Part shown: positions 1-64,000 of the stretch, piece by piece
How positions within the stretch are numbered: position 1 is the first letter of the stretch
Layout of the letters: each line of letters opens with the position of its first letter
From: Comamonadaceae bacterium
Lineage (GTDB): Bacteria; Pseudomonadota; Gammaproteobacteria; Burkholderiales; Burkholderiaceae_C
Assembly (NCBI GenBank): GCA_013297925.1
Contig: JAAFJC010000009.1
Span: 997 to 64,996, forward strand
Direction: 5' to 3'
DNA length: 64,000 bases
Program-made: the position numbers and the translations under genes
Notes under the pieces: model-generated
What the model saw: the letters and a program-made list of their open reading frames with translations, nothing else
What the model was told of the DNA's origin: nothing
Databases searched by the model: none

Positions 1-1083
1 GTCGAGTTCTTTGTGGATGATCTCTAGGGCTTTCGTTACACCGGCTTGGCCAGCAGCGCCTAAGCCATGCAGCCATGCTCGGCCAATGAGTGTGCCTTGT
101 GCGCCGAGGGCGCGGGCTTTGATGACGTCTTGGCCGCTGCGGATGCCGCCGTCCATCCAGACTTCGATGTTTTTGCCAACGGCTTGTGCGATGGCGGGCA
201 AGGCTGTGATGGAGGATGGCGCGCCATCGAGCTGGCGGCCGCCGTGGTTGGAGACAATGAGGGCATCTGCGCCGCTCTCGACTGCTAAGCGCGCGTCTTC
301 CACATCTTGAATACCTTTCAAAATGATCTTGCCGCCCCAGCGCTTTTTGATCCACTCCACATCTCCCCAGTTGAGGCGCGGATCAAACTGCTGGCTCGTC
401 CATGCGGAGAGGCTGCTCATGTTTTCGACGCCTTTGACGTGGCCGACGATGTTGCCGAAGTCTCTGCGCTTCGTGCTCAGCATGCCTAAGCACCATGCTG
501 GCTTGGTGGCCATGTTGAGAATGTTGGGCAAGGTGAGTTTGGGTGGCGCAGACAAGCCGTTTTTAATGTCTTTGTGGCGTTGCCCGAGGATTTGCAGATC
601 GAGTGTGATTTGCAGCGCGGAGCAGTTGGCAGCTTTGGCGCGATCGATCAAGCGCTCGATGAAATCACGATCGCGCAGCACGTAAAGCTGAAACCAAAAG
701 GGGTGGCGATTCGTGGCCTGCGCGATATCTTCAATCGAGCAAATGCTCATGGTGGAGAGGGTGAACGGAATGCCAAACGTTTTGGCGGCGAGCGCGCCTA
801 AGATTTCGCCATCGGCATGCTGCATGCCCGTCATGCCGGTGGGCGCAATTGCTACGGGCATGGCGACTTGCTCGCCAATCATTGTCGTCTTCGTGCTGCG
901 GCCTTCCATGTTGACGGCCACTCGTTGGCGCAGCTTGATGCTTTGAAAATCGGCGCTGTTGGCGCGGTAGGTGCTCTCTGTCCATGAGCCGGAATCGCAG
1001 TAGTCGTAAAACATGCGCGGCGCGCGCTTCTCGTGCATGGCGCGCAGGTCTTCGATGCAGGTGACTTTGGAAAGATCGGTCAT
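1..1083 (-). CDS. FMN-dependent alpha-hydroxy-acid dehydrogenase (L-lactate dehydrogenase/glycolate oxidase family); C-terminus runs off the window
   Basis: Absent from the ORF track because there is no stop inside the window. Manual reverse-strand translation from ATG (complement of 1081-1083): MTDLSKVTCIEDLRAMHEKRAPRMFYDYCDSGSWTE ... LIVSNHGGRQLDGAPSSI ... WMDGGIRSGQDV. These are the family signature motifs. Confidence 0.85.
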   Translation of the reverse strand, partial: MTDLSKVTCIEDLRAMHEKRAPRMFYDYCDSGSWTESTYRANSADFQSIKLRQRVAVNMEGRSTKTTMIGEQVAMPVAIAPTGMTGMQHADGEILGALAAKTFGIPFTLSTMSICSIEDIAQATNRHPFWFQLYVLRDRDFIERLIDRAKAANCSALQITLDLQILGQRHKDIKNGLSAPPKLTLPNILNMATKPAWCLGMLSTKRRDFGNIVGHVKGVENMSSLSAWTSQQFDPRLNWGDVEWIKKRWGGKIILKGIQDVEDARLAVESGADALIVSNHGGRQLDGAPSSITALPAIAQAVGKNIEVWMDGGIRSGQDVIKARALGAQGTLIGRAWLHGLGAAGQAGVTKALEIIHKELD

Positions 1084-1190
1084 GGCTTGTCTCACATATT
1101 GGAATGGACTTGATCCTAGCCGATGGCCATGCAAGGCCGCGTGAAATGCGCTTGTTTGGGCGTGAAATTAATTGAGAATCGCAAAATCAC

Positions 1191-2228
1191 TCAATCATCC
1201 AGCGAACCCGTCTCCACATCAGTCTCGGGCACTTCGCCAATCAGCCGTCGCGTCTCTTGCGCCTGCAGCTTGAGCCATGCGCAAAACGCGGTAACCTCCT
1301 CGCGAGCAGTAGAAATGCTGCGCTGGCGCGGCGAGAGCACGAGCCAAAAGGCCATGGGGGAATCCATGCGCAGCTTGGGCAGGATTTCTACCAGATCGCC
1401 ACGCGCCAGCTGCTCGGCCACCAGCGGCGTGCGTGCGAGCACCACGCCTTGGCCGCTCAAAGCGGCTTGCGCCATTTGGTAGGCGTAGTTGAAATAGAGC
1501 CAGCGCTTCGGGCTGATTTTGGCCAGGCGCTTATCGCTTGGGTTGAGCTCCACCTGCCTATCAAACCAACGCCGCCATGAGAGCCATTCCAAATGCGTGC
1601 TGTGGGCATCGCCTGCTTCGATCAAGGTGAAATTCGCAAAATCTGCCGGGCTTTTGATTTTGGCCTCAGATTTGAGCAGCCACGGGCTGGCCGCTGGCGT
1701 GAGCTGCTCGCCGAAAAGGCGGATTGCGTGCGTTGGCATGCTGCGCGACGGGCCATAGCGCAGGGCAATATCCACATCCGCCGTTTCCATATCCACCGAT
1801 ACGTCTGATGCATCAATCCGAAAATCAATGCCGGGCTCGGTTTTTTGGAAAGCTTCCAAGCGCGGAATCAGCCACATTGATGCAAAAGATGCAAAAGTCG
1901 TGAGCGCCACATGCTTCCTGCCCACGCTGGTGCGAATCTGGCGCACGCTACTGTCAATCCGCTCTAAGCTGGGCGCGACTGAGCCAAGCAAGCCCATGCC
2001 TGCGGCTGTGAGCTCCACGCTGCGGGTGTGACGGTTAAACAGCTGAGTGCCCACCTCCTCCTCCAGCGATTGAATCTGCCGCGAGACGGCGCTTTGCGTG
2101 AGCGCCATTTCTTCGGCGGCCGCGCGAAAGTTCAAATGCCGTGCCACGGCCTCAAAAGCACGCAAGTTGCCAGCGCCGATGGGGCGGGTGCGTAAATGGG
2201 TTTGGGAATGCAACATGATGTTTTTCAT
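1191..2228 (-). CDS. LysR-family transcriptional regulator
   Basis: N-terminal HTH FEAVARHLNFRAAAEEMALTQSAVSRQIQSLEEEVG plus a LysR substrate-binding body. Divergent from the DUF2917 gene, which is the usual pairing. Confidence 0.85.
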   Translation of the reverse strand: MKNIMLHSQTHLRTRPIGAGNLRAFEAVARHLNFRAAAEEMALTQSAVSRQIQSLEEEVGTQLFNRHTRSVELTAAGMGLLGSVAPSLERIDSSVRQIRTSVGRKHVALTTFASFASMWLIPRLEAFQKTEPGIDFRIDASDVSVDMETADVDIALRYGPSRSMPTHAIRLFGEQLTPAASPWLLKSEAKIKSPADFANFTLIEAGDAHSTHLEWLSWRRWFDRQVELNPSDKRLAKISPKRWLYFNYAYQMAQAALSGQGVVLARTPLVAEQLARGDLVEILPKLRMDSPMAFWLVLSPRQRSISTAREEVTAFCAWLKLQAQETRRLIGEVPETDVETGSLDD

Positions 2229-2235
2229 TCATGCG

Positions 2236-2248
2236 TTAAACACAATAA
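2236..2248. promoter_or_regulatory. Candidate LysR box (TTA-N7-TAA, T-N11-A type) in the divergent promoter region
   Basis: ttaaacacaataa lies between the LysR start (2228) and the DUF2917 start (2321). This is a motif-only call. Confidence 0.25.
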
Positions 2249-2320
2249 TAGTATGGAGCGATTTCATTGGACTGTCAAGTAGCTTCGGCGCATTATTAAC
2301 ACCCATTGAAGGAGAAAACC

Positions 2321-2839
2321 ATGTCTCAATTTGCATCAATCACTTCTCTCCCATCACAGGCTTGCTTGCGCAGCCGCGCGGGCAGCTTTCAGCTGAACAA
2401 ACCGCAAGCGATTTCCTTGCGCCCGGCGGCAGGCACCGCCATCCGCATCACTTGCGGCAGCGCCTGGCTCACCTTGGGCGATGGCCAAGATTACTTTTTG
2501 CGCCAAGGCGAAAGCTTGCAGGCTAAGAAGGGCAGCTCTGTGGTGATTGAGGCGATGCGCAAGCCCGGCGCAGAGGATGCCATGGAGACGGTTTATTTCG
2601 ATTGGGATCCTGTGCCGCTGCGCATTCCAGCGATGCGTAGATCGCCATCCGCGCCGCTGCCCAGTGTGAAAACACCTCAGCGCTTGGCTTTGGCAGAAGC
2701 TTGGGGTGATTTTCGGCTGGCTTTGGCCGCGGGTTTTCTTGCAGGCGCACGTTTGGCAGCCGCTTTGCTCGGCTTGGCTACTCTGGCGCGCAGTGCGCAC
2801 TCCAGCGCCAGCTGCGCCCAAGGCCGCATGGCATCTTGA
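2321..2839 (+). CDS. DUF2917-like small protein with a long Ala-rich C-terminal extension
   Basis: ATG at 2321 is preceded by GAAGGAG. The N-terminal half (AISLRPAAGTAIRITCGSAWLTLGDGQDYFLRQGESL) resembles the DUF2917 proteins usually paired with LysR. The last ~55 codons are antisense to the TfoX-like gene. Confidence 0.55.
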   Translation: MSQFASITSLPSQACLRSRAGSFQLNKPQAISLRPAAGTAIRITCGSAWLTLGDGQDYFLRQGESLQAKKGSSVVIEAMRKPGAEDAMETVYFDWDPVPLRIPAMRRSPSAPLPSVKTPQRLALAEAWGDFRLALAAGFLAGARLAAALLGLATLARSAHSSASCAQGRMAS

Positions 2840-3138
2840 GAATCCATCGCCTCTTCGGGAGCTGTGTAGTAGCCCATGGAGGCGAGCCGGTCTTTCATCT
2901 GATAGGTGAATCGCTCGCAGCCCGCAGCTTCGAAGCGGGCGCGAGCCTCTTCATCGCCTTTGAGCCAAAGCTTTTCACCGCCGCCAACATCGGCAATGAT
3001 GGCCAGCGTCATACCGTCAATCGCAATGCCCCAGCCGCCAAACATGCGTTTGGGCACGCAAGGGCCTTGAGTGGAGAGCAGATCGCAGCAATAGTCTGCA
3101 AACTGGCGGTTCGCGGGTGGGGCTGATTTCGTGGGCAT
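2677..3138 (-). CDS. TfoX/Sxy N-terminal-domain protein with a Lys/Ala-rich tail
   Basis: [21 protein letters not shown]...[19 protein letters not shown].. is a TfoX_N-like sequence. The longer track ORF (to 3699) is antisense to queC, so the internal ATG at 3138 was chosen. Confidence 0.7.
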
Positions 3139-3159
3139 ACGAGAGATGATAATTGCAAC

Positions 3160-3894
3160 ATGAGCGTGATCACTCCTCCCACCCGCCAAGCGGCTCTCGT
3201 GCTGTTTTCTGGCGGTCAAGATTCCACCACTTGCTTGGCTTGGGCTTTGCAGCATTTTCCACGCGTGGAGACCATTGGCTTTGACTACGGCCAGCGCCAT
3301 CGCGTGGAGCTGGATGCGCGGCTGGTGGTGCTCGCCGAGATCAAAGCGCAGTTTCCGCAGTGGGCGGCCAAGCTTGGCGAAGATCATTTGCTGGATGTGA
3401 ATGTGCTCGGCCAAGTGAGCGAAACATCGCTCACGCGAGATGTCGCGTTCAAGATGGAAGCAACCGGTTTGCCGAACACTTTTGTGCCCGGCCGCAATCT
3501 GCTCTTCCTCACTCTCGCCGCTGCGCTCGCCTATCGCCGGGGCACAGATGTGCTCGTGACAGGCGTGTGCGAAACCGATTTCTCTGGCTACCCCGATTGC
3601 CGCGATGACACGATGAAGGCGATGCAACTGGCACTCTCGCTCGGCATGGATAAGCGCCTGCTGATCGAAACGCCACTCATGTGGATCGACAAAGCGCAAA
3701 CTTGGGGCTTAGCTCACACACTCGGCGGCGAACAACTCGTGCAGCTCATTCAAGAACACACCCACACTTGCTACCTCGGTGATCGCATTCATCGCCACGA
3801 CTGGGGCTACGGCTGCGGCCAATGCCCGGCTTGTGAGCTGCGCGCGAAGGGCTGGGAGAAGTGGCGTGCATCAAAGCAACAACTATTAAATTGA
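3160..3894 (+). CDS. queC: 7-cyano-7-deazaguanine synthase
   Basis: Contains [11 protein letters not shown] (PP-loop), FVPGRN, and the C-terminal Zn cluster [10 protein letters not shown]. Length is 244 aa. Confidence 0.93.
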
Positions 3895-3923
3895 TAGCGC
3901 TCCGCGCATATTCTATGCCGGCG
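3883..3923 (-). repeat. Family I double-hairpin repeat, copy D (reverse orientation); overlaps the last 3 codons and the stop of queC
   Basis: ctattaaattgatagcgctccgcgcatattctatgccggcg. It aligns with the copies at 26916, 53998, 4636 and 61001. Confidence 0.8.
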
Positions 3924-3950
3924 ACCTGCCGATTTCTCTTTTAAAAGCTT

Positions 3951-4604
3951 ATGAACACACCCTCAACACCACCCATTGCCGATTGGCGTAAAAACTACGA
4001 GCGTGGCGAACTGCTGGAATCGCATGCCAACAAAGACCCGCTCAAGCAATTCGACGCATGGCTGCAAGACGCTGTGAAGGCCGAATGCCCTGAGCCCAAC
4101 GCGATGACGCTGGCCACCGTAGGCTCAGATCTGCGGCCATCCACACGCATTGTGCTGATCAAGGGCTACGATGAAAAAGGGATTGGCTGGTTCACGAGCT
4201 ACGGCTCACGCAAAGGCACCGAGCTCGCCGGCAATCCATTCGCTGCGCTGCAATTCCATTGGGTGGAGCTGGAGCGCACAGTGCGCATCGAAGGCCGTGT
4301 CGAGAAGATGAGCGCCGAAGAATCGGATGCCTATTTCAACAGCCGCCCGCTGGCCAGCCGCATCAGTGCGATCACCAGCCCGCAGAGCCAAATCGTGCCC
4401 AGCCGACAGTGGCTGGATGATCGCTCTCTGGCAGTTGCGCAAGAACAAGGTGATCATCCAGAGCGCCCAGAGGATTGGGGCGGCTATCGTCTCATTCCAG
4501 ATCGCTGGCAATTTTGGCAAGGCCGACGCAATCGCTTGCATGATCGCTTGGCTTACACCTTGAACGCGCAGGCTCAGTGGCAAATCGAACGCCTAGCACC
4601 TTAA
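3951..4604 (+). CDS. pdxH: Pyridoxamine 5'-phosphate oxidase
   Basis: Contains [29 protein letters not shown], and [22 protein letters not shown]. Length is 217 aa. Confidence 0.93.
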
Positions 4605-4635
4605 ATGTCAGGATTTCGAAGTCTTTTCGCCATAT

Positions 4636-4677
4636 CGCCGGCATAGAATGTGCGCGATTAGCTATTGAAATAATAGC
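4636..4677 (+). repeat. Family I double-hairpin repeat, copy A (forward orientation)
   Basis: cgccggcatagaatgtgcgcgattagctattgaaataatagc. Intergenic, immediately 3' of pdxH. Confidence 0.8.
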
Positions 4678-4692
4678 AACTCATTTCTCTTT

Positions 4693-5625
4693 ATGAAACC
4701 TGAAACCGTTCAGCGCTGGGCCTTTGCCCTGCTCTTGGTCACCCCTGCTCTCTGGTCTGCCAACTATCTCGTGGCGCGCTTGGCGCCTGGCGAAATCGCG
4801 CCACATATGCTCGCGTTGTGCCGCTGGGCGCTTGCTGCCACGGTGCTGGGCGTGTTTGCATTTCCCGAGCTCAAAGCCAAGCGCCATTTGATTTTGAAAA
4901 ACGCTTGGCATTATTTGGTGCTCGGCGCTTTAGGCATGTGGATCTGCGGCGCTTGGGTGTATATCGGCGCGCGCTCCACCAGTGCCACCAATATCGCGCT
5001 GATTTATTCGCTCTCGCCAGCTTTCATCGTGCTTTGCGCTTCGATGTGGCTGCATGAAAAGCTGCGTGACATTCAATGGCTGGGGATCGCACTGGCTTTT
5101 GCGGGGCTGATTCATGTGGTGATCAGAGGGCAGTGGGGCAATTTGCTGGAGGTGCGTTTCGTGCCTGGCGATTTATGGATCGTCGCTTGTGCATTTAGCT
5201 GGGCCGCGTATGCCTTGCTCATGAAAAAATGGCCAACGGATTTCTCTCCGATGGCGCGGCTCGTGCTGACAGCCATTGGCGGTTGTATTGTGCTGCTCCC
5301 GTTCACCGTGATCGAAGCGGTGAGTGGCCTGCCGCTCACGCAAACGCTTTGGGGTTGGAAATCTTTTGCACTGATTGCTTTGGCTGGCCTGGTGCCAGGC
5401 GCATTCGCCTATTGGGCTTACAGCACGGCGCAAAAGACCTTGGGCGCAGCACGCACCGCGATGGCGCTTTACATGGGGCCGCTGTACGGCGCGCTGCTCG
5501 GCTGGGTGTTTCTCGGTGAGACAGTGACCGGGTATCACGCCATCGGTGCCCTGCTCATCCTGCCGGGCTTGTATTTGGCTTCTTACAGCCACTCAGGACA
5601 TCAAAGCGCCGCAACGAAAAGCTGA
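4693..5625 (+). CDS. EamA/DMT-family permease
   Basis: A 310-aa protein with about 10 hydrophobic helices and a duplicated EamA-like organisation. Confidence 0.75.
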   Translation: MKPETVQRWAFALLLVTPALWSANYLVARLAPGEIAPHMLALCRWALAATVLGVFAFPELKAKRHLILKNAWHYLVLGALGMWICGAWVYIGARSTSATNIALIYSLSPAFIVLCASMWLHEKLRDIQWLGIALAFAGLIHVVIRGQWGNLLEVRFVPGDLWIVACAFSWAAYALLMKKWPTDFSPMARLVLTAIGGCIVLLPFTVIEAVSGLPLTQTLWGWKSFALIALAGLVPGAFAYWAYSTAQKTLGAARTAMALYMGPLYGALLGWVFLGETVTGYHAIGALLILPGLYLASYSHSGHQSAATKS

Positions 5626-5683
5626 CACGACACAAGCAGAGCGCAAGTCTTTTGAATCTTGCAGGGTATCTCCTAGTTTGAAA

Positions 5684-6646
5684 ATGCACGATGCACCTTT
5701 AAGGTGGCAGCACTTCAAACTTGACATGATTCACACCTACGATGACCGATTTTCCCCCGTCGCGCAAGATGCAGGATCGGTCATCCGTCTTTGCACGGGC
5801 GCAAAGTGGAGTGAAGGGCCTGTGTGGATGCATGAGGATCAATCGCTGCTGTGGAGCGATATTCCCAACAACAGAATACTCCGCTGGAACAAGCAAGACG
5901 GCATGACGGTTTGGCGAGGCAACGCCGAATTCACCAATGGGCACACACGCGAAGCAGACGGCTCACTGCTGCATTGCTCACACGGCTTGCGAGCGATTGT
6001 GCGCACGAGGTTTAGCAAAGATCTCTCTGAGCAACGCGATGAGATCGTGGTGGATCGCTACCAAGGCAGGCGCTTGAATTCGCCCAATGATGTGGTGGTG
6101 AAATCCGATGGCACGATTTGGTTTACCGATCCGCCTTACGGCATCGTATCTAACTATGAAGGCTACAAAGCAGACAGTGAATTGGGCAATTGCTATGTGT
6201 TTCGCTTCGATCCGGTGAGCAAAAGCCTGCGCATCGTGACAGATTTGATCGAAGAGCCTAATGGCTTGGCTTTCTCGCCCGATGAATCCACGCTCTATAT
6301 CTCAGACACCTCCGCGGCCTTGAAGAAAGATGGCGGCGGCAACCATCACATCATGGCCTTTGATGTGGTGGGTGGGCAAGACCTTGCCACGCCTCGCCTC
6401 TTTGCGACGATTTCTCCCGGCCTCTCCGACGGTTTCCGCGTAGATCAGCACGGCTTCCTCTACACCAGCTGCGAAGAAGGTGTGCAGGTGTATCACCCTG
6501 ATGGCACCAAGATGGCGTTGATCGACGTGCCGGAGAAAGTGGGCAATCTCACCTTCGGCGGCATCTCGCGCAACGAGCTCTACATCTGCGCCAGCCAATC
6601 GCTTTACTGCATCCGCCTCAATACGAAGGGGCTGCAAACCCCATGA
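5684..6646 (+). CDS. SMP-30/gluconolactonase/LRE-family lactonase
   Basis: Contains WSEGPVW, LLWSDIPNNRILRW, RLNSPNDVVVKSDGTIWFTDP and EPNGLAFSPDE. The internal ATG was chosen because the track ORF start overlaps the EamA gene. Confidence 0.85.
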   Translation: MHDAPLRWQHFKLDMIHTYDDRFSPVAQDAGSVIRLCTGAKWSEGPVWMHEDQSLLWSDIPNNRILRWNKQDGMTVWRGNAEFTNGHTREADGSLLHCSHGLRAIVRTRFSKDLSEQRDEIVVDRYQGRRLNSPNDVVVKSDGTIWFTDPPYGIVSNYEGYKADSELGNCYVFRFDPVSKSLRIVTDLIEEPNGLAFSPDESTLYISDTSAALKKDGGGNHHIMAFDVVGGQDLATPRLFATISPGLSDGFRVDQHGFLYTSCEEGVQVYHPDGTKMALIDVPEKVGNLTFGGISRNELYICASQSLYCIRLNTKGLQTP

Positions 6647-7371
6647 GTATCAGCGCCGCAATCCAATGGCTGCTCAGCCCCATCAGCGGCGCGAGCACAC
6701 ATCATTTGGAAGAATGGGTGGTGTGGCATGCGCGCTTGATGGTGCTGGCGTGGGCGATTTTGTTGCCGCTGGGCGTGATCGCAGCGCGCTACTACAAAGT
6801 CACGCGTAATCAAGATTGGCCCCGCGTGGTGGACAACCGCGCTTGGTGGCATGCCCATCGCGGCCTGCAATACAGCGGCGTGGTTTTGATGTTGATCGGC
6901 GTTTATCTGGCCTGGCAGCAAAGTGCCTCCACAACCCTCGCTGCGCAGGTGCATGGCTATTTGGGCTGGGGCATCACAGCGATGGGCATCCTGCAAATCT
7001 TGAGCGCTTGGTTTCGCGGCAGCAAAGGCGGCCCCACTGAGCCCGAGATGCGCGGCGACCATTACGATATGACGCCTCACCGCTTGGCCTTTGAATGGCT
7101 TCACAAAACCTGTGGTTGGTTCGCCGTTGGCGCTGCTGTGATCACGATTGCCCTGGGGCTTTGGATTGCCGATGCCCCGCGCTGGATGCCTTTGGTGTTG
7201 GCCGTCTGGTGGATCGGCTTGATCGCCTGGGCGATTTATTTAGAGCGCTCAGGGCGCGCTATCGACACTTACCAAGCCATCTGGGGGCCTGATTTAAAAC
7301 ACCCCGGCAATCAGCGCTCGCATGTCGGCTGGCGAATGCTTCGCCCCGGTAGCGTTCAGGAGAAAGTATGA
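6643..7371 (+). CDS. Integral membrane protein, cytochrome b561-like (His-rich 5-6 TM)
   Basis: The ATGA overlap with the lactonase stop suggests translational coupling. Conserved His residues sit in the TM helices (WHARL, WWHAHRGLQ, VHGYLGW). The family call rests on recollection only. Confidence 0.5.
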   Translation: MSISAAIQWLLSPISGASTHHLEEWVVWHARLMVLAWAILLPLGVIAARYYKVTRNQDWPRVVDNRAWWHAHRGLQYSGVVLMLIGVYLAWQQSASTTLAAQVHGYLGWGITAMGILQILSAWFRGSKGGPTEPEMRGDHYDMTPHRLAFEWLHKTCGWFAVGAAVITIALGLWIADAPRWMPLVLAVWWIGLIAWAIYLERSGRAIDTYQAIWGPDLKHPGNQRSHVGWRMLRPGSVQEKV

Positions 7372-8462
7372 GCGGTTTGCAACTGAAAAATATCGTCAAG
7401 CGTTTTGGTGACGTGACGGTGGTGAAAAATTTGGATTTGGATATTCGCGAAGGCGAATTCATGGTCTTGCTCGGCGAATCAGGCTGCGGCAAAAGCACCA
7501 CGCTGCGCATCATCGCTGGCTTAGAAGAAGCCACCGAAGGGCAGATCTTCATCGACTCCCGCGATGTGACGAATCTTCACCCGATGGATCGCGATATCGC
7601 GATGGTGTTTCAAAACTATGCGCTGTATCCGCACATGGATGTGGCCAAAAACATGTCTTTCTCCCTGCGGATTGCGGGCTGCCCTGCGAACGAGATCAAA
7701 GAAAAAGTGGCCGCTGCTGCCAAGATTCTCAATATCGAGCATTTGCTCTCGCGCAAACCCAAAGAGCTCTCTGGCGGGCAACGCCAGCGTGTGGCGATTG
7801 GCCGCGCGATTGTGCGCGAGCCCAAGGTATTTCTCTTTGATGAGCCGCTTTCCAATTTAGATGCCAAGCTGCGCAGCCATATGCGCGCTGAGCTGGCTGT
7901 GCTGCATCAGCGCTTGGGCAAGACCACGGTGTATGTGACGCACGATCAAATTGAAGCGATGACCTTGGCTTCGCGCATTGTGATTTTTGACAAAGGCCAG
8001 ATTCAGCAGGTCGGCACGCCTACTGAGGTGTTCAATCGCCCGGCCAATATCTTCGTGGCGGGCTTCATCGGTGTGCCCACCATGAATATGCTGGATGCCA
8101 CCTGCGTCACACAAAATGGCCGCACGATGCTGCACGGCGCAGGCTTTGAATGGGCGGCACCCGATTGGCTTAGCGGAGTGAGCTTGCAGCCCGGCCAAGC
8201 GCTCACCTTGGGCATCCGCCCGCAAGCGCTACACACGGGCACAGCGCATGCCAACCGCTTGAGCTTGCAAACCCAAGTGGTGGAATACCTCGGCACGGAA
8301 AGCCAACTCGCGGGCACGATGCTCGGGCACAGCGCGCTGCGGTTCTCTGCCATCGTGCCGGGAGATGCTAAGGCCAGCCTAGGTAGCGAAGTGCCCTTAT
8401 CTTTTGAGCCAAACGAATTGCATGTTTTTGACCGCAACACGGGTCTATCCCTTCGACCGTAA
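7368..8462 (+). CDS. Sugar ABC transporter ATP-binding protein (MalK/UgpC type)
   Basis: Walker A GESGCGKST, signature LSGGQRQR, Walker B VFLFDEP, and a C-terminal TOBE-like domain. Confidence 0.9.
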   Translation: MSGLQLKNIVKRFGDVTVVKNLDLDIREGEFMVLLGESGCGKSTTLRIIAGLEEATEGQIFIDSRDVTNLHPMDRDIAMVFQNYALYPHMDVAKNMSFSLRIAGCPANEIKEKVAAAAKILNIEHLLSRKPKELSGGQRQRVAIGRAIVREPKVFLFDEPLSNLDAKLRSHMRAELAVLHQRLGKTTVYVTHDQIEAMTLASRIVIFDKGQIQQVGTPTEVFNRPANIFVAGFIGVPTMNMLDATCVTQNGRTMLHGAGFEWAAPDWLSGVSLQPGQALTLGIRPQALHTGTAHANRLSLQTQVVEYLGTESQLAGTMLGHSALRFSAIVPGDAKASLGSEVPLSFEPNELHVFDRNTGLSLRP

Positions 8463-8497
8463 TTTTTAACCTTCACCTTTAACCTGGAGACTTCACC

Positions 8498-9835
8498 ATG
8501 AGCTTGGATCGCAGAACCCTCATCAAAAATACTGGCATCACCGTGTTTGGCGCTGGCTTGCCCTTCAGCGGCGCTATCGCACAAAACCGATTTGCCAAGT
8601 ATGCTGGCAAAACCGTCACCATCAATATCCCTGCTCACCCGCATTACGATGCCATGAGCAAACTGCTGCCAGAGTTCACCAAAGAGACGGGCATCAAAGT
8701 TGATGTGGATCGCTTGGCCATCGGCCGTTTGAAAGAAAAGCAGCTGCTGGAAATGGCCAAGCCGCAAGGCGACTATGACTTGGCTTGCTACATCGTCATG
8801 TGGAAAGGCGAGTACGTTGCCAAGAATTTGATTCAGCCTCTCGAGCCTTTCTTCGCTAATCCTGCATTAGCCGATCCTGCATACGATATGAAAGACATCA
8901 TCCCGATCTATCTGGAAAATCTTGGCTTGGTGGGTGGCCCCAAAGGCTACTTGGCCGGGCCCGGTGCCAAGCTGTATGGCTTGCCTTATGGCGCAGAAAC
9001 CTCGGTACTGGCCTACCGACGCGATGTGTTTGCCAAACTGAATCTCAAAGTACCAGAAACCTATGATGACTTCACAAAAGCATTGCGCATTCTCAAAGAT
9101 CAATCGGGTATCGGCGCGCTTACCTCACGCGGACAAGCGGGGCATCAATGCGTACATGCATGGCTGCTGCACCTCAACCCGCTGGGCGGCAGTGTGTTTG
9201 ATGACCAATGGAAGCCACGCTTTAATGACAAAGCAGGCGTGGCCGCGTTGAAATTCTTGCAAGACGTAGTGGCCACAGGCCCTGCGGGCATCCCAGGCTT
9301 TGGTCAAGGAGAAGCCAATACGGCCTTCTTGCAAGGCCAAGCGGCGATGTACCTAGACTCAACTTCTTTTGCAGGCGTTGTGAACGATCCATCGCGCAGC
9401 AAAGTGGTGGGCAATGTGAGCTGGGCGCTGCATCCGCGCGGCGTCAAGCGCGCATCGCAATCTGGCGGTTTGGGCTTGACGATTCCGAAAAACGCCAAAA
9501 ATGCGGACGCCGGCTTTTTGCTGATGCAATGGCTCACTTCCAAGACACAAGACAAAGCTGTGACGCGCTTGGGGGGCGCACCCACGCGCAACTCCACACT
9601 GGGTGATGCTGATATCGTGCGTCAATACCCCGAGTTCATCGTGTTCAAGGAAGCGCTCAAGTACTCCAATCCTGACTGGCGTCCGATCATTCCAGTGTGG
9701 GATCGCATTAACGTGCAAGCCCTTGGCGTGGGTATCTCTGAAGCGCTCACAGGCAAAAAGAGCGCTGAAGATGCTTTGAATGGCTTGGTGCCGCAAGTCA
9801 CCGCCATCATGCGTGAAGCGGGCTACAAGATTTAA
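8498..9835 (+). CDS. Extracellular solute-binding protein (family 1, sugar ABC) with a Tat-like signal
   Basis: Begins MSLDRRTLIKNTGITVFGAGLPFSGAIA. Length is 445 aa. It lies between the ATPase and the two permeases. Confidence 0.85.
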   Translation: MSLDRRTLIKNTGITVFGAGLPFSGAIAQNRFAKYAGKTVTINIPAHPHYDAMSKLLPEFTKETGIKVDVDRLAIGRLKEKQLLEMAKPQGDYDLACYIVMWKGEYVAKNLIQPLEPFFANPALADPAYDMKDIIPIYLENLGLVGGPKGYLAGPGAKLYGLPYGAETSVLAYRRDVFAKLNLKVPETYDDFTKALRILKDQSGIGALTSRGQAGHQCVHAWLLHLNPLGGSVFDDQWKPRFNDKAGVAALKFLQDVVATGPAGIPGFGQGEANTAFLQGQAAMYLDSTSFAGVVNDPSRSKVVGNVSWALHPRGVKRASQSGGLGLTIPKNAKNADAGFLLMQWLTSKTQDKAVTRLGGAPTRNSTLGDADIVRQYPEFIVFKEALKYSNPDWRPIIPVWDRINVQALGVGISEALTGKKSAEDALNGLVPQVTAIMREAGYKI

Positions 9836-9842
9836 GTTAACC

Positions 9843-10718
9843 ATGCGCACCTCTCGCTGGACGATTGCTCTGTACGTAGGCCCTGCCGTCTTGGTGATGG
9901 CAGCGGCTTGTCTTTATCCCGTGCTCACGGCATTCCAGTTGGCAGGCTACAAATGGGAAATGGGTACACCTTGGAGCAGCGCTCAGTGGGTTGGCTTGCA
10001 GAACTTCATCTCTGCCTTCAGCAACGAGCAAGTATGGTCATCGTTGCGGATTACCTTGCTCTTTGCCGGCATCTGCGTCACGCTCGAGATGATCCTCGGG
10101 ATTGCACTGGCGCTTTCGCTTGAGCATCCTGTTCGAGGCATGTCGATCTTCCGCACGATTTTTATTCTGCCGATGATGATCGCGCCAATTGCTGTTGGTT
10201 TGGCATGGCGCTATATGTTTGATGCACAATTTGGCTTGATCAATGCGCTGCTCGGGCTTGTAGGCATCGAAGCGATGACTTGGTTAGCAGATCCCACTCT
10301 GGCCTTCATTGCGATCGTTATCGCAGATGTCTGGCAGTGGACACCCTTTGTTTTCATCATGATGCTCGCTGCTTTGGCTAGTGTGGACAGTGCGGTGATG
10401 GAAGCCTCTCGTATCGATGGTGCCAATTGGTTTCAGCAGATCTTCTTGGTCAAGCTGCCGATGATCATGCACGTGATCGCCATCACACTGATGATGCGGT
10501 TGATTGATGCCTTCCGTGTGTTGGAAGTGATTTATGTGTTGACCTTCGGCGGGCCGGGCAACAGCACCGAGATCTTGGCGGTTCACATTTACAAAACAGC
10601 TTTCGTCGGCCAACAAATGGGAGTGGCTGCAGCGGTATCTGTGTTGTTACTTGTCGTCGTAGTTACCCTGTCGTGGGCTGCTTTGCGCTTGTCTAACCCG
10701 ATGAAGGATTCGAGATGA
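9843..10718 (+). CDS. Sugar ABC transporter permease (MalF/UgpA-like)
   Basis: 6 TM helices and an EAA-like loop (EASRIDGANWFQQIFLVKLP). Confidence 0.85.
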   Translation: MRTSRWTIALYVGPAVLVMAAACLYPVLTAFQLAGYKWEMGTPWSSAQWVGLQNFISAFSNEQVWSSLRITLLFAGICVTLEMILGIALALSLEHPVRGMSIFRTIFILPMMIAPIAVGLAWRYMFDAQFGLINALLGLVGIEAMTWLADPTLAFIAIVIADVWQWTPFVFIMMLAALASVDSAVMEASRIDGANWFQQIFLVKLPMIMHVIAITLMMRLIDAFRVLEVIYVLTFGGPGNSTEILAVHIYKTAFVGQQMGVAAAVSVLLLVVVVTLSWAALRLSNPMKDSR

Positions 10719-11539
10719 AGCGCAGTATGCCGCTTGTGATTTCGCATTACGTCATGCTGGTCATCCTGGCCATGATTTGTATTGCGCCGATTTTGGTGAT
10801 TTTCGCTACCAGTTTGCGCCAGCAAGTGCAGATTTTCTCGGAACCTCTCAACTTCTTGTTTGTGCCAACGCTTGAAAACTATCGCGCCGTTTTGCAAGAA
10901 GACAAGCTCGATGTGTATTTGAAAAACAGCTTGTTTGTGGGCATCGTCTCCACTTTGATCACCTTGATTTTGGGCTGCATGGCTGCCTACGGCTTGGCCC
11001 GCTTTCGCTTTCCCGGCCGTAGCACTGTGGCTTACACCACCTTGATTTTGCGCACCGTGCCATTTGCGGTGTTAGCGATACCCGTTTTCGTGATTTGGAA
11101 TCAATGGGGCTTGGTCAACAGCTTGTGGGGGCTCATCTTGCTCTACGTGGCTGTGAATTTGCCATTCACGATTTGGCTGCTGTATGGTTTTGTGCTCCAA
11201 GTGCCAATAGAGCTCGAAGAAGCAGCAGCGATTGATGGTTGCGGGCCGCTGCGCGTGTTTAGTCAGGTCTTTCTGCCTCTGATGGCCCCAGGGCTCGCAG
11301 CGGCTTCCATCTTCACCTTCCGCATTGCTTGGAATGAGTTTATTTTGGCCTTGGTGCTCACAGATCGACACACACGTACCTTGCCCGTGGCAGCCTCTTT
11401 ATTCATCACCGATATGGGGGTTGACTGGGGCAAAGTCATGGCAATGGGTAGCCTCATTGCGATTCCTCCGCTGATTTTTACCTTTGTGGCAGCGCGCCAG
11501 ATCATTGGTGGGCTCACGGCGGGTGCTGTAAAGGGTTGA
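10715..11539 (+). CDS. Sugar ABC transporter permease (MalG/UgpE-like)
   Basis: Contains EEAAAIDGCGPLRVFSQVFLPL. Its start overlaps the stop of the previous gene. Confidence 0.85.
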   Translation: MKRSMPLVISHYVMLVILAMICIAPILVIFATSLRQQVQIFSEPLNFLFVPTLENYRAVLQEDKLDVYLKNSLFVGIVSTLITLILGCMAAYGLARFRFPGRSTVAYTTLILRTVPFAVLAIPVFVIWNQWGLVNSLWGLILLYVAVNLPFTIWLLYGFVLQVPIELEEAAAIDGCGPLRVFSQVFLPLMAPGLAAASIFTFRIAWNEFILALVLTDRHTRTLPVAASLFITDMGVDWGKVMAMGSLIAIPPLIFTFVAARQIIGGLTAGAVKG

Positions 11540-11629
11540 TTGCAGCTAGAGGTGCTCGCACCGTTTTTGTAACGGAACTTTCTAGGCCAGCAATTGATCT
11601 ACGAAAGCCAATTCCCTAGAAAGCACCTT

Positions 11630-12265
11630 ATGCGTCAACCCATTGCTCGCCGCTCGGTTTTGCTGCATTCCTCTCTTGCAGTTGGCGTCATTGCGCTGCC
11701 CAGCGTCATGTTGACTCCAGTTCATGCACAAAGCGCGCGACGCCTCACTCCTTCGCAATCCGAAGGACCGTTTTACCCTGATCAGCAACTGCAAGATGCG
11801 GATGCGGATTTGCTCAAAAACGGCAATGTGGCTTACACCAGCGGCCAGAGCGCTTGGGTCAGTGGCATGGTGAGCGATTTGGACGGCAAGCCGGTCTCAG
11901 GAGCCGTCGTCGAAATATGGCAATGCGATGCACAAGGCACGTATCGCCACAGCCGCTCATCAGGCAATGCTCCGATGGCGTTTCAAGGCTTTGGCAAGGT
12001 GCAAGTGGGTGCGGATGGGCGCTATCGCTTTCGCACGATCAAGCCAGTGCCTTATCCTGGCCGGCCACCGCATATTCACATGAAGATCAAGCTCGCCAAC
12101 CGCGAGCTGCTCACGACACAAATGTATGTCGCAGGCGAAGCGGCCAATGGGCGAGACTTCCTCACCCGCAACTTAAGCACCTCTGATCGAAGCTTGCTAG
12201 AAGCCAGCTTTACTCGCGGCGCTGATGGCTGGCAGGCTGAATTTGGTATCGTCGTGAAGGCTTAG
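11630..12265 (+). CDS. Intradiol ring-cleavage dioxygenase-like protein with a Tat signal
   Basis: Contains MRQPIARRSVLL..AQS, SEGPFYP, VEIWQCDAQGTYRH and GRPPHIHMKI. Confidence 0.75.
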   Translation: MRQPIARRSVLLHSSLAVGVIALPSVMLTPVHAQSARRLTPSQSEGPFYPDQQLQDADADLLKNGNVAYTSGQSAWVSGMVSDLDGKPVSGAVVEIWQCDAQGTYRHSRSSGNAPMAFQGFGKVQVGADGRYRFRTIKPVPYPGRPPHIHMKIKLANRELLTTQMYVAGEAANGRDFLTRNLSTSDRSLLEASFTRGADGWQAEFGIVVKA

Positions 12266-13086
12266 CCAAACTCGCGGCCAAGCTCAGCCGCTCTCGCGCC
12301 TGCAGCGCGCAAAGCTTGCTCAAAATGTTGGCCGACCAGGCTGTCTTGCATGGCGGTGATAGCGGCATAGGTTGTGCCACCTTTGGAGGTGACGCGCTGG
12401 CGCAATACTTCGGGGCTGTCGTGCGACTGCCGAGCCAACTCTGCTGCGCCTGCAAACGTGCTTTGCGCCAACTGGCGCGATTGCGCCTCAGAAAGCCCCA
12501 TGCTCTGCCCCGCACGCATCATGGATTCGATGAAGAAAAACACATAGGCTGGCCCTGAGCCTGAGAGCGCCGTCACCGCATCCAGATGGCTCTCATCCGT
12601 CACCCATAGGTGTTCGCCCGTGGTGGCGATCAGCGCTTCAATGCTGCGCTGATCCGCCTCGCTCACGCCAGCACGGGCATAGAGGCCCGCAATGCCTTTG
12701 CCGATCAGCGCCGGTGTGTTGGGCATAGCGCGCACGATACGCTGCGTAGCAAGCTGCTGAGCCATGCTACTTGAAGTGATACCCGCCATCACGCTCAGAT
12801 GCAAAGCCTCTTTGGTATGTGCAGCAACTTGCGCAGCAGCTTCCCGGAAAGTTTGAGGTTTAACCGCCCAAACGATTTGCTGAGCCCGCGCTAGGGCTTT
12901 GCTGGGCTGCTCCAGAGCAGTGATACCGAAATCACTGGACAGCTTGTCGCGCTGTGATGCAAGCGGTTCGATCACGATGAATTGCGCAGCGGCCATGCCT
13001 TGGCGGCGCAGCCCGCCGATGATGGCACTGGCCATGTTGCCGCCGCCAATGAAAGCCACTGTTTTGGGAGGGGGAGAAGAAGTCAT
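12262..13086 (-). CDS. proC: Pyrroline-5-carboxylate reductase
   Basis: Contains [26 protein letters not shown] and VTSKGGTT. Confidence 0.9.
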
Positions 13087-13135
13087 ACATAAGTGTAGCT
13101 GGCTCGTCCACACACATTTGGGTTACTCTTACGAC

Positions 13136-14668
13136 ATGAGCACGATCATCTCCCTCGACCAAGGCACCACCAGTTCGCGAAGTATTGCGTTTGACCACGC
13201 CGGCACGCCGCTAGCAAGCAGCCAACAAGAGTTTCGGCAGATCTTCCCGCAGCCGGGCTGGGTGGAGCACGATGCCAATGAGATTTGGGCTTCACAGCTT
13301 GCCACATTACAGAGTTTGAAGCAAAAACTGCTTATTGCCGGCATAAAATCTGCGCAAGCAGCTATTAATTCAATAGCAATCACGAATCAACGCGAGACCA
13401 CCGTGCTTTGGGAACGCGCCACTGGTAAGCCCCTGGCCAACGCCATCGTTTGGCAAGACCGCCGCACAGCGCCAGCCTGCGATGCCCTTCGAAAAGCGGG
13501 GAAGGCTGCATTGATTCAGCGCAAGACAGGCCTCGTGCTCGATGCGTATTTTTCGGGCACAAAGCTCGCTTGGCTGCTCGACAACATGCCTGGGGCACGC
13601 AAGCGAGCTGAAAACGGCGAGCTGTGCTTCGGCACGATAGACAGTTGGCTGATCTACAAGCTCACAGGTGGCCACAGCGTTGCAACTGCTGGCAAAGCTT
13701 TGCATGTGACAGATGCCAGCAATGCCTCACGCACCTTGCTGCTGAATATTCATACCAGTCAATGGGATGACGAACTGCTCAAGCTCTTCAATATTCCGCG
13801 CGCCGTGCTGCCACGAGTCGTGCCTTCCAGCGGCGTGGTCGGTATGACCGATGCTGCACTGCTAGGGGCGGAAATCCCGATTGCAGGCATCGCCGGCGAC
13901 CAGCAGGCCGCAACTTTCGGCCAAGCCTGCTTCGCCCCCGGTATGGCAAAAAACACGTATGGCACTGGCTGCTTTATGCTGATGAACACGGGCACTTCAG
14001 CTGTTGCGAGTCGAAACAAACTGCTCACTACCGTCGCCTGGCAAGGCCCTGCCGGCACGCGTTCGGCTTATGCGCTGGAAGGCTCGGTGTTCATGGGCGG
14101 CGCAACCATTCAGTGGTTGCGCGATGGCCTTGGATTGATCAAAACAGCATCTGAAGTAGAAGCCTTGGCTGCAAGCGTGGAAGATACGGGCGACGCCTAC
14201 CTCGTCCCCGCCTTCGCCGGCTTGGGCACACCGCACTGGGATGGCTACGCACGCGGCACACTCGTGGGCATGACGCGCGGCACAGGACGCGCCCACATCG
14301 CCCGCGCAGCTTTGGAGGCTATCGCCCTGCAAAGCACCGATGTGTTTGAAGCCATGCGCGCCGACAGCGGTATCGCTTTGAAGGAGTTGCGTGTCGATGG
14401 CGGCGCGTGTGCCAACAACCTGCTCATGCAGATGCAAGCTGATTTCCTCGGTGTACCGGTCGTTCGCCCCAAAGTCACAGAAACCACAGCGCTGGGCGCG
14501 GCCTATCTCGCGGGCTTGGCCACCGGATTCTGGAAAGACGCCATCGAGATCAGCGCACAATGGCAAATGGATCGTCGCTTCGAACCAAAAATGTCCGTCC
14601 CTCAACGCCAAGCCAAACTCGCCCGCTGGCGAGAAGCTGTGGAGCGATCCAAAGGCTGGGCACAATAG
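13136..14668 (+). CDS. glpK: Glycerol kinase
   Basis: Contains [31 protein letters not shown] and VDGGA. Confidence 0.95.
13337..13377 (+). repeat. Family I repeat, copy B, inside the glpK coding sequence (in frame)
   Basis: gccggcataaaatctgcgcaagcagctattaattcaatagc. About 38 of 41 nt are identical to intergenic copy F (reverse complement of 53998-54037). Encodes (L)[15 protein letters not shown]. Confidence 0.8.
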
Positions 14669-14671
14669 GCC

Positions 14672-16234
14672 ATGATTTCACGCTCAGCTTTATTTCAGCA
14701 GCTCGCAAATGCGGCGAGTTTTGATATCGCCATCATCGGCGGCGGCGCAACGGGCTTGGGCGTGGCGCTCGATGCGGCTGCACGCGGCTTCAAAGTGGCG
14801 CTCTTTGAAAGCCACGACTTCGCCAAAGGCACATCCTCTCGCGCCACCAAGCTGGTGCATGGCGGCGTGCGCTATCTGGCGCAGGGCAACATCAGCCTTG
14901 TGCGCGAAGCGCTGCATGAGCGCACTACCTTGCTGGCCAATGCACCGCATATCGCGCAGCCCTTGCCCTTCGTGATGCCAAGCTATGCGTGGTGGCAAGC
15001 GCCGTTTTATGGCATGGGCCTCAAGATGTATGACCTGCTCGCTGGCAAGGCTGGCTTGGGGCGTACAGAATTTTTAAGCCGTAGCGAGACTTTGAAGCTC
15101 CTGCCGAATGCACGAGAGAGCGGTTTGACGGGTGGCGTGAAATACTGGGATGGTCAGTTTGATGACGCCCGCTTAGCCTTGGCTTTGGCGCAGACCGCTG
15201 CCCAGCGCGGTGCGTTGCTGATTAACTATTGCGCAGCAACCGGGCTGATCCATGAGGGCGGCAAAGTCGCTGGCCTCAAGGTGCAAGACAAAGAAACTGG
15301 GCAGAGCTACAGCGTGAAAGCCAATTGCGTGATGAACGCAGCGGGCGTTTGGGTTGATGAATTCCGCCAAATGGATGGCGAGCAGACGAAGCGGCCTGTG
15401 AAGGCAATGGTCGCGCCCAGCCAAGGCACGCATTTGGTGGTGGATCGCGAATTCATGCCCTCGGATCACGCGATTTTGATTCCCAAAACAGCCGATGGCC
15501 GCGTGCTCTTCATCGTGCCATGGCTCGGCAAATTGATTTTGGGCACCACCGATTCACCACGCGACGATCTCGCTCGCGAACCGATGGCTTTCAAAGATGA
15601 CACAGGCTTCATTTTGGGCGAAGCTGCGAAATACCTCACCCGTGCACCCCAGCGCAGCGATGTGAAATCCATCTGGGTGGGCTTGCGGCCTTTGGTCAAA
15701 CCACCCGATGAAGACGGTGGCAATACGAAAAAGCTTTCGCGCGAGCACACCATCCTCGTGAGTAAGTCTGGCCTGCTTACGGTCACCGGCGGCAAATGGA
15801 CAACCTATCGCGCGATGGCAGAAGACGTGCTCGACAACGCCTTCGATGCCAAGCTGCTGCCGCAACGCGCCGGCGCTGTGACGGTCAAGCTGCCTTTGTC
15901 TGGCTCGCTGGCCACAAACAAGCGCATCAGCGACGCGCCAGGCATGCACATGTATGGCAGCGCTGCTTCCGAAGTGCAAGCCATGCCTGGCACAGCCAAC
16001 GAGCTCTGCGCTGGCCTAACTGAGGCCATGGTGCGCTACGCTGCGCGCTTTGAGTACGCCCGCACCGTGGAAGACATGCTCGCGCGCCGCTCTCGCCTGC
16101 TCTTCTTGGATGCCAAACTAGCTGCCAGCATCGCGCAAAGCGTGGCCACGATCTTGCAAGAAGAAACAGGCGTTGATCCCCAGCTGGATGCATTCTTGGT
16201 GCTGGCCAAGCAATACGCCACGCTGCCTGATTAG
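14672..16234 (+). CDS. glpD: FAD-dependent glycerol-3-phosphate dehydrogenase
   Basis: Contains DIAIIGGGATGLGVALDAAARG. Length is 520 aa, with a GlpD-type C-terminal domain. It is adjacent to glpK. Confidence 0.9.
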   Translation: MISRSALFQQLANAASFDIAIIGGGATGLGVALDAAARGFKVALFESHDFAKGTSSRATKLVHGGVRYLAQGNISLVREALHERTTLLANAPHIAQPLPFVMPSYAWWQAPFYGMGLKMYDLLAGKAGLGRTEFLSRSETLKLLPNARESGLTGGVKYWDGQFDDARLALALAQTAAQRGALLINYCAATGLIHEGGKVAGLKVQDKETGQSYSVKANCVMNAAGVWVDEFRQMDGEQTKRPVKAMVAPSQGTHLVVDREFMPSDHAILIPKTADGRVLFIVPWLGKLILGTTDSPRDDLAREPMAFKDDTGFILGEAAKYLTRAPQRSDVKSIWVGLRPLVKPPDEDGGNTKKLSREHTILVSKSGLLTVTGGKWTTYRAMAEDVLDNAFDAKLLPQRAGAVTVKLPLSGSLATNKRISDAPGMHMYGSAASEVQAMPGTANELCAGLTEAMVRYAARFEYARTVEDMLARRSRLLFLDAKLAASIAQSVATILQEETGVDPQLDAFLVLAKQYATLPD

Positions 16235-16237
16235 CCC

Positions 16238-17029
16238 TCAGCTGGCGCTGCGTCGCTTCTTGCGCGGCCTGCCAGCAAGGGCTTTGTCATACAGCCAATT
16301 GGGCAGCAAGCGCAGCAGCTTAGCCACCACGCCCATTTGCCATGGAATCACGCGGTAGCTCACCCCTGCGGTGATCGCTTTAAACGCCTGATCGGCAAAG
16401 TCTTCCGGCTGCATCAAGAAAGGCATGCTGTAGGAATTCTGCGCAGTTAGCGGCGTGGCCACATAGCCGGGCGCAATCGTCACCACTTGCACGCCGTCTT
16501 TGCCCGTCTCTGCGCGCAGCTCGCCGCGCAGGCTTTCGCAATAACTGATCACCGCCGCTTTGCTCGCGCAATACGCGCCATGCCCCGGCAGGCCGCGAAT
16601 GCCAGCTACGCTCGCGATACCCACCAACTTGCCGCTTCGTCTTTGCACCATGCCGGCGATGAAGGGATGGAAGGTCGCAGCCAAGCCGATATTGTTTGTC
16701 GCCAAGGTTTGTGCGAGTACATCTAGGTCTTCACGGATCGCCGTATCCATGCCAATACTGATACCTGCATTGGCAATCGCCACATCGGGCACACCTTGGC
16801 GGGCAATGCAGTCTTTCCCGGCTTGCACGATGCTGTCCGTTAGCGCCACATCTGCGCTATAAATACCATAGCTATCCGCGCTAATTTTATGCCGGGCAAC
16901 CCATGATTCAACCTCAGAAACTCGTCTCGCAACCAAGGCAAGGCGATAGCCGGCTTGATAAAAGCGCCAAGCCAGTGCTTGGCCGATCCCGCTAGAGGCG
17001 CCGGTGATGAAGACGAGGGGTTGTGGCAT
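16238..17029 (-). CDS. SDR-family oxidoreductase
   Basis: Contains VFITGASSGIGQALA (TGxxxGxG) and YCASKAA (YxxxK). Confidence 0.85.
   Translation of the reverse strand: MPQPLVFITGASSGIGQALAWRFYQAGYRLALVARRVSEVESWVARHKISADSYGIYSADVALTDSIVQAGKDCIARQGVPDVAIANAGISIGMDTAIREDLDVLAQTLATNNIGLAATFHPFIAGMVQRRSGKLVGIASVAGIRGLPGHGAYCASKAAVISYCESLRGELRAETGKDGVQVVTIAPGYVATPLTAQNSYSMPFLMQPEDFADQAFKAITAGVSYRVIPWQMGVVAKLLRLLPNWLYDKALAGRPRKKRRSAS
16856..16896 (-). repeat. Family I repeat, copy N, inside the SDR coding sequence
   Basis: gctataaataccatagctatccgcgctaattttatgccggg. It has the hairpin GCTAT-N7-ATAGC plus the GCGC..TATGCCGG tail. Read in a different frame from copies B and G. Confidence 0.6.
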
Positions 17030-17043
17030 CTGTGATCCTTGGC

Positions 17044-17670
17044 TTACTGCACGGAGGCAGCTTTCGGCTCTAAGCGCACACGCACCCTACCATCAAGCTG
17101 CACGATGCCTTCTATCTTGTTATAGAGCATCTTGTCGCCGCTGAATTGATCTGAGCCGCGTAAAACGGTGACGGGCTTGTGGGATTTCAATTCTTCTGTG
17201 CGCACAAATGCATGCAAAAAATCACCACGGAACTCAACACGTGGAATTTCTCTGCCCTGCTCATCTTTGCCAGCGGAACGTACCACCACCGCATTACCCA
17301 CCAGCTGTACTTCAGAGCCATCGCCGTTGCTGAATGCGCGATCTCCGCTACCCGTTGTGCTGAGCTTGCCACGCAAAGAGCGAAAACGCGCATCATCCAC
17401 TTCGAGGATATCAGTGGCTGGAAAATGCTTGGCCTTGCTACCCAGCACTTCACTCATCAGTGCGCCTTGTGGATCAAAATTCTTCACTGAAAACTGCGTG
17501 AGAAAGTAATCTGGATCGCTTCTAACTTGCTTCTCAACCGGAGCAGCAGCTACACCCGGCGTATTGCGAGCCAGCCACCAGCTGCCCAAAGCGAGCAAGC
17601 CCATGAGTGCCATGGGTAGATACATCGTGATACTGCCAAGAAGCTTGCGGACGACAGGTGACGTGTTCAT
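17044..17670 (-). CDS. lptC: LPS export system protein LptC
   Basis: N-terminal TM anchor, a DPDYFLTQFSVKNFDPQG motif, and a beta-jellyroll-length body (208 aa). It lies directly downstream of kdsD. Confidence 0.75.
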   Translation of the reverse strand: MNTSPVVRKLLGSITMYLPMALMGLLALGSWWLARNTPGVAAAPVEKQVRSDPDYFLTQFSVKNFDPQGALMSEVLGSKAKHFPATDILEVDDARFRSLRGKLSTTGSGDRAFSNGDGSEVQLVGNAVVVRSAGKDEQGREIPRVEFRGDFLHAFVRTEELKSHKPVTVLRGSDQFSGDKMLYNKIEGIVQLDGRVRVRLEPKAASVQ

Positions 17671-17722
17671 GCTTGCTGCCCTACATCAAAATAAAGTGTG
17701 TTCAATGGCTTGGCAAACACGA

Positions 17723-18727
17723 TCAAATCACTTTGGCGCGCATCAAATCGTTGGAGTTGAGCGCACCCACGAGCAGACCTTGCGCATCAGTGACAAGCAC
17801 GCTCGTGATGCGATGCTGCTCCATGAGCTCAGCCGCATCCACAGCCAAAGCATCGGGCGAGATCGTGAGGCTGCCTTTATGCATCACCTCGCCAGCAGTG
17901 AGCTCGCGCAAATCCACGCCGCGCTCGATCAAGCGGCGCAAATCACCATCGGTAAAAATGCCCATCACATGGCCCGCCGTATCCACAATGGCCGATGCGC
18001 CCAAACCTTTGTGGCTCATCTCGCGCATCAAGTCCGAGAAATTGGTAGCCGTTTGAACACGGGGAACATCCGCTCCCGTGCGCATCAAATCTCGTACATG
18101 CATGAGCAATTTGCGCCCGAGGCTGCCGCCTGGATGTGAGCGCGCAAAATCTTCCGCTTTGAAGCCACGCGCATCGAGCAAAGCCATGGCCAAAGCATCG
18201 CCTAAAGCCAATTGGGCTGTGGTGCTGGCTGTAGGAGCGAGATTCAGGGGGCAAGCTTCTTTCGTGACCGAGCTATCGAGCACCACATCGGCATGCTTGG
18301 CGAGTGTGGATTGCAAGCCGCCCGTCATGGCGATCAGAGGTGCTCCCATGCGCTTGATGAAGGGCAGGATGGCAGAGAGCTCTTCGGATTCGCCAGAATT
18401 AGAAATCGCCAAAATCGAATCAATCACTTTGACCATGCCCAAATCGCCGTGACTGGCTTCAGCTGGATGCACAAACATCGCCGCAGTGCCCGTAGAAGCA
18501 AGCGTGGCAGCGATCTTGCGCCCCACATGTCCACTCTTGCCCATGCCCATCACGACAACGCGGCCTCTGGTTGCCATGATCATTTCTATGGCTTGTGCGA
18601 AGGCCTGCGCTGCCGACGCTTCAATAGCCAAACGTGTGCGCAGCTCCGTGACTGCTGCGGCTTCAATATCAAGAGTGTCCAGTGCTAGTTGGATGGCTTT
18701 ACTGGCTTGGTCAGGCGTCATGCTCAT
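17723..18727 (-). CDS. kdsD: Arabinose-5-phosphate isomerase (SIS + CBS pair)
   Basis: Contains GMGKSGHVGRKIAATLASTGT (SIS domain) and C-terminal tandem CBS domains. Length is 334 aa. Confidence 0.9.
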   Translation of the reverse strand: MSMTPDQASKAIQLALDTLDIEAAAVTELRTRLAIEASAAQAFAQAIEMIMATRGRVVVMGMGKSGHVGRKIAATLASTGTAAMFVHPAEASHGDLGMVKVIDSILAISNSGESEELSAILPFIKRMGAPLIAMTGGLQSTLAKHADVVLDSSVTKEACPLNLAPTASTTAQLALGDALAMALLDARGFKAEDFARSHPGGSLGRKLLMHVRDLMRTGADVPRVQTATNFSDLMREMSHKGLGASAIVDTAGHVMGIFTDGDLRRLIERGVDLRELTAGEVMHKGSLTISPDALAVDAAELMEQHRITSVLVTDAQGLLVGALNSNDLMRAKVI

Positions 18728-18759
18728 ACCCTGATTTTAGGCTGACACAGCCAAGCTGG

Positions 18760-21627
18760 CTAAACCAAGAGGGCAGAGGCATCCTGAGAAGTCAGGCGCT
18801 TAACGTGCTCAATCAAGGCCGCATCGGTATAGGGCTTGGTGAGATACAAATCCACACCCGCTTCCTCGGCCATATCACGGTGTTTGTCGCTCGCACGCGA
18901 TGTGATCATCACAATAGGGGTGCCCATGAATTGCGGTAACTCGCGCAAACGCTTGGTGAGCTCCAAACCATTCAGGTTGGGCATTTCCAAATCTGTCAGC
19001 ACAATAGCAGGCACTTTGGTGCGCACAGCCTCCAAAGCTAAGAAGCCATCTGAGGCAGAGAAGACTTCATAGCCCGCGTCTTCCAGCAGCTGCTCCATCG
19101 AGCGGCGCACCGAGAGCGCATCATCCACCACCAAGATACGCGTGCGCTGAACAGCCATCCGACGACGCAAGGCCAGCGAAGAGCCAGAGAACCTCGTGGA
19201 TTGGGCAGCTCGCTCCAGCGCAGCAATATCAAGCAAAAACATCGGGCGGCCATCGTTGCGCAGCGCGCCGCCCACAACGCCTGCAATACGCCGAGTCAAT
19301 CGCCCTACATCTTGCAAAATCAGCTCGCGCGCATCGACCACAGCATCGGCTACGACGGCGACAGTCTGCGTTGCGCCTCGACACAGCACGGCTGGCTTAC
19401 CCGCAAGAGATGCGCCAGCGTCGTCAAAGCCCAGCCACTCGCCCAGCGCATAAACGGGATAGTCTTGCTCCAAGTGACGCAAAACAGGCGTCGCCCCTTC
19501 GATGATCTTGACCTCATCGGCAGCCAGCGCCTGCACCACTTGATCGGATGGCAAGGCCACTTCTTCTTGCGCACATTGCACGATCAGCGCTTGCACTGCT
19601 CCGCTAGAAACAGGCACACGAACAATAAAGCGTGATCCCGCATACGGCTGACTGGTGATATCTAGTCGCCCCTTCAGGCCCGCCACGCGATCGTTCACGA
19701 TATCCATGCCCACGCCGCGGCCAGAGACTTCGGTCACTTCGCCTTTGGTGGAAAAACCTGGGCGCAAAATCAGGCGGCGCATCTCGTCTTCAGAGAGCTT
19801 TGCACCACGCTCAATCAAGCCATATTCCACCGCTTTATCGTAGATCGTGGGCAAATCAAGGCCTCGGCCATCATCGGCGCAGACCAGCTCCACATCTTGG
19901 CCCACGCGACGAAAACTCAGCGTGATCGTGCCCATCTCGCTCTTGCCCAGCATGCTGCGCTCATCGGGCGATTCCAAGCCGTGATCTACCGCGTTGCGCA
20001 GCAAATGCAGCAGCGGCTCGGTCAGCCGTGTGAGCACATCGGCATCCAGCGTGGTGGCATCGCCTTCAACGATGAGCTGCGCTTGTTTGCCAGTGGACGC
20101 TGCCGTTTGCGCCACATTGCGTTTTAAGCGCGGCAAGATGCTCTTCACGGGCACGAGGCGAGCGCCCAGCAAATCACGGTGCTGCTGGCGCTGCAGCTGA
20201 TCTTCATCGCGCAGAATTTGCTGCGCTAGAGCCACTTGATTGCGCGCGTCTCGCGCCAGCTCTAACTCATCTTGCACAGCCTCAGTCACGAAGCGCGAGA
20301 GGGAATAAAGCGCGTCGTAGCGATCCATCTCCAGTGGATCAATGCTCTCGCCCAATTCTTTTTGGCCGCGCAGCTGCACGACTTGTTTATCCACCGTTTG
20401 CTCCAGCTCACGCAAGCGGCGAGTCAGCTCGGCATGGCTCACTTCAATCGCAGCGAGCCGATCATTGGCAGTGCGCACCAGTTGACCCACGCGCTGCGAG
20501 GCAACGATGGATTGCGTGGCGCGGCGTAGCACACGGCTCAAGCGATTCACGCCCACGCGCAGCATCTGCTCCTCGGTAGGTTGTATTTCTGTTTGAGGGC
20601 CAGTTTGCGCTGCTGCCGGCATATTTTCTGTGCTAGCAGCTATGTTATTCATAGCATCTTGCGCTACACCCATGGCAGACAAGGGCTCGGGCGATTGTGT
20701 CGCTGCTGTCTCTTGACGAATCCAATTGACCCAATCAATCAAGCGCTGCAAACATTCTTGCGCGCCAGCGGGCGGCGCTTCTTCGCCTTGCAAATGTGCC
20801 ACCATATGCTGCAAGATCTCTACCGCATGGCGCATATCGCGCACAGCGGCAGCGTTACTCGGCTCGCCAGCTTGGGTTTGCTCCAGCGTCCACTCCATCA
20901 CGTCTTCTAGCCGATGCGAGATGCGGCCAATGCCGGGCAAGCCAATGATGTTGCCCGAGCCTTTGAAGGTGTGAGCGATGCGCTGCGCTTCTGTCAAGCG
21001 CGCAGCATCCGCGCGGCCAGCGGCCAGCTCATCCAAATAGCCCATCAAGCGCTCAAGCTGCTCGGGCGCATCTTGCAGCATGGCTGAGAGTAAACCGCCA
21101 TCCACATCATCAGTTTGCAAACTCACATCTTCAAGCGTGGCATCTTCCACCACAGCTTCAGCCGCAGCTGCCTCTTCACTGCTGAGCGCAGGCGGCACGA
21201 GCAGCTGCTCATGCAAAAGCGCCAGCGCAGCGTCATCTGTGGCCTGCGGGCAGGCTTTGAGGTAATCGATGATGGCTTGCGCAGTATGCTTCTTCGCAGG
21301 AGACTCTAGGTAAGCCAGCGCAGGCGCCGTCCAACTCGCCAACCATTGCAGGCTGGCGCTATCTGGCGCCATCATTTGCAATTGAGCGAATTGCGAGACC
21401 TGAGACAAATAGTTGCCCCAACCGTGCAAACTCACCAAAGCACTGGCCTGCATAGAACGCTCGATGTAGCCCACCACGGGCTCTAGCAGCTGAGCGGCCT
21501 CCTCAGGCTGGGCAGCTGCATCCAGTGCCGCCTGCATGGCCATGGGCACGTCGAGTGCGAACTCTTCGTGCAACAGGCTCAGCAGATCGTTGATGTTCAT
21601 CTTGGCTTTGGCAGTGTGATGGATCAA
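18760..21627 (-). CDS. CheA-type hybrid histidine kinase (Hpt-HATPase-CheW-REC), ChpA/PilL-like
   Basis: Hpt motif HTFKGSGN; N box [12 protein letters not shown]; DDGRGLD; GRGVGMD; a CheW-like region; and a C-terminal receiver [23 protein letters not shown]. Confidence 0.88.
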
Positions 21628-24119
21628 GCCAGCTTGAACTGACCCACCGCCGCTGTGAGCTGGCGCGATGAATCAGCCAGCGATTGCGTCGACGCGGTTT
21701 GCTCGGCAATCGCAGTCGAGGTTTGCTCAGTACCTGCGTTGATGTCCAGCACAGATTGCTGCAGATTGGAAGCAAGCTGGGCTTGCTGCTCGGAGAACTG
21801 CGCAATCTGACGCACCAAATTCACCAGCTGCTGCGTGGTTTCCTGGGTTTGATTCATCTGCACACCGGCGCGTTGCGCCAGATCGGTTTGGCGCACCACA
21901 TCGCCAATCAAGCGGTTCACGGTGAACAGTGTTTCATTGGTCTCAGCTTGAATATTGCCCACCAGCTGGGAGATCGTAGCGGTAGCTTGGCGAGAGCTAT
22001 CCGACAAGCGCTGCACCTCTTCCGCCACCACCGCAAAGCCGCGCCCGGCTTCGCCAGCTGTGGCTGCTTGCATGGATGCATTCAAAGCCAGCACGTGTGT
22101 GCGCTCCGAGATCGCATTGATCAGCTGCACAGCGGTAGAAATCTCTTGTGAACGCTCGCCCAATCGCTTGAAGCGCTTTTCCATGTCAGAGATGGATTCG
22201 CGCAGCTGATCCATACCTTGTACTGTGCCCTGCACCGCGGCCAGCGCGTTCTGCGTTGCGTCAGCAGCCAAACCGGCGGCTTTGTTCGATTGCTCGGACA
22301 GCTGCGCCACCTGAGCGAGCTGAGAGGTCGTTTGACTCAAGTTGTCCGACATCGCATCAAGCGCCTCTCGTTCTGCACGCGCCGTCTCTTCCACCATCAC
22401 CGATTGCACCCGTACGGATTCAGATGTCATCGCCACTTGCTGCGCAATTTTTTGCACTTCTGCCAGCGTGCGTGCCGTCTCGTCGGAGAACTGGTTGATG
22501 GAAGACGACACCGTACCGATAATGTCTTCCGTCACCGGAGCTCGCGCTGTCAAATCTCGGTTGGAGAGCTGGAACACAGCTTGCAACAAATCAATCACCG
22601 AGTTGTTGAGCGTTTCGTTTTCTTTAGAAGCTTTCTCCAGCGCTGCAATACGGTCATCGAGCAATCCGTCAAATGCACGCCCCAGATCGCCGATCTCGTC
22701 TTGCTGCACTAACTGACTGCGCGCGTTGGTTTGGCCAGCGGCTACTTTTTGCACGGTCTCGGAGAGCGTTTGAATCGGCTTGAGCAGTTGACGCAAGAAT
22801 ACCGTTACTGCCAAGCCAGCAAACAAAATCACGCCGACGGCAATGGCCAAAGCACGAATCAGAGAGCCTCGGTTAATTTCATTGATCGATTCATCGGCTT
22901 CAGCCTCATCGATCTTGGCCACCAAGCCCCAGTTCAGACCTTGCACTTTCAAAGGGCCATAAGAGCCTGCAGATTTGATGCCTCGGTAGTCCACAAAATC
23001 AATGAAGCCCTCTTGCCCGGCCAAGGCCGGGCGCGTCGCGTCGGAATCAATGGTGACGAGACCGATGGTGGTTTCTTTCTTCAGCATACTCGCCTTCTGA
23101 TTGGCGCTGAGCTTGCTGCCCAACAAATCAGCGAAGGCTTGCTTGTTTTCTACCAAGTAGCGTGAATTGGTGCGAAGTAGTTTGTCTTGGCCAACCAAAA
23201 ACATGTCACCCGTTTTACCCAAGCCAATTTTTTCCCAGGTTTTGCCAGAACTCATCACATCAGTGAGCTTGTCGATCGGATACTGCATCGCGATCACGCC
23301 GATTTGCCGATCACCATCAAATATGGGAGCAGCAGCAAATGCCGCCTGGTCGTCGTAAGAGGCCAAATAAGGTGCGAAATCTGAGAGAAAAACGGCATCG
23401 CGGTTAGCCGCTTGCTTGACCTTGCCGTAGGCCTCGGCAAGCTTCGTGCCTGATGCAATGCCCTTGGTCAAGGATGTGCCGAAATCCAACTCCTTGAACA
23501 CAGTGTAGATCACGGTATCCGTTTCGATGTCGATCAAAAAGATGTCGTAATACTCGGAGAGTTTTTGTGCGCGTTCAAAACCAGGGTGAAATTGAGCGTG
23601 GGCTTGGCTGTAAGCGCCAGCTGCCTCACCCTTGGTTAAGCGTTCTTTCTGACCCAAGGGGTTAGGATTGCGTGCGATGTATTCGCTTTGCAAAGCCAAG
23701 CCATTGGGATCTACCGCCGCGATAAATTTACTCAAATCTGGGGCAGAGCCTGCGTTGCGCTTGACATATTCAGGGGCAAACTGCTCTTGCACATATTTTG
23801 TGACCTCTGCTGCACTAACGGCGGTATCACCGCCCCGATCTTTGGCAGCACTTGCAAAGGCAGGCTTGAGGGCGCGCATGGCTTCGACGGTAGATCGCTG
23901 TGCAGCCAAAACTTGCAAGCTTCGCACACGTGTGTTGATTTCATCCGTCAGCTGCTGACGCTTGGTGTCACGCAAAGAATTAAGTTGATTCTTTGTACGC
24001 GTCTCGAGCGCATCATCGGCGAGTGAGGATGCACCTTGCCAGAGCAGCGCGGAGGTGATCACCACGGGAATCAGCGTCAGCAGGCCTGCGCCGATGAGCA
24101 TTTTTTGCCGAATATTCAT
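21624..24119 (-). CDS. Methyl-accepting chemotaxis protein with a large periplasmic Cache-like domain and HAMP
   Basis: Signalling hairpin [34 protein letters not shown], two TM helices, 831 aa. Confidence 0.88.
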
Positions 24120-24171
24120 GTCGTAGGCTCCTCGTGCCTCGTGGCACAGTGTGTCTCAAAAGAGAAAGTTT

Positions 24172-24639
24172 TCATGCTCGGCTTAACTCGTCGCTTAAAG
24201 CAGCGAGCAAACGCTCCGCATCGATTTCAAGAAATTCATGACCCGCAGCATTTTTACCAACGCCAACGCACAACTCGCGCAAGCGCGCGGGCAGCACATC
24301 GGCATAAGTGAGTGTTTGCGGCTCATACCCTAGTTGCTGAGGCAAGCCCTCAAATGCAATAGCAATCGCATCGCCCGTGGTATCGGCACTGCTTTGCGTG
24401 GCAGACAACCCGCCGATCAAGAGGCGCTGATGCTGCGTCTTGGAAGCTGTGCTGTCGCCCAGATACACCCGCAAATCAATCACGGGGACGATATTGCCAT
24501 CGACGTTCGCCCCTCCGAGCAACCAAATCGGCGCTTTAGGGATAGGGCTGAGCTCGAAGGAGTCGACGATCTGGCGCGCCCAGTCAAAGGGAAATGCTAG
24601 CGCCCAGGAGCCACAGAGGATGCCTTGTGCGAGCTTCAA
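24172..24639 (-). CDS. CheW-like coupling protein (PilI-like)
   Basis: A 155-aa protein with GGANVDGNIVPVIDLRVYLG (CheW motif), lying between the MCP and the response regulator. Confidence 0.7.
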   Translation of the reverse strand: MKLAQGILCGSWALAFPFDWARQIVDSFELSPIPKAPIWLLGGANVDGNIVPVIDLRVYLGDSTASKTQHQRLLIGGLSATQSSADTTGDAIAIAFEGLPQQLGYEPQTLTYADVLPARLRELCVGVGKNAAGHEFLEIDAERLLAALSDELSRA

Positions 24640-24658
24640 AGGAGATACGTTAGAAAAA

Positions 24659-25006
24659 TCAAATCGTGCCTAAGATTTGATCGGCCGTGTAGGGCTTGGT
24701 GACGTAACCTTTGGCGCCCAGCATTTGCGCGAAAACGCGATCTGCCTTTTGGTCTTTAGAAGTGACAAACACCACCGGAATACCTTTGGTTGTAGGATCT
24801 TGCATCAGCTGGCGCGTGGCAGAAAAACCATCCAAGCCCGGCATGTTCACGTCCATCATGATCAGATCGGGCACTTCTGCCTTTGCTTTACTCACGGCTT
24901 CTGCGCCTGACGAGGCCGTCACAATCACCCAGCCAGCATCCGCGAATATGCGTTGCAAATTCTGTGAATCCACCGGCGCATCATCCACCACCAAGACTTT
25001 TTTCAT
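24659..25006 (-). CDS. Single-domain CheY-like response regulator (PilH-like)
   Basis: Contains KVLVVDDAPV, MDVNMPGLDG and TKP. Length is 115 aa. Confidence 0.88.
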   Translation of the reverse strand: MKKVLVVDDAPVDSQNLQRIFADAGWVIVTASSGAEAVSKAKAEVPDLIMMDVNMPGLDGFSATRQLMQDPTTKGIPVVFVTSKDQKADRVFAQMLGAKGYVTKPYTADQILGTI

Positions 25007-25100
25007 AACTTTTACTCCAATACAACCTATTTTGCACGATCAATATGGATGAAACTGCGCGCGCTACAAATATGTCAAATGCAACAGCACGGCTCGATAC

Positions 25101-26177
25101 TCAGCCTCCTGCCGGTTTTGCAAAACCCGAGGAACTGTTACCGCCGAAATTGGTTTGCTGGAAGCCGCGTGCCACATTGCGATCATGCTTGGCCAACACG
25201 GCAATCAAATCGCGTTCGTTCAATGGTTTGGTCAGATAAGCATCGCAACCAGCCAGCGTGCCACGAATTTTGTCGATCGTGCCGCCACGGCTGGTCAGCA
25301 TCACAACCACGGGTGGCTTACCGTCCGAATATTTTCGCTGCTTGATGGCGCGGCAGGTCTGATAGCCATCCAGGCCCTCCATCATCACATCTAGGAAAAC
25401 GAATTTGTAAGGGCGCGTATTCATCTTGCCCAAGGCCTCTTCTCCGGAGTTGACCAGATCCGCATGGAAGCCGAAGCGAGAGAGGCGATTGCGCATGAAT
25501 TTCAAAGCAATATCGCTGTCATCCACCACCAAAATATGATCTAGATCCAGAGCGCTATCGGCAGGCGTGGGGCGAGTTGCTCCAATCCCAGCCAATCCCT
25601 CCATCGCACGTGAGGATTCAAACCGAGGCAGATTGCCAGCACCGGTGCGGACAGAGCGACGCATTTTAGAGTCCACCACACCAGCGTTGCTGCCTTGACT
25701 GCGCTGTGTAGGTGCAGCATGAGCCGCCGCAGGCGCACGCGCCTCAAGTGCAGGGGATGCAGGGGCTGCAGGGGCTGCGCGGGGCGCCATCTGCTTGGCT
25801 GGCGCTGCTGCAGGCAAGGCGGCTGCAGATCGCATCGCCGTGAGATCGGCGGGCACAGTGGCTGCCATAGATGGTGCGAGCAGGCTTTCAACCGTGGCCA
25901 AGACCTTCATCAAATTCAGAGGGCGGCGCTGAAGCATCCAGCCTGTGCCACCATCTTGTGCACCAATCAACAGCACATGCGCTGCGGGTTTCTTCGCAAT
26001 GCATTGACGCAGCACCGCTGCATCATCTGCATTGACCACGGCAAGATGCGCTTGCTCAGGATCTTCCACCAAGACATAGCCCGGTGGACGACGCGCAGCC
26101 AAGCGGAAAAACGATTCGAACGTGACTTTCTCAAACGAGGAGAAACCCACTAAGACGATACGATGAGCTTGACTCAT
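25101..26177 (-). CDS. Response regulator with a C-terminal receiver, an Ala/Pro-rich linker and an unassigned N-terminal domain
   Basis: ATG at 26177 is preceded by GGAG. The receiver reads ILVVDDSDIALKF..FLDVMMEGLDG..TKP. The N-terminal ~110 aa resemble a degenerate receiver (RIVLVGFSSFE..). Confidence 0.75.
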   Translation of the reverse strand: MSQAHRIVLVGFSSFEKVTFESFFRLAARRPPGYVLVEDPEQAHLAVVNADDAAVLRQCIAKKPAAHVLLIGAQDGGTGWMLQRRPLNLMKVLATVESLLAPSMAATVPADLTAMRSAAALPAAAPAKQMAPRAAPAAPASPALEARAPAAAHAAPTQRSQGSNAGVVDSKMRRSVRTGAGNLPRFESSRAMEGLAGIGATRPTPADSALDLDHILVVDDSDIALKFMRNRLSRFGFHADLVNSGEEALGKMNTRPYKFVFLDVMMEGLDGYQTCRAIKQRKYSDGKPPVVVMLTSRGGTIDKIRGTLAGCDAYLTKPLNERDLIAVLAKHDRNVARGFQQTNFGGNSSSGFAKPAGG

Positions 26178-26416
26178 GACTGAACTCCTGTGATCTTTAA
26201 GATCCGAGATAGCGCATGCTTTAAAAGAAAAATATTCATAAAAATCATGGCTTTGAGCCAAAGAGTTAATGAATTAGTATGCCTTTATTTTATAGAAACT
26301 TCGTGACTTTGCCTAGGGTTTGTCCAAGCTAAATAGCTTTTGACAACGGGCTACTTGCCCAGCCACAATCCATGTCAACCTGCTTAACTCAAGCAAACCA
26401 ACAAGACGAAATCATC

Positions 26417-26908
26417 ATGCCAGCACCTACCACCGCCTACAACTTCGACGCCCTAGATATTCATGGAAAGAAAGTCAGTTTGAAGAAATATGTCGGTAAA
26501 CCGTTGTTAATAGTGAACACAGCCAGCAGCTGCGGCTTCACGCCGCAATATAAGGGTTTGCAAGCCTTGCACGAGGAATACGCGAGCAAGGGCCTCGTCG
26601 TCTTGGGATTCCCCTGCAATCAATTCGGCGCGCAAGAATCCGGCAACGAAGAAGAAATCGCCTCGTTTTGCGAGATGAATTTCGGCGTGAGCTTCCCGCT
26701 GATGGGGAAAATCGATGTAAACGGTGAAGATGCTGCGCCTCTCTACAAATGGCTCAGCGAAGAAGCCCCCGGGCTGCTCGGCAGCAAAGCCATTAAATGG
26801 AATTTCACCAAATTCTTGGTCGGCAAAGACGGCCAAGTGATCAAACGTTACGCCCCACAAGACACGCCTCAGAGTCTGGTGAAAGACATTGAGGCGGCTT
26901 TGGGATAA
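26417..26908 (+). CDS. Glutathione peroxidase (Cys type, BtuE-like)
   Basis: Contains NTASSCGFTPQY, GFPCNQFG and WNFTKFLV. Confidence 0.9.
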   Translation: MPAPTTAYNFDALDIHGKKVSLKKYVGKPLLIVNTASSCGFTPQYKGLQALHEEYASKGLVVLGFPCNQFGAQESGNEEEIASFCEMNFGVSFPLMGKIDVNGEDAAPLYKWLSEEAPGLLGSKAIKWNFTKFLVGKDGQVIKRYAPQDTPQSLVKDIEAALG

Positions 26909-26915
26909 ATTGATT

Positions 26916-26957
26916 GCTATTTATTTGGTAGCATTCCGCGCATATTCTATGCCGGCG
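26916..26957 (-). repeat. Family I repeat, copy E (reverse orientation), 8 nt after the peroxidase stop
   Basis: gctatttatttggtagcattccgcgcatattctatgccggcg. Confidence 0.8.
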
Positions 26958-26980
26958 AACTGGCTAAATTGCTGTAAATA

Positions 26981-28495
26981 CTAGCGCAAACTGACGCTCA
27001 GCTGCTTCCAAGCCGGCTGCTGCCAACGCTGGAATGCGCCGAGGATGCTGGGGTCACTGGCTTGGCGTTGCGTGGTGAGCGTGGGCAGATCCATCACTTC
27101 ATAGCTGCGCTTGTATTTGCCTTCGCCGCGTGCTTCGCGAGCCACGAGCATCTGCTGGCCACCAGGCACCCAGCCGGCGAGCTCTACATAGCCCACTTCT
27201 GGATGGACTGCTGCGGGCACGAGCACATCGATGCTCCACTGCCCGCCTTGCTTGCGGAAGACCCACATCTCGCGCCAGCCGTTTTGCGGCTGCACGGCTA
27301 GGGTGGCGGCAGTGGCTTCGCGGTTGAGCGAGAAAGACGCATTCCACACCACGCCGTAGGTGCAGCGCTTGGCCACGGTGGCGTGGCCGAGGATCATGCT
27401 GACGCAGGTTTCGCCCGGCGTGCTGCCGGCGGTGGTGACGATGGCTGGATGCGTGTTGTGCGTGGTGATTTCCACTGCCGCCCAGCGCGAAGCATTCACG
27501 CGCATCACCGCATCGTTGAAAGCGGCCATGTCTTCTTCTGGCAGCTCGGTTTTGTTGATAGCGCCCAGTGCATCAAGCGAGCGCTGCGCCGCTTGGGCAG
27601 CCGTGGCTTTGCCGCTGCGAGCGCGGTCATAAGCGACGCTGCTCCAGAGGCTGGCGCGGCGCATTTGCACTTTGTTGGCCACATAGGCGGGCAAGCCTTG
27701 GGTTTCGGCTTTATCGATCACGCTGGCGCGCCATTCTTGGTTTTTGCTGTGCTCAAGTGGCTTTTTCAAAGCCAACGCAGGGTCTTCGCAATCGCTGCGG
27801 GTGAGCGCCAACACTGCGCGAGCGCGTTGTTCAGCCGTGGCGGCAGGCATGGCCAGCAGGCGGGCAAACACTTCACCGTCGTAGCAGACCGTCATCTTGG
27901 CATCCATGCCGTCTTGCGCGAAGCTTTCGAAGCGGATGCCGTAGCGCTGCGCGGCATCGAGCTGGGCTGAGGCGGCTTCTTGCTGCGCTTTGCTCATACC
28001 GCTGCTTGAAGCGTGGCGCGCCAAGCGCTCGGCGGCTGTGCCGATGGCATCAAGCACTTCTGCGCCCTGCGTGCTGTTGACTTGAGACGCAGAAGCTGCT
28101 TTGAGCCAAGCCGCGCTATAGCCGAAGGCCAGGCCTTCGCTGCCGGGCGTGTCTTTCACGAAGCGCAAGACGCTGAGCAAGCCATCCGCATCTGTTGGCG
28201 CAAACGACACGCGGCGCAATTGGCTGGCGCGCACAAAGCCGCCACGCTCACGCTTGTGATCCCACACCTGCACATAGTCCACGCGCTCGCCGCGCAGCTC
28301 CACCAGCTCGCCTTGCCAGAGCTGGGCTTGTGCATTGGCGCTGTCGCGCGGGGCTGCGCGCAAGGCCACGTTGTCTTGCACGATCAGAGCGTGAGAGATG
28401 CTTGCTGACTGGGCTTGAACGGGATTGCTGACAAAGGTCAGAGCTGCTGCAGAAGCGATGGCGAGACCGGCGGTGCTGAGGGTGAGGGTTTTCAT
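26981..28495 (-). CDS. Secreted protein of unknown function (504 aa)
   Basis: Signal peptide MKTLTLSTAGLAIASAAALTFVSNPVQAQS and an SH3-like N-terminal segment. I recognise no family motif. Confidence 0.6.
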   Translation of the reverse strand: MKTLTLSTAGLAIASAAALTFVSNPVQAQSASISHALIVQDNVALRAAPRDSANAQAQLWQGELVELRGERVDYVQVWDHKRERGGFVRASQLRRVSFAPTDADGLLSVLRFVKDTPGSEGLAFGYSAAWLKAASASQVNSTQGAEVLDAIGTAAERLARHASSSGMSKAQQEAASAQLDAAQRYGIRFESFAQDGMDAKMTVCYDGEVFARLLAMPAATAEQRARAVLALTRSDCEDPALALKKPLEHSKNQEWRASVIDKAETQGLPAYVANKVQMRRASLWSSVAYDRARSGKATAAQAAQRSLDALGAINKTELPEEDMAAFNDAVMRVNASRWAAVEITTHNTHPAIVTTAGSTPGETCVSMILGHATVAKRCTYGVVWNASFSLNREATAATLAVQPQNGWREMWVFRKQGGQWSIDVLVPAAVHPEVGYVELAGWVPGGQQMLVAREARGEGKYKRSYEVMDLPTLTTQRQASDPSILGAFQRWQQPAWKQLSVSLR

Positions 28496-28533
28496 GATGT
28501 TTCTCTAAAGATGTGGGTGAAGGGGAGCTGGAT

Positions 28534-29841
28534 TTACTGGTCTTTGCTTTCTTGCTCGGCTGGCGCTTGGGCGCTTTGCTCTGGTGCGGCGGTTTTCTGT
28601 GTGCCCAGCAGTGCTGCGCCAATGAAGCTGCCGTCAGAAGGCGTTGGCGCGATGATCACTTGCACTTTGTCGGAGAGCTTGTCAGCCATCGCTTTCTGAA
28701 TCAGCAGCGGATGGCGGGTGAGCAAAGCGCCTTCGCGTGCCATTTGCTCCGCGCCTGCCATGCCCACTTTTTGCACACGGAAGGCTTCTGCTTCGGCCAA
28801 GCGCTGGCGGGCTTTGGCTTCGCCATCGGCTTCAATGCGGCGCGCTTCGGCGCTGCCTTCTGCGGTGCGGATGCGTGATTGCTTCTCGGCTTCGGCTTCC
28901 AGCTTGCGCTGCTCAATTTGGCGCTGCTTGAAAGGCAATACATGCTTCATCGCCTCTTCTTGCGCTTTGGCCGCGATGATTTGCACATTGCCCGCGGCCT
29001 GCGCCTGCGTTTCGCTGCGTACTTTCTCAGCCTGTGCCTCCAACTCGGTTTCTTTCACTTGCTTTTCTTTGAGCACCAAGGTGTAGCGCATCTTCTCGGT
29101 TGCCAGTTCCTCAGCCAGCAGTGTCTCCATGCGGCGGCTGTAATCGGCAGGCAAATCCACTTTGCCCACTTGCACGCTGCGCAAGATCAAGCCTTCTTGG
29201 GCTAATCTTGTTTTCAGCTCGGCTTCAATCGCTTGCTGAATTTCCACACGCTTGCTGGAGAAAATTTCACGCACGGTGTAGCGGGCAAAGGTTTTGTAAG
29301 CCACGCCTTGTACAGCAGGATCTACCAATTCGCTGCCCATATCCTGCTGAGTGCGTGCGGCCACATTGCTCACTTTGCTGGGATCCACCGCATAGCGCAC
29401 CATCAGATCAATACCGAGCGACAAGCCTTCGACCGACTGCACAGGCGCAGAGCCATTGGCTTTAGCCATGCTCTCTGCACGATAGCTCTGATCGCGCAAT
29501 GGCAGCACGCGCAAGCTGTGCAGGCCAGGGATCACCCACGCATTGCCCTCGCCCATTTCGCTGACTGCGCCCGTGAGCTGGTTCATGCGCAAGCCGGCTT
29601 GGCCAGCATTGATGGTTTGCACAGGAGGATGCTTGACGATGAAGTAAGCACCAGCGGCCATCGAGAGCACAACGGCTGTAGCGATCATGGTGCGGCGAGA
29701 GGGCATGAAAGAGCGGGATTCGCCCAGTGTGTAAGACTCATCGGCAAACATCGTCTCTTGCGGGTCTTGCTGTTTCTTGCCGAAACTGTTGCGAGCAGCA
29801 AGGGTCACGTTTGCGAGAATGTTTTTGAGGGAATTGATCAT
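28534..29841 (-). CDS. SPFH/Band-7 (prohibitin-like) membrane protein with a long coiled-coil
   Basis: ATG at 29841 is preceded by AGGAG. One TM helix, an SPFH core (GLSLGIDLMVRYAVDP..FARYTVREIF) and a Glu/Ala/Lys-rich coiled coil. Confidence 0.75.
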   Translation of the reverse strand: MINSLKNILANVTLAARNSFGKKQQDPQETMFADESYTLGESRSFMPSRRTMIATAVVLSMAAGAYFIVKHPPVQTINAGQAGLRMNQLTGAVSEMGEGNAWVIPGLHSLRVLPLRDQSYRAESMAKANGSAPVQSVEGLSLGIDLMVRYAVDPSKVSNVAARTQQDMGSELVDPAVQGVAYKTFARYTVREIFSSKRVEIQQAIEAELKTRLAQEGLILRSVQVGKVDLPADYSRRMETLLAEELATEKMRYTLVLKEKQVKETELEAQAEKVRSETQAQAAGNVQIIAAKAQEEAMKHVLPFKQRQIEQRKLEAEAEKQSRIRTAEGSAEARRIEADGEAKARQRLAEAEAFRVQKVGMAGAEQMAREGALLTRHPLLIQKAMADKLSDKVQVIIAPTPSDGSFIGAALLGTQKTAAPEQSAQAPAEQESKDQ

Positions 29842-30065
29842 GAGAAGCTCCTGAAAATGTGGGAATGAATCCCGGGTTGTTGATGGACTCAATTCTTCTC
29901 AAAACGCCCGGAAGCAACAATGCCAGCGCAGGGCGGAAAACTTCCCATTCGCTGCCAAAAACCTCCGAGCGCGGAAGATTTCTTCCGGGGCTTGGCTGTA
30001 GTTATTGGGGCGGCGATAAAGGGTTAAACAACCCTTTTCGTATGTTCTTTGTTTGGCTAAAACGC

Positions 30066-30191
30066 TCGCCAGAGCACCCGGGGCGGATGGCTCCATGTCC
30101 TCCGGCGGTATCAAGGTTTGGTTTGTCTTCGGTAAGCTGAATGCGCCGCCTCCCCCTTTACTTACGCCATCCGCCCCGGGTGCTCTGGCGA
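30066..30191 (-). repeat. Family II long-hairpin element, copy U1 (sense strand inferred as minus)
   Basis: A perfect 26-bp stem (30066-30091 with 30166-30191) encloses, in minus-strand sense: GUAAGUAAAGGGGGA, inner stem GGCGG/CCGCC around a 37-nt loop, then GGAGGACAUGGA. Confidence 0.7.
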
Positions 30192-30234
30192 TCTTGTCGC
30201 AAATCGAGCATGTGGGTGCGTTAGCGATGCCCAT

Positions 30235-30361
30235 GCCCGTGTGATGTGGCTTTGTGTCTGGCGCAAGTAAAGGGGGAGGCGGGAGATAAGCGCACCGGAG
30301 GAGACGATGCCAATGCCCGCCGGAGGACATGGAGCCAGACGCAAAGCCACATTACACGGGC
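30235..30361 (+). repeat. Family II long-hairpin element, copy U2
   Basis: A 28-bp stem (30235-30262 with 30334-30361) has 2 non-Watson-Crick pairs, both G-U only on the plus strand. It encloses GCAAGUAAAGGGGGA, inner stem GGCGGG/CCCGCC around a 32-nt loop, then GGAGGACAUGGA. Confidence 0.7.
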
Positions 30362-30436
30362 TGCCTCCCCAAGCCATGCACAGAGCGCAACAGCTCACAC
30401 CTTCATTGCCGCATCAATAGCTTTCATAATGGCGGC

Positions 30437-31186
30437 ATGTCTACCCAACCAAAAATCGCCTTGATCGAAGATGATCAGCCCACCAGCGCCCAGCTTGCTG
30501 CGTGGATTCGCGCCGCGCGGCCTGATATTCAGATTGACACTTGGTTTAACCGCGACGATGCAGAAGCCGCGATAACGAGAGAGCGCTACGATGTGGTGTT
30601 GCTCGATATCGAGCTTGGTCATGAGAGAAATGCTGGCGTGGCGCTGATCAACACGATCAACAAGCTGCGCCCTGGCACGCCGGTGCTCGTGATCTCGGCG
30701 ATGCCCGCTGCGATTTACCGCAGCATCATGAAGGCGCTGGATGCTTGGGATTATTTGCAGAAGACGACCTTTGAAGAACGCGATTTCATTGAGACTTTTC
30801 TAGAAATACTGCGTGCAGCCCGCAATTCTCCTGCGCAAGCAGCTACGAATTCAGTAGCGCCTGCAAAGAGCGCAGACGATCTGAGCCTCGATCCCCTGTG
30901 GCAGCGCACGCCTACTTGGCGCGGCCAGCGCGTGAATTTGCCGCTCACGGCGCAGCGCATCTTGGCCACGTTACATCAGAGAGCTGGAGAAGTGGTGAGC
31001 TATGAAGAGCTGTTTGATGTGGTGAAAAGCGGGCGCAGCCGAGACAATGTGCGCAAGCATGTGAGCACGATTCGTGAGGCGTTCAAAGAGGTGGACGAAG
31101 ATTTCGCAGGCATTGAGAACATCCCGATGCGCGGCTTTCGCTGGATGCACGCAAAACCAATTCGCCCTCACGGTGGTTCGGCATGA
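30437..31186 (+). CDS. OmpR/PhoB-type response regulator (REC + winged helix)
   Basis: Contains KIALIEDDQ, VVLLDIEL and a C-terminal trans_reg_C-like region LTAQRILATL..RKHVSTIREAF. An in-frame upstream ATG at 30329 lies inside element U2, so the start is uncertain. Confidence 0.8.
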   Translation: MSTQPKIALIEDDQPTSAQLAAWIRAARPDIQIDTWFNRDDAEAAITRERYDVVLLDIELGHERNAGVALINTINKLRPGTPVLVISAMPAAIYRSIMKALDAWDYLQKTTFEERDFIETFLEILRAARNSPAQAATNSVAPAKSADDLSLDPLWQRTPTWRGQRVNLPLTAQRILATLHQRAGEVVSYEELFDVVKSGRSRDNVRKHVSTIREAFKEVDEDFAGIENIPMRGFRWMHAKPIRPHGGSA

Positions 31187-33312
31187 GAGTTCCGGGTATC
31201 GATTTACCGAAGCTAGAGATGCCCCGCTTGGGGCTGGCCTTCTTCCGCCGCCGTTTGTTTTTCCGCGCGGTGTTTGTGTTGCTGATTGCCGCCACGCTTG
31301 GTTTGGCCTTGGCTGTGTTGCAAGACGAGAAAGAGCGCAGTTACCAAAGCTACCAAGCCAGTTTTAAGAAAACGCAATCAGAAATCTTGGCGCGGCTGCG
31401 CCATCCTGCGGGGCAATTAGCGCTGCTCAATCCGCAGCACAACTCGGCCGACACTGGCTCAGGGCTTGTCCCTCTACTCCTGCCTTTCGGTGCTTTGGAT
31501 TTTGACGATCCGTTCAAAGCGCAGCAAGCGATTGAAAGCGCGGGCTGCGCGGTGCAGCTGCAAGGCGGATCGAGCGTGTGTGCCGCAATTGGCAATAATC
31601 CCTATGCAGGCGGCTTCGTCTATCTCGCCGGCAGCTTCAACAGCGCCGGCTTGCAAGGCCGCGAAAAAGGTCAGTTGGATTTGCAAAGCATCCACCGCGC
31701 CAAAGTGAGCCTGAGCCTGCGCGGCAACACCACGACTTGGATTGCGCCGCTGGAGTTGCAGGAGCGCGATGCTGTGGCAAGCAACGCGCTGGTTGGACGC
31801 TGGGCAGGCTTCCTTGAGGTGGATACCGAGAACCAAGGCAATCAGCTCATCCGCGAATCGCGCCCTATTCGCGAGTTTCGTGGCTGGGTATGGCAAAGCA
31901 GCACGTGTGCGGATGCTGCGAACACGCAGGCAGACTGCCCTCGCCGCGCCTTTTTCTCGATTCGCTTGCCCGCCGAGGCACTGCGCGAGGCAATTTGGCG
32001 CAAGCCGCAAGTGGTGTGGCCGCCGGCAGATTTGAACGAGATTCGGGTGAGCATGCAAGTGGTGAGTGCAGCGGGCAGGGTGTTTGACAGCGCTTCGCCG
32101 CGTGAGGCTGCGCCCAGCGGTTTGGCTGATCTTTCGCAAAGCCTGCTGCCGGGCGAGACTTTGCAACTCAAGCGCCTGTCTGGGCGCAATCAGAGCGCTC
32201 CGCCACAAGTGCTCCGCAATCAGTCGGAAACGCCGGAGCAAATCTCGCCGTGGGTGCGCCGCATCGTGAGCCTGCTGCCGGTGGATACGCAGGTGCCGCC
32301 GCTCAAAGCGGTGGACACGATCAATACGCCCGTGGGCAGCTTTGAAGCGATGCTCACGGGTGATGTGCGCGCTGTGGAGCGCAGCATCAGCATCGTGGCC
32401 ACGCGCATGCTCTGGCTGGTGGGCGCGATGCTGGCGGCGATCGCGCTGGCGTGGGGCTTGATTGAGATTGGCCTCATTCGCCGCGTCACGCAGCTAGCCA
32501 AGCGCGCTGCCGCCGTGTCTTACAACGTGAATGCGCCTGAGCTGGAGAACCGCTTGGCTGCGATGGATGTGAGCGATTTGCGCGGCAAAGATGAGCTGGG
32601 CATTTTGGCGGGCGGTTTATCTGATCTGATGCAGCGCGTGAAAGACGATATCTCGCGTGAGCATGTGCGCGCCCAGGAGGAGCGCCAGATGTGGCATGCC
32701 GTGGGGCACGAGATCATGTCGCCGCTGCAATCGCTGATGGTGTTGCATGGCAAAGACGATGATGCGAGTCATCGCTATGTGCAGCGTATGCAGCAGGCGG
32801 TGAAAGTGCTCTATGGCCAAGCTTCGCCAAGCGAGGCGATTGCCAAGGCTGACGTGGCTGCGGGGGCGTTGGATTTGGATGCCTTCCTAGCTGAAATCGC
32901 CGGCAACGCACATTTCGCGGGGATTGAGCAGGTGGTGTATGAACGCTCAGCGCAGATGACCACGCTCATGGTGAAAGCCGATGAGTTTGCTTTGGAAGAT
33001 GTGGTGACGCATATTTTGAGCAACGCGAAGCGCCATCGCCAGCCGGGCACACCGATCAGGATCAGCGTCACTTTTGATGCTACCCAAGCGATGGTGAAAA
33101 TTCACAACATCGGCGAGCCGATTGATGCGCAACTGCTGCCCAGCATATTTGACTATGGTGTCTCCAGCAACAAAACCGCCGCAGATGACAGCAGCCACCG
33201 TGGGCAGGGCTTGTTTGTGGTGAAAAGCTATATGGGCAAGATGGGCGGCACGGCAAGCGCCGTGAATACGGAAGGCGGAGTGGCGTTTCTGCTTGGCCTC
33301 AATTTGGCTTAA
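31183..33312 (+). CDS. Sensor histidine kinase with a large periplasmic domain
   Basis: ATGA overlap with the regulator gene. Two TM helices flank about 380 aa. It also has a HAMP-like segment, an H box HAVGHEIMSPLQSL, and an HATPase domain (GQGLFVVKSYM). Confidence 0.85.
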   Translation: MRVPGIDLPKLEMPRLGLAFFRRRLFFRAVFVLLIAATLGLALAVLQDEKERSYQSYQASFKKTQSEILARLRHPAGQLALLNPQHNSADTGSGLVPLLLPFGALDFDDPFKAQQAIESAGCAVQLQGGSSVCAAIGNNPYAGGFVYLAGSFNSAGLQGREKGQLDLQSIHRAKVSLSLRGNTTTWIAPLELQERDAVASNALVGRWAGFLEVDTENQGNQLIRESRPIREFRGWVWQSSTCADAANTQADCPRRAFFSIRLPAEALREAIWRKPQVVWPPADLNEIRVSMQVVSAAGRVFDSASPREAAPSGLADLSQSLLPGETLQLKRLSGRNQSAPPQVLRNQSETPEQISPWVRRIVSLLPVDTQVPPLKAVDTINTPVGSFEAMLTGDVRAVERSISIVATRMLWLVGAMLAAIALAWGLIEIGLIRRVTQLAKRAAAVSYNVNAPELENRLAAMDVSDLRGKDELGILAGGLSDLMQRVKDDISREHVRAQEERQMWHAVGHEIMSPLQSLMVLHGKDDDASHRYVQRMQQAVKVLYGQASPSEAIAKADVAAGALDLDAFLAEIAGNAHFAGIEQVVYERSAQMTTLMVKADEFALEDVVTHILSNAKRHRQPGTPIRISVTFDATQAMVKIHNIGEPIDAQLLPSIFDYGVSSNKTAADDSSHRGQGLFVVKSYMGKMGGTASAVNTEGGVAFLLGLNLA

Positions 33313-34025
33313 AGCCTTCTCATCAATTCGCTCACCAACTTCACGGCCAGTGGCCCAGCGATCTCGTTCACAAACTTCGGAAAATCGACATGGGCGTTGT
33401 CATCGGCTTTGTCGGAGATGCTGCGCACAGCTGCAAAGGGAACATGGTAATCGTGGCAGACCTGCGCAATCGCTGCGCCTTCCATTTCAACGCATAAGGC
33501 ATCGGGCAAGGCCTCTCTCAAGGCCTGCACTTCGGCTGCGCTGCTGACGAAGCGATCGCCGCTAATGATCAGTCCCTCATGAATTTTAAAAGGTTTTGAG
33601 CTGTTAGCCCGCATATCGATTGCGCGGAGCGCTTCCAAAAGCATAGCAATTAATGAAGTATCTGCTTGGAAACGGCTGACTCCGGTGTATGGGATTTCAA
33701 AGCGCGGAAAGAGTGGCGAGGCATCCATGTCGTGTTGCAGGTATTGGCTGCCGACGACCACATCACCGACGTTGATGTGAGCGGCCACTGCGCCTGCTAC
33801 GCCCGTAAACACCATCCGCCGCACCTTGTGGCGCTCGATCAGCATAGTGGCCGTCGTGGCGGCGGCGACTTTGCCAACCCCTGCCAAGGCCAAAATGACG
33901 GGCTTTTGATGGACGAATCCAAGCTCTAGCCGGTGTGGAATCTGCGGGAGCCGCTCATGATTTGAGAGCAACTGAACGAGGCCCGTTTGCTCTTCGGGCA
34001 AGGCGCTGATGATGGCGATGGTCAT
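33309..34025 (-). CDS. PNP_UDP_1-family nucleosidase (MTA/SAH nucleosidase-like)
   Basis: Contains IAIISALPEE, FTGVAGA and VEMEGAAIAQV. Its stop overlaps the stop of the kinase gene (TTAA). Confidence 0.75.
   Translation of the reverse strand: MTIAIISALPEEQTGLVQLLSNHERLPQIPHRLELGFVHQKPVILALAGVGKVAAATTATMLIERHKVRRMVFTGVAGAVAAHINVGDVVVGSQYLQHDMDASPLFPRFEIPYTGVSRFQADTSLIAMLLEALRAIDMRANSSKPFKIHEGLIISGDRFVSSAAEVQALREALPDALCVEMEGAAIAQVCHDYHVPFAAVRSISDKADDNAHVDFPKFVNEIAGPLAVKLVSELMRRL
33606..33653 (+). repeat. Family I repeat, copy L, inside the nucleosidase coding sequence
   Basis: gcccgcatatcgattgcgcggagcgcttccaaaagcatagcaattaa. It aligns along its full length with the reverse complement of copy E. 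Confidence 0.65.
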
Positions 34026-34089
34026 TTGCGAGTTATACATGAGCTGGTACTTGGCTGATTTCCATGCCGAGTTACGGGCTTTACATAAC

Positions 34090-34109
34090 TTAATCAATCG
34101 TTTGATTAA
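34090..34109. promoter_or_regulatory. Perfect palindrome TTAATCAA-TCGT-TTGATTAA, candidate TetR operator
   Basis: It lies in the 104-bp divergent region, 21 nt upstream of the TetR start. Confidence 0.45.
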
Positions 34110-34129
34110 ATCGGTTATGATCGCTACCC

Positions 34130-34807
34130 ATGCTCGAAAACCCTCATCCATTGTCTCAGCAAACGCACGAATCCAGCGATTCACGCCAGCGCCTTCTGCA
34201 TGCGGCTCTGCGCTGCTTTGCCGAACATGGCTTCGAAAAAACCTCCACCCGTATGATTGCCGAGGCCGCGCAAGCCAATGTGGCTGCGATTCGGTATTAC
34301 TTTGGGGATAAAGCCGGCATTTACCGCGCTGCCTTCGTAGAGCCGATGGGGCAGCCGCAAGACGATATTCAATTGTTCGACGATCCCAAGCTATCCCTGG
34401 AGCAAGCTTTGCAAGGCCTGTATTCCGGCTTTATCGAGCCTTTGAAGCGCGGCGAGCTGGTGCAGCAGTGCACCAAGCTGCATATGCGCGAGATGGTGGA
34501 GCCCACAGGCTTGTGGAAAGAAGAGATCGATCATGGCATCGCGCCCTATCACCAGGCTTTGGTGAAGGTGCTGTGCCGTCATTTGCAAATCACAGAAGAA
34601 GACGATGATGTGCATCGCTTGGCGATTTGCATCGTGGCGCAAGCAGTGTTTTTGTACATGGGGCGCGAGGTGCTGCAAGCCGTGCGGCCGCGCTTGGTGG
34701 ATAGCCCTGCGGCGCTGGATGTGATGTGCGAGCGGCTGGTGCAGTACGCGCTGGCTTTGGTGCAGGCGGAACAGCTTCGCCGGCACACGGAAGGAACAAA
34801 GAAATGA
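34130..34807 (+). CDS. TetR/AcrR-family regulator
   Basis: HTH sequence RLLHAALRCFAEHGFEKTSTRMIAEAAQANVAAIRYYFGDK. It is the first gene of the efflux operon. Confidence 0.88.
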   Translation: MLENPHPLSQQTHESSDSRQRLLHAALRCFAEHGFEKTSTRMIAEAAQANVAAIRYYFGDKAGIYRAAFVEPMGQPQDDIQLFDDPKLSLEQALQGLYSGFIEPLKRGELVQQCTKLHMREMVEPTGLWKEEIDHGIAPYHQALVKVLCRHLQITEEDDDVHRLAICIVAQAVFLYMGREVLQAVRPRLVDSPAALDVMCERLVQYALALVQAEQLRRHTEGTKK

Positions 34808-36285
34808 ATCTGAAATTAAGCGTCATAACAATGGCGATGTTGCTCGCTGCTTGCGGCAGCGCAGTGAAAATGCCCGATGCCGCGCAAGTGCAAAGCGATG
34901 CGCAAATCCGCGCCGCATCTGCTTGGCAAGCGCCCCTGCCGCAAGGTGGCACTGCGTCAATGCTTCCTCACAACGGTAGCTCAGCGCAACTGGTGAACTG
35001 GTGGACGCAGCTCGGTGATCCCATATTCGATGAACTCATGCACGCCGCGCAAACTGGCAATGCCAGCCTCGCCGCTGCGCTCACCCGCATCGCGCAAGCA
35101 CGCGCAGGCGTGGCGCGTGCCGATGATGCACGCTCGCCCAACTTGAATCTCAATGCCCAAGGCAGCCGAGGCGTGCAGCAGCCCAAAGCGCCACCTGCCA
35201 CAAACCTCTCTGTAGGCCTGCAAGCCTCTTGGGAGCTGGATTTGTGGGGCGGGAACAAAGCCTCGCTCAACGCCGCTGAGCTGCGCGCACGCGGCGCAGA
35301 GCTCTCCTGGCATGAAGCACGCGTGGCAGTAGCCGCAGAGATGGCCAGCGCTTACACCGGCTACCGCTATTGCGAGAATCTGCTTCAGCTGTTGCAGCGC
35401 GATGCCGCCTCGCGCGAAGAAACCGCGCGCTTGGCCGAACTCACCGCCAAGGCTGGCTTCTCAGCGCCTGCCACGGCGCAGCTCGCTCGCGCCAGCAGCT
35501 TGGATGCCAGCGCATCGTTGACTGCCACGCGCGCGCAGTGCGATGCGCAAATCAAAGCTTTGGTATCGCTCAGCGGCATGCCAGAGGCCAGTTTGCGCGA
35601 GAAATTAAAGGCCAATGAGGCTCTGGCCGGCAAAATATCTGCGCAGAACGCTCTGTTTTCAATAGCAGGCGCAATAACGCAAGTGCCTGCGCAGTTGCTC
35701 GCCCAGCGCCCGGATATCGCCTCAGCTCAGCAAGCCGTCACTGCCGCCGCGCTGGATATCCGCTCTGCTGACGCGCGCCGCTATCCATCGCTCAGCTTAA
35801 ATGGCAGCATCGGCGCGGGCAGCGTGCGTCAAATGGGCATGACCAGCGAAGGCCTCACCTGGGGCATTGGCCCGATTGCTTTGAATTTACCGCTGACCAA
35901 TCAAGACGTGACGCGCAGCAATGCCGAAGCCGCCGTGGCAGCTTACAACGAAGCCGTAGCCAGCTTGCAAGCTCGCTCACGCCAAGCCGTGAGCGAGGTG
36001 GAGACAGCACTCGTGCAGCTCAATGCTGCAGCTCTGCGCGGCACGCAAACCAAAGCCGCTGCCGAGGGCTACGCCGCATCGCTCGCAGCCACGCAATCGC
36101 GCTATCGCGCAGGCCTGGCCAGCCTCGTGGAATTGGAAGACTCGCGCCGCACCGCCCTCTTCGCGCAGCAAAACCAACTCGCTGTGGAGCGCGATCGCAT
36201 CGCCGCATGGGTCGCTTTGTACCGCGCCACAGGTGGCGGATGGACGCAAGACGCGCCGATTGCTTCCACCGCAACCAACAAATAA
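34804..36285 (+). CDS. Efflux outer-membrane factor lipoprotein (NodT family)
   Basis: Lipobox LLAACGS, about 490 aa, with two OEP-like repeats. Confidence 0.85.
   Translation: MNLKLSVITMAMLLAACGSAVKMPDAAQVQSDAQIRAASAWQAPLPQGGTASMLPHNGSSAQLVNWWTQLGDPIFDELMHAAQTGNASLAAALTRIAQARAGVARADDARSPNLNLNAQGSRGVQQPKAPPATNLSVGLQASWELDLWGGNKASLNAAELRARGAELSWHEARVAVAAEMASAYTGYRYCENLLQLLQRDAASREETARLAELTAKAGFSAPATAQLARASSLDASASLTATRAQCDAQIKALVSLSGMPEASLREKLKANEALAGKISAQNALFSIAGAITQVPAQLLAQRPDIASAQQAVTAAALDIRSADARRYPSLSLNGSIGAGSVRQMGMTSEGLTWGIGPIALNLPLTNQDVTRSNAEAAVAAYNEAVASLQARSRQAVSEVETALVQLNAAALRGTQTKAAAEGYAASLAATQSRYRAGLASLVELEDSRRTALFAQQNQLAVERDRIAAWVALYRATGGGWTQDAPIASTATNK
35651..35690 (-). repeat. Possible degenerate family I copy (J) inside the OMF gene
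   Basis: ctctgttttcaatagcaggcgcaataacgcaagtgcctgc. The match to copy H is only partial. Confidence 0.25.
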
Positions 36286-36305
36286 CGCCTTTCGAAAGAT
36301 CAAAC

Positions 36306-37412
36306 ATGAACTTCAAAAACAAAACGTTAACTATTGTTTTAATAGCACTTGGCGCAGTATCTTTGCCTGCCATCAGCCTATTTTCCTCTCAAACGCAGGC
36401 TCAGAATACCCCAGCACCTGCAGCTGCGCCCAAAGCCGCACTCACGGTAAGCAGCGTGAGCCCCACCAGCGGCGCGATGGCCATCAAGCTGGGCGCGAAT
36501 GGCACCGTGGCCGCTTGGCAAGAAGCCAGCATTGGCTCGGAAGTCAATGGCCTGCGCTTGCTTGAGGTGCGCGTGAATGTGGGAGATGTGGTGAAAAAAG
36601 GGCAAGTGCTCGCGCGCTTCTCTGCAGAGACAGTGCAAGCCGATTTGATGCAAGCCAAGGCCAGTCTTGCAGAAGCGCAGGCTTCTTTGGCCGCAGCCAG
36701 CGCAGATGTGCAGCGCGCAGCGCCGCTCAAAGACACCGGCGCACTCTCCGCACAGCAAATCGCACAATTCAACACGGCAGAGGCCACGGCCAAAGCCCGC
36801 GTGGAAGCCGCGAAGGCAGCCGTCGCAGCATCGCAAGTGCGCGCCAATCAAGCTGTGCTCACCGCGCCAGATAGCGGCGTGATCTCGGCACGCAATGCCG
36901 CCGTGGGCGCCGTAGTGGGCTCGGGTGCAGAACTGTTTCGCATGGTGCGCCAAGGCCGCTTGGAGTGGCGCGCAGAAGTAACTAGCAATGAAATTGCCAA
37001 AATCAAGCCAGGCGCACCTGTGAGCGTGACAGCAGCAAGCGGTGCAACGGTGAATGGCAAAGTGCGCATCATCGCGCCCACGGTCGATCCCGTGACACGC
37101 AATGCTCTGGTGTATGTGGACATCCCGCAGCATCCCGATATCAAAGCTGGCATGTTCGCCAAAGGCGATTTCGCTCTCGGTCAGCAAACTGCACTGAGCC
37201 TGCCGCAGCAAGCCTTGGTGCTACGCGATGGCTTCACCTATGCGATGCGGATTGAAGCAAATAACAAAGTCTCTGCGGTGAAATTGCAAACCGGTAAGCG
37301 CAGTGGCGATTCTGTGGAGATCGTCTCGGGCGCGAAGGTGGGTGAGCGTTTTGTCGCATCTGGAGCTGCCTTCTTGGCCGAAGGCGACACTGTGCGCGTG
37401 GTCGTGAAATAA
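36306..37412 (+). CDS. RND efflux periplasmic adaptor (MFP/HlyD family)
   Basis: Signal peptide, a coiled-coil hairpin (AEAQASLAAASADVQRA..) and beta-barrel segments. Confidence 0.88.
   Translation: MNFKNKTLTIVLIALGAVSLPAISLFSSQTQAQNTPAPAAAPKAALTVSSVSPTSGAMAIKLGANGTVAAWQEASIGSEVNGLRLLEVRVNVGDVVKKGQVLARFSAETVQADLMQAKASLAEAQASLAAASADVQRAAPLKDTGALSAQQIAQFNTAEATAKARVEAAKAAVAASQVRANQAVLTAPDSGVISARNAAVGAVVGSGAELFRMVRQGRLEWRAEVTSNEIAKIKPGAPVSVTAASGATVNGKVRIIAPTVDPVTRNALVYVDIPQHPDIKAGMFAKGDFALGQQTALSLPQQALVLRDGFTYAMRIEANNKVSAVKLQTGKRSGDSVEIVSGAKVGERFVASGAAFLAEGDTVRVVVK
36331..36370 (-). repeat. Family I-like copy (H) encoding the adaptor signal-peptide core
   Basis: ctattgttttaatagcacttggcgcagtatctttgcctgc. 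About 30 of 40 nt are identical to copy F, including AATAGC and GCGCAGTAT. Confidence 0.5.
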
Positions 37413-37437
37413 GTAGCCAAGCAAAGAAGGATCAACC

Positions 37438-40400
37438 ATGAACGTTTCCGCTTGGTGCATACGCAATCCGATTGCCGCCATCATGTTTTTTGTAATGCTG
37501 TGCTTTGCCGGCACGCTGGGCTATCAAAACATGAAGGTACAAAACTTTCCTGATTTGGATGTGCCCAACATCATCATCAGCGCCAGCCTGCCCGGCGCCT
37601 CGCCCGCTCAGCTTGAAACCGAGGTGGCGCGAAAGATTGAAAATTCGATTGCTGCTTTGGCGGGCTTGAAGAATATTTACACCAAGGTACAAGACGGTGT
37701 GGTGACGATCACCGCCGAATTCCGCATCGAAAAATCTACGCAAGAAGCACTGGATGAAACGCGCTCAGCCGTAAGCCAAGTGCGAGCGGATTTGCCAGCC
37801 GATCTGCGTGATCCGATTGTGAGCAAGGTCAACATCTCAGGTGGCCCCGTTCTCGCCTACACGATTCGCATTCCTTCTATGGATGATGAGGCCTTGAGCT
37901 GGTTTGTCGACGACACGCTCACACGCCGTTTGCTTGCCGTTCCCGGCGTGGGCTCGGTCAGCCGCGTTGGTGGCGTGAACCGCGAGGTGCGTATTGCTTT
38001 AGACAGCGGCAAGATGCAATCGCTGGGTGTGAGCGCAGCTGCTGTTTCGCGCCAGTTGCGCGATGTACAAATGGAAACCGCCGGTGGGCGCACGAATCTC
38101 GGCAGCAGCGAGCAGCCTGTGCGCACGCTGGCTACGGTGAAATCTGCTGCAGAAATTGCAGCGATTGAGTTGTCGATCGGTATGAATGGTCAAAAAATTC
38201 GTTTGGATCAAATCGCTACGGTGCAAGACACGATTGCCGAGCCGCGCTCCACCGCTTTGCTAAACGGTGTTCAAGTCGTGGGCTTTGAAATTGCGCGTAG
38301 CAAAGGCGCGAGTGAGGTGGATGCAGGCCGCGGTGTGCGCAAGGTCCTGGAAGAGCTCAAACTGGCCCGCCCTGATATGCAGCTCACAGAAGCTTTTGAC
38401 TTTGTAACCCCCGTGGAAGAGGAATACAGAGCCTCACTGACCTTGCTGGCTGAAGGAGCAATTTTGGCTGTGATTGTGGTGTTGCTTTTCTTGCGCGATT
38501 GGCGTGCCACATTTGTCTCGGCTGTTGCTCTGCCGCTGTCTGTGATTCCTGCGTTCATCGGCATGAATTATTTAGGCTTTTCAATCAACGTGGTGACGCT
38601 CTTAGCGCTCTCGCTGGTGATTGGCATTTTGGTGGACGATGCGATTGTGGAGGTGGAGAATATCGTACGCCATTTGCGCATGGGCAAAACGCCCCTGCAA
38701 GCTGCGATGGAAGCGGCCGATGAGATTGGCGTGGCGGTGATTGCGATCACATTTACGTTGATTGCGGTGTTCTTGCCGACGGCTTTCATGAGTGGCATCG
38801 TCGGCAAATTCTTCAAGCAATTTGGCTGGACAGCTGCTCTCGCAGTGTTTGCCTCTCTGGTGGTGGCACGCATGCTCACGCCTATGATGGCCGCGTATTT
38901 GCTCAAGCCGGTTCCTGGGGGCTATGTGCACAAAGATGGCAAACTCATGACTTGGTATATGAATGTAAGCCGATGGTGCTTGAAACATCGCCTGATCACG
39001 GTGATTGCTGCGATTGCATTCTTCATTGGCTCACTGACTTTGATTCCTTTGCTGCCCACAGGCTTCATTCCGCCAGATGACAACTCGCAAACACAGGTGA
39101 ATATCGAATTGCCGCCAGGCACCAAGCTTGCCGAAACAAAAGTGGCTGCAGAAGCTGCACGCTTGCTCATCAGCAAAGTGGAGCATGTGAAATCGGTGTA
39201 CACCACGATTGGCGGTGGTGCAGCAGGCACTGACCCCTTTGCACCTGGTGGTGGAGCAGAAGCCCGCAAAGCCACACTCACGATTTTGCTCACCGAGCGC
39301 GGAACACGCCCGCGTAAGCAGGGCATTGAAAACAACATCCGTAAAGCACTGGAAGAATTGCCTGGCGTGCGCAGCAAGGTTGGCCTGGGCGGCTCAGGTG
39401 AGAAATACATCTTGGCTTTGCAGGGCGATGATCCGCTCGCGCTAGCTGCTGCCGCTGCTGCGGTAGAGAAGGATTTGCGCACGATTCCTGGCTTGGGTTC
39501 GGTAGCCTCCAGCGCTTCTTTGGTACGGCCAGAATTGACCGTGCGCCCCGACTTCGCGCGCATGGCCGATCTAGGCGTGACCAGCGCTGCGATTGGTGAG
39601 ACCCTGCGAATCGCTACGGTGGGTGATTACGATGCATCGCTGCCCAAACTCAACTTGGCGCAAAGGCAGATTCCGATCGTCGTGCGCCTTTCAGACGACG
39701 CTCGCGATGACATCGGTGCTTTGGAGCGCCTCATGGTGCCCGGCGCACGCGGCCCTGTTATGCTGAGCCAAGTAGCGACGATTGAGCTCTCCGGTGGCCC
39801 TGCGGTGATTGACCGCTTCAACCGCGCGCGCAATGTGCAATTTGAAGTGGAGCTCTCTGGTTTGCCCCTAGGCGATGTCACAGCGGCTGTTGATAAGCTC
39901 CCCGCGATTCAAAACCTGCCCGCAGGTGTGAAGCAAGTGGTGATTGGTGATGCTGAGGTAATGGGCGAGCTCTTTGCCAGCTTCGGTTTGGCCATGCTCA
40001 CTGCCGTGCTGTGTATCTACATCGTGCTCGTGCTGCTCTTCAAAGATTTCTTGCACCCGATGACGATTCTGGTGGCATTACCGCTTTCTCTTGGTGGCGC
40101 GTTTGTGGCTTTGCTGGTTGCTGACAAAAGCTTCTCGATGCCATCGCTGATTGGCTTAATCATGCTGATGGGTGTCGCGACGAAGAATTCGATTCTCTTG
40201 GTGGAATACGCGATTGAAGCGCGACGCGGCAAACTCGCCACTGAAACTCAGCCTGCTGAGCCACCGATGAGCCGCACTGACGCGCTGCTCGATGCCTGCC
40301 ACAAGCGTGTGCGCCCCATCGTCATGACGACGATTGCGATGGGCGCGGGCATGACACCGATTGCGATGAGCTGGGGTGCGGCAGACGGCAGCTTCCGCTC

Positions 40401-40551
40401 GCCAATGGGCGTGGCCGTGATCGGCGGCTTGATCACCAGCACCTTTCTCTCGTTGTTGGTGATCCCCGCCGTTTTCACCTTTGTGGATGATTTCAAAGAA
40501 GGTATGGCTGGCGGCTGGTGGCGCAAGCTGCGCGGCCGCAAAGTGAGTTAG
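37438..40551 (+). CDS. RND efflux permease (AcrB/MdtB-like)
   Basis: A 1037-aa protein with 12-TM AcrB architecture. Confidence 0.92.
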   Translation: MNVSAWCIRNPIAAIMFFVMLCFAGTLGYQNMKVQNFPDLDVPNIIISASLPGASPAQLETEVARKIENSIAALAGLKNIYTKVQDGVVTITAEFRIEKSTQEALDETRSAVSQVRADLPADLRDPIVSKVNISGGPVLAYTIRIPSMDDEALSWFVDDTLTRRLLAVPGVGSVSRVGGVNREVRIALDSGKMQSLGVSAAAVSRQLRDVQMETAGGRTNLGSSEQPVRTLATVKSAAEIAAIELSIGMNGQKIRLDQIATVQDTIAEPRSTALLNGVQVVGFEIARSKGASEVDAGRGVRKVLEELKLARPDMQLTEAFDFVTPVEEEYRASLTLLAEGAILAVIVVLLFLRDWRATFVSAVALPLSVIPAFIGMNYLGFSINVVTLLALSLVIGILVDDAIVEVENIVRHLRMGKTPLQAAMEAADEIGVAVIAITFTLIAVFLPTAFMSGIVGKFFKQFGWTAALAVFASLVVARMLTPMMAAYLLKPVPGGYVHKDGKLMTWYMNVSRWCLKHRLITVIAAIAFFIGSLTLIPLLPTGFIPPDDNSQTQVNIELPPGTKLAETKVAAEAARLLISKVEHVKSVYTTIGGGAAGTDPFAPGGGAEARKATLTILLTERGTRPRKQGIENNIRKALEELPGVRSKVGLGGSGEKYILALQGDDPLALAAAAAAVEKDLRTIPGLGSVASSASLVRPELTVRPDFARMADLGVTSAAIGETLRIATVGDYDASLPKLNLAQRQIPIVVRLSDDARDDIGALERLMVPGARGPVMLSQVATIELSGGPAVIDRFNRARNVQFEVELSGLPLGDVTAAVDKLPAIQNLPAGVKQVVIGDAEVMGELFASFGLAMLTAVLCIYIVLVLLFKDFLHPMTILVALPLSLGGAFVALLVADKSFSMPSLIGLIMLMGVATKNSILLVEYAIEARRGKLATETQPAEPPMSRTDALLDACHKRVRPIVMTTIAMGAGMTPIAMSWGAADGSFRSPMGVAVIGGLITSTFLSLLVIPAVFTFVDDFKEGMAGGWWRKLRGRKVS

Positions 40552-40558
40552 TTGAAAA

Positions 40559-40584
40559 GGCCGCCTCGCAGGCGGCCTTTTTTT
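40559..40584. terminator. Rho-independent terminator, bidirectional
   Basis: GGCCGCC-tcgca-GGCGGCC followed by T7 and preceded by A4. It lies between the convergent RND and ferritin-like genes. Confidence 0.8.
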
Positions 40585-40593
40585 GATCAGTGC

Positions 40594-41484
40594 TTAGGCT
40601 AGTTTTGCAGTGCCTGTGTTGGGTGCAGTGAGCACAATGCCATCTGCTTTGGCGGCCAAGCTCTGCGACAGCTCTTTGCGGTAGCGATTGAGCTCAGAGG
40701 CCGTGGCGAAGCTGCGCTCCATCAGCAGGCTCATGTTGTGCAAAATGCGTTCGACGACCTTCGTTTCCCACACTGCATCAAAATTGATTTGCTTATCCAG
40801 CCAATGCTCAAGCCACTCAGGATTGGGTAATCGGCTCTGAATGGTGTCGCGTGGAAACAGGTTTTTATTCACATGCAAATTCGTGGGATGCAAAGCTTGG
40901 GCGGTGCGCCGAGCGCTTGCCATGAGCACGCCAACTTTCGTAAACGCTGATTTGGCCTCATCACCGAATTTTCCAATCGCACGTTTCATGTAGCGCAGAT
41001 ACGCGCCGCCGTGGCGGGCCTCGTCTTGGCTGAGCGTGGTGTAGATGTGCTTGATCACGGGCTCGGTATGCCATTCGCTGGCCCGGCGATACCAATGATT
41101 GAGACGAATCTCGCCGCAGAAATGCAGCATGAGTGTTTCAAGCGCAGGGGCGGGCTCAAATTCAAAACGGATATCGTGCAGCTCTTGTTCGGTAGGCACG
41201 AGATCTGGGCGGAAGCGCTTCAAATATTCCATCAGCACCAACGAATGCTTTTGCTCTTCAAAAAACCAGATCGACATGAAAGCCGAGAAATCAGAATCAT
41301 CACGGTTGTCACGCAGGAACATCTCTGTGGCAGGAAGAGCCGCCCATTCGGTGATCGCGTTCATCTTGATCGTCTGTGCTTGCTCGTCAGACAATTGCTT
41401 GGGATCGAAGCTCGCCCAAGGAATATCTTTGTCCATATCCCAACGGACAGATTCAAGCTGTTTGAACAATTCAGGATAAAGCAT
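40594..41484 (-). CDS. Di-iron ferritin-like protein (acyl-ACP-desaturase-like fold)
   Basis: Two ExxH motifs: FFEEQKHSL and SQDEARHGGAY. Confidence 0.65.
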   Translation of the reverse strand: MLYPELFKQLESVRWDMDKDIPWASFDPKQLSDEQAQTIKMNAITEWAALPATEMFLRDNRDDSDFSAFMSIWFFEEQKHSLVLMEYLKRFRPDLVPTEQELHDIRFEFEPAPALETLMLHFCGEIRLNHWYRRASEWHTEPVIKHIYTTLSQDEARHGGAYLRYMKRAIGKFGDEAKSAFTKVGVLMASARRTAQALHPTNLHVNKNLFPRDTIQSRLPNPEWLEHWLDKQINFDAVWETKVVERILHNMSLLMERSFATASELNRYRKELSQSLAAKADGIVLTAPNTGTAKLA

Positions 41485-41585
41485 CGCAGCACCTTGTTAT
41501 CAATTCGCGGATTTTAGCCGCCGTATATGACATTTTGAAGCACGCATAGGATGACCCTATAGCACGCTTGGTGCGCCACCGAGGC

Positions 41586-42515
41586 TTAATGTTGGCTGCG
41601 CCAGCGTGCAACTTGTGCGGAGATATCCTGCAAAGTTGCCACTGCAGTGACGCCTTCAATGCCTTTGCGGTGGATGATGGGGCAGCTACCGCCGGCCCAG
41701 ATTTCAATGTCCAAGCCGAGCTTGCTGCGCAACTCTTCCAAGCCGTTGACGACGTAATTCGGGTTTTGGCTGGCAGTGAAACTCAAAGCAACAATATCTG
41801 CTTTGTGCGCCGTCGCAGCTAGCACGATATCCCAAATGGGAGTTTGCGTCCCAAGAGATACGCAGCGGCAGGCCTCTTGCGAGAGCATGGCTTCAGCCAT
41901 GAGCAGGCCTAATCCATGCGGTTCTTGCGGGAAGGTGGTGAGCAGCACGCGTGGGCTGGCCAGCTGAGCGGATTGAGGAGCAGCTGCAATCGCGTTTCTA
42001 AGCACAATGTTCACGCTCTCGGTGTACATATGCTCTTCAAACACTTCAATTTGCCCACGCATCCAAGCATCGCCAACTGTAGTGTTGAGTGGTGCAATCA
42101 CATCGCAAACAAAGCTACCCGTGCCCATGCGCATCAAAGATTGCCCAAGCAAACGGCGCAGGCCATCTACATCGTGCGCTTTGATCAGCGCCACATATTC
42201 GCGCAAATCTGTTTTGTCGGTGGGTGCGATGCGCTGAGGCGCAGCCGATAAGCTCTCGCCAATACTTTGCAGCTCTTCAATGCTCATCGCCACAATGCGA
42301 CCAGGGCGGTGGCCATTATCAAGCAAGCGCTTGATCACACGCAATTTTTCTACTTGATCCAGTGAATAAGCACGCTCGCCGTAGGTATCGCGCAGTGGCA
42401 TGGGGAACCCATAGCGCCGCTCCCAGACGCGCAAAGTGTCTTTAGATAATCCAGTATCTCGCTCTACAGCGGCGATGGATACGGTTATGGGGCGAACTGC
42501 GGCCCGGTCATTCAC
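41586..42515 (-). CDS. MerR-family regulator with a C-terminal cobalamin-binding domain (LitR/CarH-like)
   Basis: HTH sequence IAAVERDTGLSKDTLRVWERRYGFP, and a B12-binding-like region PQEPHGLGLLMAEAML ... IVALSF. A GTG start at 42515 with upstream GGAG is preferred over the TTG at 42539. Confidence 0.8.
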   Translation of the reverse strand: MNDRAAVRPITVSIAAVERDTGLSKDTLRVWERRYGFPMPLRDTYGERAYSLDQVEKLRVIKRLLDNGHRPGRIVAMSIEELQSIGESLSAAPQRIAPTDKTDLREYVALIKAHDVDGLRRLLGQSLMRMGTGSFVCDVIAPLNTTVGDAWMRGQIEVFEEHMYTESVNIVLRNAIAAAPQSAQLASPRVLLTTFPQEPHGLGLLMAEAMLSQEACRCVSLGTQTPIWDIVLAATAHKADIVALSFTASQNPNYVVNGLEELRSKLGLDIEIWAGGSCPIIHRKGIEGVTAVATLQDISAQVARWRSQH

Positions 42516-43272
42516 GGTACTTCTTACTCCAAAAAACAACCCCTAGCGGGACAGCGCTAAGGTACTACCTGTTCATGGTCGTGACTCTATATGCACGTCA
42601 CTTTATTTGTCCTAAACAAGAGTATCAGGTATTTTGACTGCTTTGCCTAGCTAAAGCATGATTTCAACCTTGAATCAATCCGGTCATTTCTGCAAAATGA
42701 CCACATGCTTTGCAGCGCACCAAGTTGACGACCGCAAAACCAGGGTAAACACTTATATTATAAAGCACCCATGTCCTAGACAAAAATGATTTTGTGGAAC
42801 ATGATCAAGGCTTGAATCGTAGAGCAGTTTCTTTGGTTGCTGTAAAAGAATTTTTATTCTTACCCAGAGAGCCGCTACCGCCGTGTAGTCACCATCGGCC
42901 ATTCACTCCGTAGTAAAAACTTTCGATCAAACAGACAAAGTCCTTTCTTTTTGGTCAGGATTTTGTCTTTGTAGTTGAAAATTTATACTGATCAGTCACA
43001 ATATAGTTATACGAGTTTCGGAGATGTTGAGTGTTCTACCCCGCCCCCAATGTTGTCAGTTGCCAGATGTGGCAATTTGCGCACCAGCACGGGCGTGTGA
43101 GGGCTCAGCCTCTTCTTCCTTTTTTGCTGCGAGGTCTTCCGAGAGCTTTTGGCTCGGTTGAAATCCTGGGGCGCTTCTCCTCCTCCTCCCTCCCTCCCTA
43201 CTTCGTCTCAGGGCGCCTCGCAGCAATTTTCTACACTGGCAGTCATCGCCCCCAAAATCAGGGCTCGGCGCG

Positions 43273-44571
43273 ATGACTGCCCCCCGCAAAATCGCCATCA
43301 TCGGCTCTGGCATCACAGGCTTGGGTGCGGCGCATGCCTTGCAAGGCCACGCGGCCGTCACGCTGTATGAGGCAGGCGGGTATTTCGGTGGTCATGCCAA
43401 CACAGTAGACATCACCCTGCCCACGCCGCACGGTGTGCGCACTCATGGTATCGACACCGGTTTTCTCGTTTACAACGAGCGCACCTATCCCAACCTGATC
43501 GCACTGCTTGCACAGTTGGGCGTCAAAACAAGCGCTTCAGACATGAGCTTTTCTGTGCAAGCGCATGATGGATCGCGCTTGTTGGAATGGGCCGGCGCGA
43601 ATCTCAACACGGTTTTTGCCCAGCGAAGCAACCTGTTGCGCCCGAGCTTTCTCAAGATGCTTCTGGAAGTGTTGCGCCTCAATAAGCTGTGCACGAAGAT
43701 TGCGGAGGCTGGAACAGAAGTGCAATTGGCGCAGCCTTTGTCTGATTTTTTGGCCGAGCATCGGTTTGGCCAAGAAGTGCGTGATTGGTATTTGCTGCCT
43801 ATGCTGGGCTGCATCTGGAGCTGCCCAACCGAGCAGATGCTGCAATTTCCCGTCTCCACCATGATCCGCTTTTGCCACAACCATGGTTTGATGCAGGTGA
43901 GCAATCGCCCCAAGTGGTGGACAGTAACGGGCGGTTCGCGCAACTATGTGAAGGCCATCACTGACCAAATTGCTGATAAACGGCTCAATACTGCCGTGCA
44001 ACTCGTGGAGCGCGATGCAGATGGCGTGCGCGTGATCACACCAGGGCAATCTGAGCGCTTTGACCGCGTGATCTTTACCACGCATGCGCCGCATGCCCTT
44101 GCGATGCTGCGCGATGCGAGCGCGCAAGAGAAAGAAATTTTGGGTGTGTTCAGGACGCAACCCAACAAAGCTGTTCTGCACACCGATGCCAGCGTCTTGC
44201 CGAAATCCAAGCTGGCGTGGAGCGCCTGGAATTATGTGCGCGGCGATGATGCTCAAGAAGGTAGCAGCGTTTGCTTGCACTACTTGATCAATAAGTTGCA
44301 ACCGATTCCGTTTGAGCAACCCGTGGTCGTGAGCTTGAATCCAACGCAGAAAATAGCGCGTAGCTCTGTGATGGGTGAATTTGAATACGCGCATCCCGTG
44401 ATGGATTTGGCCGCAACGAAAGCGCAAGCACGTTTGCACGAAATCAATGGAGTAAACCATGCTTGGTTTTGCGGTGCATGGACGCGCTATGGCTTCCATG
44501 AGGATGGCCTGATGTCTGGCTTGGCAGCGGCGCGCGCCGTGCTCAAACAGATTCACGGAGCATCAGCATGA
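43273..44571 (+). CDS. NAD(P)/FAD-dependent (amine-oxidase-like) oxidoreductase
   Basis: Contains KIAIIGSGITGLGAAHAL. Length is 432 aa. Confidence 0.8.
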   Translation: MTAPRKIAIIGSGITGLGAAHALQGHAAVTLYEAGGYFGGHANTVDITLPTPHGVRTHGIDTGFLVYNERTYPNLIALLAQLGVKTSASDMSFSVQAHDGSRLLEWAGANLNTVFAQRSNLLRPSFLKMLLEVLRLNKLCTKIAEAGTEVQLAQPLSDFLAEHRFGQEVRDWYLLPMLGCIWSCPTEQMLQFPVSTMIRFCHNHGLMQVSNRPKWWTVTGGSRNYVKAITDQIADKRLNTAVQLVERDADGVRVITPGQSERFDRVIFTTHAPHALAMLRDASAQEKEILGVFRTQPNKAVLHTDASVLPKSKLAWSAWNYVRGDDAQEGSSVCLHYLINKLQPIPFEQPVVVSLNPTQKIARSSVMGEFEYAHPVMDLAATKAQARLHEINGVNHAWFCGAWTRYGFHEDGLMSGLAAARAVLKQIHGASA

Positions 44572-45326
44572 GCAAGCCATCGATTGCCATGATGGGCTTT
44601 GGCTCGGTACGCCACACACGCCTGCGCCCAGCGCGCAATGCGTTTGCCTACTCAACATATTTCCTCATGCTGCCGATGCGCAGCATCAATCTGCACGGCG
44701 CGGGCGGGCTCGCCCGAAATCGCGCAGCCGCGATCAGTTTCCATGACAAAGACCATGGCGATGGTCGTGCAGACTCATTGCAATGGGTTGACGATTTGCT
44801 CAAAGCTGAAGGCATTGACGATGCCACCGGCGAAGCTTGGCTGCACTGCTATCCCCGCGTGCTCGGCTACACCTTCAAACCTGTGAGCTTTTGGTATTGC
44901 CATCGGCCAGATGGCAGCTTGCGCGCCGTGGTGGTGGAAGTGAACAACACCTTTGGCGAGCGCCATGTGTATTTGCTCGATCATGCGAAGTATGGCCATG
45001 AGATGACGGCCAGTAAAGTCTTCCACGTCTCGCCGTTCTGCAATGTCGAAGGCCAATATCGCTTCCGTTTCATGACGACGCCCGACCAAGATAGAACCGT
45101 CGCGCGCATTGACTATGACGATGCACAAGGCGCATTGATCAACACCTCTGTGAGCGGTAATTTAGAGCCACTGACTGCGCAAACGGTGCGCAAAGCTATT
45201 TTTACCTACGGCGCGATGACGCTTGGCGTGATCGCGCGTATTCACTGGCAGGCCATAAAGCTGTTTATCAAGCGCGTGCCTTTTTTCTCCAAGCCCACAC
45301 CACCTGCAGTTTTGGTGACCCGTTAA
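44568..45326 (+). CDS. DUF1365-family protein
   Basis: Contains VSFWYCHRPDG and VVEVNNTFGERHVY. It sits in the usual position between the oxidoreductase and the CFA-synthase-like gene. Confidence 0.7.
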   Translation: MSKPSIAMMGFGSVRHTRLRPARNAFAYSTYFLMLPMRSINLHGAGGLARNRAAAISFHDKDHGDGRADSLQWVDDLLKAEGIDDATGEAWLHCYPRVLGYTFKPVSFWYCHRPDGSLRAVVVEVNNTFGERHVYLLDHAKYGHEMTASKVFHVSPFCNVEGQYRFRFMTTPDQDRTVARIDYDDAQGALINTSVSGNLEPLTAQTVRKAIFTYGAMTLGVIARIHWQAIKLFIKRVPFFSKPTPPAVLVTR

Positions 45327-45350
45327 AACAATTAACTAGACATCCTGATC

Positions 45351-46580
45351 ATGCACACCACAGCCACCAACCCTACTTTCGAGATTCCGAACAACGCGCC
45401 AGCTTCGGCACGCACTTGCTTGAAACTTTTGCAGCAGCTCAAGCATGGCTCGCTCACCGTGCAATTGCCTGATGGCAGCATGCAGCATTTTGGGCAGCCT
45501 AGCAGTGAAGCGGCGATTCATGGCAACCTGAATCTGCACAACTGGAATGTTTGCGCTGCCGCGCTCAAATCGGGCGATATCGGCTTTGCTGAAAGCTATA
45601 TCGCCGGCGAATGGAGCACGCCGAATTTGGCCAATGTGCTGCGCGTGTTTGTGGCCAATCGCCGCGAGGTGGAAGACATTATTTACGGCACTTGGCTCGG
45701 CCGTTTGGCTTATCGCATCAAGCATTTGCTCAATCGCAACACCAAAGCCAATTCGCAGAAAAACATCCATGCACACTACGATTTAGGCAATGCGTTTTAT
45801 GAGCTTTGGCTCGATGAAAGCATGAGCTATTCGAGCGCTTGGTTTGAAGGTGATCAGAGCAAACCCATGCTAGAAGCGCAGCATGCCAAGGTGCGTCGCG
45901 CACTGCAAATGGCCAATGTGCAGCCCTATGATCGGGTCTTGGAGATCGGCTGCGGCTGGGGTGGCTTAGCTGAGATGGGCGCTCGCGAATTTGATGCCAA
46001 CATCACCGGTGTAACGCTTTCCACGGAACAACTCGATTTCGCTAGAAAGCGCATGGATCGCATTGGCAAAGCTGCACATGCTGATCTTCGCCTGCAAGAC
46101 TATCGCGATATTCAAGACCAGCCTTTCGATGCCATCTGCTCGATTGAAATGGTGGAAGCAGTAGGGCGTGAATATTGGGCAGAGTATTTCTCTACCGTGT
46201 CGCGCTTGCTCAAAAGCGGCGGGCATGCTTGCATCCAAGCCATCACGATTGATGATGCGCTCTTTGACCGCTACGTGAAATCCACCGATTTCATCCAACA
46301 ATACATCTTCCCCGGTGGCTGCTTGCCCAGCCCCAGCGAATTTCGCAAGGCAGCGCAAGCCGCAGGCTTACAAGTCGTGGATCAATTTGCTTTCGGCAAA
46401 GACTATGCTGAGACTTGCCGCCGTTGGCGCGCAGACTTCTTGCACAAACGCGCCGAAATTTTGCCGCTGGGCTTCGATGAAAAATTCATGCGTACATGGG
46501 AGTTCTATCTCGCCTATTGCGAAGCCGCGTTTGAAGAACAAAACATCGATGTGATGCAGTTCACCTTGCTCAAACCGTGA
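45351..46580 (+). CDS. Cyclopropane-fatty-acyl-phospholipid synthase-family SAM methyltransferase
   Basis: Contains HYDLGNAFYELWLD and VLEIGCGWGGLA. Confidence 0.85.
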   Translation: MHTTATNPTFEIPNNAPASARTCLKLLQQLKHGSLTVQLPDGSMQHFGQPSSEAAIHGNLNLHNWNVCAAALKSGDIGFAESYIAGEWSTPNLANVLRVFVANRREVEDIIYGTWLGRLAYRIKHLLNRNTKANSQKNIHAHYDLGNAFYELWLDESMSYSSAWFEGDQSKPMLEAQHAKVRRALQMANVQPYDRVLEIGCGWGGLAEMGAREFDANITGVTLSTEQLDFARKRMDRIGKAAHADLRLQDYRDIQDQPFDAICSIEMVEAVGREYWAEYFSTVSRLLKSGGHACIQAITIDDALFDRYVKSTDFIQQYIFPGGCLPSPSEFRKAAQAAGLQVVDQFAFGKDYAETCRRWRADFLHKRAEILPLGFDEKFMRTWEFYLAYCEAAFEEQNIDVMQFTLLKP

Positions 46581-46591
46581 GGATCAACTCT

Positions 46592-47179
46592 ATGCCTGCA
46601 TTTTTTCCCTTCATGAGAAACGCTATATTGTTAATAGCATTGTTTGCAGGTTTGATCCCAGCTAACAGCCGATTTTCCTATGCAAGCAGTCCTACAACGC
46701 CGCCTTCCGTCTCACAAGGCTTGAGCAATGCCAAAGCGCTTGGGCAGGCGCGACTTGTGGTGTATGGCTTCAATATCTATGACGCGAAGCTTTGGGTCGA
46801 GGATGGCTTTTCTGCCGCAAACTACAACACTGAGCCATTCGCCTTGGAGCTGCGCTACTTGCGCAATTTCAGTGGCACCATGATCGCTGAACGCTCTCTC
46901 AAGGAAATGAGACGCATCGGAAATGTGAGCGATGAGAAAGCTGCTCAGTGGCTGGAGATGATGAAGAAAACCTTTCCTGATGTGAAGAAAGGCGATCAAC
47001 TCATCGGTATGCATAAGCCCGATGGTACGGCGAGCTTTACATTGAATGGCAAGCCTATTGGTGAGATGCGTGATGAAGAATTCACACGGCTTTTCTTTGG
47101 TATTTGGCTCAGCCCCAAGACGAGTGAGCCCAAAATGCGCAATGAACTCATCGGCGCCGCAACTGGAGCCAAGAAGTGA
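46592..47179 (+). CDS. Chalcone-isomerase-like secreted protein
   Basis: Signal peptide, and LELRYLRNFSGTMIAERSLKEM. The family call rests on recollection of this conserved cluster. Confidence 0.55.
   Translation: MPAFFPFMRNAILLIALFAGLIPANSRFSYASSPTTPPSVSQGLSNAKALGQARLVVYGFNIYDAKLWVEDGFSAANYNTEPFALELRYLRNFSGTMIAERSLKEMRRIGNVSDEKAAQWLEMMKKTFPDVKKGDQLIGMHKPDGTASFTLNGKPIGEMRDEEFTRLFFGIWLSPKTSEPKMRNELIGAATGAKK
46622..46662 (-). repeat. Possible degenerate family I copy (K) encoding the signal-peptide core
   Basis: gctatattgttaatagcattgtttgcaggtttgatcccagc. It is read in the same frame as copy H (AILLIALFAGLIPA versus TIVLIALGAVSLPA). Confidence 0.3.
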
Positions 47180-48471
47180 CAGCGACTGTCGCTCTTGAAG
47201 CGAGCACTCCAGCAGAGAGCTCGCCGCATTGGTCGGCTCGCCAAGGTTTCTCCTATGGAGCTTTAGGCATCGCTTTGGCTTTTGTGGCGCTGCCGTTGTA
47301 CGTGCTCTTGCCCAATCACTACGCGCGTGAATTTGGTGTTAGCCTGAGCACGCTGGGCGCGATTTTGCTGGGTGCGCGCTTGTTTGATGCGGTGATTGAT
47401 CCGGCTCTGGGCGGCTGGGCAGATCGGCTCTTTGGCCGCTCAGTGCAAGCTGCTTGGCGCATGGCCTGTGTGGTTGCTGTGATCTTGGCCGCTGGCTTTG
47501 CAGCTTTGTTTTTTCCGCCTGTTCGCGGCAATGGTTTGCTGGTGTGGGCAACGCTGGCACTGATCGTCACGTATGCGGCCTATAGCTTCGTGAGTGTGAC
47601 GCACCAGAGCTGGGGCGCGCGCTTAGGTGGCGATGCGCCTTTCCGCGCACGCGTGGCAGCTTGGCGTGAAGCGCCGGGATTGATTGGTGTGTTGCTGGCT
47701 TCGACGCTGCCCGTCGTGGCTGGTTTTCCAATCATGGTCAGTGTGTTTGTGGCTCTGCTTGCATTGGGGCTGTGGGCTTTGTTTTATGCGCCACGCCCGG
47801 CTCAACACATCATGCCCAGCCAAGCCAAGCAAAACCTTTGGCAGCCTTGGAGCAACAGCCGCTTTCGCGCTTTGATGCTGATATTTATTTTGAACGGGAT
47901 CGCCAGCGCAGTGCCCGCCACCTTGGTGCTCTTCTTCGTGCAGGATCTGCTGCAAGCGCCGAAGAATTTAGAAGGCGTGTTTCTTGGCGTGTATTTCATC
48001 GCAGGTGCTTTGGCCATTCCAGTCTGGATGCAAGCGGTAAAACGCATCGGCTTGGCTTGGGGCTGGCTCGTGAGCATGCTGCTCTCGATTGCCGTATTTA
48101 TCTGGGCCGCCACGCTCGGCTCTGGCGATGTGTGGGCTTATGTGGCTGTATGCGCACTCTCTGGCGTAGCGCTCGGCGCAGACTTGGCCTTTCCGAGCGC
48201 TTTGCTGACTGGCGCGATTGCTGCGCAAGGTGATCAGGGTCAGCATGAAGGCGCGTATTACGGTTGGTGGAATTTCGCCACCAAGCTCAACATGGCTTTG
48301 GCCGCTGGCTTGGCATTGCCTTTGCTCGATGTGTTTGGCTACACACCTGGGGCGCGCGATCCGCAAGCCTTACAAGCACTGGTGATCGCCTACTGCGTCT
48401 TACCCTGCACTCTTAAATTGATAGCATCTGGCGCACTGTTTTTGGCAGCCAGAGGCAAAAAATTCACTTGA
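47176..48471 (+). CDS. MFS-type transporter (GPH-like)
   Basis: A 431-aa protein with about 12 TM helices. Its GTG start overlaps the previous stop. Confidence 0.75.
   Translation: MTATVALEASTPAESSPHWSARQGFSYGALGIALAFVALPLYVLLPNHYAREFGVSLSTLGAILLGARLFDAVIDPALGGWADRLFGRSVQAAWRMACVVAVILAAGFAALFFPPVRGNGLLVWATLALIVTYAAYSFVSVTHQSWGARLGGDAPFRARVAAWREAPGLIGVLLASTLPVVAGFPIMVSVFVALLALGLWALFYAPRPAQHIMPSQAKQNLWQPWSNSRFRALMLIFILNGIASAVPATLVLFFVQDLLQAPKNLEGVFLGVYFIAGALAIPVWMQAVKRIGLAWGWLVSMLLSIAVFIWAATLGSGDVWAYVAVCALSGVALGADLAFPSALLTGAIAAQGDQGQHEGAYYGWWNFATKLNMALAAGLALPLLDVFGYTPGARDPQALQALVIAYCVLPCTLKLIASGALFLAARGKKFT
48410..48450 (-). repeat. Possible family I copy (I) near the MFS C-terminus
   Basis: ctcttaaattgatagcatctggcgcactgtttttggcagcc. 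The first 16 nt match copy D in 15 of 16 positions. Confidence 0.35.
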
Positions 48472-48484
48472 AACGGAGTTTCTG

Positions 48485-49051
48485 ATGTCTTACCTACCTT
48501 CTCGCCGCTTTCTGCTCACCGCTGGTGGAGCCGCCGCTACATTGGCCATCACCGGCTGCAGCACGGCGCCCCAAGTTGCTGATTACGCGTCTGAAAAACC
48601 CGTTTTTGATCTGAAGAACTATTTCAACGGCGTGGTCGATGGCTGGGGCATCTTCACCGACCGTGGTGGCAAAGTGGCACGCCGCTTTGTCGTGACGCTG
48701 AATTGCTCGTGGCAAGGTGATAACGGCATTCTTGATGAAGATTTCATCTTCAGCGATGGCAAAAAAGAAAAGCGCATTTGGCGCATGAAGCGCATCGCGG
48801 GCAGCGATGGCATCGTGCGTTACGAAGGCACTGCGGGCGATGTCGTGGGCATAGGCCGAGGCGAGCAGCGTGGCAATGCTTTCCGCTGGGGCTATACGCT
48901 GGCCTTGCCAGTTGATGGCAAAGTCTATGAAGTGCAGTTTGACGATTGGATGTATCAGATGGACAGCAAAGTCGTCATCAACAAAGCTACCATGAGCAAA
49001 TTCGGCATCACGCTGGGTGAGCTCGTCGTGACCTTCACCAAGCGAAATTAA
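48485..49051 (+). CDS. DUF3833-like lipoprotein
   Basis: Lipobox LAITGCS. Length is 188 aa. Family name is from recollection. Confidence 0.55.
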   Translation: MSYLPSRRFLLTAGGAAATLAITGCSTAPQVADYASEKPVFDLKNYFNGVVDGWGIFTDRGGKVARRFVVTLNCSWQGDNGILDEDFIFSDGKKEKRIWRMKRIAGSDGIVRYEGTAGDVVGIGRGEQRGNAFRWGYTLALPVDGKVYEVQFDDWMYQMDSKVVINKATMSKFGITLGELVVTFTKRN

Positions 49052-49072
49052 TTGGGTTCTGACCCCAATTAA
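49048..49072. repeat. 9-bp hairpin TTAATTGGG-ttctgac-CCCAATTAA overlapping the DUF3833 stop codon
   Basis: It shares CTGACCCCAATT with the right arm of the inverted repeat at 61108-61127. Confidence 0.5.
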
Positions 49073-49102
49073 TTCAATGAAACAACAACAAAGCAGCACC
49101 TG

Positions 49103-49873
49103 ATGAGCCTCAATCCCAAAATCACCGATTGGCACGGAAAACGTGTCTGGCTCGTGGGCGCTTCTACCGGCATTGGCCGCGCTACTGCGATTGCCTTGCA
49201 TGCGGCTGGTGCAAAAGTCTTTGTGTCAGCCCGCAGCCCCGCGCCTTTGGCTGAGCTTGCCCAGCAATACCCCGGCTTGCAAACTATCCAATTGGATGCG
49301 ACCGATGAAGCAGGCGTGAAAGCTACAACGCAAAAACTGATCCTGGAGGGCGGCCTCGATCTCATGATGTACTGCGCCGGCATTTATCAACCACTGCGCG
49401 CGCAAGATATCAAAAGCACGATCATGGCGCAGCATATGCAGGTCAATTACATTGGCGCCGTGTATGTGACAGAAGCTGTGCTTCCTGCCATGCTTGCTGC
49501 CAAGCACGGGCATTTGAGCTATGTATCGAGCGTAGCGGGCTTTCGCGGGCTGCCGAAATCCTTGGCTTATGGGCCAACCAAAGCCGCGATGATCAACATG
49601 GCGGAAGCACTCTATATTGATCTACACGATGAAGGTTTGGGCGTGAGTGTGATCAATCCCGGCTTTGTGGAAACGCCGCTCACCTCCCAGAATACGTTTC
49701 GCATGCCCGCGCTCATCAAACCTGAAGAAGCCGCCACTGAAATCATGGCAGGCTGGCAAGCAGGAAAATTTGAAATGCACTTCCCCAAACGCTTCACCGC
49801 TTGGCTCAAGCTCATGCGCAGCGCGCCGCACAGCCTGTACTTCAAGATGACGCGGCAGTTCACGGGGCTGTGA
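49103..49873 (+). CDS. SDR-family oxidoreductase
   Basis: Contains VWLVGASTGIGRATA and YGPTKAA. Confidence 0.85.
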   Translation: MSLNPKITDWHGKRVWLVGASTGIGRATAIALHAAGAKVFVSARSPAPLAELAQQYPGLQTIQLDATDEAGVKATTQKLILEGGLDLMMYCAGIYQPLRAQDIKSTIMAQHMQVNYIGAVYVTEAVLPAMLAAKHGHLSYVSSVAGFRGLPKSLAYGPTKAAMINMAEALYIDLHDEGLGVSVINPGFVETPLTSQNTFRMPALIKPEEAATEIMAGWQAGKFEMHFPKRFTAWLKLMRSAPHSLYFKMTRQFTGL

Positions 49874-49874
49874 C

Positions 49875-50318
49875 ATGGCGCATACAGCAAGCGATCCGCG
49901 CGTGCAGCGCATCGTCGATTTCTTCGAAGGCCTGCAACCCGCTTCTGTGCAACTCATGGGCGAGTTCTACACCCTTGATGCGTACTTCAAAGACCCGTTC
50001 AATGAAGTGCGTGGCCTGCCAGAAGTGCAGCGTATCTTCAGCCACATGTACGTCGCCCTACACGAGCCGCATTTTGTGGTGACGAATACTGTGACGCAAG
50101 GCGATCAATGCTTCATCGTCTGGGATTTCAAATTTCACTTCAAGCGCTTTGATACCGTGACGATGCAAGCCGTGCGCGGCTGCTCGCATTTGCAATTAGC
50201 TTCTGATGGGCGCATTGCGTTTCATCGAGACTACTGGGATGCAGCGGAAGAGCTGTATGAGAAGCTGCCGTATGTGGGTGCGTTGATGCGGTGGTTGAAG
50301 AAGCGCGCTAATAGCTGA
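49875..50318 (+). CDS. NTF2/SnoaL-like small protein
   Basis: A 147-aa protein at the usual terminal position of the conserved cluster. Confidence 0.55.
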   Translation: MAHTASDPRVQRIVDFFEGLQPASVQLMGEFYTLDAYFKDPFNEVRGLPEVQRIFSHMYVALHEPHFVVTNTVTQGDQCFIVWDFKFHFKRFDTVTMQAVRGCSHLQLASDGRIAFHRDYWDAAEELYEKLPYVGALMRWLKKRANS

Positions 50319-50450
50319 TTTCAGTTGGTGCTCGGAAGGTTTCGTTCGGCGAGAGCGGCTGCGAGTGCGAGGCCTCTTGGTTACTCTGAAAATTTTTACC
50401 CGTTGATAGTCACTCAGCACGCACTATGTTTGTGAATGATGACTGTGATT

Positions 50451-50527
50451 GGGTTATCTCACGCAGCAAAATAAAGGGGGAATGCGGGCAAAGCCCGCAG
50501 GAGGACATTTGCGGAGTGGGATAGCCC
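50451..50527 (+). repeat. Family II long-hairpin element, compact copy U3
   Basis: A 20-position outer stem (50451-50470 with 50508-50527): 16 Watson-Crick pairs, 2 U-G pairs on the plus strand, and 2 mismatches. It encloses AUAAAGGGGGAAU, the hairpin GCGGGC-aaa-GCCCGC, then AGGAGGACA. Confidence 0.65.
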
Positions 50528-50570
50528 AAGCGCAGGCGGCATTCACAGACCGCAAGCGCTGCCAGCTAGC

Positions 50571-51644
50571 TCAAGCCACAACCATACCTTCGCGGACAAC
50601 TGTTACATCATCTAGAGCAACAGTGCAGTGCTTCAGGGGCAAATCAAAATGCCCAAGTGTGTACCGCCCAGCAGTTTCATTGGCCCCGGTGCTGTAGAGA
50701 AAACTACCCGCAGCGCAACGTAACTCCGTGCCATTGAAATCGCGCTTGTCAAACATCGCCATGCTGTCAAAACGCGCTGCGGTGTTCAGGCCATAGCCGA
50801 CGTGCGAAACGGCATAGGCTGCGCGATGGCCATCGCGCGCTTCCCAAGCGGCAAGATACTCACGCATGAGCTGGGCATCCACGCCCGAGCCTTCAATCTT
50901 TGTGATGTGATCGTTCTCAATCGTGAGTGAAATGGGTTGCTCGATATAGCGCTTGAAGGCCAAGTTCACATCACCCACACCGAGCACCAAACGGCCATTC
51001 ACACTGCCCGCTTTGGGAAAGGAGAGCACAAGGCCTCCGGCGAAATGCGTCATCGTGCCGGGTTTACTGGTATAGCCCCAATTGCCGCCGCTCGGCGCAC
51101 CTTCTAAAGCAATGTGCAAATCCGTGCCCGCTGCGCTGCTCACATACATTTTTTTTGTACCGCGCAAACGCTTGCTGTGCGCCTTCACGGTTTGCTCTAA
51201 ATCATCATCTGGCAACATACGGCAAAGAGCCTCCGGATGCTCATTGCTCACATAGATCACGCGCGGCTGCGTTGTGCCATTGCCCTTCAAAATCGCAGGC
51301 AGCTCAGGTGCATGCATCAGGCCTTCAACCGTGCAATCGATCACCAGATGGCTGCCCGCCAAAGCTTGAATCACGGGCGCGATGCCCGCAATGGCTGTGC
51401 TTGCGCCCGTGGAGCGGATGATCGGCGTTGGCGGCTGGGTCAGGGCGGGCAACGTGGGCAGGCTCAGCGTGAAAACTTGCGCGCCTATGCGCGCACAGGC
51501 GTGGCGCAGGGCTTCGATCAAATCGGGTCGTGATTGACTCTCGCACAAAATCGCTGCGGTCTCACCGCCTTGCAAGGCGCAGCGGCGCAGCAAGGCCTCA
51601 AAGCAGTCGATCCAATGGGGCTCAATGCGGGTGGCGGGTGTCAT
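50571..51644 (-). CDS. M29-aminopeptidase-fold protein (NicX / 2,5-dihydroxypyridine dioxygenase-like)
   Basis: A 357-aa protein. Its C-terminal half (SHVGYGLN..GSFLYSTGANE..LGHFDLPL) resembles my recollection of the NicX family. Confidence 0.5.
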   Translation of the reverse strand: MTPATRIEPHWIDCFEALLRRCALQGGETAAILCESQSRPDLIEALRHACARIGAQVFTLSLPTLPALTQPPTPIIRSTGASTAIAGIAPVIQALAGSHLVIDCTVEGLMHAPELPAILKGNGTTQPRVIYVSNEHPEALCRMLPDDDLEQTVKAHSKRLRGTKKMYVSSAAGTDLHIALEGAPSGGNWGYTSKPGTMTHFAGGLVLSFPKAGSVNGRLVLGVGDVNLAFKRYIEQPISLTIENDHITKIEGSGVDAQLMREYLAAWEARDGHRAAYAVSHVGYGLNTAARFDSMAMFDKRDFNGTELRCAAGSFLYSTGANETAGRYTLGHFDLPLKHCTVALDDVTVVREGMVVA

Positions 51645-51704
51645 GGCAAAAACAGGGCAATAAACAGAGCAAGAAATAGGGCGTTTGTATTGCGGGCATA
51701 CTAC

Positions 51705-52211
51705 ATGAAAATCCCTATGACTACAGCCTCTTCCCCCACGCCTGCAGCTCTGCGTGCCGCTCTCGGCTTGTTTGCCACAGGCGTGACGATTGTGACCACG
51801 CGCACGCCCGATGGCAGCATGATCGGCCTCACAGCCAATTCGTTCAACTCTGTATCTCTCACGCCACCTCTCGTGCTCTGGAGCTTGGGGCTCAAAGCAG
51901 GTTCACTACAAGCATTTTTACAAGCGCGGCACTACGCGATTCATGTGCTCTCTGTGGAGCAGCAACCCTTAGCAGAGCGTTTTGCCAGCAAGGTGGTGGA
52001 TCGTTTTGATGGTTTGTCTTTCACTGAGGGCTTAGGCGGCGTGCCATTGCTGCCAGGCTGCGCTGCCGTGTTTGAATGCACGAGTAAGAGCCAGTATCCC
52101 GAAGGCGATCATGTGATCTTGGTGGGCGAGGTGCTCGCTTGCCAGCACGATGCCACCCGCTCGCCCCTGCTGTTTCATGGCGGTAAGTTCTACACCGAGC
52201 ATCCTTTGTGA
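51705..52211 (+). CDS. Flavin reductase-family protein
   Basis: Contains FATGVTIVTT, ANSFNSVSLTPPLVLW and LLFHGGKF. Confidence 0.85.
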   Translation: MKIPMTTASSPTPAALRAALGLFATGVTIVTTRTPDGSMIGLTANSFNSVSLTPPLVLWSLGLKAGSLQAFLQARHYAIHVLSVEQQPLAERFASKVVDRFDGLSFTEGLGGVPLLPGCAAVFECTSKSQYPEGDHVILVGEVLACQHDATRSPLLFHGGKFYTEHPL

Positions 52212-53113
52212 GCTCTTCTGTGCCGCCAGCTCGCAAAGAGCATCTGGATAGTTTGGCGATCACATTGCTCTTGGGCTGCTGCGTGTTTTGGGGCTTGCAG
52301 CAAGTGCTGGCCAAAGCCACGCTCGCAGAAGTGCCACCTGTGTTTCAATCGGCAGTGCGCGCAGTAGGCGCAACGCTCTTGCTCATGATCTGGTGCAAAG
52401 CGCGAGGCATTGCTCTGTTCGCCCGAGACGGCACGCTCTGGCTTGGCCTGCTCGCAGGCAGCCTCTTCAGTTTTGAATTTGCTTGCATTTATCTCGCGCT
52501 TAGCCACACCGGGGCCTCCCGCGTCACGGTATTTCTCTACACCTCGCCTTTTTGGGTGGCAGCGCTGCTTCCGCTTTTCGTTAAAAGCGAGCGTATGAAC
52601 CGCATGCAATGGCTGGGGCTGTCTTGCGCCTTCGCTGCTGTAGTGTTTGCCCTCTGGGAGAGCTTGCAAAAAGCTGGCGCAGGGCGCTTGGGTGATGTGC
52701 TCGCCTTGCTCGCGGGCGCGTCTTGGGGATTAACCACGGTCACGATCCGAGCCACAGCGCTGGCCAAAATCAGCGCGGAGCGTTTGCTCTTTTATCAACT
52801 GGCTTGTAGCGCATTGAGCCTTCCTGTGCTTTCATTTCTGCTCGGCGAGCATTGGCCAGCGATGGCGCAGCTCAGTGGTTTTGCTTGGATATCTCTTGGC
52901 TTGCAAACCGTGGTGGGCGCGTTTGCCAGCTACCTCACCTGGATGTGGATGCTCACGCGCTATCCCGCCGCCAAGATCAGCGTCTTTGTGTTCCTTACGC
53001 CTGTGTTCGCCTTGATCTTCGCCGCGCTTTGGCTCAAGGAGCCCGTCACACCGAGCTTGGTGATTGCGATTGCACTGGTGGGCCTAGGTATCGTCTTGGT
53101 GAACAAGCGATAA
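52208..53113 (+). CDS. EamA/DMT-family permease
   Basis: A 301-aa protein with about 10 TM helices. Confidence 0.75.
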   Translation: MSSSVPPARKEHLDSLAITLLLGCCVFWGLQQVLAKATLAEVPPVFQSAVRAVGATLLLMIWCKARGIALFARDGTLWLGLLAGSLFSFEFACIYLALSHTGASRVTVFLYTSPFWVAALLPLFVKSERMNRMQWLGLSCAFAAVVFALWESLQKAGAGRLGDVLALLAGASWGLTTVTIRATALAKISAERLLFYQLACSALSLPVLSFLLGEHWPAMAQLSGFAWISLGLQTVVGAFASYLTWMWMLTRYPAAKISVFVFLTPVFALIFAALWLKEPVTPSLVIAIALVGLGIVLVNKR

Positions 53114-53116
53114 GAC

Positions 53117-53977
53117 TTATTTCAACGCGTAGCTCGCGGCAATTCCTGCAAAAAACGTCAATCCCAGCCAATGATTTTGGCGAAACGCGGTGAAACAACC
53201 CTCGCGTGAACGGCTGCGGATGAGCGTCCAGTGCCAGAAGATTTGTGCACCTGCAACGCCAATCACTATGAATTTGATAGCTGTTCCCGCAGATTCCATG
53301 CCGGCGATTAGCCAAAAAAGCATGTAAATCGCATAAAAAAACATGATTGCAGCCACATCGTAGCGCCCCAGCGTGATGGCCGAGGTCTTCATGCCAATAC
53401 GCAAATCATCGTCTCGATCGACCATGGCATATTCGGTGTCGTAGGCGAGAACCCAGAAGAGATTGCCGAGCAGCAGTATCCAGGCGAGCAATGGCACGCG
53501 ACCCTGCACAGCAGCGAAAGCCATCGGTATGCCAAAGCTGAAAGCCACGCCCAGCACGGCTTGTGGCATGGAGACGAAACGCTTGGCAAACGGATACGCT
53601 ATGGCAATCGCAAGCGCTGCGAAAGACCAGAGTACGGTGGCCAGATTCGTTGTGAGCACCAAACCGAAAGCCAGCAGCGCGAGCACCGCGCCCACAAGCA
53701 GCGCCTCTTTCTTCCCCACTTTGCCACTCGTCACCGGCCTTTGCGCGGTGCGCTTCACATGCTTGTCAAAATCCGCATCGGCCACATCGTTCACACAGCA
53801 GCCTGCGCTGCGCATAAGGATGGTGCCCAGCGTGAAGACGATGATCAGATGCCAGCCGGGGAAGCCGCCGGCCGAGATCCATAGTGCGCTGAGGGTCGGC
53901 CACAGTAACAGCAGCCAGCCCGCGGGGCGATTCCAACGAATGAGATCGAGATAGAGGCCAAGTCGCTCCTTCAGCAT
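53117..53977 (-). CDS. ubiA: 4-hydroxybenzoate polyprenyltransferase
   Basis: Contains [12 protein letters not shown] (NDxxDxxxD) and [13 protein letters not shown]. Length is 286 aa. Confidence 0.9.
53266..53306 (-). repeat. Family I repeat, copy G, inside the ubiA coding sequence (in frame)
   Basis: ctatgaatttgatagctgttcccgcagattccatgccggcg. It encodes (L)[15 protein letters not shown], in the same gene-relative orientation and frame as the glpK copy. Confidence 0.75.
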
Positions 53978-53997
53978 GTCTCTTGGCCTGATTGTTA

Positions 53998-54037
53998 CTA
54001 TGAATTTAATAGCTGCTTGCGCAGTATTTATGCCGGC
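53998..54037 (-). repeat. Family I repeat, copy F (reverse orientation), between ubiA and ssb
   Basis: ctatgaatttaatagctgcttgcgcagtatttatgccggc. Confidence 0.8.
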
Positions 54038-54067
54038 TAGCTGCCCAAAAGGCTTTGAAAATCGAGC

Positions 54068-54565
54068 TTAGAACGGGATATCGTCATCCATATCATCAAA
54101 GCCACTGCCTTGCTTGGCCTTAGGTGCTGCGCCAGCTGGAGCAGCGGCTGGGCGCGCTGCTGGCGGGCGAGAAGCTGGAGCAGGTGCGCGTGAATAACCG
54201 CCACCGCCTTCGTCTGGCGAACCCGCGCCTTGGCGGCTTCCCAGGAGCTGCATTTCTGTAGCGATGATGTCCACTGTGTTGCGCTCGATGCCGTCTTTAT
54301 CGGTGTATTTGCCGTACTTCAAGCGGCCTTCCACGTAAAGCGGCGCGCCTTTTTTCACATACTCGCCCACGATCTCGGCCAGGCGGTCAAAGAACTGCAC
54401 ACGATGCCATTGGGTGTCTTCAATCGTCTCACCGGAGGTTTTGTCTTTGCGTTTGCTGGTGGTGGCGATCGAGATATTGGCCACCGCGCCGCCGGAGGGC
54501 ATGTAGCGGATTTCGGGATCGCGCCCGCAGTTGCCCATGAGAATGACTTTGTTGACGGAGGCCAT
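54068..54565 (-). CDS. ssb: Single-stranded DNA-binding protein
   Basis: OB fold beginning [12 protein letters not shown], a Gly/Pro-rich linker, and an acidic tip ending DDDIPF. Confidence 0.95.
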
Positions 54566-54623
54566 GTGTGTGTTCCTTGTGTTTCAGTGCTTAAGTTAAG
54601 TGGTTTGCCCAAAGGCCTTGCAA

Positions 54624-55838
54624 TTATGACGCAGCCCGAGCCGGCGGCTTCATGCCCCAAGCCGCTACGAGCCAGATGGCCATCAGCACAAAGCACCCGG
54701 CAAACAGCGCATCAAAGCCGTAATGCTTAGCCAGCCAGCCGCCGCCGAATCCACCGACGAAGAAGCCGAGGGATTGCACGGTGTTGTAAACGCCGAGCGC
54801 CGCGCCGCGTGCATGTGCGGGGGCGACGCGGGAGGCCAGAGATGGCTGGGATGCTTCGAGCACGTTGAAGCCAACAAAGAAGGCGAAAAGCAAAAATCCG
54901 AGTAACCACACGGATGGCGCTTGGTTCAAAGCCCACCACAGCCCGAGCTGTACCGCCCCAATCAAAGCCACGCTGCCCAAAAACGCCAGCTTCAGTTTGC
55001 CCCGAGCTTCCAAAGCAAACAAACCGCCCATGAACATAAACGAGAGCAGCACGGCCGGCAAATAGGCCTGCCAATGTGATGCTTTGCCCAAGCCAGCTTG
55101 CACCAGCATCACCGGAATCGCCACCCACATGGCGAGCTGCACCGCATGCAGAATGAATGCACCCAGATCCAGCCGAAGCAAATCAGCATGCACCAAGACT
55201 TCTCTAAGGCCATTGAGGCGGCTGCCAGGAGCAGAAGTGAGCGCAGGCTCAGGCGGCACACCCCATACCACGCTGGCCATACAGCCGATCACCAAAATAC
55301 CCGTTAAAGCAAACAAGCCAGACAAACCAATTTGCGCGGCCAGCCAAGGCGCGAGCACGAGAGACACCGCAAACATCAGCCCAATGCTCGCGCCCACCAA
55401 AGCCATAGCCTTGGTGCGCACTTCATCGCGCGTCATATCGGCCAACAGCGCCGTCACCGCTGCTGAGATCGCGCCCGCGCCTTGCAGCGAGCGACCTGCA
55501 ATGAGCCAGTCGAGCGTTGAAGCCGCAGCCGCCACAAAGCTGCCCAAAGCAAAAATCGCCAACCCAATCAAGATCACCTTCTTGCGGCCAAAGCGATCTG
55601 AGGCCATGCCAAACGGGATTTGTAAGATGCCTTGCGTCAGCCCATAAATGCCCATCGCCAGGCCGACGAGCGCCGGATCATCCCCGCCGGGATACTTGGT
55701 CGCTTCCAAAGCAAACACCGGCAACACCAAAAAAAGCCCGAGCATGCGCATGGCGAAAATGCTGGCCAGTGAGATGCTGGCGCGCCGCTCGATGGGGAGC
55801 AAGCTTGAAGAAGGCGGGGAAATCGGTGAAGCAGACAT
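54624..55838 (-). CDS. MFS transporter
   Basis: A 404-aa protein with 12 TM helices and the MFS loop motif DRFGRKK. Confidence 0.8.
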   Translation of the reverse strand: MSASPISPPSSSLLPIERRASISLASIFAMRMLGLFLVLPVFALEATKYPGGDDPALVGLAMGIYGLTQGILQIPFGMASDRFGRKKVILIGLAIFALGSFVAAAASTLDWLIAGRSLQGAGAISAAVTALLADMTRDEVRTKAMALVGASIGLMFAVSLVLAPWLAAQIGLSGLFALTGILVIGCMASVVWGVPPEPALTSAPGSRLNGLREVLVHADLLRLDLGAFILHAVQLAMWVAIPVMLVQAGLGKASHWQAYLPAVLLSFMFMGGLFALEARGKLKLAFLGSVALIGAVQLGLWWALNQAPSVWLLGFLLFAFFVGFNVLEASQPSLASRVAPAHARGAALGVYNTVQSLGFFVGGFGGGWLAKHYGFDALFAGCFVLMAIWLVAAWGMKPPARAAS

Positions 55839-56080
55839 GCAGAGCCGTGATTGTCGGGCATGGCGATGCAGTTTTTGATCCAGCGCGCAGATGTTCTGGA
55901 CTTATCTCTTGACGCACCTCAGAAAATACTTTAGATTTAAATAATCGTGATCTCTATTAATTCTGCACAAGAGCGATATTCATGCCGATCTGCAGGATCA
56001 AATGGAAAACACTGCCCTCGCAGCCAGGGCGCGCCCGTTAAGATCAAGAATTGTTTGCACAGTTTATTTAGGAGTTGCTG

Positions 56081-57268
56081 ATGAGTACACGTCGTTTGGT
56101 TTTGACCCGTTCTGCTGCTGCTATTGGAGCGGCTTCTACTGGCCTGCTGCTGCCTGAGATCGCTCGCGCGCAATCCAACAAAATCCGCGTCGGCCTGATG
56201 TTGCCCTACACCGGCACGTTTGCACAGCTCGGCGTGGCGATTGAAAACGGCTTTCGCATGGCTATCAACGAGCAGGGCGGCAAGCTCGGTGGCCGCGAGA
56301 TTGAATACTTCAAGGTGGATGACGAAGCCAACCCGGCCAAAGGCATTGAAAACGCACAGCGCTTGATCCAGCGCGACAAGGTGGATGTGCTGATCGGCAC
56401 AGTGCATTCCGGCGTGCAAATGGGCATTCACCGCGTCGCGCGCGAATCGGGCGTGCTCAATATCATCCCCAACGCAGGCGTGCATGTGGCCACCCGTGCG
56501 CAATGTGCGCCCAACGTTTTCCGCACCAGCTTCACCAATTCCCAGCCAACGCTGGGCTTGGGCAAAGTGATGGTCGAAAAAGGCCACAAAAAAGCCGTGT
56601 GGATCACCTGGAGCTATGCCGCTGGCGACGAGGCCTTTGAAGGCTTTGAAGAGAGCTACACCAAGGCTGGCGGCCAGATCGTGAAAAAGCTCGGCCTGCC
56701 CTTCCCCAACGTCGAATTCCAAGCCCTGCTCACAGAAATTGCATCCATCAAGCCCGATGCAGTCGCTTGCTTCTTCGCAGGCGGCGGTGCAGCTAAATTC
56801 ATCCGTGATTACGCAGCCGCTGGTCTCAACAAAACCATTCCTCTGTATGGCTCCGGCTTCTTGACTGAGGGTGTGCTCGATGCAGCGGGCCCCGCAGCTG
56901 ATGGCATCATGACCACGCTGCACTACAGCGATTCGCTCGACACCGCCACCAACCGCAAATTCCGCCTCGAATACGCCAAGACCTTCCGCTTGCAGCCCGA
57001 TGTCTATGCCGTGCAAGGCTACGATTCTGGCTTGCTCCTCGTGCAAGGCGCGAATGCCGTGAAGGGCGACTTGAATAACAAGCAAGCCTTGTATGCTGCG
57101 ATGCAAAACGCCAAGATCGACAGCCCGCGCGGCAAATGGACGATGAGCAAGGCCAACAACCCGATTCAAGATATCTACCTGCGCCGCGTTGAAAATAAAG
57201 AAAACAAAGTGATTGGCATCGCCGCCAAAGCAGTGGCAGATTCGGGCGCTGGTTGCAAGATGGGCTGA
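56081..57268 (+). CDS. Branched-chain amino acid (HAAT-family) ABC substrate-binding protein
   Basis: ATG is preceded by AGGAG. It has a Tat/Sec-like signal and a type-1 periplasmic binding fold (IRVGLMLPYTGTFAQLG). Confidence 0.85.
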   Translation: MSTRRLVLTRSAAAIGAASTGLLLPEIARAQSNKIRVGLMLPYTGTFAQLGVAIENGFRMAINEQGGKLGGREIEYFKVDDEANPAKGIENAQRLIQRDKVDVLIGTVHSGVQMGIHRVARESGVLNIIPNAGVHVATRAQCAPNVFRTSFTNSQPTLGLGKVMVEKGHKKAVWITWSYAAGDEAFEGFEESYTKAGGQIVKKLGLPFPNVEFQALLTEIASIKPDAVACFFAGGGAAKFIRDYAAAGLNKTIPLYGSGFLTEGVLDAAGPAADGIMTTLHYSDSLDTATNRKFRLEYAKTFRLQPDVYAVQGYDSGLLLVQGANAVKGDLNNKQALYAAMQNAKIDSPRGKWTMSKANNPIQDIYLRRVENKENKVIGIAAKAVADSGAGCKMG

Positions 57269-57290
57269 TTTTTATCATCTTGCATCTCAA

Positions 57291-57350
57291 TCCGTTCGCC
57301 CTGAGCTTGTCGAAGGGTGGTGAGGCTTCGACAAGCTCAGCCCGAACGGA
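57291..57350. repeat. REP-type palindrome of the CCCTGAGCTTGTCGAAGG class
   Basis: tccgttcgccctgagcttgtcgaag-N10-cttcgacaagctcagcccgaacgga (23 of 25 positions pair). It produces the classic spurious peptide LRQAQPERN in the track ORF at 57317. Confidence 0.8.
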
Positions 57351-57386
57351 ATGTGTATCGAGTCACTAGCCTTGTCGTGTCACCCG

Positions 57387-58250
57387 ATGGATTTCGCCAA
57401 CTTCCTCATCCAGCTGCTCAACAGCGTGCAATACGGCCTGCTGCTCTTCATGCTGGCTGCCGGCCTCACACTGATCTTCGGCATCATGGGCGTGGTCAAT
57501 CTCGCGCATGGCAGCTTTTACATGCTCGGTGCGTATCTCGCATGGTCACTCTCCATGCAGCTGGGCAGCCTCACCCTAGCGATCCTGCTCGGCACAGCTT
57601 TGTCAGTGATCTTCGGCCTGTTGCTAGAAAAAATCCTCATCCAGCATTTCTACCACCGCGATCATTTGGATCAAGTGTTGCTCACCTTCGGCCTTATCTA
57701 CATTTTTGAAGAAGCCCGCTCCATGATTTGGGGCGATGATGTACACGGCGTGACGATTCCTGCGCTGCTCTCTGGTGGCATTCAGCTCACGGACAATCTC
57801 TCCTATCCCATCTATCGCCTATTCATCAGCGGCGTATGCATCGTGCTCGCGCTGGGGCTTTATTTCCTCATTTCTAAAACCCGCCTTGGCATGAAAATCC
57901 GCGCTGGTGCTTTCAACCGCGAGATGACGGAAGCGCTCGGTGTGAACATCAAGCTCATTCATTCCCTTGTCTTCGCTTTAGGCGTAGGTTTGGCCACCAT
58001 CGCCGGCATGATCGCCTCGCCGATTTCCAGCGTGTATCCGAATATGGGCAGCTCGGTGCTCATCATGTGCTTCGTGGTGGTTGTCATCGGTGGCATCGGC
58101 TCGGTGCGCGGTGCGTTGATTGCCGCGCTGCTGGTGGGCTTTGTCGATACCTTTGGCAAAGTGCTGCTGCCCCAGCTCTCTGGCATGTTGGTTTACATGC
58201 TGATGGCGCTCGTGTTGCTGTACAAACCAGAAGGCTTGTTTAAAGCCTAA
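57387..58250 (+). CDS. livH: HAAT-family ABC permease (LivH-like)
   Basis: Contains LLNSVQYGLLLFMLAAGLTLIFGIMGVVNLAHGSFYMLGAY. Confidence 0.85.
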   Translation: MDFANFLIQLLNSVQYGLLLFMLAAGLTLIFGIMGVVNLAHGSFYMLGAYLAWSLSMQLGSLTLAILLGTALSVIFGLLLEKILIQHFYHRDHLDQVLLTFGLIYIFEEARSMIWGDDVHGVTIPALLSGGIQLTDNLSYPIYRLFISGVCIVLALGLYFLISKTRLGMKIRAGAFNREMTEALGVNIKLIHSLVFALGVGLATIAGMIASPISSVYPNMGSSVLIMCFVVVVIGGIGSVRGALIAALLVGFVDTFGKVLLPQLSGMLVYMLMALVLLYKPEGLFKA

Positions 58251-58259
58251 CGCATCAAA

Positions 58260-59270
58260 ATGTCCGCTCCACAAGCTAACCTAGAGATCCTGCCGCGCAG
58301 CGTGAACGTGTTGCTCGCGCTAGCAGTCGTAGCGCTCGCCGGCGTGCCCATCTTCGGCGCGGAATACACCATTGGCCTGATCACCAGCATGATGATCATG
58401 GCGATTTTTGCGATGAGCTTGGATCTGCTACAAGGCGTCACCGGGCTCGTCTCGCTCGGGCATGCGGCCTTCTTTGGCTTTGCGGGCTACGCGCTGGCCT
58501 TCATCACGCCATCGTCAGATGCGATCAGCCTCTGGTGGAGCTTGCCGCTCGCGCTCGCCGCCTCCGCGCTCGTGGCCTGCATCATCGGTTTCTTCGTGGT
58601 GCGCACGCATGGCATTTATTTCATCATGGTCACCATGGCTTTCGCGCAGATGATGTATTTCATCTTCTTTGACAACAAAGTCCTGTTCGGCAAAACGCTG
58701 GGCGGCTCAGACGGTGCGTATTTGAATTTCAAGCCAAGTGCAGGCATCTTTGATTTAGAAAACAAGCGCGTCTTCTTCTACTTCACGCTCGTCTGCATGG
58801 TCAGCGTCTATGCCTTCCTACGCCGCTTGCTCTTCTCCCCCTTTGGCCGCGCGCTCGCAGGCATCCGCGCCAATGAGCATCGCATGCGCGCCCTAGGCTT
58901 CGCCACCTTCGCCCACAAGCTCGCCGCGTTCACGCTCGCAGGCGCGCTCGCTGGTTTAGCCGGCTACTTGTGGGCCGCGCAAACCGGCTTCATCAATCCC
59001 GAGCTCATGGGCTTTCATATGAGCGCCCATGCCATCATGATGGTGATCTTGGGCGGCATGGGCAATTTCGCGGGCGCGGCGATTGGCGCTTTTTCGTTCG
59101 AATATTTGCTGCATCTGTTCAAAGATCTCCCGGCGATTGGCAACTTCCAAACCGGCAAACATTGGCAGATGTGGATGGGGCTTTTCATCGTAGCGCTCGT
59201 GATCCTCGCGCCGCGCGGCATCTTGGGGCTGGTCTCCAAATGGTTAGCGAAGAAGGATGCTGAGAAATGA
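58260..59270 (+). CDS. livM: HAAT-family ABC permease (LivM-like)
   Basis: A 336-aa protein containing GLVSLGHAAFFGFAGY. Confidence 0.85.
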   Translation: MSAPQANLEILPRSVNVLLALAVVALAGVPIFGAEYTIGLITSMMIMAIFAMSLDLLQGVTGLVSLGHAAFFGFAGYALAFITPSSDAISLWWSLPLALAASALVACIIGFFVVRTHGIYFIMVTMAFAQMMYFIFFDNKVLFGKTLGGSDGAYLNFKPSAGIFDLENKRVFFYFTLVCMVSVYAFLRRLLFSPFGRALAGIRANEHRMRALGFATFAHKLAAFTLAGALAGLAGYLWAAQTGFINPELMGFHMSAHAIMMVILGGMGNFAGAAIGAFSFEYLLHLFKDLPAIGNFQTGKHWQMWMGLFIVALVILAPRGILGLVSKWLAKKDAEK

Positions 59271-60025
59271 CAGCCGTCCTCTCAGCCAAAAATCTCACCA
59301 AGCGCTTCGGCGGCTTGGCTGCTGTGAATGAAGTGAGCCTCGATCTCTGGCAAGGCCGCTTGCATGCCGTGATCGGGCCCAATGGCGCAGGTAAATCCAC
59401 GCTCGCCAATTTGCTCTCCGGCGATCTGCCGCCCACCTCAGGCACCGTGCATCTCTCAGGAATTAACATCACCGGCTGGAGCCCAGAAAAAATCTCCCGC
59501 CAGCGCCTAGGCCGCAGCTACCAGAAGACCAATATTTTCCGCAGCTTCACAGTCTGGGACAACATCCGCCTCGCCGCCCAATCGCGCAATCAGCCTTTCG
59601 CTTTCAATCCACTCGGCTGGCTATCTAACGCTTCAAAGCAAGCCGCAGTGAACGCAAGAGCCGAGCGAGCCATGGAGCTCGCCTTGCTCACCGAGCGCCG
59701 CAACACCATCGCCGGCGCGGCCAGCCACGGCGAGCAGCGTCAGCTAGAAATCGCCATGACGCTTGCCACCGAGCCCCAAGTGCTGTTGCTCGATGAGCCC
59801 CTCGCCGGCATGGGCACAGCCGAGGCTGAGCGCATGGTGCAGCTCTTGCTCAAACTCAAAATCGATCATGCGATGCTCTTGGTGGAGCACGATATGGATG
59901 CGGTGTTTGCGGTGGCTGATCACTTGACGGTGATGGTCAATGGTCAAGTGATTGCAAGCGACAAGCCAGCAGTCGTTCGCAGTGATGCGGCGGTACAAGC
60001 CGCGTATCTCGGCGAGGAGCATTGA
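59267..60025 (+). CDS. livG: HAAT-family ABC ATPase (LivG-like)
   Basis: Contains GPNGAGKST, SHGEQRQLE and LLLDEPLAG. Confidence 0.88.
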   Translation: MTAVLSAKNLTKRFGGLAAVNEVSLDLWQGRLHAVIGPNGAGKSTLANLLSGDLPPTSGTVHLSGINITGWSPEKISRQRLGRSYQKTNIFRSFTVWDNIRLAAQSRNQPFAFNPLGWLSNASKQAAVNARAERAMELALLTERRNTIAGAASHGEQRQLEIAMTLATEPQVLLLDEPLAGMGTAEAERMVQLLLKLKIDHAMLLVEHDMDAVFAVADHLTVMVNGQVIASDKPAVVRSDAAVQAAYLGEEH

Positions 60026-60130
60026 TGAAAGCTCTCCCCCGTAGCGCCTTCGGCGCCTCCCCCATCCGGGGGCGCAGCCAGCAGCCCGGCAAAGCCGGTT
60101 CTGCGGCTGCCGCTTGGAAGAGATAAAGCA

Positions 60131-60971
60131 ATGACTTCACCACTCATCTCCGTTCGTGGCATCCACACCTATTACGGCCAAAGCCACATCCTGCGCGGCA
60201 TTGATTTCACCGTGCAGCGCGGCCAAACCATTGGCCTCATGGGGCGCAATGGCATGGGCAAAAGCACCCTGCTCAAATCCATCATGGGCATCGTGCCGCC
60301 GCGCGCAGGCACAGTCGAGATCAAAGGCAAAAACATGCTCGGCAAGCCCACCTTCGATTGGCCTCATGGGGCGCAATGGCATGGGCAAAAGCACCCTGCT
60401 CAAATCCATCATGGGCATCGTGCCGCCGCGCGCAGGCACAGTCGAGATCAAAGGCAAAAACATGCTCGGCAAGCCCACCTTCGAAGTCGCACAAATGGGC
60501 ATTGCCTACGTGCCCGAAGGCCGAGGCATCTTCGCCAATTTAAGCGTCACAGAAAACTTGAAGATGGCTGCACGCCATGGAACGCAAGGGCAGAGAGATT
60601 GGACATACGAGCGCGTCCTAGAAACCTTCCCCAGACTCAAAGAGCGCCTCAATCACGGTGGCCAACAACTCTCCGGCGGCGAGCAGCAAATGCTCACCAT
60701 CGGTCGAGCCCTCATGACCAACCCCTATGTGCTCATCCTAGACGAAGCCACAGAAGGCCTCGCTCCATTAATCGCGAAAGAAATCTGGCGCATCTGCGGC
60801 GAGATCAAACAAAGCGGTATCAGCTCCATCATCGTCGATAAAAACTGGAAGCACGTCACCCAAATCACCGACAACAACGTCATCCTCGTCAAAGGCGAAG
60901 TCGTCTTCAACGGCTCCTCCGCCGAGCTCATCGCCAAGCCCGAGATTCTTGAGCAGCATTTAGGTGTTTGA
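60131..60971 (+). pseudogene. livF: HAAT-family ABC ATPase (LivF-like) frameshifted by a 127-bp tandem duplication
   Basis: The N-terminus and Walker A (GRNGMGKST) are in the frame of track ORF 60131-60841. The rest (LSGGEQQML, ILDEATEGLAP) is in the frame of ORF 60156-60971. Deleting one 127-bp copy restores a single ORF of about 238 codons. Confidence 0.8.
60231..60484 (+). repeat. Perfect direct tandem duplication, 2 x 127 bp
   Basis: 60231-60357 and 60358-60484 were compared base by base and are identical. The boundary is ambiguous by 1 nt. Confidence 0.95.
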
Positions 60972-61000
60972 TACGCCGTTTATGAGCAAAATCGGCCAGT

Positions 61001-61042
61001 CGCCGGCATAGATACTGCGCGAGCAGCTATTGAAAACATAGC
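61001..61042 (+). repeat. Family I repeat, copy C (forward orientation), 3' of livF
   Basis: cgccggcatagatactgcgcgagcagctattgaaaacatagc. Confidence 0.8.
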
Positions 61043-61049
61043 GAAAACT

Positions 61050-61124
61050 GGGGTCAGATCACATTTCAGGACACTCCACTAACCGGCGTGCAACACAGCC
61101 CAGACGAAAATGTGCTCTGACCCC
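61050..61124. repeat. Inverted repeat (17 nt arms, 1 mismatch, 41-nt loop), MITE- or terminator-like
   Basis: ggggtcagatcacattt ... aaatgtgctctgacccc, followed by AATTTTT. Confidence 0.6.
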
Positions 61125-61434
61125 AATTTTTGCGGCGCACGCCAATCAGTTGATTCATGCCAGCACAGTTAGCACGCAACCCGTTGCACACCACCTTTTG
61201 CACCTGCGGCCTACCATCGGGCTTTGCCTCAGAAAGTTTTTTGAAAATACACGCGATAAAGGCCTCGGTGAATTAAAGATGTCTCCGCGCGCCTTCCAAA
61301 AAATTTCCGATCCAAACACCCAATGGTCTCCGCCTGCGAACAAAATAGGGCCAGTATCTACAAGACGTTTCTCGGGTTAGTATAGATTTCTCTCTGTCAG
61401 AATCGGGGCACATTTTTCTAAATGGAGTCCAACA

Positions 61435-61692
61435 ATGCTTACGGCGTTAGAAAAGAGAGTGATTACAGGCTCGGCAATTATTGGAACAATTGTTGGAGGA
61501 CTTCTGGCGTACGCCGTGTTCGCATTTACCAAGGAATTTGAAATGCAACAAGGCATATCCTATGGCGCATTGCGTACGGCAGTAAATGCTGCGCTTGCAT
61601 TTTTTATGACGATATTTGCAACCGTCTGCTTTCTAGGAATCGGGTCTATCTTTGTCATCAGGTGGCTCTCTAATCGCAACCCTGAAGATTGA
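61435..61692 (+). CDS. Small two-TM membrane protein, unknown function (85 aa)
   Basis: GGAG lies 7 nt upstream of the ATG. There are two clear hydrophobic helices, and the local GC content is lower than the surroundings. Confidence 0.5.
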   Translation: MLTALEKRVITGSAIIGTIVGGLLAYAVFAFTKEFEMQQGISYGALRTAVNAALAFFMTIFATVCFLGIGSIFVIRWLSNRNPED

Positions 61693-61758
61693 TGCGTTTG
61701 TGAATTTGATCTCCTAGTATCTCAACAAGATTCACGATATTTTCTGGGATAGCTATAG

Positions 61759-61906
61759 AGCCACGGCTGGGCGGTTAGCAGCCTGGCGATTTTGGCAGCG
61801 CAGGGTTGGGGAACGCGAGTGCGTTCCCTCGTTATTTCAAGCGACGGGTGTCGCGTCATTCCCGAGCTGACTAATGAGCCAGGATGATGACCGCCCAGCC
61901 GTGGCT
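61759..61906. other. Unassigned 148-nt structured element (multi-hairpin closed by a perfect 17-bp stem)
   Basis: agccacggctgggcggt (61759-61775) pairs with accgcccagccgtggct (61890-61906). Inner pairings are cctggc/gccagg, the hairpin gggaacgc-gagt-gcgttccc, and the hairpin gcgac-gggt-gtcgc. Confidence 0.5.
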
Positions 61907-61948
61907 GGTCTGCCCGATACGCTAAAAATTTCTCTCTACAAAACAAAA

Positions 61949-61972
61949 AGGCCGAGCAAGCTCGGCCTTTTT
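61949..61972. terminator. Rho-independent terminator, bidirectional
   Basis: GGCCGAG-caag-CTCGGCC flanked by A5 and T6, 19 nt downstream of the TerC stop. Confidence 0.8.
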
Positions 61973-61990
61973 TGCAATCAATGTTTCGGA

Positions 61991-62956
61991 TTAAGAAGCT
62001 TTGTCTTCTTTCGGTGTAGTTTTCACGCTCCAGATCATCGTGATGGCTAAGACGCCAACAACGACCAGCAGCGAAATCACCACAGGGATCTTGAAGATAT
62101 CGATCAGCATCATCTTCGTGCCGATGAACACCAGAATCACAGCCAAGCCATAGGTGAGCAAGTGGAACTTGTTCGCTACAGCAGCCAGCAGGAAGTACAT
62201 CGCACGTAGACCCAAAATCGCGAACACGTTACTGGTGAGCACAATGAATGGATCGTTTGTGATCGCGAAAATTGCGGGAATGGAATCGACTGCGAAGATC
62301 ACGTCCGTCAAAGCGACCAAACAGATCACCATGAACAAAGGCGTGGCGATTTTCTTGCCGTTTTCCATCGTCCAGAATTTCTCGCCATCATAGTTTTTGC
62401 TCACAGGCAAAATCTTACGCAGCAGTTTGAGCGCAGGGTTGTCGTCGAGTGATTGCTCTTTGCCAGCAGCCCACCACATCTTGATACCTGTGAGGATCAG
62501 GAATGCGCCGAACACATACAAGATCCAATGGAACTGCTGGAGCAACCAGCCGCCCACCAAAATCATGATCGTGCGCAACACAATCGCGCCAATGATTCCG
62601 ATCATGAGCACGCGCTTTTGATAGGCGGGAGGCACAGCAAAGTAAGTGAAAATCATCAGGAAGACGAAGATGTTGTCTACCGCTAGTGATTTTTCAATCA
62701 GATAACCAGTTAAAAACTCCAGTGCTTTGGTGTTGGCCAGCGCCGCATCTCCTGTCGTGTCTTTAACAGCCCACCAAAATAAGCCGTTGAAGACGAAGCT
62801 CAATGTCACCCAGATGATGGACCAGTTGATAGCTTCTTTGATGCCGACTTCATGAGCGCCTTGCTTGTTGAGTACGACGAAATCAATAAATAGAGCTGCG
62901 ATCACAATCGCAATAAATACCGCCCAGAGCCAAGCTGGGGCGACGGATTCAAACAT
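61991..62956 (-). CDS. TerC-family integral membrane protein (Alx-like, 321 aa)
   Basis: Begins MFESVAPAWLWAVFIAIVIAALFIDFVVL and contains SLAVDNIFVF and FAVDSIPAIFAIT. ATG at 62956 was chosen because the track ORF extends into the riboswitch. Confidence 0.88.
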   Translation of the reverse strand: MFESVAPAWLWAVFIAIVIAALFIDFVVLNKQGAHEVGIKEAINWSIIWVTLSFVFNGLFWWAVKDTTGDAALANTKALEFLTGYLIEKSLAVDNIFVFLMIFTYFAVPPAYQKRVLMIGIIGAIVLRTIMILVGGWLLQQFHWILYVFGAFLILTGIKMWWAAGKEQSLDDNPALKLLRKILPVSKNYDGEKFWTMENGKKIATPLFMVICLVALTDVIFAVDSIPAIFAITNDPFIVLTSNVFAILGLRAMYFLLAAVANKFHLLTYGLAVILVFIGTKMMLIDIFKIPVVISLLVVVGVLAITMIWSVKTTPKEDKAS

Positions 62957-63004
62957 GACAGACCTTTCGTTTTTCCAACGCCGCAGGCATTGGTATGTTG
63001 TTAT

Positions 63005-63123
63005 CCGAAAGGTCTTGCGAGGGGGGCCCTGTGCACCGGCTGCCGCAACCACGCGACAACGTATTGACGACACACAGGCATGACAGAAAACAATGCTCTG
63101 ATCATGCGCTACTCCCCTTCCGG
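63005..63123 (-). promoter_or_regulatory. yybP-ykoY (Mn2+) riboswitch, minus strand, leader of the TerC gene
   Basis: Minus-strand reading: GAAGGGGAGUAGCGC ... GUCGUCAAUACG ... CGCAAGACCUUUCGG. The downstream CGAAAGGUCUGUCAUG can pair with the 3' P1 strand and would occlude the RBS. Confidence 0.8.
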
Positions 63124-63132
63124 GATGCGTGT

Positions 63133-63161
63133 ATTGTCCATAAGCTCGGCGAAAATGCCAA
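63133..63161 (-). promoter_or_regulatory. Candidate sigma-70 promoter for the minus-strand riboswitch/TerC gene
   Basis: Minus-strand TTGGCA-17 nt-GACAAT, ending about 10 nt upstream of the riboswitch P1. Confidence 0.35.
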
Positions 63162-63208
63162 ATTCATGAACAAAACCAGTCAGGCCGCAAGGAAATACTT
63201 TTTTGTCC

Positions 63209-63237
63209 TAGACAAATAGATTTATTTGTACGATAAT
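63209..63237 (+). promoter_or_regulatory. Candidate sigma-70 promoter for the plus-strand riboswitch/TerC gene
   Basis: TAGACA-17 nt-GATAAT, ending about 7 nt upstream of the riboswitch P1. Confidence 0.4.
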
Positions 63238-63243
63238 GCCAGC

Positions 63244-63351
63244 TAGAAGGGGAGTAGCTCCTCGCAGATGCATCGTCAATACGAAGACAACTTCCGGTGC
63301 ATTAGGTCAGACAAGCATTGCCATGCCTGCCAGACCGAGCAAGACCTTCGA
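63244..63351 (+). promoter_or_regulatory. yybP-ykoY (Mn2+) riboswitch, plus strand, leader of the second TerC-family gene
   Basis: GAAGGGGAGUAGCUC ... CGUCAAUACG ... GGUCAGACA ... GAGCAAGACCUUCG. P1 is GAAGG/CCUUC. Confidence 0.8.
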
Positions 63352-63456
63352 TTCAGCCTGAGCACAGGTGTTTTGGATCGAAGCGCGTCATTTGCTCTTC
63401 ATCCAGTTCGCCGTGGTATCAGATCCAAAAAAAGATACACAACACGGATTTCAACA

Positions 63457-64000
63457 ATGGAACTGTTTTCTACCCCCTGGTGGTCTGCCTTATTGGCCAT
63501 CGTCTTGATCGACCTTGTACTCGCAGGCGACAACGCCATCGTGATCGCATTGGCTGCGCGCAATTTGCCGCCCGATTTGCAGAAGAGAGCGATTCTGTGG
63601 GGCACGGTCGGCGCGATTGCTGTGCGCACGGCCATGACGCTTATCGTAGTTTGGCTGCTCAAAATTCCAGGCTTGATGCTGCTCGGCGGATTGGGCTTAG
63701 TATGGATTGCTTATAAATTATTGGTCGATACAGGTGGTGATGAGCACGATGGGCCCGTCGCCACAACCTTTTGGGGCGCAATGAAAACCATTGTGATTGC
63801 GGATGCTTTGATGGGCATTGACAACGTGCTCGGCGTTGCCGGAGCAGCCAATGGCAACATGACCTTGGTAGTACTCGGCATGCTGATCAGCGTGCCTATC
63901 GTTGTGTACGGCAGCCAACTTGTACTCCAGCTCGTTGAGCGTTTTCCCATCATCATTCATTTGGGAGCGGCCGTGCTTGCTTTCACCGCCGCCAAGATGA
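63457..64000 (+). CDS. TerC-family membrane protein (YjbE-like), 3' end off the window
   Basis: Absent from the ORF track because there is no stop in the window. Manual translation: MELFSTPWWSALLAIVLIDLVLAGDNAIVIALAARNLP ... ADALMGIDNVLGVAGAA. Confidence 0.85.
   Translation, partial: MELFSTPWWSALLAIVLIDLVLAGDNAIVIALAARNLPPDLQKRAILWGTVGAIAVRTAMTLIVVWLLKIPGLMLLGGLGLVWIAYKLLVDTGGDEHDGPVATTFWGAMKTIVIADALMGIDNVLGVAGAANGNMTLVVLGMLISVPIVVYGSQLVLQLVERFPIIIHLGAAVLAFTAAKM

Follow-up and report, generated by a model that had tools for sequence, protein, structure and literature searches.

A described precedent in Burkholderiales is the betaproteobacterial repeat element (BRE), which Hot et al. (2011) reported in Bordetella and Comamonadaceae, including copies lying wholly inside coding sequences; one BRE locus of Bordetella is transcribed as BprJ (PMC3110155). 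The Rickettsia RPEs (reviewed in PMC10969869) are likewise dispersed repeats translated in frame inside genes. A further class, the uptake sequences USS and DUS, occurs within coding sequence at frequencies of 34.5-65%, with reading-frame biases and a preference for poorly conserved residues (PMC2817400).

Here we characterize a dispersed repeat in a 64,000-nt stretch of Comamonadaceae DNA (the window). The original prediction knew of no equivalent described for Burkholderiales, but BRE is a published one (PMC3110155); the likeness of the repeat to the Rickettsia RPEs in bearing in-frame intragenic copies is supported. Alignment of the repeat core with the BRE consensus (GGCAGC.AGCC.GCATAG...GCGCAG.GTG, in forward orientation only) scored 34 versus 16.5 +/- 3.0, with 0 of 2000 dinucleotide shuffles reaching 34, low-information columns of the element consensus having been entered as GGCAGC. 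One genuine copy (window 53990-54070), preselected by its BRE HMM match, scored 30, a value reached by 5 of 2000 shuffles, and the BRE HMM gave 18 weak matches on real copies, 11 of them in one register, versus ~1 on shuffles. The conserved core appears to resemble BRE weakly but above shuffles, and the repeat, which is AT-richer, is probably a distant relative.

Definition of the repeat family

An HMM built solely from copies in other genomes retrieved 16 copies from the window, scoring 16.4-59.5 bits; the top score in 20 triplet-shuffled windows was 12.3 bits. Two simple pattern searches returned five matches apiece, against 0.16 and 0.02 expected. All 13 copies listed earlier are significant members of this one family, to which three were added (20593-20656, 30796-30858 and 33912-33970); the copy formerly placed at 35651 keeps its membership with a corrected position, 35605-35666 on the + strand. 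HMM scores against shuffles place the intragenic matches far above chance, and their description as in-frame translated members of a dispersed family holds. Five of the 16 copies occupy spacers and 11 coding sequence, the host gene identities being confirmed with Pfam:

3882..3946, minus strand: spacer copy between queC (3160-3894) and a pyridoxamine-phosphate oxidase gene (3951-4604), hosts by Pfam; 59.5 bits
4613..4678, plus strand: spacer copy between the oxidase gene (ending at 4604) and an EamA transporter gene (4693-5625); 44.4 bits
13315..13377, plus strand: glpK, sense, in frame, ahead of the ITNQRETT motif; 52.4 bits
16856..16901, minus strand: short-chain dehydrogenase (SDR), partial copy (model positions 21-66), second open frame; 27.0 bits
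20593..20656, plus strand: CheA/ChpA-like histidine kinase (18760-21627, minus strand; Pfam), antisense, inter-domain, weak; 23.8 bits
26916..26980, minus strand: spacer copy filling the gap of convergent genes 26372-26908 (+) and 26981-28495 (-); 53.6 bits
30796..30858, plus strand: response regulator (Pfam), linker between receiver and DNA-binding domains, weak; 18.2 bits, E 9e-5
33583..33647, plus strand: MTA/SAH nucleosidase, antisense, in frame, encoding IAMLLEALRAIDMRANSSKPFKI; 31.0 bits
33912..33970, plus strand: MTA/SAH nucleosidase, second, weaker antisense copy; 19.1 bits
35605..35666, plus strand: outer-membrane efflux protein (OEP) gene, sense, in frame, encoding LKANEALAGKISAQNALFSIA; 38.7 bits
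36330..36393, minus strand: RND membrane-fusion protein, antisense, encoding the signal peptide TLTIVLIALGAVSLPAISLFSSQT; 40.4 bits
46622..46679, minus strand: chalcone-isomerase-like protein, decayed copy encoding a signal peptide; 16.4 bits, E 3.5e-4
48409..48465, minus strand: MFS transporter, C-terminal tail …TLKLIASGALFLAARGKKFT*, the stop codon 3 nt past the end of the matched stretch; 24.9 bits
53265..53328, minus strand: ubiA, sense, in frame; 39.5 bits
53997..54061, minus strand: spacer copy separating ubiA from ssb (54068-54565, minus strand); 57.6 bits
60979..61042, plus strand: spacer copy 8 nt past the stop of a branched-chain amino-acid ABC ATPase gene (60156-60971); 52.4 bits

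The unit length first given, ~41 nt, is too short: the repeat measures ~66-67 nt, reaching ~25 nt 5' of that core, with the family consensus aTTTTtAAGC.aaaT.gGCc..TAGCCGGCATAGAATcTGCGCAGAGTGCTATTgAATTaATAGYa. Its ends are sharp, and it equals exactly 22 codons, with one stop-free frame of that length on each strand, the two frames sharing base pairs for wobble positions. Information content amounts to ~60 bits (secondary copies having been selected by the HMM), in a profile devoid of 3-base periodicity.

Distribution among spacers, genes and related genomes

In the window and 104 loci from ~12 related genomes, nhmmer detected 233 copies (E<=1e-5), spaced at ~1 per 4 kb in both orientations. 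The clade range is narrow, comprising Variovorax sp. PCZ-1 and glacier-stream MAGs; in 822 kb of glpK surroundings from relatives at <=72% identity there were two matches, both at the glpK site. Copies are ~18-fold denser in spacers than in coding sequence, and among spacers convergent ones hold most (2.4 per kb, the divergent ones having 0.7). All five spacer copies of the window start or end within ~10 nt of a stop codon, that at 3882-3946 providing the last codons and the stop codon of queC.

Among six comparisons of the window with syntenic loci, none of the four that concerned spacer copies revealed a shared copy. No counterpart of copy 3882..3946 was detected in the syntenic spacer of locus L031, nor of copy 4613..4678 where it maps in L031 and L067. 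The ssb-ubiA spacer copy recurs in L185 and L187 (64.5 and 57.9 bits, respectively); the same spacer in L188 gives no HMM match, and remnants are visible by eye. In a PCZ-1 locus (L064) a copy is followed by the flank AAAACTGGGGTCAGATC, as after window copy 60979..61042. The proposal that orthologues carrying the same segment would mark spacer copies as gene fragments is borne out in its first part, within-clade orthologues carrying the segment, and fails in its second, because more than 200 copies lie at unrelated loci.

Effects on host protein length

Copies affect their hosts in two ways: some are clean insertions of 22-23 codons, and others overlay native segments whose length is barely or not changed. 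GuaA exemplifies the first, with a 23-residue gap exactly at the copy in alignment with PDB 5tw7; threonine aldolase, haloacid dehalogenase, Nnr and RimO hosts are by our comparison ~17 to 33 residues longer than E. coli or human homologues. The four copies originally singled out as clearly intragenic are not simple insertions. GlpK with the copy gains 5 aa relative to PDB 6ude (among GlpK homologues, P0098 exceeds the P0112 type by ~21 residues), and the nucleosidase gains 8 aa at 33583..33647 relative to E. coli-type structures, its length there being identical across its 120 closest homologues. The SDR shows no gap against PDB 3gk3 (change 0), nor does UbiA show an indel against 120 homologues (change 0) or the E. 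coli UbiA sequence. HscA copies change length by 0 and -6 aa, and a TrpF copy by +4 aa. Copies lie in loops, linkers, signal peptides and termini.

Age and nucleotide-level constraint

Intragenic copies are common to orthologues across at least five species. The glpK copy has orthologues of 49.6 bits (L193) and 45.3 bits (L196), and decayed ones in L194 and L195; in ubiA, orthologous copies score 36.5-52.0 bits in four species, and in the RND membrane-fusion protein 27-54 bits in four of four. Nucleosidase copy 33583..33647 has orthologues of 25.9-47.1 bits in three species, with a decayed copy (11.7 bits) in L192, and copy 33912..33970 orthologues of 24-38 bits in L189-L192. For the OEP copy the values are 32.0, 37.3 and 41.7 bits, with decay to 9.4 bits in L192, and the SDR orthologue in L195 scores 11.7 bits at the copy. 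In L034 the MFS transporter copy scores 37.2 bits and the chalcone-isomerase-like site, decayed in the window, 43.6 bits with the same HMM, the scan pattern also matching. A copy in an E2 linker (L050, 55 bits) has a same-length orthologue in L028 in which no copy is detectable. At unselected columns orthologous copies are 69% identical and paralogues 50%, whether from the same or different genomes, and no near-identical copies were seen. By these identities, the copies are evidently old and inherited vertically.

Constraint was evaluated in orthologues fetched by protein identity alone; the pair counts are not phylogenetically independent, and each set's window member had been picked as an HMM match. 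Identity at flanking codon positions 1/2/3 was 0.861/0.918/0.542. High-information motif columns gave 0.885 at positions 1-2 and 0.861 (340/395) at position 3, the latter differing from flank position 3 with a Fisher odds ratio of 5.2 and a nominal p = 1e-40 for within-family pairs that are not independent. Mid-information columns gave 0.652 at position 3, and low-information columns 0.682 at positions 1-2 and 0.373 at position 3, these columns being less conserved than flanks at positions 1 and 2 (0.68 versus 0.89). An earlier pattern-ascertained sample showed the same trend. The blocks TTTT.AAG, T.GCCGGC.T., TGCGC, TGCTA and TAG are kept between species at codon positions 1, 2 and 3 alike, and at least one spacer copy shares this conservation; positions between blocks drift near-neutrally. 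Because sense copies (ubiA, glpK, oep) and antisense copies (mtan, mfp) are alike conserved, the constraint acts on the DNA. With its key bases kept in related species even at silent codon positions, the repeat has the look of a conserved DNA signal, not of junk in decay.

Alternative origins and roles

A purely selfish, RPE- or MITE-like mobile repeat, inserting at random, surviving in frame in genes and later decaying neutrally, would fit a discrete 66-bp, 22-codon unit with one stop-free frame on each strand. It would fit also the clean GuaA insertion, the residues apparently gained by other hosts over E. coli or human homologues, the placement in loops, linkers, signal peptides and termini, the ~18-fold spacer excess, and the presence or absence of spacer copies between the window and L031/L067. 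We nevertheless judge it unlikely. Neither terminal inverted repeats nor target duplications were found at copies, and domain scanning of 33 previously unannotated window ORFs revealed no transposase or integrase domain. Near-identical copies are not seen, several full-length high scorers add no residues to conserved folds, and neutral decay cannot yield synonymous-site block conservation of 0.86 versus 0.54. A REP/MITE-like nature is not borne out, the repeat having no stable palindrome and paralogues being ~50% identical outside conserved blocks; merely selfish, decaying insertions are at odds with ancient copies conserved at synonymous sites in orthologues from at least five species.

Equally improbable in our estimate is an uptake-like "self" signal, accumulated and maintained in genes and spacers, as for USS and DUS, by a biased process such as selective uptake in natural transformation with ensuing recombination. 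The motif is dense, clade-specific and present in both orientations, many coding-sequence copies leave protein length almost or wholly unchanged, and orthologous motif positions are conserved, wobble included, where encoded residues are poorly conserved. Known uptake sequences also prefer such residues, and 27% of repeat copies are found deep inside coding sequence, the figure for USS/DUS being 34.5-65% (PMC2817400). A domain search further identified a CheA/CheW/receptor/response-regulator gene cluster in the window (18760-26261). It may be akin to the type IV pilus Pil-Chp system. Against an uptake-like signal, the cores of known uptake signals measure 9-12 bp, within ~30 bp at most, and known uptake or nucleoid-protein sites carry far less information than the ~60 bits of this 66-bp repeat. 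Clean insertions of 22-23 codons indicate that the whole motif is mobile too, and enrichment next to stop codons far exceeds what pure drive predicts. A literature search for a "DNA uptake sequence" in Comamonadaceae returned nothing, competence and uptake specificity being unreported for the group.

Still less probable is an RNA-level element at gene ends (terminator, stabiliser of mRNA 3' ends or BprJ-like small RNA), with intragenic copies as by-products, even though all five spacer copies adjoin stop codons, convergent spacers are richest, and BprJ is transcribed from one Bordetella BRE locus (PMC3110155). Only half of the double hairpin described earlier is a family feature: GCTAT-N5-7-ATAGY, the second, is general, whereas the first, GCATA..TATGC, occurs in a subset. 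On the + strand the 3' hairpin has 227 G-T combinations versus 54 C-A, an excess that is in part artefactual, the scan pattern having fixed the 5' arm. Complete copies are not more stably folded than shuffles (z -1.3 to +0.5), mutual information revealed no pair covariation, and comparison with Rfam gave no match. Copies are oriented at random with respect to transcription (52:49 in tandem spacers, 28:30 in coding sequence) and to GC skew, and antisense intragenic copies are constrained as much as sense ones.

Selection of the encoded 22-residue peptides (FLKQKQPVAGIESAQSAINSIA; other strand AINSIALCADSMPANGQFGLKN) as linkers, helices or signal peptides is very improbable and appears largely refuted by the orthologue constraint data: intragenic copies do give consistent peptides, two of them signal peptides and one a membrane-protein tail, but 5 of 16 window copies and most locus copies are untranslated, low-information positions 1-2 fall below the flanks (0.68 versus 0.89) while block wobble is conserved, and the profile has no 3-base periodicity.

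Proposed explanation: a conserved DNA motif

The explanation that we prefer, and to which we give about an even chance, is a clade-specific ~66-bp composite DNA motif, probably a relative of BRE, that would serve as a double-stranded DNA recognition site kept by selection or drive. We infer this function from conservation alone, having found neither a reader protein nor a transposase or a link to competence. Against it, a ~60-bit motif is hard to assemble in situ by point mutation, the same-length overlays on conserved folds (HscA, TrpF, UbiA, SDR) are unexplained by simple insertion, constraint is not universal, as in the decayed glpK, oep and mtan copies and the E2 linker of L028, and the four spacer copies compared with syntenic loci are not shared. 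On the preferred explanation, the motif would act as double-stranded DNA, a putative recognition site for a protein or process, and would be maintained by purifying selection or by a molecular drive of equivalent effect. It would arrive as a discrete unit, by a mechanism leaving sites free of target duplication, and within genes would survive only where a 22-residue peptide can be tolerated, in loops, linkers, signal peptides and termini.

Definition and anatomy of the repeat

Pattern searches of the window returned five matches to GCTATT-N5-AATAGC with one mismatch (0.16 expected) and five matches to the 21-mer CGCCGGCATAGAATATGCGCG with no more than three mismatches (0.02 expected). To avoid circularity, an HMM trained solely on copies from other genomes was run on the window, where it identified 16 sites with scores of 16.4-59.5 bits; the maximum in 20 triplet-shuffled windows was 12.3 bits. 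The independent HMM and the triplet shuffles together rule out chance, or an artefact of codon composition, as the source of the intragenic matches. All 13 positions named in the original prediction were found again by this HMM, the copy placed there at 35651 actually spanning 35605-35666 on the + strand, and three further sites were recognized (20593-20656, 30796-30858 and 33912-33970). Alignment of copies with their flanks showed that the 41-nt core first proposed is too short, the unit reaching ~25 nt further upstream. Of the two small hairpins attributed to that core, the 3' hairpin (GCTAT/ATAGY) is conserved and the first is not, leaving an AT-rich terminal hairpin of 5-6 bp as the only fold element kept.

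When one genome per species was scanned with the pattern GCCGGCATA-N5-TGCGC-N5-GCTA, at least 104 loci from about a dozen species matched, the sources including the isolate Variovorax sp. PCZ-1 and glacier-stream metagenome-assembled genomes (MAGs) labelled Variovorax, Brachymonas or Comamonadaceae. The window and these loci contain 233 copies (nhmmer, E<=1e-5), with the consensus aTTTTtAAGC.aaaT.gGCc..TAGCCGGCATAGAATcTGCGCAGAGTGCTATTgAATTaATAGYa, beyond whose ends the information content falls to zero. The unit is 66-67 bp long, has a T run at one end only, and carries a total of ~60 bits over ~66 bp; the same conserved blocks (high-information stretches of the motif) occur in copies not chosen by the scan pattern. 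Two sub-families, each found in several genomes, are distinguished as GCCGGCATAGAATCTGCGC and GCCGGCGTATTTA(C/T)TGCGC (ATAGAAT or GTATTTA; core model columns 17-24, GGC[A/G]T[A/G]....), and when translated give the peptides AGIES and AGVF(T/P), respectively.

The scan pattern also matched contigs binned in unrelated phyla, one in a Candidatus Gracilibacteria MAG (L016) and one in a Mariniblastus MAG (L039). The copy on L016 is full-length and high-scoring (E 7.6e-17), which suggests that a Comamonadaceae contig was mis-binned into that MAG. A blastn search of 72,556 plasmid records with the consensus gave no match, and full-text literature searches with the core string returned nothing relevant. 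Among 2.9 million IMG/VR viral contigs, three matched the scan pattern; their copies may derive from host DNA called as prophage or from phages of this clade.

Copies on IMG/VR viral contigs
L197:20-82, near full-length copy, 42.3 bits
L199:3222-3267, partial copy, 36.6 bits
L198:1520-1548, weak match, 17.6 bits

Genomic location, orientation and reading frames

Five of the window copies lie in spacers, touching or nearly touching a stop codon, and 11 lie within coding sequence. Pfam-confirmed hosts are an FGGY glycerol kinase (GlpK), UbiA, a PNP_UDP_1-family MTA/SAH nucleosidase, an SDR, an OEP, a HlyD-type fusion protein, an MFS protein, a CheA-like kinase and a response regulator. Among classifiable copies from the related loci, 58 of 214 (27%) are deep inside an ORF, meaning that coding signal is present on both sides of the copy, compared with 52% of random 65-nt windows; per kb, spacers are ~18 times richer in copies than coding sequence. 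Spacer density is highest between convergent genes (2.4 per kb), followed by tandem (1.7) and divergent (0.7) arrangements. Orientation relative to transcription is random, both in tandem spacers (52:49) and inside genes (28:30). A replication-linked orientation of the kind expected from Chi-like function or lagging-strand insertion was rejected, as orientation was associated neither with local GC skew (p = 0.24) nor with gene strand.

Nearly all intragenic copies use the single stop-free frame of their strand, comprising 22 codons, and encode FLKQKQPVAGIESAQSAINSIA from sense copies or AINSIALCADSMPANGQFGLKN from antisense copies. The wobble positions of the two strands' open frames fall on identical base pairs (columns = 0 mod 3), and the same positions are therefore "silent" in either reading direction. 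Within proteins, copies correspond to loops, to signal peptides, to C-terminal tails and to inter-domain linkers, the last including the Ala/Pro-rich linkers of pyruvate dehydrogenase E2 and E3.

Several features of the surrounding sequence were noted. Window copies 3882-3946 and 26916-26980 occupy nearly the whole of their spacers, and at two related loci (L186:6264-6328 and L189:3713-3776) a copy likewise nearly equals the entire 64-66-nt spacer between neighbouring genes. In the queC-pdxH spacer, where the window has copy 3882-3946, a related locus (L031:770-939, syntenic with window 3855-3969) carries a different inverted repeat, CACGGAAGACACAGAAAA ... TTTTCCGTGTCTTCCGTG, possibly a terminator or another family of spacer repeats. 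Between an ABC ATPase gene and a TerC-family gene, window 61043-61990 comprises ~950 nt without a listed ORF of at least 100 aa, and Rfam at gathering thresholds detects nothing there; the lowest G+C content of the window (0.516) is at 60001-64000. The sequence AAAACTGGGGTCAGATC.CA.TTCA.GACA directly follows copy 60979-61042 and is conserved beside the copy in a PCZ-1 locus (L064). The longest glpK ORF adds 79 codons (window 12899-13135) ahead of the probable start at 13136 (MSTIIS), and at 5546-5625 an over-extended longest-ORF start makes ORF 5546-6646 overlap with the EamA gene. Near a copy, mechanical ORF calls are not a safe guide to whether it is intragenic.

Insertion and overlay in host proteins

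Host lengths were compared by tool alignments for GuaA, TrpF, HscA, GlpK, the SDR and the nucleosidase (MTAN). Against PDB 5tw7 the GuaA host gives a split alignment, and the 23 residues left without a counterpart coincide exactly with the copy, a clean insertion. No peptide gain of this type occurs in UbiA (no gap among 120 homologues, nor against E. coli UbiA), in the SDR (no gap against 3gk3, length change 0), in HscA (compared with mortalin, -6 residues at a 60.6-bit copy and 0 at a 37-bit copy) or in TrpF (+4 at a 52-bit copy). Intermediate values were obtained for the window GlpK (+5 against 6ude) and for MTAN, which is longer by 8 residues than E. coli-type enzymes and equal in length in all 120 closest homologues. 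One GlpK homologue (P0098) corresponds to a shorter type (P0112) plus about 21 residues, a second clean insertion. An E2 linker contains a 55-bit copy in one species and a segment of the same length, without a detectable match, in another. For the hosts threonine aldolase, haloacid dehalogenase, Nnr, RimO, ProA and MCCB, E. coli or human proteins served as the length reference. Clean insertion and same-length overlay both occur, and simple insertion therefore accounts for some sites and not for all. In a neighbour-joining tree of 120 homologues the ubiA segment is present already in basal branches and is lost in a few nested ones, placing its origin outside the sampled homologues.

Age and clade range

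Outside the columns fixed by the scan pattern, identity is 69% between orthologous copies and 50% between paralogues, whether the latter come from one genome or from different genomes (in a sample of a few percent of each genome); the grouping of copies is therefore by locus rather than by genome. The copies are old and have been inherited vertically. Concerted evolution, or conversion from a master copy, was rejected, since paralogues from the same genome are no closer than those from different genomes and only block columns are conserved. The ssb-ubiA spacer copy is kept in three of four syntenic genomes and decayed in the fourth. In 822 kb from the relatives listed by a metagenome scan for close glpK homologues, all with GlpK at most 72% identical, only two matches were present, both at the glpK site; the family is confined to a narrow clade.

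Conservation of the motif at the nucleotide level

Ascertainment by the motif was removed by fetching 12 loci through exact identity to homologues of the window GlpK, nucleosidase and UbiA; these loci extend over nearby genes as well (OEP, fusion protein and SDR) and over the spacer between ssb and ubiA. For six of the seven window coding copies covered, an orthologous copy is detectable in two or more of the four other species; the seventh, in the SDR, was covered by a single locus, where its counterpart scores 11.7 bits. Identity was then resolved by codon position and by the information content of the motif column.

Pooled pairwise identity by codon position
Flanking codons: position 1, 0.861; position 2, 0.918; position 3, 0.542
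High-information motif columns: positions 1-2, 0.885; position 3, 0.861 (340/395)
Mid-information motif columns: positions 1-2, 0.877; position 3, 0.652
Low-information motif columns: positions 1-2, 0.682; position 3, 0.373

The floor for position-3 identity, taken at non-homologous offsets, is 0.27. Third positions in high-information columns exceed those of flanking codons with an odds ratio of 5.2 (nominal p = 1e-40, the pairs being non-independent and the identity counts pairwise rather than tree-corrected), and at positions 1-2 the low-information columns of the motif fall below the flanks (0.68 versus 0.89). This gradient is present gene by gene, in sense copies (ubiA, glpK, oep) as well as antisense copies (nucleosidase, fusion-protein signal peptide), and was found equally in an earlier, pattern-ascertained sample. 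In that sample, at mid- and high-information columns, the orthologue matched in 86-96% of cases if its partner carried the consensus base and in 54-60% otherwise. The constraint is not absolute: copies have decayed in some lineages, at glpK in two related loci (L194, L195) and at oep and the nucleosidase gene in another (L192).

Across these alignments, conservation tracks the information profile of the motif regardless of codon position or strand. Such a pattern is the mark of purifying selection, or an equivalent drive, acting on double-stranded DNA, and not the one expected if a peptide, or an RNA read from one strand, were constrained. Beyond what was observed directly (that the family is real, how it is built and distributed, how old it is, which frames it uses, that it both inserts and overlays, and that it is conserved at the nucleotide level), we propose, with about even confidence, that the unit is a double-stranded DNA recognition motif. 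The 66-bp sequence would be maintained by selection or drive as a site read by a protein, and would spread as a discrete unit, presumably copied as such, without target duplication. It would survive in genes as tolerated codons because it comprises exactly 22 of them, both strands have a frame free of stops and the encoded peptide is bland.

Alternative readings and comparison with other repeats

Rickettsia palindromic elements (RPEs) are ~150 bp long and palindromic and add residues to their hosts (reviewed in PMC10969869). Partly like RPEs, the present family is interspersed between genes and in frame within unrelated housekeeping genes, with a fold-compatible peptide, and the 23-residue insertion in GuaA follows their pattern. 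There is no sequence relationship between the two, and, unlike RPEs, the family has a 66-bp unit without a stable palindrome, overlays native segments without lengthening them at many sites, and is constrained in its DNA sequence itself. A purely selfish element of the RPE kind is unlikely in our judgement.

Uptake sequences (USS in Pasteurellaceae, DUS in Neisseriaceae) are clade-specific signals present in hundreds to thousands of copies, in both orientations and in genes as well as spacers; 34.5-65% lie in ORFs, where certain reading frames are favoured, poorly conserved residues are preferred and maintenance is at the level of DNA (PMC2817400). The family shares this DNA-level upkeep in coding regions, at poorly conserved residues and in both orientations (28:30), and differs in that its blocks span ~66 bp and ~60 bits rather than a short 9-12 bp core, and in that it also occurs as discrete 22-codon insertions. 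A drive resembling that of uptake signals, which overlaps the recognition-motif reading, is one to which we would give a small share of credence. We know of no uptake bias or competence in this clade. Window 18760-26261 encodes a CheA-like hybrid kinase, a chemoreceptor, a CheW protein and response regulators (from domains and syntenic annotation), a cluster which we take to resemble the Pil-Chp system controlling type IV pili and which bears on the idea of an uptake signal.

That the unit acts as an RNA element is improbable. On either strand, neither the consensus nor real copies gave RNA folds better than those of dinucleotide shuffles (z -1.3 to +0.5), and mutual information over all column pairs detects no base-pair covariation, its strongest signals arising between neighbouring columns from the two sub-families. 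Rfam searches found no family at gathering thresholds in the whole window, nor at E <= 1 in 3850-4720. A tRNA or tmRNA origin was rejected, the window being without any. A peptide module is very improbable given conservation that is blind to codon position and strand.

Among other systems, the cyanobacterial highly iterated palindrome HIP1, whose function is unknown, is an over-represented motif conserved within and between ORFs; DNA-level selection has been inferred for it and a link to chromosome structure suggested (PMC5861425). The family is HIP1-like in being maintained as DNA within ORFs. It differs in that its unit is long, composite and sharply bounded, HIP1 being a perfect palindrome of 8 bp and far denser. 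REP/BIME elements and REPINs are short repeats mobilised by RAYT transposases (PMC3733652). The family is similarly concentrated beside the 3' ends of genes and similarly without target-site duplication (TSD). REPs, which are retained by the host and bind host proteins, are G+C-rich, stable imperfect palindromes of 20-40 bp, extragenic by name and definition; the family, unlike these, lacks a stable fold and has 27% of its copies deep in coding sequence, so that a REP-type reading fails on both stem-loop and location. Where a REP would end in a conserved GTAG or CGTC tetranucleotide, the 3' end here reads (A/G)TAG(C/T), with A at the first position in 64% of copies and G in 34%, and GTAG, present in about a third, is not a fixed tag. 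No transposase domain was detected in the 33 previously unannotated window ORFs scanned.

A MITE was rejected on three grounds: (i) terminal inverted repeats are absent, the ends TTTTtAAG and ATAGYa not being complementary; (ii) no flanking direct repeat is enriched among 163 full-length copies at k = 2-8 and any boundary offset; and (iii) copies are not near-identical, paralogues being ~50% identical outside the conserved blocks, within and between genomes, in a sample of a few percent of each genome. Restriction or methylation was likewise set aside, the embedded palindromes GCCGGC (44 versus 45.6 expected) and TGCGCA (71 versus 77.6 expected) occurring outside the copies at about their expected numbers.

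Probable relationship to the Betaproteobacterial repeat element

The Betaproteobacterial repeat element (BRE) is a small dispersed repeat of Burkholderiales, described in Bordetella and in Comamonadaceae including Polaromonas, Delftia, Rhodoferax and Acidovorax (Hot et al. 2011, PMC3110155). It is 75-91 bp long with 69% G+C, bears a long T run at either end as well as G/C-rich hairpins, and often forms tandem arrays (VNTR); most sites are intergenic, some overlap ORF ends and some are wholly within coding sequences, one locus is transcribed as BprJ, and its function is unknown (PMC3110155). The family is like BRE in occupying Comamonadaceae chromosomes, mostly between genes, with some copies within coding sequences, and unlike it in its 66-bp length, its AT-richer composition and the AT-rich hairpin at its end. 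Neither tandem arrays nor head-to-tail neighbours occur among the 16 window copies or in the match lists of the loci. To our knowledge, conservation at synonymous sites has not been reported for BRE.

HMM searches in both directions gave no significant cross-match (BRE HMM on the window, E >= 0.35; reverse, no match), and two of the top three weak BRE matches in the window coincide with copies. On 267 copies the BRE HMM gave 18 weak matches, 11 sharing one register, compared with about one on shuffles. The two consensus sequences share GGCAGC.AGCC.GCATAG...GCGCAG.GTG, which corresponds to the most conserved blocks of the family, in forward orientation only. Local alignment of the consensus to BRE scored 34, against 16.5 +/- 3.0 and reached by 0/2000 dinucleotide shuffles, the typed consensus having favoured GGCAGC at low-information columns; a real copy, picked after its BRE HMM match, scored 30, reached by 5/2000 shuffles. 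In view of these results and caveats, we take the family as a probable but unproven BRE relative, distant, AT-richer and non-tandem.

Implications

A broader reading, which we offer tentatively, is that the unit is a genome-wide DNA signal actively maintained by the cells of this clade, through selection or through biased uptake or repair, in spacers and at synonymous or tolerant positions of essential genes. It would then be a long composite counterpart of uptake sequences and HIP1, its reader might be a protein or complex such as a DNA-uptake receptor, a nucleoid organiser or a domesticated recombinase, and the BRE of other Burkholderiales might be a dialect of that system at high G+C.

Small bacterial repeats are usually seen either as gene-avoiding junk (REP, MITE) or as rare in-frame passengers (RPE). 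Here, by contrast, a long, information-rich motif lies within core enzymes (GlpK, UbiA, HscA, GuaA, pyruvate dehydrogenase E2/E3), makes signal peptides and protein tails, and is kept as DNA, independently of frame or strand, across species whose synonymous sites have heavily diverged. The motif will mislead codon-based selection tests, calls of gene starts and ORF extensions, and searches for structured RNAs in these genomes. The BRE family gains a testable property, conservation at synonymous sites, together with a cultured host, Variovorax sp. PCZ-1, in which to search for a reader. Preservation at the level of DNA within core genes suggests that part of many housekeeping "protein" sequences in this clade would be set by a DNA-level signal.

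Follow-up and report, generated by a model that had tools for sequence, protein, structure and literature searches.

Two long hairpins lie back to back upstream of a two-component operon in the genome of a Comamonadaceae bacterium, which raises the question of whether they are RNA genes, a leader of this operon or parts of a mobile element. They occupy positions 30066-30361 of a 64,000-nucleotide stretch of contig JAAFJC010000009.1 (assembly GCA_013297925.1), referred to below as the window. The initial annotation considered them a selected single-stranded structure rather than a transposon-type repeat, and its wording implied a link to the operon. Here, the window was compared with orthologous loci and with related copies in other genomes.

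Layout of the two hairpins

The geometry of the hairpins, originally designated U1 and U2, was as first described. They have opposite orientation and are 43 nt apart, within the 595 bp that separate the Band_7/SPFH gene from the response regulator gene. The arms of U1 (30066-30091 and 30166-30191) are 26 nt long and 100% complementary, and those of U2 (30235-30262 and 30334-30361) are 28 nt long and 93% complementary, the exceptions being one G·T and one T·G on the plus strand. Near-identical loop modules were also present, in that AAGTAAAGGGGGAGGCGG and CCGCCGGAGGACATGGAGCC each had two perfect matches, one per strand, with a chance expectation of ~0.01-0.03. The statement that the two stems share no sequence was mostly correct; however, both carry TGGC/GCCA at the end next to the loop. 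Both stem types begin with GCCC/GGGC in the family consensus, and the shared family register gives 28-bp stems in both units (30064-30193 and 30235-30361). Folding z-scores of all four strands of the two hairpins ranged from -7 to -9 relative to shuffled sequence. The hairpins, now termed modules A and B, have the following parts:

30064-30193, minus strand: hairpin module A (U1), 129.9 bits with covariance model R1, perfect 26-bp stem
30092-30103, minus strand: 3' loop module of A, GGAGGACATGGA
30151-30165, minus strand: 5' loop module of A, GTAAGTAAAGGGGGA
30194-30234, unstranded: 41-nt central spacer, with the 5' ends of modules A and B facing it
30235-30361, plus strand: hairpin module B (U2), 117.1 bits with R1, 28-bp stem whose two G·U pairs are confined to the sense strand
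30263-30277, plus strand: 5' loop module of B, GCAAGTAAAGGGGGA
30322-30333, plus strand: 3' loop module of B, GGAGGACATGGA

In each module, a 28-bp closing helix leads into an asymmetric purine-rich internal loop, followed by a 6-8-bp inner helix and a variable tip. Read 5' to 3', the sense strand of a module points outward from the centre of the pair to the nearer end of the element described below. As had been noted, no transposase, reverse transcriptase or recombinase gene was called within 10 kb on either side. The hairpins had not been recognised as any known riboswitch or sRNA class, and Rfam 15 agreed: at the gathering score, nothing was detected in the window or in seven related loci, and at E <= 10 the only matches were generic long-hairpin matches to plant microRNA models (31 bits versus a threshold of 168). 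A hit with three mismatches at 54489 was considered as a further copy and rejected, as it forms only a 22-nt, 73% complementary repeat and is missed by the covariance model. This hit adjoins an apparent start codon (CAT at 54565-54567, minus-strand reading) and, judged by eye, seems to fall within a coding region, which also counted against it.

The 413-bp insertion and its relatives

Compared with empty orthologous sites, the window contains an extra 413 bp, which aligns between GGTTA and GCTTTCATAATG. The dinucleotide TA occurs once in the empty sites, within TTAG, and on both sides of the insertion in the window. The following features were assigned:

30003-30004, unstranded: left duplicated target TA; empty sites read GGTTA/GCTT with a single TA, and TA is present at both ends in most copies
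30005-30417, unstranded: whole non-autonomous element (MITE), 413 bp, a block absent exactly in L045, L047, L048 and L050
30005-30029, plus strand: left terminal inverted repeat, TTGGGGCGGCGATAAAGGGTTAAAC, with four differences from the family consensus TTGATGCGGCAATAAAGGGTTGAAC
30018-30037, unstranded: small subterminal hairpin, AAAGGGTT-AAAC-AACCCTTT, then T; seen in the sequence, with the look of a weak terminator
30393-30417, minus strand: right terminal inverted repeat, reading inward TTGATGCGGCAATGAAGGTGTGAGC
30418-30419, unstranded: right duplicated target TA

The terminal inverted repeats are 25 bp long and flank both hairpins, and the order of terminal repeat, hairpin A, 41-nt spacer, hairpin B and terminal repeat makes the element a quasi-palindrome. 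An alignment of terminal-repeat pairs from the window and nine other loci gave a spacing of 410-415 bp. Both TA flanks were intact in 7 of the 11 listed elements, and the reconstructed targets of these seven (three CTAG, two TTAG, including that of the window, and two CTAA) all fit (C/T)TA(G/A). Only short, non-conserved ORFs were found across the 413 bp, whose putative peptides are altered by compensatory stem changes, and there was no transposase gene. Small size, terminal inverted repeats, a target-site duplication, dispersed copies, and filled versus empty sites were all observed, as in MITEs, and the segment 30005-30417 is almost certainly a TA-duplicating MITE insertion. The insertion into this genome is recent, and the hairpins are the inner parts of a transposon relic. 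The view that they are not a transposon-type repeat was not supported, given the terminal repeats, the TA duplication and the empty orthologous loci.

IS630-family elements duplicate TA, and IS630 prefers CTAG (PMC2170065); in addition, RUP is a known MITE whose movement depends on an IS630-type transposase (PMC2229807). The MITE of the window is presumably IS630/Tc1-mariner-like, an assignment derived from the target duplication and target sequence, as neither an autonomous element nor a matching transposase was found. The YTAR sequence is also targeted by some IS5-type elements. The terminal-repeat sequence expected to bound a parent IS is TTGATGCGGCAATAAAGGG. No parent IS or matching terminal repeat was detected in the plasmid collection, and a terminal-repeat scan of metagenomes returned six hits, which had neither modules nor a second repeat and are thus chance matches. 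The viral and plasmid collections contained no copy of the element.

Orthologues of the regulator (86-95% protein identity) are found in the same Band_7, regulator, kinase order, and the spacer in these loci is only ~180 bp. The covariance model detected no module in ten such empty loci (L045-L051 and L062-L064), the highest regulator identity among which was 95%. Since the element is absent from the orthologous loci and its other copies adjoin unrelated genes, it lies before the two-component operon by chance, and this comparison did not support the implied connection with that operon. The end of the element is 17 bp from the start codon of the response regulator, and module B has the same sense as this gene. 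We also observed an ORF (30329-31186) that extends from module B into the regulator gene and yields a spurious in-frame N-terminal extension, of the type that repeats can create. Database versions of the regulator with 289-292 amino acids were considered as the same insertion and dismissed because those loci are empty. The native upstream region of the ChvI-like regulator was displaced by 415 bp by the element, which may change expression of this gene.

Relatives of the element were collected by searching for GTAAAGGGGGA-N30-60-GGAGGACATGG in one genome per species. Of the 43 loci identified, 39 were true and came from 13 Comamonadaceae genomes (Variovorax, Ramlibacter, Brachymonas and Paracidovorax); the other four, from unrelated taxa, had no flanking stem and were discarded as chance matches. 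Many of the 39 true loci sit at contig ends, consistent with the tendency of repeats to break MAG assemblies. Covariance model R1, built from 48 units, then detected 74 units in the fetched loci, including units without the exact search pattern. Among these were 31 head-to-head pairs, in which a minus-strand unit is followed by a plus-strand unit with the 5' ends facing, and no tail-to-tail pairs; unpaired hits were mostly located at contig ends. The A-type and B-type stems recur across genomes, conserved flanks included, and at least six further unrelated stem sequences, all of which pair, were found around the same loop modules. The central spacer measures 40-42 nt in 22 A/B-family pairs. 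We also identified two A/B hybrids: L018, which is 242 bp long and has one hairpin, and L023, which lies at a contig end and has a single terminal repeat in the available sequence. Terminal repeats and target duplications were defined for the A/B family, as distinct from the Ramlibacter and other diverged families.

One such diverged family is represented in the window itself:

50440-50538, plus strand: lone module, the third in the window, belonging to a diverged family; short apical hairpin, 40 bits with R1; remnant of a pair

The sense fold of this module (-48.2 kcal/mol) is more stable than the antisense fold (-34.4 kcal/mol). It is located between convergent NicX-like and SnoaL-like genes. 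At the corresponding locus of Variovorax sp. PCZ-1 there is zero spacer, and the two stop codons overlap in TTAG. A head-to-head pair is present in L058, only the other unit in L060, none in L059, and one unit plus the spacer in the window. The second family was thus inserted at a TTAG made by overlapping stop codons, and the pair in L058, compared with the single units in the window and L060, shows that single units are deletion derivatives of pairs.

Probable selection on a folded single strand

Although the hairpins belong to a MITE, the pattern of variation among copies supported the earlier proposal of a selected single-stranded structure, based on loop conservation, stem covariation and wobbles on the motif strand. 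Covariation had been proposed as a check on this structure, and in the 74-unit alignment it was found at 28 of 28 outer-stem pairs, each having changes on both sides. Outer-stem cells were paired in 93% of cases, versus 64% after shuffling and 34-41% with slid partners. It had also been noted that the two non-Watson-Crick positions of the U2 stem are G-U only on the strand carrying the purine motifs; these G·U pairs are indeed in the sense strand, and in the family as a whole, stem mismatches on the motif strand comprised 55 G·T/T·G cells (41 distinct events) and 4 A·C/C·A cells. In 55 of 71 units the sense strand gave the more stable fold; the mean difference was -4.2 kcal/mol (p = 2e-8). Because A and B lie on opposite strands of the same locus, mutation bias linked to replication or transcription cannot explain this wobble asymmetry. 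G·T is the least harmful mismatch in single-stranded DNA as well.

Mean pairwise identity among 17 complete elements was highest in the loop modules (0.95-0.99) and inner helices (0.92-1.0), followed by the outer arms (0.85-0.91), tips (0.68-0.72), spacer (0.63) and terminal repeats (0.56-0.67). The claim that loops are conserved and stems vary was only partly correct: the loop modules are the most conserved part, but stems are conserved within each stem type. Loci were collected by exact loop modules in one unit, which inflates apparent loop conservation; partner units and terminal repeats fell outside that selection. A/B-family partner units found only by the model deviated from the module consensus at 1-2 of 27 positions.

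Several individual copies were informative. L033 and L038 are orthologous copies, with flanks and a degenerate terminal repeat in common. Their stems show compensatory changes and their loop modules are near-identical, with only the variable N of G-N-AAG changed, whereas spacers and tips, judged by eye, have diverged substantially. In L031, where the copy lies at 6460-6758 (JAHCDN010000003.1, from the isolate Variovorax sp. PCZ-1), the left terminal repeat is gone and both hairpins are intact. In the set of L019, L031 and L035, all four single stem substitutions resulted in G·U in the sense strand. Purifying selection could be mimicked by gene conversion among copies. Taken together, selection very probably acts on the hairpins as a folded single strand.

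Two positions covary across the internal loop. The first pair, X, consists of the bracketed positions of A[A/G]GUAAAGG and GGACA[U/C]GG; 69 units have A-U here, 4 have G-C, and no unit is mixed. The four G-C units come from three loci (L003, L029 and L026), and we take the switch to have occurred in at least three lineages. The second pair, Y, involves the middle bases of GG[N]GGA in the 5' strand and GG[N]GGA in the 3' strand, where G/A is common, A/G occurs in 5 units, C/G in 2 and G/U in 1, with one A/A exception. The diverged E family has Watson-Crick pairs (GCGAA with UUCGC) where other copies have the outer portion of the apparent loop, so that the true core is 5'-GUAAAGGNGGAG opposite 3'-GGN'GGACA. 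Non-canonical purine-purine pairs with cross-strand covariation are typical of structured RNA, which is suggestive but not decisive. The UAA of the core opposite GAC resembles the UAA/GAN motif, and is regarded here as only a lead; a literature search for this motif yielded nothing citable.

Other interpretations of the loop were considered and rejected. The 11-nt receptor of GNRA tetraloops (CCUAAG/UAUGG) does not fit in register, and its U is C or G in some copies. A start codon in GGAGGACAUGG is preceded by a Shine-Dalgarno-like stretch only 1-2 nt before the AUG, and downstream reading frames are not conserved; moreover, the change of U to C (giving ACG) accompanies A to G on the opposite strand, indicating that this U is part of a base pair and excluding a start role for the AUG.

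With regard to transcription, promoter scans detected no sigma-70-like promoter inside four copies and no promoter-like site in the 41-nt spacer. The spacer sequence TTGGCAC was examined as a sigma-54 -24 box and discarded because the -12 GC is not conserved across copies. The subterminal hairpin at 30018-30037, which is also present on the A side of other copies, was not reported by the terminator scan. When the whole element was folded as one long RNA, pairing between modules A and B was preferred over the two local hairpins, implying that local hairpins would depend on folding during transcription.

Explanations and known systems

The reading implied at first, that of free-standing small-RNA genes or of a cis-regulatory leader for the two-component operon, has some appeal in that structure is conserved, the element ends 17 nt before the regulator start codon and module B shares its sense; however, the same operon occurs without the element in ten orthologous loci at 86-95% protein identity, other copies lie beside unrelated genes and the spacer has no promoter-like site, making this reading highly improbable. 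We also considered giant REP/BIME/REPIN-like repeats, moved as single-stranded DNA by an HUH tyrosine transposase (RAYT) that recognises a hairpin on one strand. Strand-specific pairing would be expected if one DNA strand were the substrate, and paired units alternate in orientation, as in BIMEs (PMC2817692). Yet the units are 100-130 nt rather than 20-40 nt, there is no conserved GTAG at the stem base, and the loops are conserved above the arms, the reverse of REPINs. In addition, A/B elements duplicate TA at YTAR sites and are bounded by terminal inverted repeats, neither of which is produced by single-strand HUH transposition, so that an origin of this type appears very unlikely. The hairpins could instead be functionless palindromes, kept perfect by template-switch correction and gene conversion, with loop conservation explained by recent copying bursts. 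Consistent with this, stem types are conserved across genomes along with flanks, hybrids L018 and L023 show recombination of modules, and orthologues L033 and L038 bear different stem subtypes, both of which exist elsewhere. Nevertheless, strand-symmetric processes do not predict 55 G·T versus 4 A·C, and neither the A-U to G-C switch across the loop nor invariant non-palindromic loops beside diverged spacers (L033/L038; family identity 0.63) are predicted, which leaves this explanation with little probability.

A serious alternative is that the hairpins are selected as single-stranded DNA, folding on the transferred strand or the lagging-strand template and bound by a host protein or the transposase. 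In each module it is the sense strand that has its 3' end at the nearer terminus, no internal promoter was found, and DNA hairpins tolerate G·T. On the other hand, IS630/Tc1-type transposition uses double-stranded ends and has no folded intermediate (PMC2170065), L031 keeps perfect hairpins after losing one terminal repeat, and two loop positions covary across strands; we regard selection on DNA as rather unlikely, though clearly less so than the three readings above. As for the identity of the selected folded strand, we lean slightly toward RNA. The overall explanation that we consider likely is a MITE carrying a structured module as its payload, with read-through RNA as the most probable form of this module.

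In this explanation, the element was inserted at TTAG with duplication of TA, the enzyme acting in trans presumably being a TA-duplicating DDE transposase like those of IS630/Tc1-mariner, and the module would be kept in resident copies by selection as a folded single strand. A function in resident copies is suggested by the wobble asymmetry, loop covariation and persistence in an immobile copy. The folded strand would most simply be RNA made by read-through transcription, given that no internal promoter was seen. With one module per strand, any transcript crossing the element has exactly one sense module in either insertion orientation, which would explain the invariable paired design. Our best guess is that the module may serve as a platform for protein binding or RNase processing that alters stability or translation of the flanking mRNA, as in Correia and ERIC elements, although our confidence in any particular function falls well short of even.

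Comparison with known systems placed the ends of the element among ordinary transposons and set its interior apart. RUP of Streptococcus pneumoniae, Nezha and other IS630-type MITEs are likewise non-coding, with terminal inverted repeats and TA insertion and duplication, and RUP and IS630-type MITEs also have many intergenic copies, whose transcripts were predicted to form long stem-loops (PMC2229807, PMC2170065). Compared with RUP, the present element is approximately four times longer (413 bp versus ~107 bp) and restricted to Comamonadaceae, with no matching IS found; its long hairpins are internal rather than made by the terminal repeats, which are the least conserved part. Correia/NEMIS elements of Neisseria share TA termini and ~25-bp terminal repeats; they are co-transcribed with neighbouring genes, and their RNA hairpins are cleaved by RNase III (PMC2229807, PMC10969869). 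However, the Correia hairpin consists of the terminal repeats themselves and has neither a conserved internal-loop motif nor an opposite-strand pair of modules. ERIC/IRU of enterobacteria acts at the mRNA level in an orientation-dependent manner (PMC2229807). The ERIC element, an imperfect palindrome of ~127 bp, is about the size of one module, but is a single palindrome whose effect is set by the direction of insertion, whereas here there is one module per strand. The element is unrelated in sequence to Correia, ERIC and RUP, and to our knowledge no loop covariation has been reported for ERIC.

The REP/BIME/REPIN group shares palindromic units, alternating orientation and composite repeats (PMC2817692), whereas the units here are far longer, with terminal repeats, target duplications and loops conserved above the arms. 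The unit length of 100-130 nt, the lack of a conserved GTAG at the stem base and the presence of a TA duplication place the element outside this group. Stem-loops with functionally important internal loops are also known from mobile elements, including IS110 bridge RNA and IS200/IS605 omega RNA. Such RNAs are encoded beside the recombinase or nuclease gene for which they work, and different targets go with different loops. In contrast, no recombinase or TnpB/IscB gene was present within 10 kb of the element, and its loops are invariant across families while stems vary. No description of the element was found in MITE reviews or by full-text literature search.

MITEs are common, and it is usual to define them by their ends and to regard them as inert hairpins. 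In the present case, the ends are those of an ordinary transposon; what is unusual is a conserved, covarying internal module on both strands, common to several element families. The ends decay, and a non-palindromic loop motif and its helices are under strong constraint across genera. Evidence from wobbles and loop covariation is of the kind that normally backs a new RNA family, and the module is thus a candidate new RNA motif. We tentatively propose that it may represent a new class of structured RNA, a selected payload of several TA-targeting MITE families of Comamonadaceae, which would act on read-through transcripts independently of orientation as a specific protein-binding, RNase-processing or catalytic element; this proposal is possible rather than probable. 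The presence of one module per strand looks like orientation-independent action on host transcripts.

Pairs, single hairpins and altered copies

Decay provides a route from head-to-head pairs to single hairpins, as shown by a locus at which a NicX-like and a SnoaL-like gene converge. Four states of this locus were observed in related genomes: it is empty, with the stop codons of both genes overlapping; it holds a complete head-to-head pair; or it retains a single unit, which is the left one in one state and the right one in another. Its positions in the window and in loci fetched from related genomes (L handles), together with those of other variant copies, are as follows.

50440-50538 of the window, plus strand: NicX-like/SnoaL-like locus
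L058, 2576-2854: the same locus
L060, 2575-2679: the same locus
L059, about 2568: the same locus
L018, 666-907: 242-bp one-hairpin element
L023, 3569-3748: copy with an A-type left and a B-type right arm, like L018
L031, about 6405-6817: copy carried by an isolate, Variovorax sp. PCZ-1
L007, L030, L044 and L003: diverged Ramlibacter family

The L018 element combines an A-type left arm with a B-type right arm, and its outer stem is therefore unable to pair. The similar L023 copy lies at a contig end and has only one terminal repeat in the available sequence. Both probably arose either by recombination of one module with the other or as chimeras during assembly. In the Variovorax copy, 36 nt have been lost, including the left terminal repeat; both hairpins are nonetheless intact, with Watson-Crick pairs at 28/28 and 27/28 positions. 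The two modules of Ramlibacter pairs are complementary to each other at about 83% over 143 nt, with spacers of 102-122 nt and conserved outer flanks that reach at least 50 nt.

Many copies (L003, L028, L040, L041, L042 and others) were located at the extreme ends of MAG contigs, and L040, a 4.3-kb contig, has one at each end; evidently, the repeat breaks metagenome assemblies.

Other inverted repeats in the window

An inverted repeat of 28 nt with a 10-nt loop (GTTCGCCCTGAGCTTGTCGAAGG...; 57288-57353) is unrelated to the MITE modules and resembles a REP-like hairpin that is common between genes in proteobacteria. Two further long inverted repeats occur in an AT-richer stretch close to the window end (61041-61133 and 61759-61906); the arms of one are 26 nt long at 88%, those of the other 46 nt long at 78%. 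Neither was detected when the window was searched with the module model, and they may represent the other hairpin family of the initial annotation.

The response-regulator start

The sequence TTCATAATGGCGGCATG directly precedes the regulator start codon (window 30420-30439) and is kept in all relatives, with the following counterpart.

L045, L047, L048 and L050 (empty sites), about 2480-2500: TTCATAATGGCGGCATG counterpart

The MITE was inserted just upstream of it, replacing the former sequence at the -35 position, whatever its nature. Within TTCATAATGGCGGCATG, CATAAT resembles a -10 box and lies just 7 nt from the regulator ATG, a position that hints at a leaderless mRNA or one with a very short leader. 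An ORF at 30329-31186 begins at an ATG within the 3' loop of module B and continues in frame into the regulator gene (285 aa versus 249 aa for the regulator). Gene callers could assign a false N-terminal extension to the response regulator here.

Follow-up and report, generated by a model that had tools for sequence, protein, structure and literature searches.

The hairpin that lies between the SnoaL-like and the NicX-like gene of the window (the whole 64-kb stretch of DNA analysed here), and that we call U3, belongs to an apparently undescribed, widespread repeat family, of which more than 200 copies were collected from Burkholderiales, Sulfuritalea and Stenotrophomonas genomes and from metagenomes. 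On balance we read U3 as a lone member of a family of mobile extragenic DNA palindromes, similar to REPIN/BIME elements and found in the Burkholderiales and their neighbours, that forms a strand-specific single-stranded hairpin, a reading that we hold with a little more confidence than doubt.

The letters quoted for the U3 core in the original prediction are exactly those of the window, and a direct count of the arms gggttatctcacgcagcaaa and tttgcggagtgggatagccc returned the 16 Watson-Crick pairs, two T.G wobbles and two mismatches given there. A C-G pair lies between the two mismatches and forms with them the 3x3 loop GCA/GGA that is conserved in the family. The stem extends outward of the predicted core, to 50443/50535, inverted-repeat arms are traceable across 50428-50550, and the alignment with other copies from the source metagenomes starts at 50443, ends at 50535-50540 and breaks down outside these limits (Table 1). 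Folded as RNA, the plus strand of U3 reaches -47.6 kcal/mol (z = -7.1) and the minus strand -34.4 kcal/mol (z = -4.8); the strand asymmetry is therefore real.

Table 1 Features of the U1/U2 and U3 loci, in positions of the window
Feature	Position	Strand	Basis or remark
U1/U2 inserted module, 413 bp, with two unique tails	30005..30417		Absent from four relatives and from a co-occurring strain
U1, minus unit of the intact doublet of the window	30066..30191	-	Model match and inverted repeat
U1/U2 spacer, 43 nt	30192..30234		Two 5' leaders head to head
U2, plus unit of the intact doublet of the window	30235..30361	+	Model match and inverted repeat
SnoaL-NicX intergenic segment carrying U3	50319..50570		Insertion relative to Variovorax sp. 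PCZ-1 (L203) and L204
Scar gagg|cctc (50372/50373) of the lost minus copy	50369..50376		Comparison with L202
Sigma-70-like TTGATA-16-TATGTT	50403..50430	+	Just 5' of U3; 1 found, 0.3 expected
U3 covariance-model match	50438-50539	+	76.5 bits
U3 hairpin unit (repeated unit)	50443..50535	+	RNA fold, model match and metagenome copy boundaries
U3 outer stem, 5' arm ctgtgattgggttatctcac	50443..50462	+	Pairs with 50516-50535
U3 core of the original prediction	50451-50527	+	77 bases
U3 3x3 internal loop, 5' side GCA	50463..50465	+	Opposite GGA 50513-50515; conserved in family
U3 helix 2, 5' strand gcaaa	50466..50470	+	Pairs with tttgc 50508-50512
U3 purine internal loop, 5' strand ATAAAGGGGGAAT	50471..50483	+	Near-invariant in 200 copies; covaries with 3' strand
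U3 inner hairpin GCGGGC-aaa-GCCCGC	50484..50498	+	Variable apical domain
U3 purine internal loop, 3' strand AGGAGGACA	50499..50507	+	Family alignments
U3 outer stem, 3' arm gtgggatagcccaagcgcag	50516..50535	+	Partner of 50443-50462

Twenty kilobases from U3, the units U1 and U2 carry the same TAAAGGGGGA ... GGAGGACA module; the long stem of U1 is perfect (26/26) and that of U2 is 93% complementary. The covariance-model search that had been proposed for this module finds only U1, U2 and U3 in the 64 kb, each with E of about 1e-16, all three being members of the seed. The outer stems, held to be unrelated in the original prediction, are not wholly so, as a semi-conserved GGGT(G/A)...(C/T)ACCC segment is common to them and the outer stem of U3 is homologous to those of the Variovorax and Brachymonas copies L008, L109 and L074. 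Because the stems share ancestry, the three window copies, which had been put forward as covariation proof, are inadequate alone; the conclusion drawn from them holds on 200 copies.

A pattern scan covering one genome per species was run; it gave 118 stretches, and about 45 of these are true members, from Rhodoferax, Variovorax, Polaromonas, Rhizobacter, Piscinibacter, Ideonella, Aquabacterium, Rubrivivax, Brachymonas, Sulfuritalea and a Stenotrophomonas MAG. The covariance model, R1, was built from a seed alignment of 40 sequences and has 30 consensus pairs. It finds 62 copies in the genome loci, and a separate metagenome scan gave 142 strong R1 copies outside the seed. From base to tip, the consensus is a long outer stem with the semi-conserved GGGT(G/A)/(C/T)ACCC segment, the 3x3 loop GCA/GGA, a 5-bp helix 2, the purine internal loop and a variable apical hairpin, whose domain ranges from 11 to about 120 nt in other copies. 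Helix 2 is Watson-Crick paired and covaries (GCGAA/TTCGC, GCGGC/GCCGC and GTGAC/GTCAC, with GCAAA/TTTGC in U3), and it has an alternative form of GC plus tandem G.A (GCGAA/TGAGC). The original prediction took the internal loop and both helices for the functional core, and these do form the part that the family conserves.

The family exists and its hairpin pairing is maintained. Compensatory changes occur at 29 of the 30 consensus pairs in the 40-sequence seed. In the 62 genome copies, 93.5% of the modelled positions are paired compared with 58.8% after shuffling, and the covariation score is 0.84 compared with 0.21 (slid controls, 0.08-0.15); in 141 independent metagenome copies the figures are 96.1% and 61.1% paired, with scores of 0.867 and 0.199 (slid controls, at most 0.15). 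Family-wide, all 30 modelled pairs covary, including all 24 of the outer stem. No family of Rfam 15 matched the 64-kb window at gathering thresholds, CsrB/Rsm, 6S and riboswitches included, and at E values up to 10 only generic long-hairpin miRNA models appeared. A literature search on the motif and on REPs or MITEs of Comamonadaceae gave no description of the family, and a survey of REP tags leaves out the taxa that carry it (PMC3733652).

Chance similarity of GGAGG-like strings in intergenic DNA, the outcome that the original prediction named as fatal to it, was checked. Each short module string (11-mer) taken alone does occur at chance frequency within the window, and about 60% of the raw pattern matches in the genome scan are chance matches from unrelated phyla. 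The case therefore stands on the architecture taken together. For the complete element E is about 1e-16 to 1e-23, the model rejects some 70 chance pattern matches from unrelated phyla, which lack the hairpin, and the more than 200 copies in related taxa keep architecture and covariation. Model and covariation confirm the family, and we regard chance as an exceedingly improbable source of it.

Wobble pairs identify the strand that folds. An A.C mismatch on one strand is a G.U pair on the opposite strand, and the stems of the 62 genome copies hold 130 G.U against 19 A.C, those of the metagenome copies 271 against 30, so the purine-motif strand is the folding strand, in agreement with the original prediction that the wobble pairs fit that strand. 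Both orientations adjoin in doublets, and replication-linked mutation bias therefore cannot explain the excess of G.U. Selection thus acts on the single-stranded fold of the purine-motif strand, RNA and single-stranded DNA being alike in the G.U test.

The purine bubble has the consensus UAAAGGRGGA opposite GGRGGACA, and its sequence is invariant across orders. The two strands of the loop covary as a G.A/A.G purine pair: among 189 distinct copies, base 6 of the 5' motif and base 3 of the 3' motif are G/A in 59, A/G in 114, G/G in 1 and A/A in 3 (Fisher p = 4e-42). Rarer bubble variants keep the antiparallel register, as in AAAGAAGGA with GGATGACA, which gives an A-T pair. Since the coupling is near-perfect and the variants stay in register, the internal loop is probably a purine-purine helix and not a floppy bubble, as judged from these alignments.

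The normal form of the family is a divergent doublet. At 21 genome loci and at U1/U2, a minus copy is followed by a short spacer and a plus copy, with the 5' ends facing, and the same arrangement holds for 57 of 67 pairs of adjacent copies from the metagenomes. Variovorax sp. PDNC026 has a doublet at about 1013.6-1013.9 kb of NZ_CP070344.1. The spacers measure 32-57 nt (median about 43), are unconserved and often consist of two inverted leaders of about 20 nt. Strings resembling sigma-54 sites and palindromic TTGGCGCGCCAA strings in the spacers are explained by the abutting inverted 5' leaders, and promoters in the spacers were rejected, the spacers being too short and unconserved. Doublet partners have the same helix-2 type in 60 of 63 cases, their stems differ, and their bubble variants are the same or different; an obligate heterotypic pairing of the Y/Z type was rejected, as the pairs are v2/v2 in 30 cases, v1/v2 in 13 and v1/v1 in 5.

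Unrelated gene contexts surround the copies, and many doublets begin 17-50 nt past a stop codon. Gene calls around the copies come from a GC3 heuristic and are approximate; among the 51 doublets that have a called gene on either side, the two genes are co-directional in 32 cases, convergent in 15 and divergent in 4 (p = 0.0017 for the depletion of divergent contexts). A tblastn comparison of the window's neighbour proteins with the 118 loci found no neighbouring gene in common, and a leader or 3'-UTR role tied to particular genes is therefore rejected. The original prediction was right to see more here than a leader for the two-component operon, which the element is not, and to see it as dispersed and conserved in structure.

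The U3 locus records the loss of one half of such a doublet. The closest named organism to the window's NicX-like protein is Variovorax sp. PCZ-1 (89% identity), and the nearest relative is L202 (92% identity). That orthologous SnoaL-NicX regions might keep the element, as had been suggested, is true in part: L202 has a full doublet, made up of a plus copy orthologous to U3 and, 75 nt upstream of it, a minus copy with the other bubble variant, and L203 and L204 have nothing. The window lacks exactly the minus hairpin of L202, and gagg|cctc remains in its place. U3 thus descends from a doublet whose partner copy has been lost, and is a solo remnant. The SnoaL and NicX genes of L203 (PCZ-1) share 4 bp; those of L204 are separated by an additional gene, SBP_bac_11, and the genes in that interval abut or overlap. 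One metagenome contig jumps from 50342 to 50553. The differences between U3 and its L202 orthologue preserve the structure (outer stem A-U to C-G, helix 2 A-U to G-C, and U.G to C-G), the L202 helix 2, GCGAA/TTCGC, being compensatory to that of U3. Such changes could stem either from selection for a function in the host or from repair that uses the hairpin itself as template.

Presence also varies at U1/U2. In the four relatives, whose regulators are 81-94% identical, the intergenic region between Band_7 and the regulator measures 160-185 bp and has no model match. A 97%-identical contig in a source metagenome jumps from 29995 to 30418, which is an empty site in a co-occurring strain. The module was inserted at GGTTA|GCTT, 17 bp upstream of the start codon of the ChvI-like regulator; TA stands on both of its sides compared with a single TA in the empty sites, and its ends match at 14 of 18 positions in inverted orientation. 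In metagenome contigs of at least 80% similarity, depth is 35-635 over the U1/U2 hairpins compared with 3-9 in the flanks, and 50-100 over the U3 hairpin compared with about 10 in the flank. Hairpin depth is 5-80 times that of the flanks, a ratio for mixed communities with several related organisms and not a per-genome count. Some metagenome contigs carry two or three sites within 8-14 kb. BLAST of a 1.24-Mb Variovorax replicon picked up a single doublet (2 places), and the covariance model, run over the surrounding 40 kb, gave no additional copy. The element is multi-copy in the source metagenomes and is gained and lost between close relatives.

A cut-and-paste MITE of an IS630-type DDE transposase, which duplicates TA, is an alternative reading; here the module of about 400 bp would be mobile and the hairpins would be passengers kept by templated repair or by tolerance at the RNA level. 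The 413-bp insertion has TA on both sides and partly matching inverted ends, the L202 U3 module likewise sits at a CTAG/TA site with similar ends (TTGG... and ...ATCAA), and the module is non-coding, shorter than 500 bp and polymorphic between relatives. The repeat boundaries are the hairpin bases, however: metagenome contigs break there, and the spacers and tails stay at baseline depth. Unlike the hairpins, the tails and the putative inverted repeats do not recur in the metagenomes. No k-mer or motif was enriched in the 3' flanks of the 62 and the 141 copies, only two insertion sites are defined, and a transposase acting on double-stranded DNA leaves both the 9:1 asymmetry of G.T over A.C and the coupling of the bubble unexplained. 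We consider this explanation quite improbable. As a separate observation, both insertions with exact boundaries extend past the hairpins into tails that are unique, and a model of pure hairpin mobilisation leaves these tails unexplained.

Selection for folding could also act on RNA. The hairpins would then be functional structured RNAs, either small RNAs or cis-acting mRNA elements, whose bubble binds the 30S subunit or a GGA-binding protein such as CsrA, with mobility secondary. The very strong covariation, the one-strand excess of G.U, the invariance of the bubble across orders and the compensatory changes between orthologous copies are all as expected of such an RNA, and the AAAGGRGG of the 5' bubble strand is complementary to the 16S 3' tail CCUCCUUU, with GGRGG on the 3' strand, which we take as a lead and not as evidence. 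Neither CsrA binding nor anti-SD binding has to be invoked to account for the observations. U2 is sense-oriented in the 5' region of the ChvI-like regulator gene, and the sigma-70-like site predicts a start at the base of the U3 hairpin. That site is not conserved in the L202 spacer, however, and is probably due to chance, and no promoter was found for U1/U2. An intrinsic terminator was rejected, there being no terminator-like site at U3 and no T runs in the 3' flanks of the copies. Spacers of about 43 nt leave no room for two promoters, and solo copies point either way with respect to the neighbouring genes (in co-directional contexts 3 are sense and 3 antisense, and the genome set is mixed as well). 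A search of RNA runs turned up none that contains the region. The small RNA gene of the original prediction is not supported by these findings. A 6S-like reading was rejected on its defining features.

The apical loops also speak to the nature of the folded molecule. Structured RNAs favour GNRA and UNCG tetraloops, and d(C-GNA-G) mini-hairpins are exceptionally stable in DNA. Among 184 apical loops of compact copies, 113 are triloops (3 nt) and 68 are C-GNA-G, compared with 5 GNRA and 2 UNCG. Together with the want of a matching Rfam family and of a conserved gene association, and with the variable presence among close relatives, these DNA-type triloops count against a functional RNA, which we hold to be unlikely while giving it real weight. 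The evidence, which is indirect, leans to a DNA element over an mRNA element. Covariation and G.U bias alone are no proof of a functional RNA, a caution that the family illustrates.

In about 125 loci, no transposase of any kind was found beside or between the copies, and no RAYT (Y1/HUH) gene was seen among the genes there, which comprise TumE/TumA, BrnA-like antitoxin and PIN plus DUF6364 toxin-antitoxin modules and ordinary genes. One Mu-like prophage contig has two divergent copies at its two ends. A phage origin was rejected, as 1 of 2.9 million viral contigs has copies, at the contig ends and outside the phage genes read. RAYTs have been found essentially only in Gammaproteobacteria (Nunvar et al. 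2010, PMC2817692).

A unit of the family consists of a leader of about 20 nt followed by a hairpin of 95-130 nt. If U3 is a REPIN/BIME-like DNA repeat, as we favour, two units head to head, the divergent doublet, would be the replicating form. The element would work as a folded hairpin of single-stranded DNA, in which the conserved purine bubble would be the recognition site of a strand-specific enzyme and the stems would need only to pair. Candidates for this enzyme are a RAYT or an IS200/IS605-type HUH transposase, or an equivalent yet to be named. Inserted hairpins would be tolerated mainly behind gene ends, and those that are co-transcribed would also fold in mRNA, as a side effect.

The divergence of stems within a genome and the invariance of the bubble across orders fit a conserved host partner better than a lineage-specific transposase. 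We tentatively suggest, as a proposition with the odds against it, that the partner is new to such repeats, either a new strand-specific single-stranded DNA enzyme behind a REPIN-like replicator of the Betaproteobacteria, a group in which few RAYTs are known, or the ribosome or a conserved RNA-binding protein that reads a bubble resembling a double Shine-Dalgarno sequence. With a ribosomal or RNA-binding partner, the host would have turned a mobile repeat into an RNA module that can be carried from place to place.

The family matters for the annotation of Comamonadaceae, Rubrivivax-group and related genomes, where its members will otherwise go on being taken for small ORFs, sRNAs or leaders of the riboswitch type. 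Few mobile repeats are built in this way, with an invariant, covarying purine-purine loop, free stems and doublets of non-identical hairpins, and the family is well suited to finding out which features of a hairpin are read by the enzyme or factor that recognises it. Only in this genome has a copy pair, U1/U2, landed 17 bp in front of the conserved ChvI-like regulator gene, so the family may also change expression between close strains.

Several known systems share features with the family. Like CsrB and RsmX/Y/Z, it has several GGA purine motifs on a structured molecule. In those RNAs the GGA motifs lie in hairpin loops and the RNA has a dedicated gene with its own promoter and terminator, whereas the motifs of the family lie in the internal loop of a mobile repeat that matches no Rfam entry. 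With the ends of IS200/IS605 elements and with integron attC sites, the family shares strand-specific folded hairpins, free stems, few conserved unpaired bases and a terminal structure that ranges from a 3-nt loop to a long domain. An attC identity was rejected: on inspection of the alignments the R''/R' boxes (RYYYAAC / GTTRRRY) are absent, and the copies stand mostly in inverted pairs and not in same-orientation cassette arrays. IS200/IS605 ends are on the same strand and flank tnpA, and the enzyme of neither system was found near family copies.

ERIC, Correia (CREE) and RUP MITEs are likewise non-coding insertions of 100-400 bp with long hairpins, TA-containing sites and strain-variable presence, and they too can land in gene 5' regions, as at U1/U2. 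These elements have conserved terminal inverted repeats and form one hairpin over their whole length, whereas the termini of the family are unconserved and what is conserved is two internal hairpins with a sequence-specific bubble. Membership among the DDE-type MITEs fails on the conserved termini.

The closest parallel is with the REPIN/BIME elements of Pseudomonas and E. coli, which are mobilised by RAYTs. REPs are defined by a conserved GTAG or CGTC tag at one end, according to the tag survey (PMC3733652), and no conserved base was found in the first alignment columns of the family. At 95-130 nt, its unit is 3 to 5 times longer than a REP of 20-40 nt, and what it conserves is an asymmetric purine internal loop and not a stem or a tag. 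Unlike in REPIN/BIME, divergence and covariation of the stems are seen even among copies of a single genome, the partners in a doublet have no mutual pairing outside the core, and copy number goes down to one detected doublet per 1.24-Mb replicon. Classical REP-RAYT membership fails on unit length and tag, and no RAYT was found in the loci examined. In its general form the family nonetheless resembles REPIN/BIME: both are extragenic palindromes that lie mostly behind gene ends, both are multi-copy, the family at least across the source metagenomes, and gained and lost within lineages, in both G.T wobbles favour the fold of one strand, and in both the inverted doublet with a fixed short spacer is the normal form, from which solo units such as U3 arise by decay.

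The intact doublet of the window, formed by the divergent copies U1 and U2, lies in a module (30005-30417) that was inserted just 17 bp ahead of the start codon (30437) of a ChvI-like response regulator kept across the Comamonadaceae. At this distance the module cuts the regulator-kinase operon off from its original upstream region. A small terminator-like hairpin, which faces the regulator gene, is located in the module's left tail. Mechanical ORF calls begin within U2 and within U3, the solo plus-strand copy. These ORFs are not conserved, because the stem sequences vary from copy to copy, and neither genes nor N-terminal extensions should be annotated from them.

Coordinates of element copies, intervals between copies, ORFs and other hairpins
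Feature	Location	Strand	Remarks
Copy with extra segment	L042 4414-4590
Copy with extra segment	L118 1853-2028
Copy with extra segment	L230 4829-5002
Copy with extra segment	L230 12777-12950
Copy with extra segment	L036 982-1099
Minus copy	L149 446-554	minus	one end of 42.8-kb contig IMGVR_UViG_3300024949_000020
Plus copy, truncated	L191 7351-7430	plus	other end of the same contig
Toxin-antitoxin interval	L074 6569-7568
Toxin-antitoxin interval	L051 2949-4659
Toxin-antitoxin interval	L215 401-1578
Mechanical ORF, 82 aa	window 50449-50697	plus	begins inside hairpin, runs through U3
Mechanical ORF	window 30329-31186	plus	ATG within U2 loop motif GGAGGACATGG; in frame into regulator gene
Terminator-like hairpin	window about 30025-30051		AAAGGGTT-aaac-AACCCTTTTCG
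Hairpin different from the element	window 57288-57353		28-bp arms, CAATCCGTTCGCCCTGAGCTTGTCGAAG / CTTCGACAAGCTCAGCCCGAACGGAATG
Long imperfect hairpin	window 61041-61133		26-nt arms
Long imperfect hairpin	window 61759-61906		46-nt arms

U3 stands at the end of a conserved gene cluster (window 48485-50318, and the relatives L202-L204) that encodes MFS_2, a DUF3833 lipoprotein, a short-chain dehydrogenase and SnoaL_2, and that is convergent with the NicX-like gene. Further along the cluster come Chalcone_3, shared by L202, L203 and L204, and, as seen in L203, a cyclopropane-fatty-acid-synthase-like gene. At the same junction L204 carries an extra SBP_bac_11 gene, and the junction has therefore been remodelled more than once.

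Small toxin-antitoxin modules are flanked by two element copies at three loci. The types are TumE/TumA-like, a BrnA-like CopG antitoxin, and PIN with DUF6364; the flanking copies are divergent in L074 and L051 and in direct orientation in L215. Small mobile cassettes may insert preferentially in the interval between element copies. The gene content of the 42.8-kb contig (portal, gpF-like and baseplate genes, tail fibre) is that of a Mu-like phage. The copies at its two ends are mutually divergent, an SDR gene of the host is found beyond one of them, and the truncated plus copy has a repeated TGATGCCTCAAAC string just to its inner side. This arrangement looks like an insertion of the phage into a doublet spacer.

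Other hairpins also occur in the window. The one with 28-bp arms is a member of another extragenic repeat family; it resembles a common proteobacterial repeat that is often mis-translated as ...FDKLSPNG/FDKLRANG... peptides. The two long imperfect hairpins, which lie on either side of an AT-rich stretch with a small ORF (about 61416-61693), have no sequence relation to the U1/U2/U3 family.

Within the family itself, five copies share an extra segment of ~70 nt that consists of two small hairpins (…GAGCCCGGACACAAACAGTCC.GTGGACTGTTTGTGCCTGGCGA.CGCCCGGGGCTCTGCCCCGGG…) and always enters the 3' loop strand at the same point, after GGRGGA and before CATGAGC. Either a second palindromic element is nested here, or these copies form an expanded subfamily. 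Two loci depart from the doublet rule: L232 (4099-4878), where one minus copy is followed by three tandem plus-strand copies with a period of 260 bp, and L258 (1231-1487), where two plus copies are 45 nt apart. Both clusters are similar to BIME arrays.
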